Source of the DNA: Monocercomonoides exilis PA203
Taxonomy: Eukaryota > Protista > Preaxostyla
NCBI GenBank assembly: GCA_001643675.2
Contig: LSRY02000007.1
Location: 1,736,001-1,800,000, forward strand
Reading direction: 5' to 3'
Length of the DNA stretch: 64,000 nt
The notes under the pieces are model-generated. The model was not told the origin of the DNA. It ran no database searches and worked only from the letters and a program-made list of their open reading frames with translations. The position numbers and the translations under genes are program-made. This document shows, piece by piece, positions 1 through 64,000 of the stretch (positions within the stretch are counted from its first letter, which is position 1; each line of letters opens with the position of its first letter).

Positions 1-1355
1 TTCAGTTCGGAATTATTTGCTGTATTCAGGTTACTGCTGGAATTTCTGCAAGTTGCGTTTTTTCGAGCAAGCCACAAGATTGAAAGGATAACAAGAGTTT
101 TGATATGAAATCATTCAGCAATTTTAAATGGAAATTCACCAATGTATTCCAGAGCACTTAATTATTCAGTGCAATTCACAGAAAGAAAGGAGGAAAAAGA
201 AGAAGCTCACGCTCATGGGATAATGCAACATGTTGTTATAGTATGATCCGGAAGATGAATAAAGAAAAGGCAGAAAGAAAATTTATATGCATAATGTGGA
301 TCGACAGAAAAAGGAAAGAGAAAGATGGGCAAAGAAGAGAAAACGAAAGATAATGGAGAATTGTGCGAACACACAGAACGGGAACTTCTCTGAACAGCTG
401 CACATAGATATCACAGTTATTATACACACTATTGTTTAGCTTTTTATGGAAAGGAACGAAGATGAGCATTAAGAAAAAGAGGGAGAGGAAAAAGCATCGA
501 ACGAATGCTGAAAGATTGCAGAAGCAGAAGCAGTATATGATGAAGGAAAAGACAAGGATGAACACGAAAAGGAAGAGGAAGAGGAAAGAAAGAGAAAGAG
601 AAAGTTGGGGAAAAAATCTTTGAAAGAAGATTTTAATATTTCTGGCTTTTTTTTACTCAAAATAGAAAGGAGGTCATTAAAAACTGGATTTATTCGTTAA
701 CAAGAACTTACAGAAGTGCAAGATTGTATTTTAGTTATTTTTGAACGTGGAATTGGACGAAGGGCCCAGAAAGAAGATGAAGTGAAATAAAATTAGCAGC
801 CCAATGTCCAACAACAAAACATATTTCCAAAAGAAAGGAATTTGAAAACATAACAGAAAAATGAAAAAAGAAATAGATGCGCAATGCAAGCAAAAGCGGA
901 TCATACAGGTGGCAACAACTGGTTTGCAGGCTCTTTTTCGTTTGCTCATGTTCGGAATCGCTTTTATTTTTTATTTTTTATTTTTCTATTCCAATTTTTC
1001 AAAGACTTCTATTTTATCTGACTTCCATACGTCATTAGAGTCATCTATTTATATGAAATATCATTTGCCTAGCGTTGATAGATGGTAGATTGCCTCTTTA
1101 AACCTGCTGTGGAAATTGTGGCCGAATTTTTCTTTGTGCCAAACGCGGATAGGAGAGAGACTACAGAACATTTTTCTGCAAGCCAGAAATACCGCCTTAG
1201 CTGTAATTGTTGCAAGAGATGAAAACGCTCCGAATAAAGCGATCGAAAGGTCAATATTTAGCCTTTGAACATCTTTTGCAAAGATAAACCGAAGAAAATG
1301 AGCTGGTCATTAACAAAATAATGAGGGCATCGCTTTTTAAGCGGCCTGTACAAGA

Positions 1356-4300
1356 CTAAATCTGAGATTGCAAGACTTGCCATTCTTCTTCACTTGCTGC
1401 ACTGCTTAAGGCTTGCTGGTTACTGGAAGGGCGGTTATTGTCAGAGGCTATCACTAAGTCAATAGCATCAGACATCGTGAGCACGGCAGTGCCGTCGGGA
1501 AAGCGCTGGATGAATTCTCTCTTTAAATTGGCAAGGGAAGGTCGATTGCTTTCTGTGCGCGACAAGCATTCTTTTGCGACGGTTGATAAAGATGAAGCGG
1601 CGAAAGCATCGATATAAGGTCTTTCTCCATTGACTATCTTCTGTCCTGCAACCTCTGCCTCATATTCTCCAAATGGGATCTGGAGTGTCAGACACTCCCA
1701 CAGCATCATCCCAATCGAGAATGCCACCGACTCCTTCGTTGCTTCCCTCTTCTTGTTGATCAGCAGCTCAGGCGCCTTCCACCGCAAACACTCTTTTTTG
1801 AAGCTATCTTCATCCTCAAACGCTGATGAGGGCAGAGAGTCATTATCATCATTATCATCACTGGCAGATGTGACAACAGTTGACGATGAAATGGATGACG
1901 AGTCTGAATCATCATCTGACAATAAGTCTGAATGCATCACAATACAAATGACCATGTGCTCCGAGAACAACACAATGTGCGGACTGAGATTGGCAAGAGA
2001 AGAAAGAGGATTTTTCATCTCGTCAAATGAGTGGAGCGCTCCATTCGCAACCCAGAACAGGATTTGGGCAGCTGTTTGCTCTCTTTCCTTCAAGGAACCA
2101 ATCGCCATCTCCTTTGTCTTGTTTCTCCCATGAAGCAGCATGAACAGCGAATCTCTCAGATCCACAATCAGCTTCTCGTGAGGCGACGAACAGGCCATTG
2201 CATCCACCAAGTTTGACATGGATGAGGTTGTCGGGCACAAATCCTCCCCTCGAACAAAAGTCGAATCTGAATCAGTTGAACATGTTGAGGAAACTGATGG
2301 TGACGGAGTTCTTTTTCTTGTTTCTTCCTCTTCTTCTTTCTCATCAACCTTCTCTAATGCCCAATCAGGAATTTTATCTGAATCTCTCCCCAATATATAT
2401 TCAGTTGATCCACTCTCAGATAATAAATGCTCTGATGACTCTGAATGTTCCATATTCGTATCATATATTCTTTTCTTCATGTTTTCTTCGTTCTTCTTCT
2501 TTCCTTCCCTTTCTGCTCTTCTCCATTGTTCCTCAGGCGACATCTCCATCGTCACCATCTCAAATGCCTTCGGATCCTTCTTCACTGAATCATTCACAAT
2601 CTCTCTCAGATCTTTATTCTCATTCTTTGCCTTTCTCCACCGAACAATGAATATAATTGATACAATTAGAACAATCAGAAACATTATTGCAAATATCACA
2701 ATCACAATCAATGCCCATGATGATTTTTCTTCTTTTCCACTTTCAACATTTCTTTCATCTCCTTTTGGTGGAGTGATACTCGCATTTTTCAAAATAAATG
2801 AGTTTGTCGAAGATGGAGAATTTGAGTTTCCAAACAAAATATGCACGCTCACTTCTATTTCGTCTTCACAACTTTTGATGAGATCATTTCCCACACTCCC
2901 TTCAACTTCTCTTTCTGACAAAAATCCATTTGAATCAAAATCATGTTTTTCAATCTCTTTCTCTTCACCTTTCCTCTTCACAATTGAGAATGAGAGATTA
3001 CAAGGGAGGAGAAGTGATCCTCTGAACACAAGATTCACTTTCTCTTCAGACTTCTCAGATGACACACTCACCACCTTCGGGATGAAAAAGGGAGATGCTC
3101 TTTCTCCTGCAATCCCTTCCAATGAACATCCTCCATCTAATACCCACAACGATGAATTATCTTTCACTCCATCACCCCCCTTCAAACTCACAACACTCAA
3201 TTCTGAAGAGCCTTCACACAATATATTCCTTCTTGCTGATGGATAATTCTGAATTGATGGATTGTTGTTCATGAACTCTCCTTTCTCAATCTCCACGCTT
3301 CCACCAAACAATGAAAGCCCTCCTTTCTTCGAGTTGCTGATTGTGGTGTCTTTCATTGTCACATTGCTTGACTTCACATCCACAACTGATCCATTCCAAC
3401 CACATAATGGATTATGTTCTTTGTCATTTTCTTCTTCATCTTCTTCCAAATCGTTATTCTTCTGATGGCTGACTGGCTCATCCATTGCTTTGCCATCAAA
3501 CAAACACGAAACAACAGACACATCTGAACTATCTGAAACAGACAACTGGCTTCCTTTGTCAGTTGAAAGCAGACAATAAGAAAATGAGCAGTTGATTAGA
3601 TTTACATTTGTCTTGCTCCTCTCAATTCTCACAACACTCTTATTGTTATTGTTGTTCTCATTTGATGAAATATTCTCAAAAACTGCAGTTGATATTCTGA
3701 GATTTCCCTTTTCTTCATCATCATTTCTTCCATTTCCATTCATGTTCAGCTCTTCCTTGTTCGTTGAGATCAGACAGCCATTGTTCATTGAGATGTTGGA
3801 ACAGTTCATTTTTTCAATCGAGACAGTTGCATTCGATCCAATTGAAACAACATCAGCAGTCGATGTGAGAGATTCCAGAGTCATTTGGGAAAGCACAATT
3901 TCTGATTCATCTGAAAACAAAAACAAGGGTTTTGCAAAAGATAGCCTGCTGAATGATGTCTCACTCATCTTCAGAACTCCTCCCCAAACAGCCATCACAT
4001 GTGAATCCAGCTCCAACGAAGCATCGGCTGCTGTGAATGTGCACTGAGACACTTCCAAGGATCCATATGATTCGGCGAATACTGCTGAGTGTGCTGCCTC
4101 AAACGAAGAGGCAAATGATATCAGGCAGTTGCGAACTGTGCAATCCTCCTCAAACAGAACCACACTCTGGGCATCTCCAGTGAGTGGAATGGTTGTGCTC
4201 AGCTGGATTGTTGCCTGCTGCTTTGTTGAAGGCAGGATGGACAACCCATGCACAGTTATTTCTGAGAGGAAGGTGGATGAGGCGTTGATGAAAATGATGT

Positions 4301-7300
4301 TAACAAGTCCTGGCTGGATGTGGTGAACAGCTGATGAGATGCTCTGGCAGGGGTTTGTTGGCAATCCACACTGGCGAGTGTCTGCCGAATCGAGACACAC
4401 AAAGATCTGGGGTGCATACAAGAAGGTGATCAAGGGGATCAAGTCCACATCCTGCTCATCGGCATCACTCGCACAGATGGACTTGTTCAACTGGAGAGAC
4501 TCCTGGGTGAAGTCGAGGGCAAAGAGTGTTTCGTTGATCTGCTGCTCGATCGACTGACAGTTGATGAATATATCCTTCCCCACCAGTGCATCATTCATTG
4601 TGAATCGGATCTCTGATATTTTCAGCGGGAGAAAAGATAGTTCATCAGGAGCTGGTGCTGGAGATGAGGGATCCACACAATCAAACATCATTCCGCCTCC
4701 CCTTCCATCCACAGTCGAGCACCTGCAGAGTGTGAATGAGCATTGCCTCACCTCCACCGATGACTCTTGGCTCTTCACACACATCATCAGTGCTCCTCCC
4801 CTTTCACTCGCCTCACTCACACACCGGCTGAATGTGCACTTCTCAACAACACTCTCCACAGGATCGAACACTCCGAGGCAAAGAATGGTTGCGCTGTCAC
4901 CAGAGCATGTGTTGTTGGCAAATGAGGACGACTGGATTTGGAGAGAGCAACAAGGCTTATCTGACACTTCGTTATGAGCAGATGAATTCACAGACAGATG
5001 AGATGGTGTTCTTTCGAATGACACAAGAGAGCACGAAGATGTCGAGACATTCGAGACTGTCATGTTGGAAATGGCGATTGACTGAGAAGGAAGTGAAACA
5101 AGGAGAAATGGGTGAGTGGTTGAGAACGAGGACAATGTGCAATTGTCAATCAATAGACTTCCCTCTGAAACACTCAACAAAGTGAATGAGACAGATTCAC
5201 TTGAACTTTGAGGTGTGAAAGAGCAGTGCTTCATTTGGAGAAGCGATGAGGAAGTTGAGGATCTGATGAATGTTCTGTGGTGGGCAAATGTTGTTGGGGT
5301 GTGGAAGGAGAGAACCTCAAGTGAAAGATGGATTGAAGAATGGATCATCCATTCTTCATTTCCAACAGGATCAACGCCCACACCAATCCCTGACTCATTG
5401 TCTTTCCCAATGAATTTCATTGGGATGTGTTCTGATTCAACAGAAGATGAAAGGGAAAGGGATGAGGTGAGTGAAGAAATATGAGACACTGAGATGGACA
5501 ATCCATCTTCATCATCAGAAGCACTTCCATGGAGTGGAGTGAATTTGAGGGAGATGAGATGGGAGATAGATCTGCATGGAGCAACAGCATATCCACATCC
5601 ACTGAAGTCTCCTCCTTCCTCCCCATCGACAAACCCATTCCCACTGAAGTTGCTCCACAGATACAACACAAGCGGAATCACAAATCCAACCCCTGTGCTG
5701 CTTCTCTCCCACCCACACAGCTCCTCCATCGATGACTTCTCCTTCTCACTCATCTCCCAGCAGAAATGCGCTGAATCTACAACCTCATCCAGAGAGCTCC
5801 CATTCACAAACACATTCTTCCCTTTCCAGGCACAACACCCCATAAACCTCATATCCAGGAGAACAAATTGAGTTGCCTCATCCTCCAATGACAGAAATAT
5901 TCCTCCTCCCAAACCATCTTCTTTTCCTTCTTCTCTCTTTCCTGCACAGCACCCTTCAAACTTCGATGATCCATTCACGACCATTTCATCATTGCCTCTC
6001 AGACACACATGCAATCCTCCCCCTTTTGCTCTGTTCCCCTTTGCCCAGCATCCATTCAATGTGCAGTTGTCAATTATCAGTTGCTTCTTTTCTAGCACAT
6101 GTATTCTTGGCTCATCTTCAATATAAAGACAAGCTCCATCTCCATTCTCTTTTGTGATTCCCTCAAAAACACACTCAACGCAATTGACAACAAAACTGCT
6201 CCCCTTCCCTTCAATCAACGAATGTGATGAAAACACCATTGCTCCTTTTGTCTCAAACATTTCCATCTTCAACTCCCCTCCAACTACACTCACAAAGTAG
6301 AATCCAATCTCACTCCCCGACTCAAATGTTGAATTCATTGATGAGCAGTTTGAAAGAGTGAGAGAGGAAGTGGAAGTGGAGAGTGTAATGAAAGAGTGGG
6401 CATCTGAGAGAGAAGAAGGAAGGGAGAAACAGATATTATATATTGAGCACTCGGTGGGGACACTCACCAGCCATTGATTGGAGAGCTCTGCTTGTGGTGC
6501 ATGCACATCAACAACCATCCCCTTTTGCTCACATGAGATGTTCCAAGCTGGTCCATCCATCGTCATCTCCTCATCCAGTTCATATCCCTCTCCAACAACA
6601 ATCTGCCTTTGTGATGAGCCAAATCTGATCTGAGCAGCATGCATTATCGTCTGACATGGGAAATTGTTGAATCCACAAAAATTCGAATCAAAAACCCAGT
6701 TCCCATCAGTTCCTCCAACATGTGCTGGAGGTTGGAATGATTCCAAAAATACATTCAAAGGAAATGAACCCATTTCACTCAGACTTCTATCAAAGCCCAT
6801 CAACTCTTCATATCCCAGTCCATTCAGCGAAACATGAATCTTTTCCAAATTGATTGTCTCGCCATTCATATTGCGTCCATTCACATAGATATCTCTCCCT
6901 CCCTCTCTTGCCTCACAATCCACAAAACTCACTGATGAAATCACAAAGTCTTCTGCCTCATCTTCCAGCCAAAGAAACAATCCTCCTCCACACTTGCTGC
7001 ATGAACACGAGTCGAGTGTGGTTAGAAACGAGGAGGATCCCATTCTGAATGTGCTGGTGGACGATGTCATGTCAATCCTGATCCCTCCTCCACTCCCACT
7101 CCTGCACTCACAGTTCACGATTGTCGTGTTCCACAGACAAAATGACTCTCCCTCACTGATTGTCTTTGACACCACTGCTCCATCTCCTTCTGTTTTGATC
7201 ACATGTGAAAAGTTGGAATTGGCAACAAAACATTCATCACTGTTTGGAAGTGGAGAAGATGAAGACAGCAACAACAATGAAGCAGAAGAGGTTTCTTGAA

Positions 7301-9553
7301 AGAGACTGGCTTTGGACAATATGTTCTCGACAATGCAATCAGTCATTCGAAAGTTGGCTAAATTCACCTCAAACAAACTGTTCAAATATTCTTTTGAGGG
7401 ATGACCTTCCTGATTCAATGGGGTGCTGATGACAAGCTCTTGAAGAAATAATTGAGAATTTGAGGAGCTCAGTCGGAACAATCTTGAACTTTCATGAGAG
7501 TCAAACACAATGCTCAAAGAAGACAGTTTGCATATCCCGTCATCCACATTCAGAAACACTTTGTCTGCTCCAACACGAACTGGACTCAGTTGAGTCAGAT
7601 CCTTTCCTCTCCCTTGAATAGAAATTCTCTTTCCTTCCACAACAAAACCATTTAATTCAATCATCTCATAAGTTCCCTCAATCAGCATGACTCTGCTTTT
7701 TGTTAAGGTGTCTTCCAATGTGAATTTCAAGGAGCTGCAACCATCCTCAACAGTCAACCCACAGAGCGCATTGTTGTTTCCTCCATCTGGAATGACATAT
7801 CTCACAAGAAATCCATTTGGCAACCAATCATTCTTTGGACCTAATGAGGAGCTCACACATCTGCTCTCTCCACTTGTCAATGAATAACATTCCACAAATG
7901 GTCTTTCTTTTATCTTTACATCAGTATCATAAAAATACGCATCGGATGCCTGTGAGGCAGAATTATTGAAGAAGAAACAATAGAAACAAAACTTTGTATT
8001 CAATTCAAGAGGACTAACATTAATCCACATTCCTCCTCCATTTGAATTCTTTGCAGAACAATTTTGAAAGATGCATTCACTCATAATGAAAAAAGTTGGA
8101 AGATAAGTCCTAATGAGTAATGCGCCTCCATAATCATTATTTGATGTGTCATTTTCACATGTGATATTCAATAAAAGAATTGGCGATCCATTTTCGAGAG
8201 AATTCAAATTGCATTCAGTTGAGATGGAAGGACTTTCTTCATTCAAGAAAATACAACCTCCAAATGCGTTTGTGAATCCGTTTTTCACTATCGTATGAAC
8301 AATATCATAACATTGTGATTTATCGATACAGATTGAACCTCCATGAGTTCCTGCAATATTGTTATTTCTTTTTCCAAAGCAATAATCGAATGAACAGTTC
8401 CCTATTCTTGTGCTTAAAGAATCAAAAACGCAAATTGCTCCTCCCCATCTACCACAGGAACAATTCTGAAATTAAAAAAAAAAAAGAAAAGAGAAAAAGA
8501 CAACAAAAAAATATTTAAATTCAATAACTTTTATATTTTGTGATTGATTTAAAAAACAAATCAAACCTTAAAAATGCAGCTCTTAACACTCAGTGTTGAT
8601 GAAGGACCGTTGAAAAAAATGGCCCCTCCACTTGTGTGAAATCCTATATCGATTGCAGAATTATCTGTTGCGTGTTGATTGACAAATTCAGTATTTAGAA
8701 AGCTCCAATCCTCTTTGACCTCCACTCTTGAACTTGAATTCATTGTTCTGGCACAATGCATCACACTTGTGTTGAAAGCATGCAATGCATGATTGCTGTA
8801 TCCAATTCCTCCATAAAACACATTTTCACTTCCACATAATTCACATCCAGAAATGATAAATGCTCCATTTCCTTTCTGAAGCTCTGTTGTTTCTGAACAA
8901 AATGGATCCTTCTTTTGAGTGGAAGAAATGTTTGAGAAGAAACATTTGGTGATGGATAAAGAAGATGAAGGCGAGGACTCAATAATCGGAGTATTTTCAA
9001 ATACAAGATTGGATAATGTTGAGGATGATAATGTGATTGCTTCAAAATCATTCCCAATCCATTTCTTGCTGGCTGAATGCTCAGAAACCACTAACTGTGG
9101 CATTCGATTGACTTGACATTTTGTGTTCAAAGATATGTTGTTGAAGAATGTTCTTCCATGAGCAATTCTGAACAGACCACTTGCCTTCTCATCATTGCAC
9201 AATATCATGCACCCGAATACTGCAACATTGGATAAAGTTCCAGCAACAACATTTGTTACTCCTCTTATTTGAAACTGTAACTTTGAAAATATTGTGGATG
9301 AATTCATCGATGAAAATGAAGTTCTCAAACAAGAAAACTCCAATATTCCATCATCTCGAAAATTAGTGGATCGATCTTCACTGTAGCCATTTTGTGAATT
9401 TTTCAATTTTGGATTGGATAATGAATATTCATCGTTTTTGGAGAATCCGAAAAGGGATGATTCATCATTCGTATTTCGCAAAGAATTGTATTCAAAAGCA
9501 TTAACATTCAAGTTAAAACTCAGAGTTGAAATCAGATGAATGATTAACAGCAT
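1356..9553 (-). CDS. Giant single-pass surface protein (~2698 aa): signal peptide, repetitive beta-helix-like ectodomain, TM helix, degenerate Tyr-kinase-like C-terminal lobe; 2 exons, intron 8466-8566
   Basis: ORF 8561-9553 has a hydrophobic N-terminus (MLLIIHLISTLSF). A GT..AG intron (aag|gtttga ... atttcag|aattgt) joins it in frame to NCSCGRWGGAIC... and on into ORF 1356-8288. Recurrent GGA/GGG-[ILM] and FxxC motifs and CG-x-PC modules; TM WALIVIVIFAIMFLIVLIVSIIFIV-RWRK; RWKAPE..FSIGMMLWECLTLQIPF..NGERP..RPS matches kinase subdomains VIII-XI. Confidence 0.85.
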
Positions 9554-9801
9554 GCAGGAATAAATTTTTATTTTTCCTGCAACTTTAATTTTCTAAAATT
9601 TGGGTGTTGTTGATCATCCAAAAATTATAATGGTTTTGAAAAATGAAACTTTTATTTGCATGATTATTGCCAACTTTTGATTTGAAGATAACAACAAAAC
9701 ATGTTGACCTTGACGTACTCATGGATAGGTATTCATTTTTATTAAAGGAAAAAAATCTTCTTAATCTTTACAGCTTCCTTTTCAATTGCAATTGTTCATA
9801 T

Positions 9802-9979
9802 GGTACAGAATTCTTGCATTTATGAAAAAATCAATGATTTGTTCCAAACTTTTTCTGCTATTGTATTATTATAATTCTGACATTTTCATTCAAAACAAAA
9901 TATAATAATATTAAAAAGTCGAGAAAATATTTTGGAAGTGCTGTGTGGAATAAAATTTATAAAACAAAAAATACGTCCC
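9802..9979. mobile_element. 178-bp MITE, 'GGGAC' family, copy 1
   Basis: ggtacagaattcttgcatttatg ... ggaataaaatttataaaacaaaaaatacgtccc; flanks atat/attt (3 of 4 match); homologous to the copies at 15062, 15224, 17226 and 35508. Confidence 0.75.
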
Positions 9980-10061
9980 ATTTAGAAAATCAATATATTT
10001 TAATTTATATATTTGTTTTGGAGTGTTTTTATTTATCGAAAAAACTCTATTTATATTTTTA

Positions 10062-10097
<36 letters not shown>

Positions 10098-10505
10098 GGT
10101 GTGTGTGTGTGTGTGTTTCAATCAGGAAAATAATCATCCTTTGTTGGAGCTGTCAAGGAGTAAAGTTCATTCAAAGTTAATGAATGTTTTATTGAAGAGA
10201 AAAATGACCGCAAAGATGATGATGACAAAGATGATGAGCCAGTTTTTGTTGAAGAAAATGTTGACATCATCGTAGTCTCAATGGATGTCGGAGATGGAGA
10301 GGAGCATTTTGAGGTATATGGGTATGATATGGGAGTTTTCATTTTGGGTTTGAACAACTTTTTTATGAATCAACGACATAATTAATGATTGTGTTGTGCA
10401 TTGTTGAGCGTCGGAAATGTTTTTTCGAAAAAAATAAAAAGAATAAAAAAAAGAAATTTGCAAAAAATAGAGGTACATAGTCAGAGGTTTTTTCCTCCTA
10501 TGAAG

Positions 10506-11506
10506 CTAATCCTGACGATTCTTCGTCACCGATTCTTCATGAAAAATATCATCAATGCCAGGAATGTCAGTATCTTCGTCTTCTGTGTCAGGTTCTGGTT
10601 CAGGCGCTTGGGGTTCCACAGGTTTGTAATATGAAATGTGCATCAAAATATCAGAAAATTCATAATCTTTCGATGATTTCACCATTTGCATAGCCAAATG
10701 ATCAGGAATCAGTGATTTCCTTACTCCATGAAGGGGAAAAGACTTTCTGAGAGTGCCCCAAAATCCCTCAATTGTATTGGTGCAGGCTCCACTTTCAGGA
10801 TCCACAAAATGTCGTTTGTGACACACCGTTTTGTGTGTGTAATTGTGAAGATTCAAAGTGGAATAGGAATTCCACTCGTCAGACATGATTGTAGTTCCCG
10901 GGCGAATTCTTTCCAGTATGATTGGAAGCAAAGTTTCTATACGACGATTGGGCGCAATCATCACGAATCTTGGTCCAGCTCCTCCACCTTCCAATCTCTC
11001 TTCCCCACCAAAAATCCAAATCTGTTCTTTTCTCCTTCCTCTCTTGAATTTTCTCCTTCTCCGGACAGCCTCATCAATCTCTACTGTCTTTCCTTCCCCT
11101 CCTATTTGGACTTGGCTCTCATTCCACACATTCATGTACACAACTTTAACAACACTCCCCCAAAATCCAATTGTCTTTCTGTTTATTCCTATAAATCTTG
11201 AAATATGCTTTATGGAAATTCCCTCCTAATACAATAAAGGAATCCTCATTGTTTTCCCCAATCCAGTTTTATTTTGTGAAAAGAATGTTCCATCGAAAAC
11301 TGATTTTTTGAAATACATTTGGAACAGTACCAATATTTATAGAACTTCTCCCTCTTCAGAACCTTCATAAATCTTTGGCACTTGAGACACTGCATAATTC
11401 TCCCACCAAAAATGTTCATGAAAAACCACCTCCATTTTGCATCTTCATCGTGGAATAGATAGTCAAGCTCATTCGTTTTTGTAATATCAAAAATGTGCTC
11501 AGCCAT
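10506..11506 (-). pseudogene. Merlin / IS1595 (ISXO2)-type DDE transposase, frameshifted
   Basis: N-terminal Zn ribbon CLKC..WYCSKC (11246-11536 ORF). Catalytic part VEIDEA..RRKFKRGR..IWIFGG..PNRRIETLLPII..GTTIMSDEWNSY..HKTVCHK..FVDPESGACTNTIEGFW (10506-11141). The two parts are separated by stops or frameshifts; termini not found. Confidence 0.85.
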
Positions 11507-12015
11507 ATAAAAAAAAATAATAATTTGATTTCCCAAAATTATGTGAAAATGACCTTATTTCATCAATTACTATTGTATCTGAAAACGAGTTTCCGACAAC
11601 TGTCATGCATGTTTTTTATCATAATAATAGTTAACAAGATGTTCAAATGAAGTTTTTCACTCTTTTGAAAACTCCCATATAATACACTTATTCCCATTTT
11701 GAATATGAATCTTAATAAAAAACAGTTGTTTTGATTTAATGATCTTTATAAGTGCATTTTTGTTTTAATATCAATCAAAAAGAGATAAATTAATTAATAA
11801 TCTGATAGATTTTTTTTTTATTTTTGATTAAAAAAATTGCATCACAAAAAATAAGAAATTTAAATATTCGTGTTTCCACAAACAATTGGAAAAAAAACTT
11901 TTGTGTTAAACAAGTTTTAAACATTGCTTCAACATATGGGGCAAAGAACGAATTTTCAAAATTTTGTTGTACTAGACACAAAAAATATTGTTTAACCTAT
12001 TAATATTCACCAAAT

Positions 12016-12272
12016 GGGTGATTATTTTCGATATCAAATTTTTTCTTTCAAATATTCAGGTTCAAAATTTTCCCTTGAATATCACTGAATGAGCACCGAA
12101 AAATGAAAAGGCTTATTGAATCCATTTTAATCTTTGATTCAGTAAAAACACTTGATGTTCAAAACAATTATCATGCTTTTTTTCTTTTGAAATAAAAATT
12201 TCTTTCGAAAAACTTTCAATCTTTTAAAATTCATCACCCTGAAAAAATATATGATTTCAAAAATAATCACCC
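12016..12272. mobile_element. 257-bp MITE, 'GGGTG' family
   Basis: TIR gggtgattattttcgatatca / tgatttcaaaaataatcaccc; 4-bp TSD aaat at 12012-15 and 12273-76. Confidence 0.8.
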
Positions 12273-12277
12273 AAATA

Positions 12278-13075
12278 TTATTCAAAATCAAAAAACTTTC
12301 AACCAAAGTCGAAAAACTTTCAAACGAAATCAAAAATTTTCATTCGAAGTCGGAAAACTTTCATTCAAAGTCGAAAGTTTTCATTCGAAATCGAAAAAGT
12401 TTCATTCAAAGTCGAAAATTATTATTCAAAGTCGAAAAAGTTGCAAACGAAATCGAAAATTTTTCAATCGAAATCGAAAAACTTTCAAGCAAAGTCGAAA
12501 GTTCGAAAAACTTCAAATTTTCAAAAAGTTGACAAAAATCAAATAAAATCAAAAACCATTTTTATTGTTGACATATCGATGATATTTGTAATTATAATGA
12601 TTTTTCATCTTTTTTCCGTCATATTTTTATTCTTCATTTTGTCCGATTGCAAATTTAAAAAAACATGAGATGAATTTTCACATATTTTTGTCTCATTTCA
12701 ATTGAAAGCACACTTTTTCGCAGAAAATTCACCAAAGAAAATTTTTGTTTTCATAACCAATTTTGAAAAGAATGATGAATACAGTGTTGGCTCTCTTATT
12801 TCGTGTTTTCTCATTATCAAAAAAACTCATTTCATATTGAATGAAACAGATAATAAAAGTTTTGATTAGAATTTTATTTTTGAGTTTATTTTGATTTGAA
12901 ATCATCAAAATTTGTTGAAAACAACAACACAAACGTTGCTGATAAAAAAACATAAACAGATAATTGATATTTTTCTTCTATTGATCTCTCTTTATTAAAC
13001 GTTTATTTTATAGAAAATTTTCGATTTCGTTTGAAACTTTTTCAACTTTGAATGAAAGTTTTCCGACTTTGAATT
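12278..13075. repeat. Degenerate ~21-bp tandem array (12278-12530) with an inverted partial array (~13012-13075)
   Basis: Unit approximately gtcgaaaaactttcattcaaa / atcgaaaaagtttcaaacgaa, repeated ~11 times. The reverse complement of 13012-13075 reads aattcaaagtcggaaaactttcattcaaagttgaaaaagtttcaaacgaaatcgaaaa. Confidence 0.7.
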
Positions 13076-13339
13076 TTTTTTTGTGTATCTTTTCAAAATA
13101 GATTTTCGTATTTGAAAACAAGTATCACTGATGTCATTACATAATGTGTGGTGATCTCGCATGTATTTCATAAAATGAACCGTTTTGTTGATTATTTTTG
13201 TTCACAAAAAGGTTATCGGAAGTGCAAATTTTTTATTAGAAAAATCCTGAAGTGCGATATTATTTTCCGTTTATTTAGTTTTTTGGGCTGAAATCTGAAG
13301 ATAATGAATTTTGATTTTTAAAAAAAAATATTAAATATA

Positions 13340-13763
13340 TAGGGTAGTCCTTTTTATTTTGTATAAAGATTTTCAAATGGGTTAATAAAAAATGAATTAT
13401 AAAAAATTATTATGATATAACAGAGTTTTGCACTTTGATTGGAATGGACACTAAACAAATTTATGAAAAACTTCAACTTGCTTGCAGTTTGAAGTTTCAA
13501 GATATCCGAACAATCCGTTCATCAAATGTCAAAATTCCACGAAAGGAAGAAATCGACAAGGCATCATAACCGTGGAAAATTATGTTATGAAGATATAATT
13601 AAAATGATTCAACACGCTGTTGATGACAACCCACATATAAGCTGTCGAACTTTGGCGGAGTAATTTCACATTGGGAAAATAACAGTTTCAAAAAATTTCA
13701 CACGAGAAATTTCATTATTAATCTGACAAAATCAGATGGGTTCCATATTCGCTAATTGAAGAT

Positions 13764-13825
<62 letters not shown>

Positions 13826-14536
13826 CGTGTGCAAATTAGCTTCCAGTTGCTAGAAAATTTGGTCAATATACAGAAAAGGAATTTCAAAGGATTAATCACT
13901 GGAGAAGAATCGTTTTTCTTCAAAAGATATAATTCGGATTACGAATGGAGAAAAGATAAATCTGAAACATTAACTGTTGCGATTTTCACGTTTTCAGATT
14001 AGGAAAACATGTTCATTATATTTAATTCGGTTCATGGGTTGTTTTTTCTCAACATTCTTCCAGAAAAAACAAAAATGAATGATGAATATTTTGTGAATTC
14101 TGTTATAAACCATACATGCCAGATACGTGACGAGAAGTCTTTTGTTTCACCAACGGATTTGTTCATTCATTTTTATAACGCTCGTCCTCACATAACTTCA
14201 GTTTCAAAGTATTTTGCAGAAGAAAATCATTAAATATTCTTTCGCATCCGCCAAATTCACCTGATATTGCACCATGTAATTTTTCTCTATTCGGATTCAC
14301 AAAGCAAGCTTTGAAGGGAAAAAGAATTTCTAATTCAGATAAATTGGAAAAAGAAATTAATGAATTCTTCAATCTTTATAGTTCGAAATGATTATTCGAG
14401 TTTTAAATAGTTGGATAAAGCGATTTCAGTTTATCACAACACATAATGGAGATTATTTTTATGAATAATTATTCTTTTAAACATCAATTTTTATTCCGTT
14501 TTTAATTTTTTAAACAAAATATTTATGACCACACAA
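13340..14536 (+). mobile_element. Degenerate mariner element with pseudogenised transposase
   Basis: Across frames: RWVPYSL, ITGEESFF, FIHFYNARPH, HPPNSPDIAPCNFSLFG, matching mariner WVPxxL, TGDE, HDNARPH, HPPYSPDLAPSDF. Many stops and a 59-nt A run (13765-13823). Degenerate TA-flanked TIRs (tagggtagtcc..attttgt / acaaaatatttatgaccacacaa); ~1.2 kb. Confidence 0.8.
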
Positions 14537-15061
14537 TATGTGGCTGATCCTTTTTGAAATCACACTTTTGTTAGAGTTTCGATAAATATTTTTATCTTTA
14601 TGGGATTTTTGATAAAAATTTGTTTTTGCGATAGCAACATCATAAACAACGTGTATTATCAGTTTTGTTCAATTAATCAAAATCCCATTGAGATTAAAAT
14701 TTTGATCAAAAATAGAACGAAAGTATGATTTCAAAAAGAATCAGCCATGTATTTTTTTCTGAACAAACTTGAATGTTTTTAAATTTCAAAATGATATGTG
14801 TGATAGATTTTTCACGAACAAAAAAAGATAAAAATAAAAGAAAGAAAAGAAAAAGAAAAGAATCAAAAAAGAAAAGAAACAGTTGCCACAAGAATTAAAA
14901 ACCGATCATCATTCTCTTTTGACATTTCCATGATCATGTGAATAATTGAACCATTTATTCATGCTTGCGCACTCCAGTAACATGACGTGTTGTTGATCGT
15001 TTATTCTGAAGATTTATGGTGATCTGTTCTTTCATTATTTTTGGGAAAATACATGCGATTT

Positions 15062-15420
15062 GGGACGAAAATTTAAGCTTTATGTATTTTGTTCCTCACC
15101 GTTCTTTCAAAGATTTTTTTGGATTTTTTATATTTCTATGTTTAATACTGCAAAATGATGTCAGAATTGAAATAATACGATTGTAGAAAATTTTTGGAAC
15201 AAATCATTGAATTTTTCATAAATGGGACGTAATTTTTTGCTTTATGAATTTTGTTCCATTTTCCTCTTTCAAATATTTTTCTCAAATTTTGGATTTTTCT
15301 GTTATTATTTGCATAGTTTCGTTTGATTTATAATGAAATGAATGTATGAAAAGTTTGGAACAAATCTCAGTTTTTATCATAATTGCAAAAATTTTGTCCC
15401 AAATGCAAGAATTCTGTCCC
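15062..15420. mobile_element. Nested pair of GGGAC MITEs: inner copy 15224-15400 inside outer copy 15062-15420
   Basis: Outer TSD attt/attt (15058-61, 15421-24); inner TSD aaat/aaat (15220-23, 15401-04). Inner copy is 177 bp; outer reconstructs to 178 bp. Confidence 0.85.
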
Positions 15421-15555
15421 ATTTTTGATGTGCATCTTATGAATTTCAAAATAACTTCTCAAAATTTTGATAAAGTAAAAATAAAATAAATCATTCAAAA
15501 TATTACAAAAAAACCTCAAAAATTTTTGTGTTCCAAAAATGACGCTTTGTACCTA

Positions 15556-17035
15556 TTAAATACGAAAAAAAAATTCCTCTACGCGAGAAGGCTTCACAAA
15601 GTTCATTGTTTTATCTCTGAACGACATTTTGCAAAAACTGATAACTGAATCTTCATAACCTTCCTCCTCGAGTCTTCCAAATGTCATCCTTTTTGTTTCC
15701 AATTTTTCTTTTGTTAGCCAAATTGAATTATCTTCCTTCCAAACTTTCTTCCCTTTAAACGTCGCTGATAGATCTAAAAAGAAGATCATGCAACGTCTGA
15801 GCGTCCTGCTTTCATATGTCGATTGGAAAACTTCTATCAAAAAGTAATCAAGCAAACCGCTCTTAAGAATCTCATCAACATATTTAGAGTTTCCTATAAT
15901 CATATCTGAAAATAGTCGAATCCACATATTGCGTGTTCAAACGTGGTTGGTCTTAGATGCTTCACAAAGCTTAACAATTGCAGTCATCAAGTTAAGATTT
16001 TTCCCTTCAACGAAAATTCTGCAATTATAAATATATCTATCAAGTGCTTTGTTCCATCCTTCTAAAATTTTCAGTTCATCTGTTTCTTTTTCCTTCTTCT
16101 TCCAATTCACACATTCTGTAAGTTCTTCCAGTTCTCTTGTTGCTTCTTCCACAAAATGAAGTTCATTCACAATCACGTCTTTCAGCTCTCTTTCAGTTAC
16201 AGCTCTGTTTAACAGGAACAGCCAAGCAGATTGATACGCAAGTTGAGTAAGTTTGCGGTGCATTTGGTGGTATTGGATAATTCCTTTTATCTCATCCAGA
16301 TATTGTTCTTTTCCAAAAGTCTATAAATAGAAATGGTCGAAAAATATATCATAAAATCGCATAAAAAATATATAATTCAAACTACATGGTAATCAATAAA
16401 GCTAATTACTTCTAAACTCATTTCCACCTGTTTCTTGAATTCATCACTTTCTTTTTTTCTTGAAGCAATTTCCAGAAGATAACTAAAAATTTTTGAAAGA
16501 TATTCAATTGGAATATCTGAATGTAAATCATAAAGTATTATATAGCAACGGCAAAGTTGGATGATCATCATTTCATTCTTTCCTTCTTTTTTCTTCGTTT
16601 CATCAATAACAGTTTCCTCAATTTTTAAACGCAACGACGAAACAAAAAATTTGTCTTCCACGGCACCTGTCCGCAAATTGCAGTTGCCTATATGGTTTAT
16701 CAATAAAATGGCATTTTCCCACGTTATTTTATTATCTTCAATCATTGAGGTAATGGTTTCAAAAAATTCGCCAGATAAAACTAATTCCTGTTCATTTCTA
16801 TTCATTTTATCTAGCAATTCATTCAATGCATCAATTTTTCCCCTTTGCTCAGAATCCAAGTGATCCCCTAAATGAGAAAACATATCTTCAAAAAGGAACA
16901 AGAAACGTAACAAAATAAAAAGTGAAAAATATCAAGGGGGAAAAATGTCAGTGAGATTATCAAATATTTGTTAACCCGAAAACATGTCAGTTGTGGATTC
17001 CTGATGTACATCGTAAATTATCCTTGAATCATCCA
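15556..17035 (-). pseudogene. Member of a lineage-specific multicopy helical protein family; one in-frame TGA at 15937-15939
   Basis: ORFs 16377-16913, 15937-16263 and 15556-15927 join through intron 16321-16385 (SFIDYH|TFGKEQYLDEIKGIIQYHQMHRKLTQLAYQSAW) and an in-frame stop (NHV*TRNMW). YQSAW, IVNELHF and LEEEGYED resemble an expanded Monocercomonoides family (from recall). 5' exon uncertain. Confidence 0.6.
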
Positions 17036-17244
17036 TATTCTTTTTTTTTTTGAAATATGTTTGCATAAGATAATTTTAAATTTGAATATTTGGAAAAAAA
17101 AGATAAAAATACCGCAACAACCTTCTGCATACTTGATAAATAATTTTAAGAATTTGAATAAGCTCAAAAAGTGATCAATAATAATGTTGATCATAATATA
17201 ATATAAATATTTTATAAAATGAAATGGAACAAAATATTTGCATT

Positions 17245-19948
17245 AGACCTCATTTTGAATTATTATCTCATTTCTAAAAAGTTTGAAAAAAATATAAAAA
17301 GAAAAATAAATTTTCAAAAAAATCTCGAAAAATTGAAAAAGATTGAATCATTCACGATATAAAAAATGTTGGTATTCAATCACAAAAATTTCATTTAAAT
17401 TAATGGAACTGATCAGATCATTCTTTTAGAAATATTTTTTTTCATGGAACAATCAACATTGCAAAACATTCTTTGTCATGTTGAAAAAAGAATTGCACTT
17501 CCAACACATATTGAAACAGTTTCTACATCAGAGAAAAAATCATTGATTGAAATATCGTTAGAATTGATTAAGGATCCTTTGAATGGATTTTTTCGTCTTA
17601 CTGGATTTTCAAAAAATGAATTTGATATTCTTCTTCAACTTCTCGATCAAGAAATTACTCCGCGTCGAGGAAGAAAAAAATATATCAACAATTTCGAAGA
17701 CCAACTATTTATTTTATTGAATTTTCTTCATCTCGATTCTACAAAAATGACAAGTTATGTTACAAAACCATATTACAATTCTCATTCCGCAGTGATCCAT
17801 TTATTACATGACATTTGTTGCTCGGTAAAACAACCACTTTTGGACTTGCTGTTATCTTTTAGAAATGATCGTGTGAGAGAAATTCAGGATGTGGGATTAA
17901 TTGTAGATTGCACTATTCTACCAATTAACCGACCAAGTGGAAAAATAGAAGACGGAATGAAGTTTTTCAGTGGAAAGCACCATTCATATTGTGTTAAAGT
18001 GGAAGTGGGAGTAAATCCCAAACTTGGAATTGCCAGTACTATCAGCGATATTTTTCCTGGAAGCACACATGATTATGTTGTGTTTCAACATCATTATCCA
18101 ACATTTGAAAACAAATTGGGAAAAGCAAAACTGTTGGCAGACTCAGCTTGCATTGGAGCAAAAACATGGCTAGGTGCATACATTACGAAACCGTGTGGAA
18201 CGCCGGAGTTATCCAAGCACAGGGTAATCATTGAGCGTTTTTTCGGAAGGTTAAAGACGGTCTTTGCTGTATTTCGACAGCATTGGCCATTAAGCATTGA
18301 AGTAGTTGGAGATTTTTTTATTGTTGCTGTTTGTTTAACAAATTTTCATATTTTACAGAATCCTTTAACAGCCTCAGATTTAGAAGCCAATAATATTTTT
18401 TTTGCTGAATTACAAATGGAATATTCACGAAAGCAGAAAGCAAAGAAAGAAGCAAATCAGAAGTATTTGGAGAAACAAAGAAATAGATTGAATTCATCAT
18501 CATCGATAACATCATGTACTTCATTATTTCTTAATGACGATTTAGGTTTGTTTTTATTTTTTGACCCATATTGATGTTTAATTCTTTGAAAAAACAACAT
18601 TTTCATCAACAATATACCATTATTAATTTATTTCAGAAGTTCTAATGGAAAGCTGTAACCCATACTCAAGTGCAACTACAAGTGAAAAAGATCAAGAAAA
18701 GAAAAAAAAGATGAAGGTTTGTGAACAAAAAGAAAGAAATAGAGAAGAAAATGAAGATCAAAGAAAAATTGAAAATGAAGACCGCGATCACGAAACCATA
18801 GACTACTCATCTTCATGGCATCTTCCCTTCCAATGGAAATCTGTATGTCTTCATAGAGTTTCATCGCCAACTAATTTTCCAATCACATTTTGCTCATCTC
18901 AATCTTCTTCAACACAACCTTCTTCTACTCAATTAACAGCAACACAACCTTCTTCTACTCAATTAACATCAGAATCTTCTTCAACTCAATTGTCTTCAAC
19001 TTCACAATTGCATTCAAATTTGGAGTCTTCATCAATACACTCGCAACTTCCTTCTCTACCTCTGCAAAACTTGTATTTTCCTTCAAATCTCACTCTTCCT
19101 TCATCTTTATGCACATTTCCTCCTCAAAATTGTAACTTACAATCATCTTTGAATTCCACAGCTTCTTCTGGTTCAATTTCCACTCAAAGCAAAACTTCTT
19201 CATCTTAAAATAAAAAATCATTTATTTGAAAAAGAAATCAGAAAAAAGTAAATTGTTTTGATATTTTTGAATAGCAGATTAAGATTTAAAGAGAGTTTAA
19301 TTATTATTTTTTATTCCTTTTGTTTTTGACACTATTATTTCCAAGTTGTTCTTTAGATATTGTTTGTTTCGCACGTCACTCACAAATAAAACAAAAGCTG
19401 TTGCTAAAATTCTTTAAACATTCTTTTTTTTTTATTTATCTTTATATTTTGTGTGATTGAAATGAAAAACATTTCTAATTAACAAAACTTTGACAACATA
19501 AAAAGGATTTCCAAAATTATGTTAAAAATAAGACAAAAAAAGTTATTTGGTGAAATTTGATATGAGAGGAAAATAAAAAAAGAAAAACAGATATAATTCA
19601 TGTTAATGAAACATTTTAATATTCCATCCTCACCTTGCTTTTGAACAATTTAAAAAAGTTTCAAGAATCGAATCAAACAAACAGAAACAATAAAATACAA
19701 AAAGAAACATTTTAATATTGAACAAACAAACCTTTTATTTCATTTTTTTATAGTTTTATTTTGTTTGCAATCATTAATTCCTCAATTAAAAAAATAGCGA
19801 TCACCAAAGCTTTGATCATAAAAATGCATTTAACGGCTGAAAAAAGAAAAGTATATTTCAAAAAAGATTGAGTCATTCGCGAAAAGAAAAATACATTCAC
19901 ATAAGAATAAACAATTCGCAAAAGAAAAACACATTCGAGTATAGGTCT
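17245..19948 (+). mobile_element. PHIS-superfamily (PIF/Harbinger-ISL2EU-like) DNA transposon, 2704 bp, 3-bp TSD ATT
   Basis: Imperfect TIR agacctcattttgaat / attcgagtataggtct; ATT at 17242-44 and 19949-51. Excision restores the MITE consensus gcatttatg. Confidence 0.8.
17444..19208 (+). CDS. DDE_Tnp_4 (HARBI1/ISL2-like) transposase, ~557 aa if intron 18546-18636 is spliced
   Basis: FFRLTGFS..F, RRGRK, EDQLFILL (HTH region); IVDCT, FSGKHH..VK, GSTHD, LADS, RVIIERFFGRLK. A phase-1 GT..AG intron fuses ORF 17444 in frame to the Ser-rich ORF 18645-19208. Confidence 0.85.
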
Positions 19949-20745
19949 ATTTATGAAAAATGCAACTATTTGTTCCAAACTTATTTATCATCGAACTGAA
20001 ATAAGTCTAACATTCCCATGCATAAATATGAAGAAATTAAAAAAAAATATTGAGAAATACGTTAGATAAAATATCGTGGAACAAAATTCATTAAGCAAGA
20101 AATTTCGTCCCAAATGAACAATTCAATCTGTTGCGAAATGGAGTGTTAAGAAAAAATCAAAAAATAATTATTAACAAATAAATCCGAAATAAAATATATG
20201 CAATTTGAATGTTAATGTATTTTTCCATTGAATATGTTTATTTATTCCAAAGACCGCTGTTCATTAAACATTCAAATATAATCCAAATGTTCGAGTGATA
20301 TAATTATATTTTTGTATCCATTATAAATGTTTGAATATGTGAAATAAAAAAGAGAAACAAAAACTGGAGCATAACAAATTCTTTTGAAAGATATTCATAA
20401 AATATTTAGTTGGAAATTTTTGAGAAATAAAGCTTTATAAAATATCATCTGTTTATATGAATTAATTCTTAACTTTGAATAAAGTGACAAAAGTTATGTA
20501 GTGTCAATTTTTCAAATCAGAAAACATATAAATATTGAAATGCAACTGTTATTCAATGATATCATGAAAATCAAATGGATTGAATGAACATAAAATTCAT
20601 AATATAATTTTTTATAAACGGTTATCACACCTTCACAATACATGATAGGTTTTTAAAAACATTCCCATATTTCACTTATTTTCTTTTTTTTGAACCATTA
20701 TATACTATCAATCAAAAATCCGAAAAGTACTTGATCAAAATTCTT

Positions 20746-23397
20746 ATGGCATCACCTTTGCACGTTACAAGCGCTGTTTTTGCAAATGCAGGTAGCAAAC
20801 CTGGATTAGAAATTTGGCGTATAGAAAACATGGAGGCAGTTCCTTGGGATGTGGAACGTTATGGGCAATTTTATGATGGAGACAGTTACATTGTTTTGCA
20901 GGTATTTTAAATTTATTTTATTCTGTTATTCAAAAATAGTTTTATGATTTTGTTATTTTAGACACGTGAATTGAGAAGTGGAAAGTTGGGTTACGATATT
21001 TTTTATTGGTTAGGACTGAAATCTTCTCAGGATGAAACAGGCACAGCCGCATATAAAACGGTCGAATTGGGTGATTCATTGAATGGCTCTGCACCTCATC
21101 ATAGGGAAGTGCAAGGACACGAGTCGGAACAATTTTTGTCTCTTTTCAGAGATGGATTTCAAATCATTGAAGGAGGCATTGATAGCGGATTCCGCCATGT
21201 GGAGCGCGATGGAATTGAACTGAGATTATTCCACGTGAAAGGAAAAAGAAACGTTAGAGTTTCGCGTGTTGATTTGAAAGCATCGTCAATGAACCATGGA
21301 GATGTATTTATTCTTGACTGTGGGAAAACATTATTTGTTTGGCTTGGTAATGGATGCGACAAAGCCGAAAAGGCAAAAGGTTTAGAGGTCGCCCAGAAGA
21401 TTAGAAATGAAGAGAAGAAAGGAGACGCAACCATCGAAGTTTTGGATGATGGAGGAAATGACAAAGAAGAGATCGCAAAACCATTTTGGGATGCATTGGA
21501 GGGCTCTCCAAGCGAAGTTTTGAGCGCCGAAGAAGGTGGAAGCGACGCTGAATTCGAGAAGAATGCTACACAAGCAACAAAGCTTTATTGCATTGAAAAT
21601 GATACACTCTCTCTTGTTGCTAGTTATCCAATAAAACGATCTATGCTTGAAACAGAAAAGATATATGTGATCAACACGTTTGATTCTGTGTTTGTGTGGG
21701 TTGGAAAGAAAGCTGCTGTACAAGCGAAAAAAGAGGCAATGATGAAAGTCCAAAATCATCTTAACGAGCTTGAGAAGCCAATGACTGTTGCAATCACTAG
21801 GGTTGTAGAAGGAGCAGAAATGCCATTATTCAAGGACAATTTTGCTCAATGGGACCCTCCACGCATGTTGGATCCTTCTCGTCAAGGTTATTCCGTTGGC
21901 AAAGTATCATCTGGCCTGAAGCAAGAGAAAGTTGTTTTGTCCGCTGAAAGAGCACAAAAGCTTCATGAGCCAACAATTAAAATGGACGAAGGATCAAAGC
22001 ACGTCCGCGTTGGAAGAATTAACAACTTCCAGCTGGAAGACATTCCCGAAGATCGACATGGTGTATTCTTTGCTGGTGATTCATATGTTGTTGTGCTCCA
22101 ATACAAACTTAACAGGGTTGACAGAGCTGTTGTATTTATGTGGCAAGGAAGAGATTCATCTACAGATGAAAAAGGAGCAAGTGCGTTTATCACAAAGGAA
22201 ATTAGCGCTGATCTTCCAAAGCCTCAGCAAATTCGTATCACTCAAGGTCATGAAACTCCAGATTTTCTGGCTTTATTCAATGGAACATTTGTGGTGAGAG
22301 AAGGAGGTGTTCCAGCCGGATGGAACGCAGTTCAATCTAAGGTTGCAGCAGAAGGAGGAGTTATGGAGACTGAAGAGCAGGCGAGCGAAGTAGCACTGTT
22401 TCATGTGAAGGGATATTCAATCCATGACACGCGAGCATATCAGGAACCCACCGACTGCGGAAACTTGAATAGCGGAGATACATTCGTGTTGTTGACTCCA
22501 GCAAAGGAATATGTGTGGTACGGACGCAATTCAAATGAAGGAGAGAGACAATGCGGGAAAAACATTGCAATGAAGCTGAAAGGAGAAAGAGAAGTGGTTG
22601 AAATGGAAGAAGGAAACGAGCCCGAGGAGTTCTTTGCTGCTCTTGGCGGAAAGAAGGAATATGTTCAACAAGAGGAGGAAGAAGAAGAATTGCCAGAGCC
22701 ACGTCTTTTCCACTGCTCCGATGCTATCGGTGTATTTCGTGCTGAGGAATTGTTCAACTTCTCGCAAGACGATCTTAATGGCGACGATGTGATGATTTTG
22801 GATGCATACGATACTATCTGGGTGTGGATCGGACATGGATGCAACAAGAACGAGATTGAGCAGTCAATGATTGTCGCAAAGGAGTATCTCGAAAGCAAGC
22901 CTGATGGAAGAGATACAAATATTCCAATTGTGCAAGTTAACGAGTTCGAAGAATCTCCTGCTTTCACCCAGCACTTCCCTGGATGGACCCAGAAAGAAGC
23001 TTCAACATTTGTCGATCCTTACCAAGCACGTCTGGAACGCTTGAAAGCTGAGAAAGAAGGAAAAGCACCTGTTGGACAAGGAGTGCTGAAACTTCCTCAA
23101 CTTCGCTCAGTTGGTAACCGTATTAACACTGGAGCCTCGTCTTCTTCCGTTCCTTCATCTGCCCCACCGCCAAAGCCTGCCCCGAGTGTTCCTTCATCGA
23201 CTGCCTCGCCAAAGCCTGCCTCAAGTGGCCCAGTTGAAATTCCAGATCCTTCATCTGTTGGTGATGATCCCACAAAGAGAGAAGCCAAACTCAGTGACGA
23301 AGAGTTTATGAACGTGTTCAAAATGACAAAGGCTGAGTTTTATGCTTTGCCAAAATGGAAGCAAACAAACAAAAAGAAGGAGACCGGATACTTCTAA
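20746..23397 (+). CDS. VIL: Villin (six gelsolin repeats plus headpiece), ~863 aa; intron 20902-20961
   Basis: Exon 1 GLEIWRIE..YGQFYDGDSYIVL; SSQDETGTAAYKTVEL, HREVQGHESEQFLSLF, LFHVKG, LNSGDTFVL, DDVMILD; headpiece LSDEEFMNVFKMTKAEFYALPKWKQTNKKKETGYF. Confidence 0.95.
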
Positions 23398-24863
23398 AAC
23401 GAACTAGCCTTTGATTGCCCTCGTATTAATACATGTTCATCAACAATTTTCTGCTTGTTCTGTTTCTTTTATTTATCTAATTCTTGGTATTTGTTGAGTT
23501 TTATTTTTTTGCATTTATCCGATGCTTTTTTTGATGAACGTAATTGTATCAAAATGTTTGACATTGTTGCGACAGTTCCAATGTTTATTGTGATTGAGTT
23601 GTTTAAAAATAGAATTATTAATTGATTCCATTTTATTCACATGAATTAACAGTTTAAATTTTTTATGTATAGAAAACATTACGACACCATTCCGTTTTCC
23701 TTTATTTATATTTAAAAATTGTTAAATGCTTTAAAACGAGAAATGAGAAGCATACGTTAATAGGATTAAGAATGAAATTCACTCAAAAATGAATTTCGCA
23801 TCACATTACTCTTAAAGAATATGACGCATGTTTTTTGTCTTTCTGAAAAATGTTTTGGATTTGTTTTCGTTTGAGAATCAGTTTTCATTCAAATATCAGA
23901 AATTAATCTTTGGGGGGAAAAAAATTCAATCAACCATTGAAGTTAAAAAAATCAACAAACAACGAATAACTTATTATTGAAAATGAATAATGTCAAATAA
24001 TAAATTAATTTTTGAAGAATAATTTTCTTATTCAAATACTTAAATATCTGTGAATATAAAAGATCATTCTTTATTTAACTTTAAAAATTATTTCTTTTCA
24101 TTTTGATGGTTTTAATAAACAAATTTTTGAAGTTTTATTCATTTTTGTCTTCAAAATAAAACGAACATTTTCATAATTATGTGAAAGGTAATTTTTAATG
24201 AAATATTTTTTCCCTATCGAAATATTCAATTTTAAAATATATATTTCATAACTTTTAATGGACATTTAAAAGAAATGATATTATCTACAAAGAATAAAAT
24301 ATTAATCCATCACAAACATTTGCTTTTATAACGTTTGTAAACCAAAAAATTTGAAAATATTAATATTATTTTTATTGACAAAAGAAATTGAAATAATTTG
24401 CATTTCGAAAAAAATATTGATTTCAACAATAATCACCCAATTAATGTTTGAAATTCTATTAAAGGGTGATTGGTTTTGTAATTATTTCATTTTTTGGGAG
24501 TGTTGATGATTGAAAGGTTTTTCATCTTTTGTTTAAAAATTCGTATTCAAATGTTGAATGAGTCTCTTTTGCAACAAAAGATAAAAGTTTCATTTGAAAG
24601 AAAGATAAGGGTATCTGAAACTGAAGTTGTGACCTTTTTTGATGTTGATAGCAAATATTCGAACTTTAATTTTTGAAAGATTTAACTTATAATTTTAAAA
24701 ATCACACAAATTTTGAGGGAAAAAAAATTAAATAAAAACAAAAAAATAACTGAAATTGTTGAGTGGCAGTGAATGAAAATGAAGTGAAGATATAAATATA
24801 CAAGAGCTCTATTGTTTGATATGCGATAAATGGTGGATAAGTTGGAGATTTTTATTAAAAAAT

Positions 24864-25103
24864 GGGTGATTCTTTTTGAAAAGTCGCAAATGTTTAATTT
24901 TCGAATAAATCAAAAATTTCATATCTCGATCAAATTTCGGTTCCCACTCATGCAACTTCTCCAAAGTGGAGGATATAATTTAACAATCCTATTTAACACA
25001 TTCATGAAAAGTTGCATAAGTGGGAACCGAAATTTGATCAAGATATGAAATTTTTAATTTATTCGAAAATAAAACATTTGCGACTTTTCAAAAAGAATAA
25101 CCC
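24864..25103. mobile_element. 240-bp palindromic MITE, GGGTG family
   Basis: Near-perfect inverted arms of ~95 bp starting gggtgattctttttgaaaagtcgcaaatg; flanks aaat/atgt (imperfect TSD). Confidence 0.85.
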
Positions 25104-25335
25104 ATGTTTTCATAAATAATCACCCATATGAAAATTTTAATAATTTGCCACGATCCAATGTCTGAGATATTTGAAAGGGGAAAATATCTATAAATTGCAT
25201 TAATCCTTTTCAGCACACGTTCTTTCCATTTGAAACAAATTATCAAATCGAAATATTTGATTGAAAAAATATGTTTTCAAAAATGATCACACAATTGCTG
25301 TCTATTAATTTTATTTATAAAATGTTTTTTTGATA

Positions 25336-25692
25336 CAGTTTGTGTAAAAAATACCGGACAAGATCGATATCTCAATAACAGCAAGAAGAAAATTTCTCTA
25401 AAATTTCCACAAAATATATCTCATCAATTCAAACTCACGTGACATACAAGACTTTCATGGCAGCTTCGCTTGAGCTCAGAAAAATTATTTTCAAAATCTA
25501 TGAGTAGTGGGATTTTGAGTCTCTCCGAGATTTTGAAAATAATTTTCTCTGAGTACAAATGAAGCTATTTAGAAAGTCTTGTATGTCAAGTGAGTTTGTA
25601 TCGATGAGATATATTTTGTGGAAATTTTACAGAATTTTTCTTCTTGCTGTTATTGAGATATCGATCTTGTCCGGTATTTTTTACACAAACTG
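25336..25692. mobile_element. 357-bp foldback MITE, Tc1/mariner type
   Basis: ta|cagtttgtgtaaaaaataccggacaagatcg ... cgatcttgtccggtattttttacacaaactg|ta; arms ~165 bp with scattered mismatches; TA TSD. Confidence 0.9.
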
Positions 25693-25788
25693 TACATTTA
25701 ATTGGTGATGGAAGTGAAGAACAATTTTACGTCACCTAGGGTTTGTTTGAAATACAGCAACAACACAAACAAATACAAAAACAAAAAC

Positions 25789-25819
<31 letters not shown>

Positions 25820-25910
25820 CTACAACATCAGAAAATGAATAGAAAACTTGTTTCAAATTAAACTCTTTGAGATTCTGAACTTTTTGAAATGATATACCCA
25901 TTCTTAATTT

Positions 25911-28900
25911 ATGTCTGCGATTGAAGGAATTGTTCAACAAATTTTCAAGCAATGCAAACACGAATTGACAGATACAGAATATGAACGATTATTCCTTATT
26001 GCAAATAGTTCAGAGGATGATAGTACAACACTTTTTTATGTTATCTTAACTTATCTTTGGGGTGAGAATTCTTCATCAAGACTATTTGCAGTTAGAGCCT
26101 TAAATTACCTTATGAAAATCAATTCTACAATTCTTTATCTTTCAAGCTCAAACCTTCCTTCTATTATTGATCTCTCATCTGGGAAAAATCCTTTTTTTCC
26201 TTTGCCACAACCAATTGAACTTGCCGAACAGCTTCAAAAAGAATTTTCACAATATCTCGGTTCGTGGTCAGAACTTTACGGAGCATCTTATCCTTTATTT
26301 TCGCATTCGCTTAGATTTATGGCTTTACAAGGTGTGCAAATAATTCCGCCAAAAAAGCAAGCAGCTCTGAGAAAGAGAAAAGATTTAATAGAAAACTCGC
26401 AAAAAGTTCTTGAATTATACAATCTTTTTGAATTGCTTGAAAATATAGTCCCACAAATGAATCTTCATCTGCAGAACGCTCGCTCAATTCTGGAACAACT
26501 TGCTCCATCGAGTGTAGATCAATGGATTGGAAATTTGGAAGAAAAACTTGGTGGCATAAATAGCGAGTCATCAACAACACTTGATTCAGGAACAATTCGA
26601 CCATTTGGGTTTGACATCGTATTCCAAGAATCTGACTTTGAAGATCACAGAAATCCCAAAGAAAATAAGAAGATCCTGGGGAATTTGCAAGTAAATGATC
26701 AAACACAAGAGCAATTCAAAGAATTACTTGTGCATCTCTCGAGATTGCAAAGTGTTTGCAGGACAAATGCTGATCTGCATCAAGAGACGCAGCGCAGACA
26801 CCTGCCTCGCCGTCCTGGCACATCCCCAGCGAAATCCACTGGACAAGCAGCACGGATGCCTTATCCCCCTCGCAGGCCTTCTTCTTCTTCTTCTTCTTCT
26901 TCTGCTTCTGCTTCTTCTTCTCCTATTTCTGCTTCTGCTTCTTTTCATTATTCTCCTTCTCCCTCTCCTTCTCGCTCCCCTTCTTCATCAACTCCAGAAA
27001 AGACTCCTTCTCAGCTGCTCAGCTCTCTTTTCTCTTTCGGTGCAAGTCTTCTTCCGTCTGATTTAATCGAAAAATCCTTTTCTCGTGTTGAAATATGCAT
27101 GTTTTCCCACATTTACGAGCGGACCAACATCAAAAGAGGGATAAAAGGCTGCAGGAGATGGAAGGCGCTGAATTTGGATTCTTTTCTCTTCGAAAAGCTT
27201 TTTGAGAGAATCAGCAAGAAGCTGAAGGAGAAATACAAAGACGAATTAAGTCAATCCACAGATAAAGAGAACCAGCCGTTTTTTGAAGAAAAAAAGGATA
27301 ATTTTCCCTCTCCTGATGGCAAAGCAGCAGATGGAGCACAAGAATCTTCTGTGTCTTCGTCTGATACCAAAAATGAGCTGTCATTGAAGACGATAACAAG
27401 ACTGTTTGAAAAGATGGCGTTGGAAATGTATGAGGAATGCTTGGGGATCACAAATGGTGCGAGGATTGTGGCAAATCAGGTAAAGATCCTTCATCTGGAA
27501 GAGGAGCTGATGAAAATGAATGAGAATGAAAAGAAAGACGTGAAGAATGAGAAGCAGAAGAAAAATGAGGCGAAAAACGAGGTGAAAGATATTTTGAATG
27601 CAGAGTCAGAGCCAAAAATGGCAGATGTGAAGATAAAAGACGAAATTGAAGACATTTCTGCATTCAGTTTCAGCACTCCAAAGCAATTGTCATCATCATC
27701 ATCTTCTTCTTTATCACCAACCACCAATAATCAATTATCTACAAGCCCATCCTCATCCTCATCTTCCCCATCTTTCTCTTCCTCTCCCTCTCCCTCTTCC
27801 TCCTTTCCCCCCAAACATTCCCCAAACCCTCCTCAAAGTGTGTTTGGCTCTCTGCTCTCAGCCCAGCGTGCGAGCGGGACAAGCACCGAAGCGCGGGCAG
27901 AGCAGCTGAGAAAGAAAGACCCCACAAAAAACGCAGAATATTCTGTTTTTGACATCGCCAAGGGAAATGCGCCGTTGGATGTGATGAATGCGACTGTCTA
28001 TTCGGCAACAGCTGCAACGAGCAGCGGGCTGAGTGCGAGTGAGCTGAATCTGGGGGAGATTTTGGGGGGTGGAAGAGGAAGAGGAAGAGGAAGAGGAAGA
28101 GGAACAGAAATAGGAACAGACAAAGATAGAGGAAGGGGAAGTGGAAGTGGAAGAGAGATGAGAAATGGGCAAACCCCTCTTTCAACCCCCGTTCGTCCTG
28201 GTTCAAAGAATTCTTCTTCTCTTTCTCCTTCTTCATCCAAGCCATCCATCCAAGCAAAACCGCCTGTTCCGCAGGAGCTTGTTGAGCTACACCGCAAAAT
28301 TGCACCAGTTTTGTCGTTTTTTGAGTCAGATTTTGATCCGATTGTGGCGAAAGAAGATCCAAAGAAAGTGAAGGCGATGTCGAACATGGGAATACAGCGG
28401 CTGCACAGATTCTATGGATCGCTGGCGGAAGTGGACTATGAGGAGGAAAGAGAAGGAGAAGGAGAAGGAGGAGAAGGAGGAGGGAAGAAGAAGAAGAAGT
28501 GGAAAGGAGCTATTGATGATGATGATGACGATGATGATGAAGAGGAGGAAGAGGAGGAAGAGGAAAATGCAGAAGGTGATGACGAAGGAGAAAGATGGAG
28601 AGAGACTGAAAGAAAGAAAGAAAGAGAAAACAAAAAGAGAGAAGGAATTGGAAGAGAGAGAAATTTGGAGTTGATGAATGAAAGAATAAAAGAAGGAGAA
28701 GGAAGAGAAGAAGGAGAAGGAGAAGAAGAAAGAAAATCATACAAATCGGGAGAAAAGCGAATGAAGCTGTCGAATGGGAAAGTGGTTGATCCGATGCATG
28801 TTCGATATGTTGTGTTAAAAGAAGGAGAAAAAGAAGCTCAGAAAATTGTCGAGGCGAAAGAGAAGGAAATCAAAGAGAAAATGGAAAGAGAAAGAAAACA

Positions 28901-30026
28901 GAAAGAAGAAGAAGAAGAAAAAGAAAGAGCCAAAATGAAAGAAGCAACAAACGTTGTAGTGATAAAAGAAGAAGGGGACAAAGTTATTCAGCCAAAGATG
29001 GAAGACTCGTCACTTCTGCTGCCAACAGCAACATTTCAGTCATCTGATCATCTTCCTCAGCCACCTTCTGTTATGCCTCAATCATCACTTCCACAAAGAA
29101 GAATACAACAAATAGAATTAAAACCAGAACCAGAACCAGAATCATCCAACTCCTCTGCTTCTTCCTCCTCCGCTCTCTCTTCAATTCTTCATTCAACTGA
29201 AGCAAACATGGCTAATAGCTCTTATTTGCATCTGTCTCCAAGCAATTCTTCCTCTTCGGCCTCTCTTTTTGACTCAGATGTGCCAGATGCTGTGCTTCCT
29301 CTGAATCAGCTGCCGTTTTTGACTCATTCAACAACAACATCATCATCAACAACATCATCATCATTGTTATCATCATCATCGTCATTTTCATCGTCATTTT
29401 CATTGCCATTGGCACAACCACAGACTCAATTGCAGTCATCTTTAGCTCCATTGCCTTTGCTGGGAAGCTATCCGCCTGCTTCTTCTTTGACATCTTCTTC
29501 TGCTTCTTCTTCTGTATTTCCATCTTCATTTCCTTCCATTTCATCATCATCATCTTCTTCTTCTTCATCCTCTCCCTTTTCTTCTTCTCCATTTTCATCT
29601 TCCTCTTCCTCTTCCTCTTCATTCAGTTTAATTCCCGATCAAATCTCCGACAATTCAATTAGCAGCTCTTTTGTGCCTGTTGTTCATCGTGTTGTTGACA
29701 ACACCCCCAAAAAGGAACCAGACGATGCTCTTTTGACTGAAAACACAGCAACACAGCAGCCATTGGGAATAGCAGATTCTCAAATAACACAACCAGAAAT
29801 GCAATTTATGGCTAAGTTCATGCAAAATGTTAAAGTCAATACAAAAACGAAAGCCAAAGCGAAAGCAAAGTCTAAAGCGAAGTCAACAGTTTATGGGCGT
29901 ATCAGTCTTGCTATCAGGAAGCAAGAAATAGCAGCGCAAAAGAGAGAGAAAATTAATTGGAAGCTGCTTGATCCCGTTGATATTAGCGGGCAAGTTATTC
30001 CGACGGATCATAGAGGAATGATGTAA
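25911..30026 (+). CDS. UVSSA: UVSSA-like protein (N-terminal VHS-like domain) with large low-complexity expansions, 1371 aa
   Basis: The N-terminal ~145 aa align by eye to UVSSA: SSEDD..RLFAVRALNYL..SNL..IIDLSSGKNPFFPLPQPIELAEQL..WSELYGASY versus SSEEQ..RLSAFQIVEEL..SNF..LELTLGTDPAQPLPPPREAAQRL..WNEKFGEAY. Internal APVL..HRFYG resembles UVSSA APVV..HRFW. Confidence 0.7.
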   Translation: MSAIEGIVQQIFKQCKHELTDTEYERLFLIANSSEDDSTTLFYVILTYLWGENSSSRLFAVRALNYLMKINSTILYLSSSNLPSIIDLSSGKNPFFPLPQPIELAEQLQKEFSQYLGSWSELYGASYPLFSHSLRFMALQGVQIIPPKKQAALRKRKDLIENSQKVLELYNLFELLENIVPQMNLHLQNARSILEQLAPSSVDQWIGNLEEKLGGINSESSTTLDSGTIRPFGFDIVFQESDFEDHRNPKENKKILGNLQVNDQTQEQFKELLVHLSRLQSVCRTNADLHQETQRRHLPRRPGTSPAKSTGQAARMPYPPRRPSSSSSSSSASASSSPISASASFHYSPSPSPSRSPSSSTPEKTPSQLLSSLFSFGASLLPSDLIEKSFSRVEICMFSHIYERTNIKRGIKGCRRWKALNLDSFLFEKLFERISKKLKEKYKDELSQSTDKENQPFFEEKKDNFPSPDGKAADGAQESSVSSSDTKNELSLKTITRLFEKMALEMYEECLGITNGARIVANQVKILHLEEELMKMNENEKKDVKNEKQKKNEAKNEVKDILNAESEPKMADVKIKDEIEDISAFSFSTPKQLSSSSSSSLSPTTNNQLSTSPSSSSSSPSFSSSPSPSSSFPPKHSPNPPQSVFGSLLSAQRASGTSTEARAEQLRKKDPTKNAEYSVFDIAKGNAPLDVMNATVYSATAATSSGLSASELNLGEILGGGRGRGRGRGRGTEIGTDKDRGRGSGSGREMRNGQTPLSTPVRPGSKNSSSLSPSSSKPSIQAKPPVPQELVELHRKIAPVLSFFESDFDPIVAKEDPKKVKAMSNMGIQRLHRFYGSLAEVDYEEEREGEGEGGEGGGKKKKKWKGAIDDDDDDDDEEEEEEEEENAEGDDEGERWRETERKKERENKKREGIGRERNLELMNERIKEGEGREEGEGEEERKSYKSGEKRMKLSNGKVVDPMHVRYVVLKEGEKEAQKIVEAKEKEIKEKMERERKQKEEEEEKERAKMKEATNVVVIKEEGDKVIQPKMEDSSLLLPTATFQSSDHLPQPPSVMPQSSLPQRRIQQIELKPEPEPESSNSSASSSSALSSILHSTEANMANSSYLHLSPSNSSSSASLFDSDVPDAVLPLNQLPFLTHSTTTSSSTTSSSLLSSSSSFSSSFSLPLAQPQTQLQSSLAPLPLLGSYPPASSLTSSSASSSVFPSSFPSISSSSSSSSSSSPFSSSPFSSSSSSSSSFSLIPDQISDNSISSSFVPVVHRVVDNTPKKEPDDALLTENTATQQPLGIADSQITQPEMQFMAKFMQNVKVNTKTKAKAKAKSKAKSTVYGRISLAIRKQEIAAQKREKINWKLLDPVDISGQVIPTDHRGMM

Positions 30027-30799
30027 AGATTAAGATTGGATGGAGGCAGCGGAGGAGGAGAGGGAAGGAGGCGAGGAGTTAAAAAGAATTTGAACACAAA
30101 AAATTAAAAATTCATCCAAAAAAAAAGGAAAAAAAAAGGAAAAAATTGTTGATTGCAGTCCATTTTTAAGTTTTAGCTTTTTAAGTTTTCGTTTTCAATT
30201 TTTCATAAAAATGAATTTTAAGTTGAAAAGATAAAATTACAAACATGAAAATTCAAATTCCTTCAAAATAGTTTTAATTGAAATTTCTCTAACACATTTG
30301 TATTTTTCGAGAAAGTTGTTTGCCTTGAGGTTGTCCAAAAAAAGAAAAAGAAAAAAGAACCTGGAAATTAATTCAAAAAAAAATTTTTTTGTGAGATTTC
30401 GAAATTTTCAAAACATTTTACCCATTTTGAAGGGAAAATGATTTCGCTTTTAATCACATGTCATGAAAAGTCATTCAGTTTTTAAAGTGCATTATGCATT
30501 AATTGACAAATACGCTAGAATACATTCCTCATAATGTTTGTGAGATTTTTCAGTCGAAAATTTTACAAGATTTTTTGCAAAACGAAGTTCATTAATAATT
30601 TGATTCAAGAAAATTGTAAAAACGAACACTTCTTATATACCTTATCAATCAATTTATGTAAATTTTAATCTTAAATGTCTCAGAAAGTTTTAGATTATCA
30701 ATTTTTATATTTACGATCAAATACAAAAGAAAGTTAGCACCATTATCTTTCCCTGCATAATGGAAGTGTCAAAAAGATTTAGTTAGCGAAATGATGGCT

Positions 30800-31412
30800 T
30801 TACTTTGCGCGAACAGCGAATTTAGCCTTGATCACAAGCTTGTTTTGTTGGCGTCTTGTTCTCTTTGTCAGTTGCTTAGCGGTCAATTGACGTCTAATGG
30901 CACGTGTCTGGAAAAAAGAAAGAACATTAATTTATAAAGCAAAAATCGAACGAATACGTTTGATTAGCAAACCTTCTTTGGGCGAAGATCATAAGGAATC
31001 AACTTCTTGTCTGAAATGAAAATAAAAAAATATTAAAGAAACAAATTACTCGCTAATCTGTAAAACACCAAAAAAATACCTTTCCAGAATTTGACCAATG
31101 AAGCTTTTTGCTTCTGGTTCATCACGGTCAAGATGCGGGCGATTGACTTTTTCACAACGCGACTAACAAAATTAAGTTGAATTAAAATTATGTTTGAGAG
31201 ATTTTTATCACATAAATTTTAAAAAACATACATCTTCGACAAATTTTGTGGTGAAGAAGATGCAACTTTGGAAATGCGAAGTGTCAGAAGTTCCTTTTTC
31301 AAATCTTTCAGCTGAGTGAGAAGATCTTTCTTTGTAAGTTTTCTTAAAGCAGCTGCGTTTGTTGGTGCTATATATGGAATGTTTTAAGTGCAAACAAGTT
31401 AAAAAGTACCAT
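30800..31412 (-). CDS. RPL35: 60S ribosomal protein L35 (uL29), multi-exon
   Basis: AAALRKLTKKDLLTQLKDLKKELLTLRISKV..LSKI|RVVKKSIARILTVMNQ..FWK|DKKLIPYDLRPKK|TRAIRRQLT..FAVRAK*; GT-AG introns 31163-31231, 31011-31079 and 30908-30972. The start exon is anomalous (see findings). Confidence 0.93.
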
Positions 31413-31669
31413 TAGATCATTCAATAAAACAACAAACCCATCGACTTTCGACTAGAATGTGCTCAAAAGGGAATTATTATGATCATTCATGATCGATAAA
31501 TTTTTTATTCGATAATTATGGAAACAAAAAAATCTCAAATAGGACAAATGAGAATTAATTTTTTACACAAAATTTGATTCCATAAATTTTTTAATGAATG
31601 TTTTTGTAATATTAAGAAATAGATACCATAGTTTTTTACAAAAAATTCAGAAATATTTTTTTTCATTTC

Positions 31670-32094
31670 ATGGTTAGAATTAAGCGACGATATTTTTTGG
31701 TGAAAATACAATGGGAACAAAAGCCACAACGTGTAGATACAAAAGGAATAACAAACAGGATCCAAGAAGAAATTATCCGCCATTTTGGTGATTTAGGAAG
31801 TGGCTTTTCTTTGGGGCAAATATTCAGTTTGCAAAATTATTTTGCGTATTGTTTTTTAATTTGGGATGTTTTTATTTAGCTATTCGCTACTTAGATGCAT
31901 CGAATATGTTTTTTATTCGAGTTGAACATGCAAATAAGAAGATAACAGAACAAGCACTATCGCTTGTCCATTCACTGTTCAAAACTCCTTGCACTCTCAA
32001 TCCACTTATATGTAGTGGAACTGTTCGGAAATGTGAAGAAATGATTTTTAAGTCGGTAAGTGGAAATGATCAAAAGAAAAAGAACAAAAAATAA
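31670..32094 (+). CDS. POP5: RNase P/MRP subunit Pop5 (Rpp14/Pop5 family); intron 31827-31879
   Basis: MVRIKRRYFLV..I...IIRHFGDLG..IRY..FFIRV..ALSLV..CSGTVRKCE. The 3' end may use a further intron (gtaagt near 32056). Confidence 0.85.
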
Positions 32095-32255
32095 TTTACT
32101 CAAGCAAAAACTTCTGAAACGCATAAGTTTTAAAAAGCTATAACGTATAATACACCTTCTAAAAAGGAAAAACAACGAAGAGCAATCAATCGAAAAGGTA
32201 TCTTTTCGTTGTAATTTTTTTAAAAATTGATGAACTAATATTTTATTTTATAAGA

Positions 32256-35200
32256 TCATCTCTTAGATTTTTTCTTTTTGGAATGTGAAGAGGATGATGG
32301 AACAGAAATTGTGGCTGATTTGTCGATTAAAAATAAATTACAAAAAGGAAGTAGATGAATATTATACCGAATTTTTGAATAGAATTTCTCTAAATAACAA
32401 AAAATGAGCATACCATCAGTTCCTTCCATCATTTTTGACTGCAATTCGAGATTGGATACCAAATCTTGAACTTGTGCCTGAACAAGAAAATGAAACATTT
32501 GTTTTCCCCCACCACAACACAAGAATACAACAAAATGATATTGAAAAGCAATAATATTTACATTTAAATTGCAGAAGATAAAAATTTTGAAAATAAAACA
32601 AAATAAAATAAAATGAGTGAAAAAATTTTCACAAAAAATACAACTTACAGTGCAAATAGCACCTTGAAATTCCTCCACACATACTTGTAAGTCATCCACT
32701 TCTCTTTGATGTTCTCTGTTTATTATGGCTATCTGAGCTGTCAAACTTGTAATGTGAGCTTTCTGTTGCTCAATCATCTTTTGCTGCGTGTGAGTTATCT
32801 GAGTAACAATTCAATTAGAAGAGTAAAAAATTCATAAAGAAGAGAAAAATTGAACATAATTTAAAAAAAAAATCATTTTTTTTAAGAAACAAAATTGAAA
32901 TTAAAAGTTATTGCTAATTCATTATTTCATACTGCTTCCAAGGTTTTTCTCTCTTCTGTATGTTTATCTTTTATTTGCAACAAATCACTGATTCTCGATT
33001 CCAATTTCTTCTTTTCTTTTGCACTTACCTCGAGTTCAATGCTGAGGCGATGAATGTCTTCATCCCGACGGCTCAGTTCTCTCTTCAGAGCCATCTGAAA
33101 TGGTTGATTTAGAGAATTGAAAATAGAAAGAGAGAAAGAAAAAAAGTTGATTTAAAGTCATCCAATTGATCACCAAATAGAAATATTAATTGAAAAAAAA
33201 TAGTAAAGAAAAGAAAAGAAGGAAATTTCGTGATATTTACCATTTCCAATTCATTACACATACAATTTGAGCATCTTGCTTCTTTTTAGCCACTGCTGCT
33301 GCATTCTGTTCTCTGCTCGCCATCTGCTGCACTTCCCTTGTCATTGCATCGCTTCTTGCCAGTTTTTCTTCATAAAACCGCAGCTGCTCATCCAGCTGAT
33401 TCAGCAGCAGCCTGCCGTATTCCTTCACAATCTCCTGGATCTTCTCTTCAAACATCTCCTCAGCACCGCACACACACCCAAATGACTCTCCCACATCGTG
33501 CAACGAGGCCCAATCATCTTCACTGCCACTGTCGTGCTCGCCTTCTTCTTCTTCTCTTCCGGCTCCTGTTCCTCCTCCTCCTCCCCCTCCTCCTCTTTTG
33601 CTTCCATCCTCTCCGCTTGACGATCCATGCTGTATCCTTCGGCGCATCGGCCTCCGCACGCTTATTCGCTTCTCGGTGCTTCGGTCAATCTCCACAAGTT
33701 TACCATCACTCTGGTTTTGCACAAGACGATGAACGTATCTGTAAGTAGTCAAGCATCATAAAAATGAAAAAAGAAAAAAAGAAAATAATATCAAATAAGT
33801 ATTTTTTGAGAGCATTGAGATCATTTTCATTCATCAGTCAAGAAATACGAATAATTAAAAAAAAAGAAGTTAAAAATATTATCACTTGAAAATTCTCTTT
33901 TCCGCAAACCCTTCTTGTGTGTAGTCCCACACTCTCTGAGTCTCCAGTTCTAACGCATAGTTGTGCTGTGTCTCCTCAAAATGGCGTGCGGCGTGTCCTC
34001 TGTGGTATCTCCCGCACCCGATGTGCCCGCAGATCAGGCAGATCCACAGCGCCTCATGTGTTCCACAGACGGCGCATTCAGACTCAGGCGGCTGGGGACC
34101 CAGCGAATATCTGCAGACAGGGCAAGAACCCTGACTCCATTGAGAGAAGCATTGCATGTGGAAGGAGTGGTTACACATAATAGTAAGAATCCCGCATTCT
34201 CTGGCATCAAGGCGCTCCAAACAGACTGGACATGTTGGCATTTCTATTAGCGAGGGAGAAGGTGAAGGTGAAGGCTTTGCTGAATTGGGTGGAGAAGGTG
34301 ATGGATGGACAGCTGGAGAAAGAGGTCGTCCTGATTGGCAAGAAGGAGAAGCAGATGAAATGGATGATGTGGTCAATGGAGAAGTAAATGAAGAAGAAGA
34401 AGATGATGATGAATAAGAAAGTGAGTGAAGTGAAGATCCAAACAAAGGATGAGGAGAACGAAAACGATTATATTCCATGTTGAAATCCACAACCTCTAGA
34501 CTTGCAACAAAAACAATATGACAGTAAAAAGCCTATTAAAGCAGTTCCCAGTAAAAATATATAACATTAAAATTAAACGTTGATTAAAAGTGAAACCTCG
34601 AGTGCACTAAAAGGCCTTCCATTGTATTCTAAATACAAAGATTCTGCTGATTCACTACTATCCATCTTTATAATAGCCAAGTATTTGTCTCTATTTTTCG
34701 ATTGTCTGATACAGTGCATTTTTAATAATCACACACAAAACTAAACATTATGAACCAATAACAATACCTAAATGTTCTCAGAAGTTCGATGTTGTCTTGA
34801 TATGGCTCGAGAAAATGACATAAGGTAATAATCTGAATATGCGCTGGAATCGCAAGAATGCATAAAAGTCTTCCTTCTGTTGAATTACTCCTTACAGTTG
34901 CTCGTAGAGTTGAAAGATCAGAGAAAGTTCGTTGCTCACGAAAAAAACGAATTCTTCCCGGTATTATTGATGGCTGGCGAACGCCTATATTTCGATTATT
35001 TAATGCACAAAATCAAGAGAAGTTATACCATGAACTTGACCTTCAAATATAAAATGATAAAACCTGATTCAATAACTTTTGTTACAAGTCCGCTTTCGTC
35101 GGACTCATCGTCTTCCTCTTGAGAAGGGGATAATTTTTGTTTTTCAATTGGTGAAGAAGCTTTTGTCAAATTCCAAATTCATAAATTAAAAGAAAAGGAG

Positions 35201-35320
35201 CAAATAAAATATTTCTAAATGTTCTGAATTGACATTCAAACAAGGTGCAAATTGATTAGAAAATGTTAGTTGTTTAAAGATATTAGGGTCATTAGCTTCA
35301 AATGTAATGTGATAAGCCAT
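32256..35320 (-). CDS. BRAP: BRAP2/IMP (Etp1-like) RING and ZnF-UBP E3 ligase, multi-exon
   Basis: EMPTCPVCLERLD..ILTIMCNHSFHMQC..W..CPVCRY (RING); CAVCG..LWICLICGHIGCGRY..GHA..HFEETQHNYALELETQRVWDY..YVHRLVQNQSDGKLVE (ZnF-UBP); EYGRLLLNQLDEQ..YE coiled coil; upstream LCILAIP and YNGRPFS exons. ATG at 35320; exact exon borders partly inferred. Confidence 0.9.
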
Positions 35321-36686
35321 TTTCAGCAAAATAAAAAATTAAATTAAAAAAGAAATTTATGTAGGTAATATTGATCATGATTATGTTTGGAAAGGATGGA
35401 AAATTAACCAATATAAAAAGTTTTCATTTCAGCTTGTTTTATACGTTCTTTTCGAATGCATAATGGTACAAAAATGCTTCTTAAAAATAATTTCACAATT
35501 GATAATAGAGACTAAATATTTTGCTTTATGAATTTTGTTCCATTCTGTTCAAACAAATGGGTGATTCTTTTTGAAAAGTCACAAATAGGCCTTTGCGACA
35601 ACTCATTTTTTTAATTATTGTGTCGGTCGAATAAGTCTTTCGTTGTCGAATTGCTAAATTTCTCGATTATTATCCAAAAAGTGTGTAATCATCGTTTTTA
35701 TTGCAAACTTTCTCAATTTATTGAATTCCTAACAACTAATTGGTGTTAATTTTTAATTCAAATAAAAAAAGAATAAAAAATAATCGAAAAAATCTATAAT
35801 GCATTTGATCGAAAGACATTCGTTGGAGATCCGATTTGTTAGCTTTGCTTTGATGCACCAAATTAGAAAATTAGTTCAATTTCCTTGTAAGAAAAGTTTG
35901 ATGCAAAATTTTGCACTCTTAACTTTGAATGTTTTCTTTTTTATTGTTAATTAATCTATGAAACGATATTGTTTGTTCATGTGCATTTATTTCATAATCT
36001 CTTGTTTCACAATTTTGATGTTATTGCTTGATATGCAATATCTGCATATAAGACATACATAAGAAAGCAATCAATAAAGAGATCCAAAAATATTTGTTTT
36101 TTAAAAAACACATTGTTCAGAACAAGTTTGAGGCAATTTTTCTTTTATCCAAGATAATTTTTATTAGATGATGATATTTTATTGTTCTTATTCTTTTTTT
36201 TCAACAAACAGAATTAGATAATATATAAAATCGTTAATTTCAACAATTGAATTGGTTATTAAAACAGCAGTCAATTGGAACCTTGCAATCGAACTTTTGA
36301 CATTCAGAAGTTCAAATTGAAGATTACTTGTCAAATATTTGTTTTTTTAGATCGTTTTTTATTTTGTTTGTTCATTTTTGATGCTTCTTGTAACAAAGAA
36401 AAACAATATTCATAAAAATTTAATGATTTAATAAGCCCTTTGTCCGATAAGTTGCTTCTTCTTCTTCTTCTTCTTCTTCTTTTTCTTCTTCTTCTTTTTC
36501 TTTCATTATTTCTTTTTCTTTTTTCTTTTTTTTTTTTTTTTTTTTCTTTTCTTTTCTTTTCTTTTTGCAAAAATCACACACTTGAAACAAATGTTGGAGT
36601 TGTGAAATATAAAAATGGTAATTAACATTGATTGTATCTTTTATAAAAATGTTTTGAACTGGTTTAAAAATCTGATAGAGGAATTC

Positions 36687-37899
36687 AGAAGAACTTGAGG
36701 AGATTGTGAATGACACAGTCAAAAAGGATCCGAAGCTAATTGAGATGGTTACGATGGAAATGTCGCCAGAGGCGCAGTGTAGGAGAGCAGAGAAGGAGGC
36801 AGAGAAGAAGAATGAAGAAAACATGAAGAAAAGAATAAATGGAAAAGAGATGGTTCATTCAGAGTCTGAAGAGTATTTGCTGGCTGAAAGCGGATCAACT
36901 GAATATATATTAGGTAAGGACTCAGACAAAATCCCTCAATGGATGCTGGAGAAGGTTGATGAGAAAGAAGAAGAAGAGATTAGAAAGAGAACTCCATCAC
37001 CATCCATTTCTTCAACATGTTCAACTGATTCAGATTCAACATTTGTTCGAGGGGAGGATCTGTGCCCAACCACCTCATCCATGTCGAATCTGGTGGATGC
37101 AATGGCCTGTTCATCGCCTCATGAGAAATTGATTGTGGATCTGAGGGATTCGCTGTTCATGCTGCTTCATGGGAGGAACGAGAAGAAGGAGATGGCGATA
37201 AGCACTCTGCAGGAGAGGGAACAGACAGCTGCACAGGTGTTGTTCTGGGTTGCAAATGGAGCTCTCCACTCGTTTGATGAAATGGAAAATCCTCTTCAGT
37301 CATTGTCCAGTCTGAGTCCTCACATTGTGTTGTTCTCAGAGCACATGATCATCTGTATTGTGATGCATTCGGACTTATTGTCAGATGATGACTCTGATCC
37401 ATCATCCATTTCTTCATCAACTGTTGTTACATCAGCCAGTGTTGATGATAACAGCGACTCTTTGCCATCATCAGCCTTTGAGGACGAGGATGACAATTTC
37501 AAAAAAGAGTGTCTGAGGTGGAAGGCGCCTGAGCTGCTGATGAACAAGAAGAGGGAAGCAACGAAGGAATCTGTTGTCTTTTCGATTGGGATGATGCTGT
37601 GGGAATGCTTGACTCTTTAAATCCCGTTTGGGGAGTATGAGGCAGAGGTGGCAGGGCAGAAGATTGTGAATGGAGAGAGCCCAAGTGTTGAAGCCGTTGG
37701 TGAGAGCAGATTGAAGGGTTGTGTGATGTCAAGTTTTGCGACTTGCCCGACAGCGAGGCCAACACTCATCAATGCCAATAGAGTGTTTATTCAGCGTTTC
37801 CCAGCAGGCGCTGTGATGCTCACAGTTTCAGATGCAATTTGTGAAAGTGATGGAAGAAGAATGAAAGAGAAAGAAGTCAATTTTGAAAGAGGAGTGTAA
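36687..37899 (+). pseudogene. Captured cytoplasmic (pseudokinase) fragment of the receptor family, with nonsense TAA at 37618-20
   Basis: 304 aa identical to ORF 62822-63970, which has CAA where this copy has TAA. Homology to that gene starts at ~36687, so ectodomain and TM are absent. Confidence 0.88.
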
Positions 37900-38485
37900 A
37901 ACTATTCGAGATGAATATATTTCATATTTTAGGCAGCAAAGAGTTTTGAACGGAGGAAATGAAAAAATTGAGAAGTTGAAACTTAAAAAAAGGAGGCAAA
38001 ATAAATGAAAAACGCATATTATCTTATTAGAATCTTGTAAAGTGTAAACGAGAACTTTTTAGTGATGATTTTGTGATATTTCAGTTTTGAAATGCAATTT
38101 CAAATGAATTTATCTATCAATCAAAATTAAGATTGATTTATTCAGGATTGAAATGACATTTTAATCACAACTAACTTCTTATTTTTCAACGAATGGTTGT
38201 TGCCATCGATGAAAATCAAATTTAAAGTCACATAAAAAAGAGAATGAAGAAATAACTTGTTTAATTCGTTTTTTTCTTATTAACGATTTGAGGAAAATTG
38301 CAGCTTGTTTCCAAGAGTCAATATCTAAGAATATTTTATCGTTGTTTCAATTGACTTTCAGAATATTATCTTTTTGATAATTTAAGCTAAAATAATTATC
38401 AGTGTTTCAAAAACTGAAATATTAAAAAAAAACAAATTTATCAATTGTTTTGAATATATGTAATAAAATGAAATAATGAAAACTT

Positions 38486-41400
38486 TCAAAGAAGAAGCAA
38501 AGAATTCAGCATTTCCAATGAAAGTGAGTGTCTTCTATCCCCCACGATACGACGAAGCCTTGAAAATAGTCGCTCACAAGAAGTCTCGCTGCAGGGGAAA
38601 GTTATTAAAGCGAAACAAATGTTTGAAAAAATTGAGTGAAAATGATCAAGTTTACTAATTTCAGAGAATAAAACAAAACAATTATCAAGCACAACAGACT
38701 GATGACAGTCAAAAATAAAAGAAGAATACAAAGCTTCCACATGTTCCCTAACTTCCTTGTTTTGGTTAGAAAGAACATTTGACGCATATTGATGAAATCC
38801 ACTTTTCATTCTTATGAACCAATCCATCTTTATTGTTTCGATAATGCTTCTAATTGTCATTTGTTTCTCATCCATATTTTTCAGTTTTCCAAATTCAATA
38901 AATTCACTTGAGCCAATAAATCGAAGATCATCGTCATTTTCAGAATTGTCTGAGGATTCGTCATCATCATTGATTTCAGCAACTTCGCTTCTTTCTTTGC
39001 TCCTTATTTCATTGGTTTCTTTTTCACTTTCTTTTCTTGTGAAATATTTATTGGTCTCTTTCTGCAAAGATAAAGACGAGTCAAAAGTGTCAGGAAATTC
39101 GTCTTCTTCCGAATCTCTTTCAGCTTGCGATAATCCAAAAATATCCAGATCTTCCTCATCAATTTCTTCTTGATCCATTGAAGAAAATTCATTGAATTTT
39201 AACGGAGAATTTTCTGATATTATTTTGAGTAACTGAATAATGTGCATGTCATCTGGATTCTCGCTATCCATTTTTGGAACAGTGATTGTTATATGAGAAG
39301 ATGAATTGCTTTCCTTTTGAGACGATGAAGTTTGCTTTTTGTTTTCGCAAGGTTCAGGATTCAACGAACGAAGAGTGGAATAAAATGCGTCGATTGTGAA
39401 GGGGTTCGATTCATACGTCATTGAAGATGGAACATCGAACATTTTTTTTCGAAAAGATAAATCATTTCCAATGAACAAATCTTTCACAGTTTTTTGCTTT
39501 GAAGTTTCATTTGTAAATTCATTTTGCTTGTCTATTCTTTTCATCTTGCAGATTTTTCGATGATCAGTTTCCATTTCATTTTCAAAAGATATCGAGTTCA
39601 AACAAGAAGGAGAAGAAGATGATTGTTTTGATGGAATGGAAGGAAAAAAAGAAGTGGAAGGAGAGGAAGAGGGAGAGGAAGAGGAAGAAGATGATGAAGA
39701 AGAAATTGCAGTGGAGTAAAATGACGAAAATGAGGGTGAAATTGACTTAAATAAGTGTTCGCTACCCTGGGATTTTGATGAATCTGCTTCGTTCATAATA
39801 TTCATATTAGAATGTTGTAATTCATTATTTGAATCAACGTGTTTGGAAATCGAACAAGTAGTTTCCACTGAAAAAGCCTGTTTATATCCTTCTTTTAACC
39901 TGCACAGTTCTGAGCAGAATGTTTCGGAAAATGATCCTGCTTGATAAAGATTTCTTCCTGTTGGTGTCAAAGAGAAGGCTAAAGAAATAATATTCCCTCG
40001 TTTTCCTGCCAAGAAATAATTAAATAAAAGAATTATAATTTGACATAAACCAGATCGCCAGTTTTCATCGGAAAATTCTGCCAGCTCCTGCATCCAAATG
40101 AACCGTGCAAATGCCTTCAATACCTCGGGGAAAATATCACCTAACTTAATTTCTTCCTTTTCAAAGAACAACTGAAGTTCTTTGAGAGGAAATAAAAGAA
40201 GTTCATTTTTGATCACATCATTAACAAAAATTAATTCCTTCAACTCAGAAAAACAATCATTATAATAATGTTTTCTAATGAAACAACAAATGTCATAAAG
40301 ACAAAGCCATCTGGTTTCCACAAATGTGGGGCATTTCAGAATAGAAGGATTTCTTCGAGAAAGGACTTTCACTTGTTTGGAATATGTAATTAATGAATCT
40401 CTCAATTTTTGAAAAAATTCATTTTTTCTGTAAAAATGACTCACCACTAAATTTAACAGATGATTACAACAATACACAAATATTGGAGTCGTTCCTACGC
40501 ATATCGATAAAGACGTTTTTGTAATATTTTCTTCACTCAAACTTTCAATTGCTTTCCGTTGAGGAAGCAAACCATCCGTGCAAAAGCATCGCACTTCTCC
40601 GTGAAGATCTCTGATTTCCGTTAAAATCTGTGTGATGAGCTTCAAATAGTCTGATGAAGTGCAGCAAGCTTCATTTATCCTCCAAAAAAATGGTTTTGCA
40701 AATTCTTTCAATGGGACTACTGTAATAACTGTATATTTTTTGATTGCAATAACTCCTCCATCAATCATCACTCCAACCATAGAGTTATAGATTATTTTTT
40801 TCCTTTCAGCAATTATTTTGTTCACTTCATCATGAATGATTGAAGAGAGTTTTCTGTGATTTAAACGTGGAAAAATGGACTCTGTTGACAAAGAAGGATT
40901 TTGTTGTGAGATCTGTATTAATGTTGAAATAAAAGTATTAAATTCCGATGAGTAAGCAGACAAGAAAGCTATATTACAATGACAGATCAGCTTCAAAAAA
41001 AGACTAATTAAAGAATCATATTGAAAATGATAAGGCACGATTTTCTTTGTTGCAAAATTTGTTTGATAGCTTGAAGAACATGGTGATTTTAAATATTGGA
41101 CGATACAAGAATTATTCAACAGAGAACATTGATGATTGCATATCCTTTCGCTTCCTTTCCTTCCACATATCCCGCAATCAACTCCTTGCTTGCTGTTAGG
41201 ACATAAATAGTATATGTGGCCATCCTTTTTTAACGAGCCATCATTTTTGACTGGAGTATATGCTATCCAAAGTTTGTTGTTGTTCACTTCAAAGTGAACT
41301 TTTCCAATTTCTTCACCTGTATTGTTGGGGTGTTTGTAATCTTTTTTTTAGAAAGAAAAAGATATGATGTAACTTTTGATCGTTATAAATTATATTCACA

Positions 41401-41630
41401 CATGTTCCAAAATTAGTGGTTTTCGAATATTCCAACTTGACAAAAGAACGATTGCTTCTTTTCAACTCTTCAATTTTTTTCTCAATGCATCGCTCTTTGA
41501 AAAAAAAATCAAAACAATTCATTTTTGTTTAAATAAAACAATGTTTTCAAACCACTTCTTTTGTCTTAATACAATTTTGTAATTCAAGAGGTAAAAACTT
41601 AATGAAATCATAGTCATTTGAAACTTCCAT
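38486..41630 (-). CDS. hAT-family transposase, apparently intact; short 5' exons plus 933-aa main ORF
   Basis: Zn-finger-like CP..C..H.C; MIDGG, CTDG, CCNHLLNL, ETRW, PCSETSCERLFSRL..DRRHSL (D, D, CxxH, RW, E plus dimerisation motif). 5' exons MEVSNDY.. and ..NFGT| are inferred by similarity to hAT-2. Confidence 0.88.
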
Positions 41631-42741
41631 GATATCAGCTTTCTGAAATAAAAGTTGATCTATTCGACAGATTGATCAGATTGACAGACTGATCTATATG
41701 ACAGACTGATCATTTCGACCGACTGATCTTTGTCGAATAAAAATAAAAAATGTTTATTTATGAATTGTTAACATATTATTAATTACTTGAAAATACATGT
41801 GAATTATATCTATCTTATTTTGTTTGAATTGAAAATTAAAAAAAAAAATTCGAAAAAATGCAATAAACATTTGAATAAATTTTTTTGTTGGTCGACTTGT
41901 CGAACGCTTTCAAAAAATGTCGGTCTGTCGCAAAGGTCTAGTCACAAATGTCTTATTTTCAAATAAATCTGAAATTTCATATTTTCCTCAAATTTATGTT
42001 TCAGCTCACAAATCTCCTCAATAATGTTTGAAATAGCATTATCAAGTGATTGATTCCACATAAGTGAAGTTTGATATTTGTTAACAAAATATTTAACAAA
42101 ATATGTGGGTGATTCTTTTTGAAAAGTCACAAATGTTTAATTTTCAAATAAATCAAAAGTTTCATATTTTCCTCAAATTTCTTTTTCCACTCACGAATCT
42201 TTTTTAGAATGCTAGAAATAGCATTATCCAGAAATAGATTCCATATTTGGTAAGTTTGGTGCATGTTAACAGAAATATGAGACATTTATAAAATTTTTGA
42301 TTTATTTGAAAATTAAACATTTGTGACTTTTCAAAAAGAATCACCCAAATATTTTCCTCAATTTTGGAATTCTTCTGTATTTTTTTGACATGGAAATGAA
42401 AGACTTATAATGATAAGGTTGGAGAAAAAGTTTGGAACAAATCGTTGTTTTAAACCTGAGTGACGTACTGACTTTTGACGTGAAATTTTCGAATTCTGAC
42501 GGACTTGGAAATTTTATCACGTCACTGAAAATTTTTCATTAATTCTTTCACAGTCTTTTGATAATGTTAATATTATTTTTATTCTTTTATTCTAACCTTC
42601 AAAAAATTAATAAATAGTATCTTTGAATTTTGTTTTTATTTTTGATCACACAAATAAAATATATTACACTGACGCATTAGTCATTTGAGGAATTTCAATT
42701 GTCATTGACGGTCACTGACGTCAGCTTCAGTCAATACGCAA

Positions 42742-45647
42742 ATGGAAATACTGTCGAAAGATTATCAAAGTGAATTACCAGATGAGTTGGTTTCGAGCCT
42801 CAATAACCCTCTAATTGTTTGCTTTTCAAAAAATGCATTTGTTAAAATATATTATTTTGTATTTGATTCATTGCAGCAAGAAGCTTATGAAAAAATGAAA
42901 AAGAAAATGGAGAATGCGAAGTGCTCATTTGTTCAACTGCAAAAACGCATTAACTCAAAATATGGAACAGGTAAACGTTAAATTTGAAAATAATATTCAA
43001 GATTCATTTTTTGTTAATTTTTCCAAGTGTTCGTTCATCCAAAAAAGAAAAATGAATTTATATCAAAGCTCAAATTTGAACTGATGGAAGATATTTTATG
43101 GATTACTTATGAAATTACGGACGAAAATGGATATACAGGGAAAGATTGTCACAAGTATTTCCTTTGCCCTGTATCCAAGGATGGATATGCTTGCGGCATA
43201 TCAGGAAGGAAGAATTATTCCATTGTTAAACATCACAAGTGCGATTTACTGAGTATTCGAGAATTTTTGAATTTCAAAAAACAGACAGATTTACCCATTA
43301 CCAAAAGTTCTCAAGAGCACTCTATATCATTTGAACGAGATTGTTCACCCAAAGAATTAGAAAAGCAGTTTATATCGATGGTTGGAAGGTGCAATGCTTC
43401 TTTTTTGTCTTCATCCTCAAAGGAAGTTAATACATTCATATTCTCCTTAATTCGAGCCGGTCAAGCTAATCCTTCTATTTCACCTTTGTCAATTTTCCCA
43501 TACTTAACACGAAGGAAAATTTCTCATTTGATCATCAATGAAAAAACTGACAAAGAGAAGGAAAAAAAGCAAAAAGTTTCAAACAAGGGAATAAGCGTAA
43601 TGTTTGATGGAGCAACTGCTGCAAATAAAAAATTCATGGTGGTGAATGTTTCCATTTTGTCTTTGAATTCTTCTCCATTTTTTTGGGGTCTTTATGAATC
43701 GTGTGGAACAACGTCGGAGTTTTTTTTATTCATTCAACAATTAATCTCAGAGTTTCGATCATTCAATGCAGTCATCAGAAGTTTTTGCACTGATGGTTTT
43801 TCTTCACAGAAAAAGGCAATAACTCAATTCTCTGAATTCGAAGAAACTGGCTCAGGAAGTTCTGAAAGAAACAGATACTCATTTTTTCCAGTTCATATTC
43901 ATTGCTGCAACCATCTAACAAATTTGGTCATCATTAATGCTTTTTCAATAATTCCATTTTTAATTTCTATCAAACAAAAGTTACAAGATTTTTCACAACG
44001 ATCCCATTCTAAATCTGTAAGAACACTCTTGAAAAAGCGCATTCCTTCATTCGTCACAACAAGATGGATGAGCCTGTTCAATATTTCTTCTTTTATTAGG
44101 AAAAAATTCGATGTTGTTGTTAATCAAAAAATTTTGGATTATTCATGTGCGTTAGATATTATCAAAACTGAGTTGTTGCTTTTCCCTCTACAGAACCTTC
44201 ATTTAATGTTTGAAAAAGACAGAACAAAGCTTTGTCAAGTGTTTCCTTATTTACTCGATTCATTTGATTATCTATTTCATATTTCAAAGCATCATTTGTT
44301 TCAAGATGCGAAATGGCGCAACGCTATCACAAACGTTATCATTTTGTTACATAATTTTTTTTTAACAGGAATTCGGGGGGAGTACGTGTCACTTTCTTAT
44401 GCATTAACACCAGAAGGAATTCAATTGATAAGAAATCAGACATTTCCGAAAGCTCAACTTTCTTCATCTTTTTCGTTGAAGTGCACGATTCAACAATCCG
44501 ACTCAAATGAAACAATTGTGTTTAATCAATCTCAATCTTTCCCTGTTTCAATTTTTCATCCTTGGCCTTTTCCATTTGATATTTCGGAAAAAACATATTT
44601 TGTGTCAAAAAGTTTAAATTCTTTCGATTCTTCAACTTCCTTCATGAATGAAGATACTCATGACATTTATGATCTTTCAATGCCAAAAAGAAAACAAGTT
44701 TGCTTCGACAAACAAAATTCATCAATTAAAAGCAATAGTTTGCAATCAATATTTCTTCATTTTTTTTAATTTTTTTTTTTTTTATTTTTTAATGATTTTT
44801 AGGTTCGGAAAATAAAAATGAGGAATTTATTGAGATCGAAAAACTAATAAAAGAAATTGAAGAAAAAGAAAAAGATGTTTTTACGAAAATTGGTGAACTG
44901 AAGGGTTTGGAAGACAGTGAAAGCGAAGAAAGCGAAGAATATGGACTTGTACAAGCAGAAAATGATGCGATTGATGATGTATATGATTGTTTATTTCGTA
45001 AGGAATTGGAAACAGAAGATTCTTCATTTATACTGGAAGATTTTGCGTCATCATCAACATCTCCTTCTTCTTCCATCTCACGGACTTTGAGATCTTCTTC
45101 TTCTTCTTCAGAACATTTTTCAGATATCGATACTGAATTGAGAAATGACTCCTTTCATTGTGCATGCAGCACAGCTGGAGAAGAGACGTTTCAAGATGAA
45201 GAAGAAGTACAGGAATTATTTTCGACATAGAAAATAGATTTATGTATAGAATTCAACGAAGAGAAAGAAAAAACTATATTGCAAGAAATCCAAAATTTGC
45301 TATACACAAACTGGTTTCCTCGACTTGACAGATCATTTACGAATTATGCTCGAAGCGTGCTTAAAGATTATGGAAACAATTCTATAACTGCTTGCAAGTT
45401 GTTCTTTGAAAATCAGATGAAATCGAAGCCGGAAGAAATGCTCGAAAAAGATCCAGAAATCTTTTACAATGTAATTGCTGAGTTTGGTAATCTCCAATCG
45501 TTGTATTCAGGCTTATGTTTGTCACTAATCCTATCTCCATGCAGCGAAGCTAGCTGCGAGAGAATTATTTCAAAAATCAAAAACATAATTGGAGATAAAA
45601 GAAGCTCGATAAGCTTACAAACTTTGGAAGCATTACTTCATATTTGA
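42742..45647 (+). pseudogene. hAT-family transposase, spliced, with a single in-frame TAG at 45228-30
   Basis: CPVSKDGYACG..HHKC, MFDG, CTDG, HCCNHLTNL, TTRW, PCSEASCERIISKIK..DKRSSI. Intron 44738-44802 restores frame; ORFs 44907 and 45279 are in one frame across FST*KIDL. Confidence 0.85.
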
Positions 45648-46249
45648 CTTTAATCACTGTTTTGTATTTGTCTTTTAAAAATTTATTTCATTTCATTCTA
45701 TTTTTCAAGTTATTCTTATTGAACAAGCAAAGCATATAAATCATATTCAAAAATACAACGCTTTCAACGTGGTAAAATGATCTTTAAGTTGCGAATGATT
45801 TCTCTTTATATGTTTTTAAAAAAATGGAAAATCATACAGACATATGTTTTTATCTTAATATAAAACGTTCATTCACTTTGTCCGATATCGCAAACTTGTG
45901 GTTTTATGTTCCTGTAATGAAGGACTTTGAAATTGAAATTTCATGAAAGATTGTTTCAAATGAACAATGCAAAATGAAAACAAAACAAAAAATATAGATG
46001 CACTTTCTCAGCATCATCAATTCTAACCTTTATTATTAAATGAATATTGATTTGTTTGAGTGTTAGCATTTAATCATTTCATTCGATTGATACAGCTTGT
46101 GGAATGAAGATTTCTTCACTAACCTTCATTCAAGAAGTTATTTATTGACTGATTCATTCCTTTATTCTTCTCTTCCTCTTCCAAAAGCCTTTCGATTGAC
46201 TAATCATTCCTTCTTTAACTATTTCGACATTAGCAATTCTGCCTGGCCC

Positions 46250-48700
46250 GTCCAAAAAAACAACACAGCAACGCCATTCTGTGAAGAGAGCTCCACACGA
46301 TCAAAACATTTTTTGGCCCTTTGAATCTAGCCAAATGCACTTACAGTTTCATGTTTTGGAGAAATCTCAAGAATCCTTCCCTCGACAGCTGTGTGGATAA
46401 CACAGCTGGATCACTGAAAAGACGATTCTGCAGGAAAAGCTGTCATTTAACTATCTAAACCATATTTATGCCCACGAGCTCACACTATCAGCGGGGATAT
46501 TCAACCTCCACGACGAAAAACTTATCATAGAGGCTGATATGCGCTTGCTGCAGAATCTGCTGCACCTGCCATTCTATTTGGATGCTGCTCCGCTGGGAAG
46601 CAAGACATTTTGGAGATCGTGTGCCAGACGCTGATTCCAACTGACGCATGTTGTGTTTGAGATCGGGCGAGGCACAGAGATAACTGCGATGCACTTTCTG
46701 GAGCAGATACCAATCTGCGAGGTGAATGCTCCGATGCAGTCGATTGTGCTGCGGAACGAAGGTGGGACGAGCATCGACAACAGACTGGAATTGTCTGATG
46801 TGAAGCGGCTGAATGCGTCTGCAACTTATTTCCCTCTGTTTGAGTGTTCTATCACGAGAGGGATTGTACCTGCTATGAAAAGTAGGCAATATATTGGTGC
46901 TTCCATCCACTGATACAAAGAAGCAACTTAATGAGGATTCAGATCATGTTGGAAATCAGATACAGCGCAATGAGTGAGATGAATGAGAATGTGGAGGAGG
47001 ATCAGAGGGGAGAGGAAGTGATGGAACTTAAGGCATCACACACACAAAAACTGAGCTCCAAGCGCTGCTGGCAGGAGACGGTTTCATCGCGAAGGAAGGA
47101 GCAGAGCCACTTGTGGATGAGAAAAAGACAACAATTCCAGCTCCTCTTTCTCCGCTGCCTGGCCAGCTGTGCTTGTTGTCACATGAGCGAATTGGCTTTG
47201 GGAGTGTGGCGGGTGGGAGCATCGAGCGGAGGCTGGTGTGTCTGGTTTATCCGCGTGTGAGGAGACACCGTGCACTGCAGAAGAGGGCGTACGAGAAAAG
47301 AAAGAAGAGAGACATCCTGCATAACTGGAAAGAGATCCATCCGCTGATCAAGTTGCAGGTTTTGACGATTCTGCCGATCAAAGGAAAAATTGCAGAAGGA
47401 TAGAAATGTGTGTGTGATGAACAACTTTATGTGATGCATTCTGTTATTTTGGTGAATTCACTTCTGTAACTTTCTCTTTCGATGAATTCGAAGTGGAATT
47501 CTTCAATTGAAAATCAGAATACTTCAACTTTATTTGCTGTGAATAATGAAGAAGCAAGTTCAAAAGTTATTCAGATCTTTTTGTATCAATGTTTCCCTTC
47601 AACATGTCGAACTTCTTTTATGAATGCTTCTTCTTCATCCTCTTTATCTAATGTTGTTGCTTCCAACATAAACTCAGGCAAAACTTATGATCACTCCGTC
47701 ATCGCCTCACTCTCCACGCAGCACTCTCAACTGGGAAAAATCAAAGGGTTTCCTTCTTCTTCTTATCCTGTGCCTTCTCAATCTTCATCTTCCTCCTCAC
47801 TGGCAATTGCCCCGCATCAACCAAGCATCCGCAAGCAGCCACCGAGAGTGAGCGTCATTGAGCGCATGACGAAATCAAGGGGCATTCAAATAGCCACACG
47901 ACTTGAGCAGTTCCGCCCTGTCCTGGAAAAAGCGAGAAATGAAGAGAATTAGTTTCTGTTGGAGCTAACGAGGCAGCCTGTTGATCCACTTTCGGCTGCT
48001 GCTGCGTCAACACTGCAATCACGAACATTGGCCAGTGGCATTCCACTCAATGAAACCACGAAGCAGGCACTGGAGATAGCAGCGCAGACAAAAGAGGAAC
48101 AGAAGATCAGGAATTTTCAGAAGGAGAAGGAGAGAAAAGCGTTTGGGATGTACAACCTCACTCCAACTTCGTCCGCCATGAAAGGAACTCCAAGAGAGGA
48201 CAAAAGGAACTTGGATCCGCTGAGAGAGTCGCAAAGCAGCAGTGTTGGAGGAAGGAGAATGACTTTTGCAGAAGAAGTGAGCGGAGTGAATGTGTCTCTT
48301 CCTCCCTTGTTGAATCCGTCTTCTGGCTCTTCTTCTGGTTCTTGTTCAGTTTCAGTTCCATTGTCTTCTCAACAGGGAATAGTGCGACAGTGGTTTATGC
48401 AATCACAGGAGATTCAGGGAATTCAATGGTTTATTTCAACTTGAGAAATGAATAAGAAATACTACGTATTTCGTCTGCATCCTTTGGGGATGCAAGAGTC
48501 AAATGAAGGTGAAGAGTGCATGAAGGGCGGATGCCATCGAAGAAGGAGAAGTTTTGTCTGTTGGATGGGCTGCAGAATTTGGATGGAAACGATTTGGACA
48601 GAGGGATGAGGGGAATGCTGGGCGAAGGAGACGAAGATTGTGAATGGAACGACGGTTTCAGAGAGCCATATCAGTAGATATTTTTGAGAATGTTGTTCAA
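46250..48700 (+). pseudogene. Highly degraded coding cargo, possibly a DIRS-like retroelement relic
   Basis: GC-richer, broken ORFs. Ordered motif remnants RELHTI ... VDNTA ... AGIFNLHDEKL recall RNase H (REL.A, DN..A, PG..N..AD.LSR). ORFs 47482 and 47959 are in frame across one TAG. Confidence 0.3.
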
Positions 48701-50795
48701 AAATAGCTCGACTATCCGATTTTCGGAGCTGTATAAAGCTTCTCTTCTTTAAAAAGTGTTTCTGTTTCAGCCACCTCTCAGTGCAAACAGTAATGGAGCT
48801 ATTTCTTCTGTTTCTGCTTCATTGTCATCTTCAGTTATCACTTCTTTATCCTCATCTTGCTCCGCTGTTGCATGCATTTCTGGTTCGTTATTCTCTTCTC
48901 GTCCTTCTTTTCTCCTTTTTCATTAAATATTTATCATCACAAAAATTTCTTCAATTCTTTTGACCACATTTCCTTTCAAAATATTTTATTAGATCAAGAA
49001 CTTTGTTTTCTTTCACTTTATTCAACAATCTTTCTTATTTTTCATTTTCTATTCATCTTTTTCTCATTTTGATTTGTTATGTTTTCCTTCATCAACATAT
49101 TTCCTTGTTTCCTTTTCATTTCATTCATGATCTCTGATTTCAACTCAGAATGTGAAGAAATCCAATCAGATGATGTGTGAGGATAATGAAGAAGAAGTTG
49201 TGTGAAATGTTGTTGATGTATTTGAAGAAGAAGAAGAAGAAGATAATGAATGGATTGAATGAGATGATTAATTGTTGAAAATTGAGAAGATGAGTGTCAA
49301 TGAATATCAACAGCGAAATTCAATCGAATTTTCTTCTTCAGGGTTTTGTCTTCTTCTGCAGAGGAGAAACATCTGAATCTTTTTCACTTTCAGCTCAATC
49401 ATCCCTCCTCTCCAACAATAAATACAAAGCACGCGTCAATCTCTTTTTCGTTCCATCTCTTCTTCTTTAACTTGCCCCCTTTCACAAGAAATCTTCTTTC
49501 CTCAAAAAAATTTTTTCGCCAATGCCCAATTCCAGCCATCTTCGATTTATCTTTAATTTCATCAATCTTCATTTCATTTTTCTTCCTTGCTTTTCTTCTT
49601 CTTCTTCAAAGCCATCCATTCCTTCGCTCTTTCAGCATTCTTAAAAAAAAATAATAATAATTACTTCAAATATATAACGACAGCAAACCTTCTAAACATA
49701 TTTTAAAGTCAATAACTCTATGTTATCCTATTGGCAACTGTTTCCCTCCAATAAAAATTCATAATTCCTTCTGTTTTCAAGTGTTTCATCATCTGATTCT
49801 CCAATCATCCTTTCCATCAGTTGTTTCTCCATCAAGTGAATCGATTTCTTGCTCTTCTGAAAAATGTGAAAAACTTGCATTCAGCTCAAATTCCATCTTT
49901 CTTAGTGAAAAAAAGATTGTTTTTCGTCAGAAAATTTCATCTCCAATTCCCTTCCAAGTCCCTTCATCCTGAACACTTTCCTTATGAATTCGCTGTCCGA
50001 TCTTGGTAGTCAGACTGAATAACAAGAAATAGTGCTTTAATTCATTTTCGATCATTTCTATCTGCTGCTCTGAAATCAATGCAAAAGCTGTCAATAAATA
50101 AACATTCATATTTTGTAAAACAAATAAATAACAAACCTTCTTCTCTATTTAAAACGAAAAATCCTTCTTCAGCGTTTTTTGAGTCCACAAAATTTTTGTT
50201 TATCCAAAGGAATACTGCTTGTTTGAAATGCGTAGCTCTATTTCTTCAATAGATAAAAAATTAGAACAAAAAGAGAAATAGAAATCATTTCAAATCTTAA
50301 AGTTTCTATCTCAAACTTAAATAGAAAAATTGCATTTCATGACTATTGAAAATGGTATTATTTCTTTTTCGTAAACAACAAAAATAAAAATTTAAGCAAA
50401 CATGTCAATATCCATTTCTTTTTCATATTGAAGTTCAATATATTAAGAATATATGGGTCAAGCAATTTATCAAAAAATAACAAACAAATCATAAATTTTC
50501 CAAACAATTGTAATGTCCAATCGCTGATCTTTGATTTTTGAAAATTTTGCAAAAATAATTATGGAACAAATAAAAAAATCAAAAAATAGAAAAAAAATAA
50601 AAATATTATAAATAATATTTTTGAATGAATGTTTTTTTAGAAATTTTTTGCATTGGACACCAAATAACAAACGAATTTGAAATTTTTAAATACTGACGTG
50701 AAAAAACTCCAGTGACGGACGTGAAGGGAAAATCTTCTTCACGTCACTTAGGTTTACGTTGTTTCTTTCATAAATGCAAAAAATTTTTCTCATAT

Positions 50796-51035
50796 GGGTG
50801 ATTCTTTTTGAAAAGTCACATATGTTTAATTTTCAAATAAATCAAAAATTTCGTATTATGATCAAATTTTTGTTTTAGCTCACAAGTCTCCTCAATAATG
50901 TTTGAAATAACATTATCAAGAAATAGATTCCATTTAAGTGAAGTTTGATATTCGTTAACAAAATATTTAGCAAAATATGTTATTTTTAATTTATATGAAA
51001 ATTTAACATTTGTGACTTTTCAAAAAGAATCACCC
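50796..51035. mobile_element. 240-bp MITE, GGGTG family
   Basis: gggtgattctttttgaaaagtcaca ... tgtgacttttcaaaaagaatcaccc; TSD atat at 50792-95 and 51036-39. Confidence 0.9.
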
Positions 51036-52699
51036 ATATGGGTGATTTTTTTTTGATTTCATAAAAAATTCCGAAGTTTGATCATAAACTTATTTCATTA
51101 AGGGTGGGGTGATTAGAGAATTTTCAATTGAAATCACATGCAAATAAAGTTTAATATATCATTTTTAAATTTTATTAGTTGTTTTTAATTCATTTCAAAT
51201 TGTTTTTATCACAGATTTTCAAAAAAACATAAAAAATGATTCGAAAAAATCAAAGCTTCTTTGAACAGTACAAAACTAGTGTATTCTGGTTTAAAAAACA
51301 TGATCGCAATAATAACGATAACGTAATAAAATAATCTCATTTCCAAATATATGTTAAACAATGTTTTTGAAAAAGAATAGAATGAGATGAGTTGAAATCA
51401 ATACATATTTAAGCAAATCAATCTATTTTAACAGTTGATTCACCTTCGTTCTCTTCCCTTTCAACTGTTTCGTATCTTTCTTTTCTGAAAAAAGAAAATT
51501 TTTTGTTTCATGTTCATTCCACTCTCATCATCCAAAAACTGCTTTTTCCAAAAATAAGACATCCCATTTCCTTCCCAATCCCTTCACCCTGAGCACTTTC
51601 CATATGAATTCGCTCTCCCAACTCGGTGGTCATCCTGCATAATGAGATATCCGCTTTCATTCATTTTCATTCATTTCCGCCTCCTGCCCTGAAAGAAACA
51701 CAAAAACAGTCAACAGGTTAATATTCATATAAAGAAAAATAAATAAATACCAGACTGCCCTTCGGCTGTTTTTTGCCAAACACACTCATCTCCACAGCCA
51801 TCATCATTCCAAAAACTCAATCTCTTCATTTCAGCCTCAGAATGGTCAAATTGCAGCATGGAATGCATCTCCATAAAACACATCGTGTATCCCACTGGAG
51901 GGGCTTTTCAGCCCGTACACATTGTGGTGGATGTCAGAGGTGTTTTTCTGTTTTTGGCATGATCATCTCCTTTAATAATATTCTCAACCATCCAAAGAAG
52001 TATTTGAGGTTTATCTCACCAACACATGGCACATGAGGGATGTGGGGCAGAGAAGAAATGGAAGAATTTTTTTTGTGGCAGGGAGTAGAAGTTGGGTGTT
52101 TTTTTGGAATGTTAATATTTCGAGAGGGGTTTTTGAATGAAAGAAATTCTGAGACAAGGGGGTGGCGAAGAGGAAGTGGAGATTTTGAGCAGATAATATA
52201 GTAAATATATAGAGAGGTGGCTGAGGATGGTGAGGAAGATATTTGAGACAAATTGGAGAAATGGAATTTGAAAAAAAGGAAAAGAGGGCAAAAGCGGGAC
52301 AGAAGATGAATATTCTGAAGTGTTAGATCGGAAGTGGAGTATTTTTAATGAGAGGAGAAGATTTTATGGAAGAAAATGGGAAAGATGAAGAAAAGGAGGG
52401 GATTGATATTGTCTGATGATTTTGAGGGTTGAATGGAAGAGGTTAAATGGAAGAGGAAGGAAATTGAAAAAAATCAACATTTTCAATTTTTGAAGAGAAA
52501 GGAGATGAAATTGCAAAAAGAAAGTGAGTTAATTTGAAGAAATCAAGCTTTGTTGATTAATTACAGAATATCAGCCAAAATATTTGCAATTTGGATTATT
52601 GTTTCCTTGTGAAGTTAACTTGTTTTATATAGCATTGCATCAATCGCCAACATCACATGAAACATATCAACTTCTTCACTAAATTTATTGGAATATAAA

Positions 52700-55461
52700 T
52701 GGATTGCTCAATCACCATAAAAATTTATTTTCATCATCATCTCATCTTCTTCACCTTATTTCTCATCTTCCTCATCATTTCCTTCTTCCTCACCTTCTCC
52801 AAATTCTTTGATTTCTTCTTCTTCTTCTTCTTCTCCTTTTCCTTCTTCTTCTTCTTCAAAAACAGCAGCAGTCAAATTCTACAAGAAAGAAAACGTAAAT
52901 AACGATACATCTTCATCTTCCTCTTCATTCGAACAGTCAGAAGTGAATTCATCACAAGAAGGAGCCGAAAAAGCAGAAATTGACGAAATCATCGAAGACT
53001 TCAAAAGAAAACATGCGCCGCGTCTACCTCTTCCTGTGATTCTTCCTCCACAAGAAGCAACTCTTCAGAATTCGTCTTATGTGCCTCGAAAAAAAGACTG
53101 AGAAAAAGCAATCAAAATTCAACACATACCTTTTTTACTCATTCAATTGCTGACATTGGCACAGGCACAGGCACATCTCCTTCTTCATTACCCAATGAAT
53201 CTTTACTTTCTCTTCATCAGCCATTTCCTTCTCCCTCTCCTTCATCTTCTTCTTCCTCATCTTCTCCAGCAGTAACTGACCTTTCTCTCCATCCCAAACC
53301 ACCTCATCGTTCTGAAATTGCAACGGTTCGCCGCATAAGAGCAATGCATCCTCTCCTCCTCCGACGCTATCTCAACCGCTGTGCACAAGTAGCTGCTGCT
53401 TCTGGTGCTTCACGTTCTTCTTCTTCTTCCTCTTTCTCCTCCTCTTCTTCTTCCTCATTGCTTCGTTCTTCAAGAAACAGATTTCTGACAGGCGAAGAGC
53501 AGCAGACGAGGAGGATGAGGCTGCAGTTCGGAAGAAGAAGGAAAAGACAATACCTTGTTCTCCCTTCAGATGTGTTTGAGGCGCTGCCGCTGTGTGCAGA
53601 GTTTCGGATAATGGAGCGATATGCGAAGTATCTGGAATAGAGGAAAAGAGAAAGAAAGAATGAAGCAAGGAACAAGAAAAGAAAGGATAAAAAGGACAAG
53701 AGAAATGATTAAGATGAGGAAGGTGTTGATATCTGCAAATGATAAAGATTAAAATGATGAAGAAAAAGAAAAATAAGTTTGATCAGATGAAAACAAGAGT
53801 TTATCATTGGTTAGAAGAAATTCTTTGAAGGAACCGAAGAAAAATGAAGAAACTAAATGCCTTTCCTACAGCTCCATCTTCAACCATGAAGATAGGAGAA
53901 GAATGATGAGGCACAAACAAAAAGAAAAACAGAGGTTGATGCGAAGGTGTTACTAGGCGCTTGAGCTTCAGCGTGATTCTGTTGTGAATGAGGTGCTTTT
54001 GATGGTCAGACCAAACCTTCTGCTTTCTCCAGCTCCGATTGACGATCAATTAAAAGACCAGGAATTAATGTGAGTGCTTCAAAAATGAGGGTGATGGCGA
54101 AAAGGATGAGAAAGAAGAGAAAGAATGGAATAATTCTTTGAATGAAAATGGAAACAAGGAAGAAGTTGAAGGAGATGAAGATGATGGAAAAGATGAGGAA
54201 AAGAAGTGATTTTGATGGATTCAATGAACAACGACGAAAACGAAGAAGTGATATTGGAGGAATCAATGAACAATCCCAAAGAAGCTGCTTCAAAAGCAAA
54301 GAAAATAAAACGGAAGCAGAAAAGAATTCAAACACCAAAGAATCAATAAAGAACGGCAGAAAAGACGAAATACATTCAAATGAGCCAAAACCCGAGCCTC
54401 TTTCATCACAAGCACAACAAAAACAGCAGCAACAGAACACAACAACAATTCCATCTCCAACACCATCACCTTCTCCACAGCCGAAACAATATACTTCAGG
54501 AAGAGGCGCCTTTGGAACGATCCACTTTACACGAGGGAAGCGAATGGACGGCGGATGGAGAGGAGTCGGAGGGAGAGCGTTGATTGTGTACAGCCAAGAG
54601 ATGGAGATGGGAAGAGGAGCTGTTGGTGCACCTACAACTCCGCTGTCACCTGCCGTTGGAGGAGGAGGAATTGGAATTGGAGGAGGAGGGGCGACGTTGG
54701 GTGTGATGGGGATAAAAGATTTGAACAAAGAAGTGACAAGGGCGATGCAAGATGAGTTTCAGAATGAGAAAGGGAAAGTGGACGATGAAGAGGCGAAAAT
54801 CACGTTCAATTCATTGGAATCAGATGATCAGAGAGAAAAACTGCTTTGTCTGATGAAACTGCAGGAGACACAGAAGAAGAAGGAGAAAGAAGAGAAAGAG
54901 AGGAGGCTGAAGAAGAAAGAAGAGAGAGAGCTCAGGAAAATGGAGAAAACGACGAAGAAGATAGAGGAAAAAGACAACAATCTATAAAGCAGCATCCAAG
55001 AAATACTACAATCACACCTTGGGACAGGCACACAGATCAACCAGAAAGAGAACAAAATGGCAAGCGATGCGTAACAAGAGGTGAAAGAAAGTCAAACACC
55101 AATTTTGACAAGAGAGCGGAAATTGGACTGCATGCTGAATGATTTAGCCAATTCTGACTTAGAAGATTTGGACAATGAACTGGATGTGCCTTGCCGCTAT
55201 GTGCGTATTAAAAGCGAAAAAAAAAACAGGCAATTTGTGTGGAAGATGCGAAAAGTGCCTGTGTATGCAGCAGTCGACGCGAGGCAGACGAGAACAAGAC
55301 TGGATCTGATGAGTGCGCTGAAGATCGTTTTAAAGCAAAGATGGGCGGAACTGCGAAGAGGAAGCATAAGTGACACTCAGGAAAGGAAGGAAAGGAGCAG
55401 GAAAAGGATAACCGCTGCTGTTTTAGAAGGAGAAAGGGATAAGAACATTCAATCAGAATAG
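52700..55461 (+). pseudogene. Fragmented low-complexity host-like gene(s) inside the GGGTG element
   Basis: A series of plus-strand ORF pieces (52808, 53344, 54142, 55081) with Ser-rich and Glu/Lys-rich composition like host genes, broken by stops; no recognisable domain. Confidence 0.45.
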
Positions 55462-57034
55462 CGTGCCTGGAAGAAGAGATACGTTGTCGAAACTTTTTTC
55501 GTCGCTGTCGTTCTAAAAATTGATGTCTTTCTCCACTTCTCGAATTCAATGGCGATGGATCTGATGCAGAAATGCCCTGCCCTCAATTTTTTTTGCGCCT
55601 ACTGATTCAGCTGCTTATTTTTCTTCAAACACAAACATTTTTCTTCATCCTCTTTCTCACTGCTCTTCTTCACATGTCAATTCTTCATTGTTAGTAAACA
55701 CCCAACAGCAATCTTCTCCTTTCAGAACATTTTTAATCTCCTTCACTGCAATCCCACGCTTAACTCACATCTTCCGATTTTTCTGTTATTCCTGGCTCAC
55801 TTTCTCCGCTATCTGTAATTGCGTCAACTTTGCCTCCTCTTTCATTCAACTCCCCTCGAATTAAGCATCAAGGTACCGTCTTTCTTTCCCATTCAGAAGG
55901 ATAAATCATAATAAATTCAAACATAGAATGCCAACTGAAATCCTGAGACAACTGAAATGATTCTGCATTAAACCAAGAATAGCCGATCATCGGGTGCACA
56001 ATCCAAGAAGATAGAATCTGACTTTTTTCATTTTGAGATGAAAGAATTTCAGAAAACAGAAATAAAAAGGTAGGAAAAGATTTTTTTGAGCAAACAGTTG
56101 CGTGGATGGTTTTTGAGAGATTTCACAATATGATACACTTTTGATGAGTCATTGAAGATGAAACAAAGAGAGAAAGCGGTTTTATTGGAAAATTCAAATT
56201 TGAAGGATAATTCTATGAAGAAGTGGTATCTTCAGCTGAAAAAAAGGTGAAGCGAAAATAACAAAAGAAATGGATATTAAGGAATGCTTGTTGATATAAT
56301 TGAAAAAATGCATTTTGGAAAGAAGAATAAAGAAATCAATAAATATTTTTCATATCAAGTTATTTTTGTTTCAACCTCACAGAATAAGAGAGTCTACGTT
56401 GGAGTGAAAGTGGAGTGGAGGAGGGTGAGGTTAGCTTCTTTGAAAAAACCAAACCCATCGAGGGCACACTCAATTGTCAAGCATGGAGAATGCTGAGGAA
56501 TGCCACAGGCATCAGCATCAGTTCCATTGCTGGAAACGATTTTGTTCTGGGCTATAAGAGGGAGACAGCTGTTAAACTTCGCTTTATCCGATGGTTCACG
56601 ATTTCGTGAAACGTTTGATGAAGCAATTGAACCGAATTAAAAGAATGGAGATTTGTTGGCTGTGCTAAGGCGAAGAAAAAAAAGAAAAATAACTATTAAT
56701 AATAAATTGGTTTCAATAATTATGTTTTCTTTTTTCATTTTTGTTCTTTTTTAAATGTTTTCTATGCAATATTTTGTTTTTCCAGTTTTGAAATATCTGT
56801 TAACCTTTAAAAGATAGATTTTTCAATTTTTTTACTCTTTTTAAAATGAACTTGATCAACAAATCTTTTTCACAAAAAACATAAAAAAGGTATGCTTTTT
56901 TCATATTAATAAATAAAACAAATATATATAACAGCCTTAAAAGCAATATATTTGTCAAAAATCAATTTAATTTTTTGATCAAAGAATACCATTATAGATT
57001 TTATTTTTTCGATTTTTGATCTTATTTTATGATA

Positions 57035-59186
57035 CAGTCTGTCCGTAATTAATGTTGATCTGTCCAAAAATAATGTTGATCAAACCTTCAATTGTGTTCA
57101 ATTTTTAAAACCTTAATATCTGATAATAACAGTGATTAAATATATCTATGAGCAATATTTATTTATTGGATGCTCGAACAACACAAAAAAAATTTATGAT
57201 CACTCAAAATGTCCCAACTGTCGAAGAATATAGTGTCAGGCCAGTCATAATGCCCTTCGCTCATCCCCTGGAAGACAGAATTCACGATGTTATTCGAATG
57301 AGAGCAGAATTGAAGAAAAAAGAAACCGAAGCACATAAAAACGAACAAATACAGAAAGCTAATGATTCTGAAACGTTTATCAACAAAAAACCCTACACTC
57401 CAGCCACATTGGAAAAAAGAAGAAAGCTTACGGATTTGTTTCGTGTTCATGGTCACACAAAAACAGAATCGTGGTATGCCAAAGAATGCTTGCTTACAAC
57501 AATTACAACTGCAAGGTATTTATCAAAGTTGCAGGTTGGTGTGGACATTACACAACCGTTTATAAAAAGAGGAAAAAAAAGAATAGTCGATAATGAAACT
57601 TTGAACAAGATAGTAAGAGAAAAAATGAAACTTAACCCGCTAACAACTTTGAGAAAAGTTGCACACGAAATGACAAATGCAGGCCATTCTATTGGGAAAT
57701 CATCGGTTCATAAAATTTTGACAGAAAGAAACAGCGATACACACAAGTTTCCGTTGTTTTCTTTTAAAAGAATTACTGTGCGACCGTCAGCTGGAAATTC
57801 AGAAGAAAATAAACTCCAAAGAATACACTTCGTGGAGAAGCTTTTCCAATATCAGCGGGACGGTGCTATTCCTTTTTTTATTGACGAGACTTCTTGGAAC
57901 ATAAGCTGCATTAGAAAGTACGGATGGTCGGAAAAGGGGGATAAAGTGCTTGTTCCTCCTCCTCCTTTGTTTCAATCTATCACTGCTATTACTTCAATCT
58001 CAATGAACGGAATGGAATACACAGAAGTGGTTCGAGGAACAATAAACCACGATCTATTTGAAGCGTATTTGAAAAGATTCTTGCTATCCATAAAATCATT
58101 TGAATCTTCAGTTATTGTCATGGACAATGCGTCGATTCATCATGTGAATACTGATGATATTATTTATCAGTCTGGACACAAAGTTCTGTTTAATGCTGCT
58201 TACTCCCCTGATCTAAATCCAATCGAAAACATTTTTGGAATCTGGAAAGCCAAAGTTGAAGAAAACTCGTTGAAATGGGAAGATGAGTCTCATTTTATAT
58301 CAACAATGCTTCAAACTTTTTAGAAAATTTCAGCACGCGAAGTTAGAAAAACAATCATGCATGTGGAAAACGATGTGTGGCCTTTGGTATTGGAAAAAAA
58401 GGATTTGTAATGTTTTTCTAACAATCTTTGACTTTTTTCATTTCAACCAGTTTAAACATTTTCTATATTCACTAATAAAATAAAAGAAAAATTAATAATC
58501 ATGAATATTCTTTGTTTTGTTTTAAAGTTAAAAAAATCGATTGAATTAAAAATGAAAATGATAAAAAAGTTTATATGTTTCATATTTCTCTATTTATAAA
58601 TCGAAATAAAGTCAGACATATTCCAATGATAAAATATACAAACAATAATTGTGAATGTGAATATTCTCTAAAAAATAAAGTAATTCTTGAATAAAAATCA
58701 TGAATGCAAAATATACACCCTCATTGCAAATTTCCTTATGTAGATAAATAAAGTTGAACATAAAATATTTGATTCCGAACCTTCAAGTCAATGTTGATGC
58801 AAAAGGATGGTTAAAATAAAATAGATGAAAGCTCATTCCACTCTTAGGAAGTTTGAAACAAAACATAATTTCAATTTGATAATTTCCTGTTCATAAAAAC
58901 TGAAGGTTATTGAAAGATAAAGAAACAAAAAATAGAAACACAATCTAACATTAATCACAAAGGAACAATCAAAATGAAACGCAAACGTGAATGCAACGTG
59001 TGTATTTTCATTTATTGTATCTCAATTGTCAATCATTTTAAAGAAACAATTAAAAAGAAACCAGTTTGTGAACACTTCTTCTTTTGTTTTCATCCTCTAT
59101 TAATAATGGCTCTGCAATAATTTTTTAACTTTACGGTTTGATCAACATTATTTTTGGACAGATCAACATTAATTACGGACAGACTG
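57035..59186 (+). mobile_element. Tc1/IS630-type transposon, 2152 bp, perfect 52-bp TIRs, TA TSD
   Basis: cagtctgtccgtaattaatgttgatctgtccaaaaataatgttgatcaaacc at 57035-86 and inverted at 59135-86; TA at 57033-34 and 59187-88. Confidence 0.95.
57148..58410 (+). CDS. IS630/Tc1-like DD33E transposase; TAG at 58321-23 probably premature (frame continues 28 aa)
   Basis: HTH NPLTTLRKVA..IGKSSVHKIL; FIDETSW, VMDNASIH, YSPDLNPIENIFGIWK; 33 residues between the second D and E. Confidence 0.9.
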
Positions 59187-59918
59187 TATCAAAAAAAATC
59201 ACCCATATGTTGTTGTGATGAAGTTATATATAATGATTGTTTCATTCTCTTTTGTAATAATATCAAACTTTTTCAACAAATAATGCTGAATGAAGGTGGA
59301 TATTTTTTTCACTCCTTCAACATCAAAGTTTTTTTGTGAACATCTTTTTTTTTTTTGATTTTTGATTGGGAACATAAATTTTTGACTCTCCAGAGCACTT
59401 TTAGAAAAAAAAAATACACTCGAAATCGGATGAAATTACATCGGTTTTTGCATAGCTTTTAATGACTACATCCGATTGTGATAATATTCGATGTGACATT
59501 TCGCTGGAAAAAAAAATGAAAATAAATTTTAGAAATAATTAATTTTTGTTCAATTTTCATATTTTTGGTAATTCTTCACAAATACACTTTATTTTAATTG
59601 TTTCAAAAAATTTTTATCGAAATGCACATTAATTAGACTTATTTAAACACTTTTTTGAAAAATCGAAAAATAGAAAATTTTTATCAAAAATTCGATTTTT
59701 CATCGAAAAAAGCACTCATAATAATATAAAATGTTATTAAACAATTTAAGCTCTGTGATTATATGCGATGGGAAATGAATGAAAAAATGAAAAAATGTCG
59801 GTGCATGGAAAAATGTGACTTTTAATGAACGTGATTGTTTTTGATTTGATTATATCCGGTTTTGACTGTACATAAAAATAGTTATTTATCATCTTATAGA
59901 TCAACAGCAATCTGAATA

Positions 59919-60872
59919 GGGTCAGTAATTTATCATATCCCCACTTTTTTTATCGGGACCTAAATTTTCTGGCTCTCCAGAGCACTTTTAGAAAAAATGA
60001 AATAACAGGAAACCTTCTTAACGCTTTTATTTATTATTCCTGAAAATATATTTTCATTTTTTAATTTTTGTGAAATGATCTGTTATTTTTAGTTTTATTT
60101 TATAGATCAATGACTTGCTCGTGTTTTCACTAGCTTTTTGTTTCAAGAGATTTAAGTATTGTTTGTTATAAACTTCACTTTTTAATGTTTTTGGTTATTT
60201 TTTGATATTTAACGCAACTTTTTATTATCATTATTTCCATTTCACAAAATATCAATGAATTGGATGTTTAATCTGAACAAGAAATAGTTGTGTAATAATT
60301 TCAAAGTCAATTGAAATTGAAAAGAGTTATTAAACAGTTATTTATGCTTTCGATTCTTTATCATTTCAATTATTTTCAAAAATTCGTTTTTATGTGTTTT
60401 CGTTGCATTTTATTAAAGTTACAGAATTGAACATCAATTATTGAGAAAAGCTTATAGTTTTTTTTCAATTATTGTCAATTGACTTTGAAATTATTACACA
60501 ACTATTTCTTGTTCAGATTAAACATCCAATTCATTGATATTTTGTGAAATGGAAATAATGATAATAAAAAGTTGCGTTAAATATCAAAAAATAACCAAAA
60601 ACATTAAAAAGTGAAGTTTATAACAAACAATACTTAAATCTCTTGAAACAAAAAGCTAGTGAAAACACGAGCAAGTCATTGATCTATAAAATAAAACTAA
60701 AAATAACAGATCATTTCACAAAAATTAAAAAATGAAAATATATTTTCAGGAATAATAAATAAAAGCGTTAAGAAGGTTTCCTGTTATTTCATTTTTTCTA
60801 AAAGTGCTCTGGAGAGCCAGAAAATTTAGGTCCCGATAAAAAAAGTGGGGATATGATAAATTACTCACCATG
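59919..60872. mobile_element. Foldback element with 391-bp inverted arms (59924-60314 / 60475-60865) and a 160-bp spacer
   Basis: Arms of equal length with no mismatch noticed on reading; outer ends ta|gggtcagt and actcaccatg|ta resemble Tc1/mariner termini. Confidence 0.85.
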
Positions 60873-62821
60873 TATTCACAAAAACAAAAACAATTATGTT
60901 CTGTAGAAATGTTTGGAGAAGTAAACGTCTAGAAAACAACAATAATACGGTTTAGTATTTATCGAGTTTCTTTTCAATACAATAATCATTTAACATCGAG
61001 TTTTTTGAAAAATTCCTTCAACATGGGACAAAATATTTGATTTCAGACATTTTCATTGAAAAATTATGCATCTTCGATGAACTTTTTGTGATCAAAAAAT
61101 TTGGAAAAAATGGGTCTCTATTTTGAAATACGTGAGATATCACAACACATTTTGTTATTACATCAATGGTGTTTGTTTACAGTAATGAAAATCAAAATTA
61201 TTTTGAATCTGATAATGTTTAATAAAGTTATAAGTGAAATAATTTTTTTATGCTTTGTGCATAAAAAGCTTTAAAGTCCGTATTTTCCCCCACATCATCT
61301 TTTTTTCAACTTTTGAATTTTAAACAACTTTCATCATGCAGTCCAATTGTAGTCCTTCATTTTCACTTTCTTTAAAACATACATGTTTGTGCATAAATTT
61401 GTTTTTTCTCCTCATTCCTCGGTTTCTCTTTAAACATAAATTTGAAAAAAAGTTTAACAGCAGTCATTGCATCATACTTTTCTTTCATCAACAGCTCATT
61501 CTTCATTTTCCAAAAAAATAATTATCAATCAAAAATGACAAAAAATCTTTTTTTTCATAATTGACACATTCACTGAAGGATGATCATGTTTGACAATTCT
61601 GAAGATTCATTTCTCATTAACAGAAGCAATACAACAAAACATAGATTATCTCAAAGAACATGAGATTAATTCCACAAAACAAATGAAGAAAATATGAAAC
61701 ATGATGGAATTGGAGAGATTGTTGAAAGCATTGAAAGAAAATGAAAGAAAGAGAAAATGCTTGATGAACATCAAATACTGAAAGATGATATAGAAGTCAA
61801 TGACAAATGTGAATGATGAAGGAAAAAATGCTTGTAAACAAAAGAAAGAGCCAGTTGATTCCATAAAGTTATTGACAATTGAATTATTTCAAAACGCAAC
61901 GATGGTTTCCATGATGATAAGAAATTCAAATAAATCAACTGTATTTTTTTCTTCCAACAACAATCATCCAAGATGTTCAGATAGAAAAAAAAAGCTACAC
62001 CCTCTTTAAGAATTGAAAAATCACGTTCATCGTGTTTTATCTGCTTCAATGATCGCTTTTCATTCTGAAAATAAAACGGCCATTGCTGACTATATAAAGT
62101 GTTGTGAAAAATTAATGTGTGAGGTACATCAACAAATGAGTTGCACACATAAAAATCAGAAATACAAATAAAAATATTAAAAAACAAGCAAACAAAAAAA
62201 CACGAACAACTCAACCGCTCAGAAAAGAAAAAGTGAGTGAAAGAAATAATTTGTCAAAACATTTGAAGAAGCATATCTCAAAACACAGTTGTTATGTGAC
62301 AAAATATTAAACGCAAAAACAGTGAAGAAACAATCAAACAAAAAAAGATAAGTGAAATCACAAATATCGATGCAAAAAGTGACAAAAGGATTCAAGCAGC
62401 CAACCTGATCATCAAAAGAACATCTCATTAGCAAGAAGACTCCTCAAGATTGATCAGCATTTGAAACCGTCAGCATCACAAAAGCATCAACAAAATGAAG
62501 AGGCGATGTGAAAACTCGAAATGGCTTCCAGGCTTCAGACAGGTGACAAAAATACAAACAAAAATGTGAATTACAACAACAACAACAAAAATAAAATCAA
62601 AATTGATGTGTTTGTGGTGGTGTAATGTTTTTCTTTTCTTTTTTTTTATAGCCAGCGGTCTTTCATTTTCTTTTTTCTCCCCTTCTCCATGCACGGTGAC
62701 AGTTTCTTTTCAACACTGCTTTCTGCAACACCATATTGTTCCAATAGATGGTTCAATGCATCCGCATGCTCATCTGAATTTCATCCCTTCATGCACATTC
62801 TTCTTCATCCATTGCCCTCAT

Positions 62822-64000
62822 TCAGTCCTCTGTGAATATTGCATCTGTTGCTGTCACGATTATTGCTTCTTCTGGAAAGTGCCCAATCAGCCACCGCTTC
62901 ACATCTGTCAGCGAAGGCCTCTCTGTCAAATCCCCCAGCACACACTTCTTCACAAACTCTCTTCCCCACTCGCACTCAACCACCCCAATATTCGGACGCT
63001 CCCCATTCACAATCTTCTGTCCAGCAATTTCTGCCTCATACTCCCCAAACGGGATTTGAAGAGTCAAGCATTCCCACAGCATCATCCCAATCGAAAAGAC
63101 AACAGATTCCTTCGTTGCTTCCCTCTTCTTGTTCATCAGCAGCTCAGGCGCCTTCCACCTCAGACACTCTTTTTTGAAATTGTCATCCTCGTCCTCAAAG
63201 GCTGATGATGGCAAAGAGTCGCTGTTATCATCAACACTGGCTGATGTAACAACAGTTGATGAAGAAATGGATGATGGATCAGAGTCATCATCTGACAATA
63301 AGTCCGAATGCATCACAATACAGATGATCATGTGCTCTGAGAACAACACAATGTGAGGACTCAGACTGGACAATGACTGAAGAGGATTTTCCATTTCATC
63401 AAACGAGTGGAGAGCTCCATTTGCAACCCAGAACAACACCTGTGCAGCTGTCTGTTCCCTCTCCTGCAGAGTGCTTATCGCCATCTCCTTCTTCTCGTTC
63501 CTCCCATGAAGCAGCATGAACAGCGAATCCCTCAGATCCACAATCAATTTCTCATGAGGCGATGAACAGGCCATTGCATCCACCAGATTCGACATGGATG
63601 AGGTGGTTGGGCACAGATCCTCCCCTCGAACAAATGTTGAATCTGAATCAGTTGAACATGTTGAAGAAATGGATGGTGATGGAGTTCTCTTTCTAATCTC
63701 TTCTTCTTCTTTCTCATCAACCTTCTCCAGCATCCATTGAGGGATTTTGTCTGAGTCCTTACCTAATATATATTCAGTTGATCCGCTTTCAGCCAGCAAA
63801 TACTCTTCAGACTCTGAATGAACCATCTCTTTTCCATTTATTCTTTTCTTCATGTTTTCTTCATTCTTCTTCTCTGCCTCCTTCTCTGCTCTCCTACACT
63901 GCGCCTCTGGCGACATTTCCATCGTAACCATCTCAATTAGCTTCGGATCCTTTTTGACTGTGTCATTCACAATCTCCTCAAGTTCTTCTGTTCTTTCCTT
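62822..64000 (-). CDS. 3' part of another receptor-pseudokinase family gene (5' end beyond the window)
   Basis: Frame open to the window edge; same cytoplasmic domain as 1356-9553 (EMVTMEMSPE, DAMACSSPHEKL, RWKAPE, FSIGMMLWEC). Confidence 0.85.
   Translation of the reverse strand, partial: KERTEELEEIVNDTVKKDPKLIEMVTMEMSPEAQCRRAEKEAEKKNEENMKKRINGKEMVHSESEEYLLAESGSTEYILGKDSDKIPQWMLEKVDEKEEEEIRKRTPSPSISSTCSTDSDSTFVRGEDLCPTTSSMSNLVDAMACSSPHEKLIVDLRDSLFMLLHGRNEKKEMAISTLQEREQTAAQVLFWVANGALHSFDEMENPLQSLSSLSPHIVLFSEHMIICIVMHSDLLSDDDSDPSSISSSTVVTSASVDDNSDSLPSSAFEDEDDNFKKECLRWKAPELLMNKKREATKESVVFSIGMMLWECLTLQIPFGEYEAEIAGQKIVNGERPNIGVVECEWGREFVKKCVLGDLTERPSLTDVKRWLIGHFPEEAIIVTATDAIFTED

Follow-up and report, generated by a model that had tools for sequence, protein, structure and literature searches.

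Results

A nest of DNA transposons upstream of BRAP2

The window analysed is a 64,000-nt stretch of Monocercomonoides exilis PA203 (contig LSRY02000007.1). Positions 35508-59208 are occupied by a 23.7-kb nest made up of DNA transposons only, which begins 187 bp from the predicted ATG of the housekeeping gene BRAP2 (about 190 bp in the first-pass annotation). The features are as follows.

33237-35320, minus strand: BRAP2 gene, with BRAP2, RING and zf-UBP domains; predicted ATG at 35320
35508-35558, plus strand: first 51 bp of MITE-A, ending with the AAAT target (35555-35558)
35559-42346: two-MITE composite, 6,788 bp, inserted in MITE-A; AAAT at 35555-35558 and 42347-42350
35559-35585, plus strand: first 27 bp of MITE-B copy B1; left TIR starting GGGTGATTC; ends with the hAT-1 target GTCACAAA (35578-35585)
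35586-41940, plus strand: hAT-1, 6,355 bp; TIR TAGRCCTTTGCGACA; 8-bp duplication GTCACAAA at 35578-35585 and 41941-41948
36686-37690, plus strand: kinase-tail cassette in hAT-1; its open frame (36706-37620) stops at the one mismatch described below
38486-41287, minus strand: hAT-1 transposase open frame, 933 aa
41941-42106, plus strand: second GTCACAAA (41941-41948) and remainder of B1 (41949-42106)
42107-42346, plus strand: MITE-B copy B2, complete, 240 bp; right end of the composite, followed by AAAT (42347-42350)
42351-42450, plus strand: middle 100 bp of MITE-A, ending with the hAT-2 target CGTTGTTT (42443-42450)
42451-50756, plus strand: hAT-2, 8,306 bp; TIR TAAACCTRAGTGACGT; 8-bp duplication CGTTGTTT at 42443-42450 and 50757-50764
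46635-46910, plus strand: CFAP65-like Ig-domain exon, hAT-2 cargo (PF24291, E = 2.9e-9)
50765-50791, plus strand: last 27 bp of MITE-A, preceded by CGTTGTTT (50757-50764) and followed by the common ATAT (50792-50795)
50796-51035, plus strand: MITE-B copy B3, 240 bp; flanked by ATAT at 50792-50795 and 51036-51039
51040-59204, plus strand: 6-kb GGGTG element, 6,011 bp without Tc1; ATAT at 51036-51039 and 59205-59208
51040-57034, plus strand: left part of the 6-kb element up to the TA target; non-autonomous, carries cargo
57035-59186, plus strand: Tc1/mariner element, 2,152 bp; TA at 57033-57034 and 59187-59188; TIRs of 62-67 bp
59189-59204, plus strand: last 16 bp of the right TIR of the 6-kb element, after the duplicated TA (59187-59188) and before the closing ATAT (59205-59208)
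62822-64000, minus strand: 3' end of a neighbouring receptor-type kinase gene, partner of the cassette, extending past the window end

The first-pass annotation had proposed that the nest can be taken apart base by base. This proved correct: the coordinates are exact, and added together the parts give 23,701 bp, with the entire span assigned to the single-base level. The nest, counted overall as nine cut-and-paste DNA transposon insertions, required at least seven separate insertions belonging to six families. Its target duplications are two of 8 bp, three of 4 bp and one TA; as had been claimed, the two copies agree exactly at the junctions in the TA pair and in each of the other five. When the split halves of interrupted elements are rejoined, they give the canonical sequence and length of the family; for MITE-A, 51 + 100 + 27 bp returns the predicted 178 bp, and each of 19 intact paralogues is 177-179 bp long. 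Uninterrupted paralogues serve as empty sites: those of MITE-A and MITE-B, and copy L046 for the right end of the 6-kb element, read through the insertion points. MITE-A, MITE-B, the 6-kb element, hAT-1 and hAT-2 are all multicopy, with the same ends elsewhere in the genome.

The architecture first described was also recovered at exact coordinates, with hAT-1 and its gene fragment lying in the composite within MITE-A, hAT-2 and its cargo in the same MITE-A, and Tc1 in the right TIR of the 6-kb element, which abuts the 240-bp MITE via a common ATAT. The duplications had further been taken to give the insertion order; they fix it for nested pairs only, and the relative order of the three abutting elements (MITE-A, B3 and the 6-kb element) is ambiguous.

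MITE-A and MITE-B

Both short elements have the properties of MITEs: they are small and non-coding, with TIRs, target duplications, uniform length and high copy number. Candidate copies of MITE-A number at least 342 genome-wide, with ends GGGAC...GTCCC; at the nest the left end reads GAGAC instead of GGGAC. An exact target duplication of MITE-A was not found at the nest, where AATA precedes and ATAT follows it; copies elsewhere show the pairs ATAT, ATTT, AATT, ATCT and AGTT. For MITE-B the candidates number at least 945; the length was exactly 240 bp in 14 of the 16 copies examined, all 16 of which had perfect 4-bp duplications (9 ATAT, 3 ACAT, 2 ATTT, 1 AAAT and 1 ATAA).

In the composite, B1 totals 185 bp and is without the final ~55 bp of the 240-bp family sequence. 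It is 88% identical to B3 (41940-42106 versus 50814-50980). B1 and B2 are only ~73-80% alike and are therefore separate insertions rather than products of local duplication. The outer AAAT pair of the composite is compatible both with movement as a unit and with formation in place.

hAT elements, Tc1 and their cargo

Both hAT-1 and hAT-2 show exact 8-bp duplications, TIRs of 15-16 bp and a transposase with a dimerisation domain. For hAT-1 the domain match (Dimer_Tnp_hAT, E = 7.8e-4, 19.6 bits) is under the Pfam cutoff; for hAT-2, the score of exon 45279-45647 is 21.9 bits, the cutoff being 21.4. The two transposases share 38% identity over 485 aa (E = 1e-92). A sequence search of the hAT-1 protein against solved structures, hAT structures included, gave no match. 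Other hAT-1 copies have their own 8-bp duplications, for example CTTTCAAT on contig C30 and CAATTAAG on C23.

The hAT-2 transposase is encoded by exons 43027-44769 and 45279-45647, and the other ~5 kb, towards the 3' end, consists of cargo. Elsewhere there are three full-length copies with 93-98% identity and one in two pieces with 90-94%; the young hAT-2 has its nearest copy at 98% identity. The CFAP65-like exon was present in every full-length copy tested by protein, with 98-99% amino-acid identity among copies. It has 42 genomic matches, and one of these, on C30, lies within an intact-looking open frame of 2,378 aa.

The Tc1/mariner element was identified by its TA duplication, TIRs (96-98% alike) and a 391-aa open frame (57148-58323) with a DDE_3 domain (E = 1.5e-21); the protein gave no match in a sequence search against solved structures. 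Its host, the 6-kb element, has an ATAT at either end in the nest; in L046 one is seen on the right. Cargo at ~52740-56040 comes from an orphan multicopy gene, of which it is a 5'-truncated and frameshifted piece; the sole outside homologue is an M. exilis protein named uncharacterised. The piece is also carried by the other full-length copies of the 6-kb element.

Islands that carry gene fragments had been proposed earlier. The fragments are there; capture within the island is not borne out. The CFAP65-like exon, the kinase cassette and the orphan-gene piece all occur in other copies of their three carrier families, so these fragments are long-standing, family-wide cargo that was not captured locally.

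Probable exchange between the hAT-1 cassette and kinase genes

All six hAT-1 copies contain the kinase cassette, which differs from copy to copy: pairwise identity is mostly 86-98% in the backbone and only 74-86% in the cassette. Among the cassettes, dS is ~1 and dN/dS ~0.1, and open frames of 278-337 aa cover most of the cassette in six of six copies. In the copy at the nest, cassette positions 36686-37646 and the neighbouring kinase gene (63990-63030, in inverted orientation) share 960 of 961 bases, and beyond this tract the identity falls to ~75%. The partner gene lies 25 kb from the hAT-1 copy. By this comparison, the neighbouring kinase gene has recently overwritten the cassette here.

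Re-use of ATAT sites and alternative origins of the nest

The first-pass annotation had seen in the nest a repeated, targeted stacking of elements. Stacking at re-used ATAT sites does recur. Genome-wide, CCCATATGGG was found at 45 sites versus 8 for the reversed control (5.6-fold), and ATCACCC-ATAT-GGGTGAT with up to 2 mismatches at 47 versus 0. Targeting found no support: among 175 exact MITE-B ends with ATAT, GGG followed in one (0.6%), the nest locus itself. ATAT density is 7.6 per kb, and passive re-use of an ATAT target would be expected at 0.3-0.9% per site, a rough estimate from lower-bound copy counts. Thus, abutment by a common ATAT recurs genome-wide but is rare per element, as passive re-use predicts, and there is no indication that resident elements are actively targeted. 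Homing, by which the transposase would be drawn to resident GGG...CCC ends, for example by TIR binding, and so build islands, could draw on the excess of both junction types over their controls, on the two consecutive abutments at the nest and on neighbouring pile-ups elsewhere (C19:956438-956974, C40:71110-71602 and C24:282576-284506). We nevertheless consider it very unlikely. The excess over the control is expected anyhow, because each element end makes half of the motif; one in 175 is about the rate for a few thousand insertions over roughly 0.6 million ATAT sites; and no extended CCC/GGG-like target motif was present in the flanks of the 16 MITE-B copies. A regional or local-hopping bias at the nest is likely, since two consecutive abutments and two internal hits on a 178-bp element exceed the uniform per-site rate.

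That repeats were misjoined by a long-read assembler, so that the nest does not exist as a single molecule, might be suspected from a region almost wholly of multicopy repeats in a Nanopore-based assembly (PMC8767320). Yet the duplication at each junction is exact and of the kind that its superfamily predicts, and chimeric joins would not restore the canonical sequence and length of split elements; an artefact is extremely improbable. The composite could also have formed in place, B2 and then B1 inserting at the same AAAT in MITE-A and a later deletion of ~59 bp removing the right end of B1 and the common AAAT. We take this to be a serious possibility, although we lean against it. The B1/B2 junction occurs once in the genome, which indicates that there is no family of such composites; the divergence of B1 from B2 agrees with separate insertions, and abutting insertions at one common site do occur in the M. 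exilis genome. The deletion, however, is required to end precisely at the first base of B2, whereas movement of the composite as a unit needs no additional event, and cut-and-paste transposition, after which no donor copy stays behind, equally explains the uniqueness of the junction.

Discussion

The intergenic stretch upstream of BRAP2 holds what is most probably an ordinary DNA transposon nest. MITE-A was struck twice internally, by a two-MITE composite with an apparently intact hAT and by a young 8.3-kb hAT. Next to it lie B3 and the 6-kb element, whose ends are of like kind, with one ATAT between neighbours, and Tc1/mariner inserted later at a TA within the right TIR of the 6-kb element. 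Every GGG...CCC insertion presumably leaves an intact ATAT flush at each end; a later insertion into it would place two elements around a single common ATAT, and attraction to residents would be unnecessary. Clustering at the locus probably reflects tolerance of insertions in a gene-poor spacer already full of transposons. We regard this explanation as a whole as highly probable.

Nested MULE clusters of maize and rice (PMC3903597) likewise have younger elements inside older ones, and the nesting gives relative order. Unlike these, the M. exilis nest comes from a protist, is composed of DNA transposons alone, drawn from three superfamilies, and has end-to-end abutments with one common target copy. 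Compared with the hAT superfamily (8-bp duplication, hAT dimerisation domain) and Tc1/mariner (TA duplication, DDE_3 transposase, 60-bp TIRs), its hAT and Tc1 elements show nothing unusual except strong divergence.

Judged solely by target site and termini, the GGG...CCC elements, whose 4-bp duplications are of the ATAT type, would fit Sola. Sola1 and Sola2 (Bao et al. 2009, as presented in PMC3845634 and PMC3627910) duplicate AWWT/ATAT, matching the sites of MITE-B, and a 4-bp AWWT/ATAT preference was seen in MITE-A, MITE-B and the 6-kb element (ATAT, AAAT, ATTT). As in Sola, MITEs occur alongside large chimeric derivatives loaded with cargo. A tentative likeness lies in the short TIRs, which start GG/GGG (here GGGTGATT..., GGGACGAAAT... 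and GGGTGATTTTT). The TIR of an insect Sola1 MITE starts GGACCG...TTTTGAAAGTGG; a TTTTGAAA block in it recurs in MITE-B at a similar offset, a weak resemblance. Unlike Sola, the 178-bp, 240-bp and 6-kb families are specific to M. exilis, known here by ends and target sites, and no element within the nest encodes a Sola-type DDD transposase. We propose that a Sola-type transposase with a strong ATAT preference may mobilise these elements.

Merlin (IS1595-like, with 8-9-bp duplications and a DDE_Tnp_IS1595 transposase), reported for M. exilis (PMC8101967), was considered as mobiliser of the GGG...CCC/ATAT class and rejected. An IS1595-type frame (10506-11141) seemingly inside a GGGAG...CTCCC/ATAT element belongs to a normal Merlin, with true ends in 29-bp TIRs at 10313 and 11694 and an 8-bp duplication, CATTTTGA.

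Pack-type elements (Pack-MULE and similar) carry host gene pieces between their TIRs through several transposed copies. The carriers in the nest (hAT-1, hAT-2 and the 6-kb element) do the same; in contrast to Pack-type transposons, two of them are hATs that also retain the transposase gene, and the hAT-1 cassette varies between copies while the backbone remains similar.

As a biological phenomenon the nest is routine. Its one unusual feature is the kinase piece that a neighbouring gene recently overwrote. Most probably, the cassette trades sequence with members of the very large tyrosine-kinase family of the host, through gene conversion or template switching as modes of homology-driven copying; with the paralogue 25 kb away this took place very recently. 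More tentatively, and less likely than not, hAT-1 could be a mobile shuttle for a ~1-kb kinase-tail cassette in continuing exchange with host tyrosine-kinase genes, its copies each rewritten by a different paralogue.

In the published annotation, the repeats of M. exilis are mostly unclassified; such repeats make up 35% of the assembly and overlap the expanded tyrosine-kinase family (PMC8767320). For six families of three superfamilies, the nest supplies lengths, target sites and ends to the exact base, a seed for a curated repeat library. Transposon cargo that homology-driven copying keeps close in sequence to live genes is one concrete route for kinase-gene sequence into repeats. If hAT-1 does act as a shuttle, reverse exchange might let transposon copies move kinase-tail variants between distant members of the family.

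Architecture of the transposon nest

All boundaries of the nest (35508-59208), which lies 187 bp from the predicted ATG of BRAP2 (35320, minus strand), were derived afresh from the sequence. As claimed in the first-pass annotation, the nest could be taken apart base by base: its pieces total exactly 23,701 bp, and the exact duplications (the AAAT, CGTTGTTT, GTCACAAA and TA pairs and the ATAT sites) were each found again on re-reading.

Elements of the nest (window coordinates)
35508-35558, 42351-42450 and 50765-50791: MITE-A, a 178-bp MITE in three pieces (51 + 100 + 27 bp)
35559-42346: composite of two copies (B1, B2) of the 240-bp MITE-B, the first insertion into MITE-A; AAAT on each flank
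Within the composite: B1, 185 bp, without its last ~55 bp, interrupted by hAT-1
35586-41940: hAT-1, inside B1, 6,355 bp; TIR TAGRCCTTTGCGACA; GTCACAAA on each flank
Directly after B1 in the composite: B2, a complete 240-bp MITE-B
42451-50756: hAT-2, the second insertion into MITE-A, 8,306 bp; TIR TAAACCTRAGTGACGT; CGTTGTTT on each flank
50792-50795: ATAT
50796-51035: B3, the abutting MITE-B copy
51036-51039: ATAT
51040-59204: 6-kb GGGTG element
57035-59186: Tc1/mariner element, 2,152 bp, 16 bp from the right tip of the 6-kb element; TA on each flank
59205-59208: ATAT

From 50792 to 59208 there is no spare base between elements. The predicted sum of 178 bp for MITE-A was borne out by its paralogues, since 19 uninterrupted copies measure 177-179 bp. 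These copies run unbroken through CTCAAACAAAT|ATTTTTCTC and AAATCGTTGTTT|CTTTCATAAATGC and therefore represent empty sites for the two internal insertions. Likewise, L046, a paralogue of the 6-kb element, is uninterrupted at the Tc1 insertion point and is directly followed by ATAT. Just to the right of the nest there is a 950-bp foldback (59920-60869) with perfectly complementary 395-nt arms and a 160-nt spacer; 67-bp segments related to it are found at 59359-59425.

Element families

Genome-wide counts were made in the assembly of 82,301,135 bases in 101 contigs. Every family checked was multicopy with ends alike. Candidate copies number at least 342 for MITE-A and at least 945 for MITE-B. 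Among 16 MITE-B copies examined, 14 were exactly 240 bp long, and all 16 had perfect 4-bp duplications (9 ATAT, 3 ACAT, 2 ATTT, 1 AAAT and 1 ATAA). The 6-kb family includes at least two other end-to-end copies (75-78% identity) and many partial ones. For hAT-1 we found five other copies, two with their own exact 8-bp duplications; for hAT-2, a further three that are contiguous and full-length (93-98%) and a fourth that is split (90-94%). Outside the nest, a likely further MITE-B-like copy is located at 24851-25126, with 111-nt inverted arms and with AATCACCC followed by ATAT at 25123.

Insertion order and origin of the composite

The duplications had been taken to give the insertion order. This holds for four nested relations: MITE-A was present before the composite arrived and before hAT-2, B1 before hAT-1, and the 6-kb element before Tc1. 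It does not hold for the three abutting elements, since two elements that share an ATAT look the same whichever of them inserted first. Nor is the duplication of MITE-A itself exact, because it is flanked by AATA on the left and ATAT on the right.

The insertion of hAT-1 into B1 may precede or follow the arrival of the composite in MITE-A. A recurrent composite family was rejected, as the B1/B2 junction occurs once in the genome. A unique junction fits two MITEs that moved as one unit in a single cut-and-paste event; formation of the composite in place, with a later deletion, is less likely but plausible.

Abutment at shared ATAT sites

The first-pass annotation had proposed repeated targeted stacking and called for a genome-wide count of similar nests. 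The junction motif CCCATATGGG was found at 45 sites, compared to 8 for the reversed control, and a longer GGGTGAT-type junction (with at most 2 mismatches) at 47 sites, compared to none. Because both motifs exceed their controls, abutment recurs in the genome. The targeting part of the proposal fared differently. Where an exact MITE-B end is followed by ATAT, GGG comes next in 1 of 175 cases (0.6%), the one case being the nest locus itself. ATAT occurs at a density of ~7.6 per kb, or roughly 0.6 million sites genome-wide, and the expected hit rate per site is 0.3-0.9%, a rough estimate for which elements of this class are assumed to have inserted a few thousand times. The observed rate thus agrees with passive re-use, in which a later element inserts into an ATAT regenerated at the ends of an earlier one, and attraction to resident ends is unsupported. 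The clustering in the nest (two internal insertions and two abutments) suggests regional bias or tolerance.

By match coordinates only, end-to-end copies, or copies no more than a few bases apart, of the 240-bp MITE or of the 6-kb element also occur at C19:956438-956975, C40:71110-71602, C24:282576-284506 and C14:218946-224747.

Superfamily assignment

The transposases of hAT-1 and hAT-2 are related (38% identity, E = 1e-92); the Pfam hAT dimerisation domain scored above the cutoff in hAT-2 and just below it in hAT-1. The Tc1 protein contains a DDE_3 domain. Neither the hAT-1 nor the Tc1 protein had a significant sequence match in the structure database, and a search with the Tc1 protein for independent assemblies returned nothing on record.

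The two MITEs and the 6-kb element share GGG...CCC ends, with TIRs including GGGTGATT and GGGACGAAAT, and ATAT-type 4-bp duplications. In these duplications they resemble Sola1 and Sola2, a likeness that makes them candidate Sola elements by target site. The defining feature of Sola is a Sola transposase between the same ends. According to the literature (PMC3845634, PMC3627910), ATAT-type 4-bp duplications are what distinguishes Sola1 and Sola2, and amoebae have large chimeric Sola2 elements of this kind.

A Merlin/IS1595 element, a type published for M. exilis (PMC8101967), was considered as mobiliser of the ATAT class and rejected.

Merlin element in the window
10313-11694: Merlin, 1,382 bp; 29-bp TIRs starting with GG; exact 8-bp duplication CATTTTGA
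10506-11141, minus strand: DDE_Tnp_IS1595 open frame

What look like GGGAG/ATAT ends, at 10331 and 11677, fall within its 29-bp TIRs, which include ATATGGGAG, a mimic of an ATAT-class end. It is a normal Merlin, because its true ends are these TIRs with the 8-bp duplication. Elsewhere in the window, a PIF/Harbinger-type transposase open frame (17444-18574; DDE_Tnp_4, E = 4.8e-20) sits in the AT-rich, transposon-filled 8-20 kb stretch.

Gene fragments carried by the elements

The nest had been described as an island carrying gene fragments, and fragments are indeed present in hAT-1, hAT-2 and the 6-kb element. All three are family-wide, and therefore none was acquired in the nest.

When exons were searched separately, the hAT-2 cargo proved to contain a decayed CFAP65-like Ig-domain exon (PF24291, E = 2.9e-9), found in two other full-length hAT-2 copies at 98-99% amino-acid identity. 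Related sequence lies within a 2,378-aa open frame on contig C30, which is probably the parent family. The 6-kb element carries a 3.3-kb, 5'-truncated and frameshifted piece of an orphan multicopy gene, which retains open frames of 597-672 aa at other loci. Between copies of the element, codon-phase analysis gave a coding signal in one frame, and this bias shows that the parent gene is coding. The end of the hAT-2 cargo (49942-50136) and the 6-kb element in its left part (51562-51755) have a ~195-bp module in common (76% identity), and each region also has matches at several loci of contig C25.

No transposase was found in the 6-kb element by tblastx between copies, codon-phase analysis, Pfam or word search. 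The tblastx comparison was uninformative because ~80% DNA identity gives matches in all frames; Pfam returned no domain; and the word search with the protein from a related locus gave uncharacterized protein MONOS_9550 (Monocercomonoides exilis) as the sole outside homologue.

The kinase cassette of hAT-1

The cargo of hAT-1 is ~1 kb of a receptor-kinase tail. Copies of the hAT-1 backbone are mostly 86-98% identical, whereas the cassettes (element positions ~1101-2105) are only 74-86% identical, with dS ~1 per site and dN/dS ~0.1. In each of the six copies (window 36686-37690, and copies L052, L053/L060, L054, L057 and L059) an open frame of 278-337 aa covers most of the cassette. Divergence in place after the hAT-1 copies separated cannot account for this: the cassettes are far more diverged than the backbone, which implies that they were repeatedly replaced, via shared homology, by sequence of different host-family members.

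In the nest cassette, 36686-37646 matches 63990-63030 in a kinase gene 25 kb downstream, in inverted orientation and with 960 of 961 bases identical; beyond this tract, the last 44 bp of homology are only ~75% identical. The stop that closes the cassette open frame is due to the single mismatch. Such a profile is the mark of very recent gene conversion or template switching, with either locus as the possible source, whose tract ends within an older cassette. No near-identical donor was found for the cassette of the hAT-1 copy on contig C30 (best match 83-84%); a fresh exchange was seen in the nest cassette only. The genome contains more than 1,000 candidate kinase tails. Also in the window (1356-8288, minus strand) is a receptor-type kinase open frame that runs for 2,310 aa without interruption and whose tail is 83% identical to the hAT-1 cassette.

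In the Nanopore assembly of M. exilis, repeats make up 46% and are for the most part unclassified; they overlap a tyrosine-kinase family that is hugely expanded (PMC8767320), and the host receptor family at the window is this family. The nest cleanly illustrates a phenomenon that is already known, in a genome whose annotation is poor, and the kinase cassette is the one unexpected result of its analysis.
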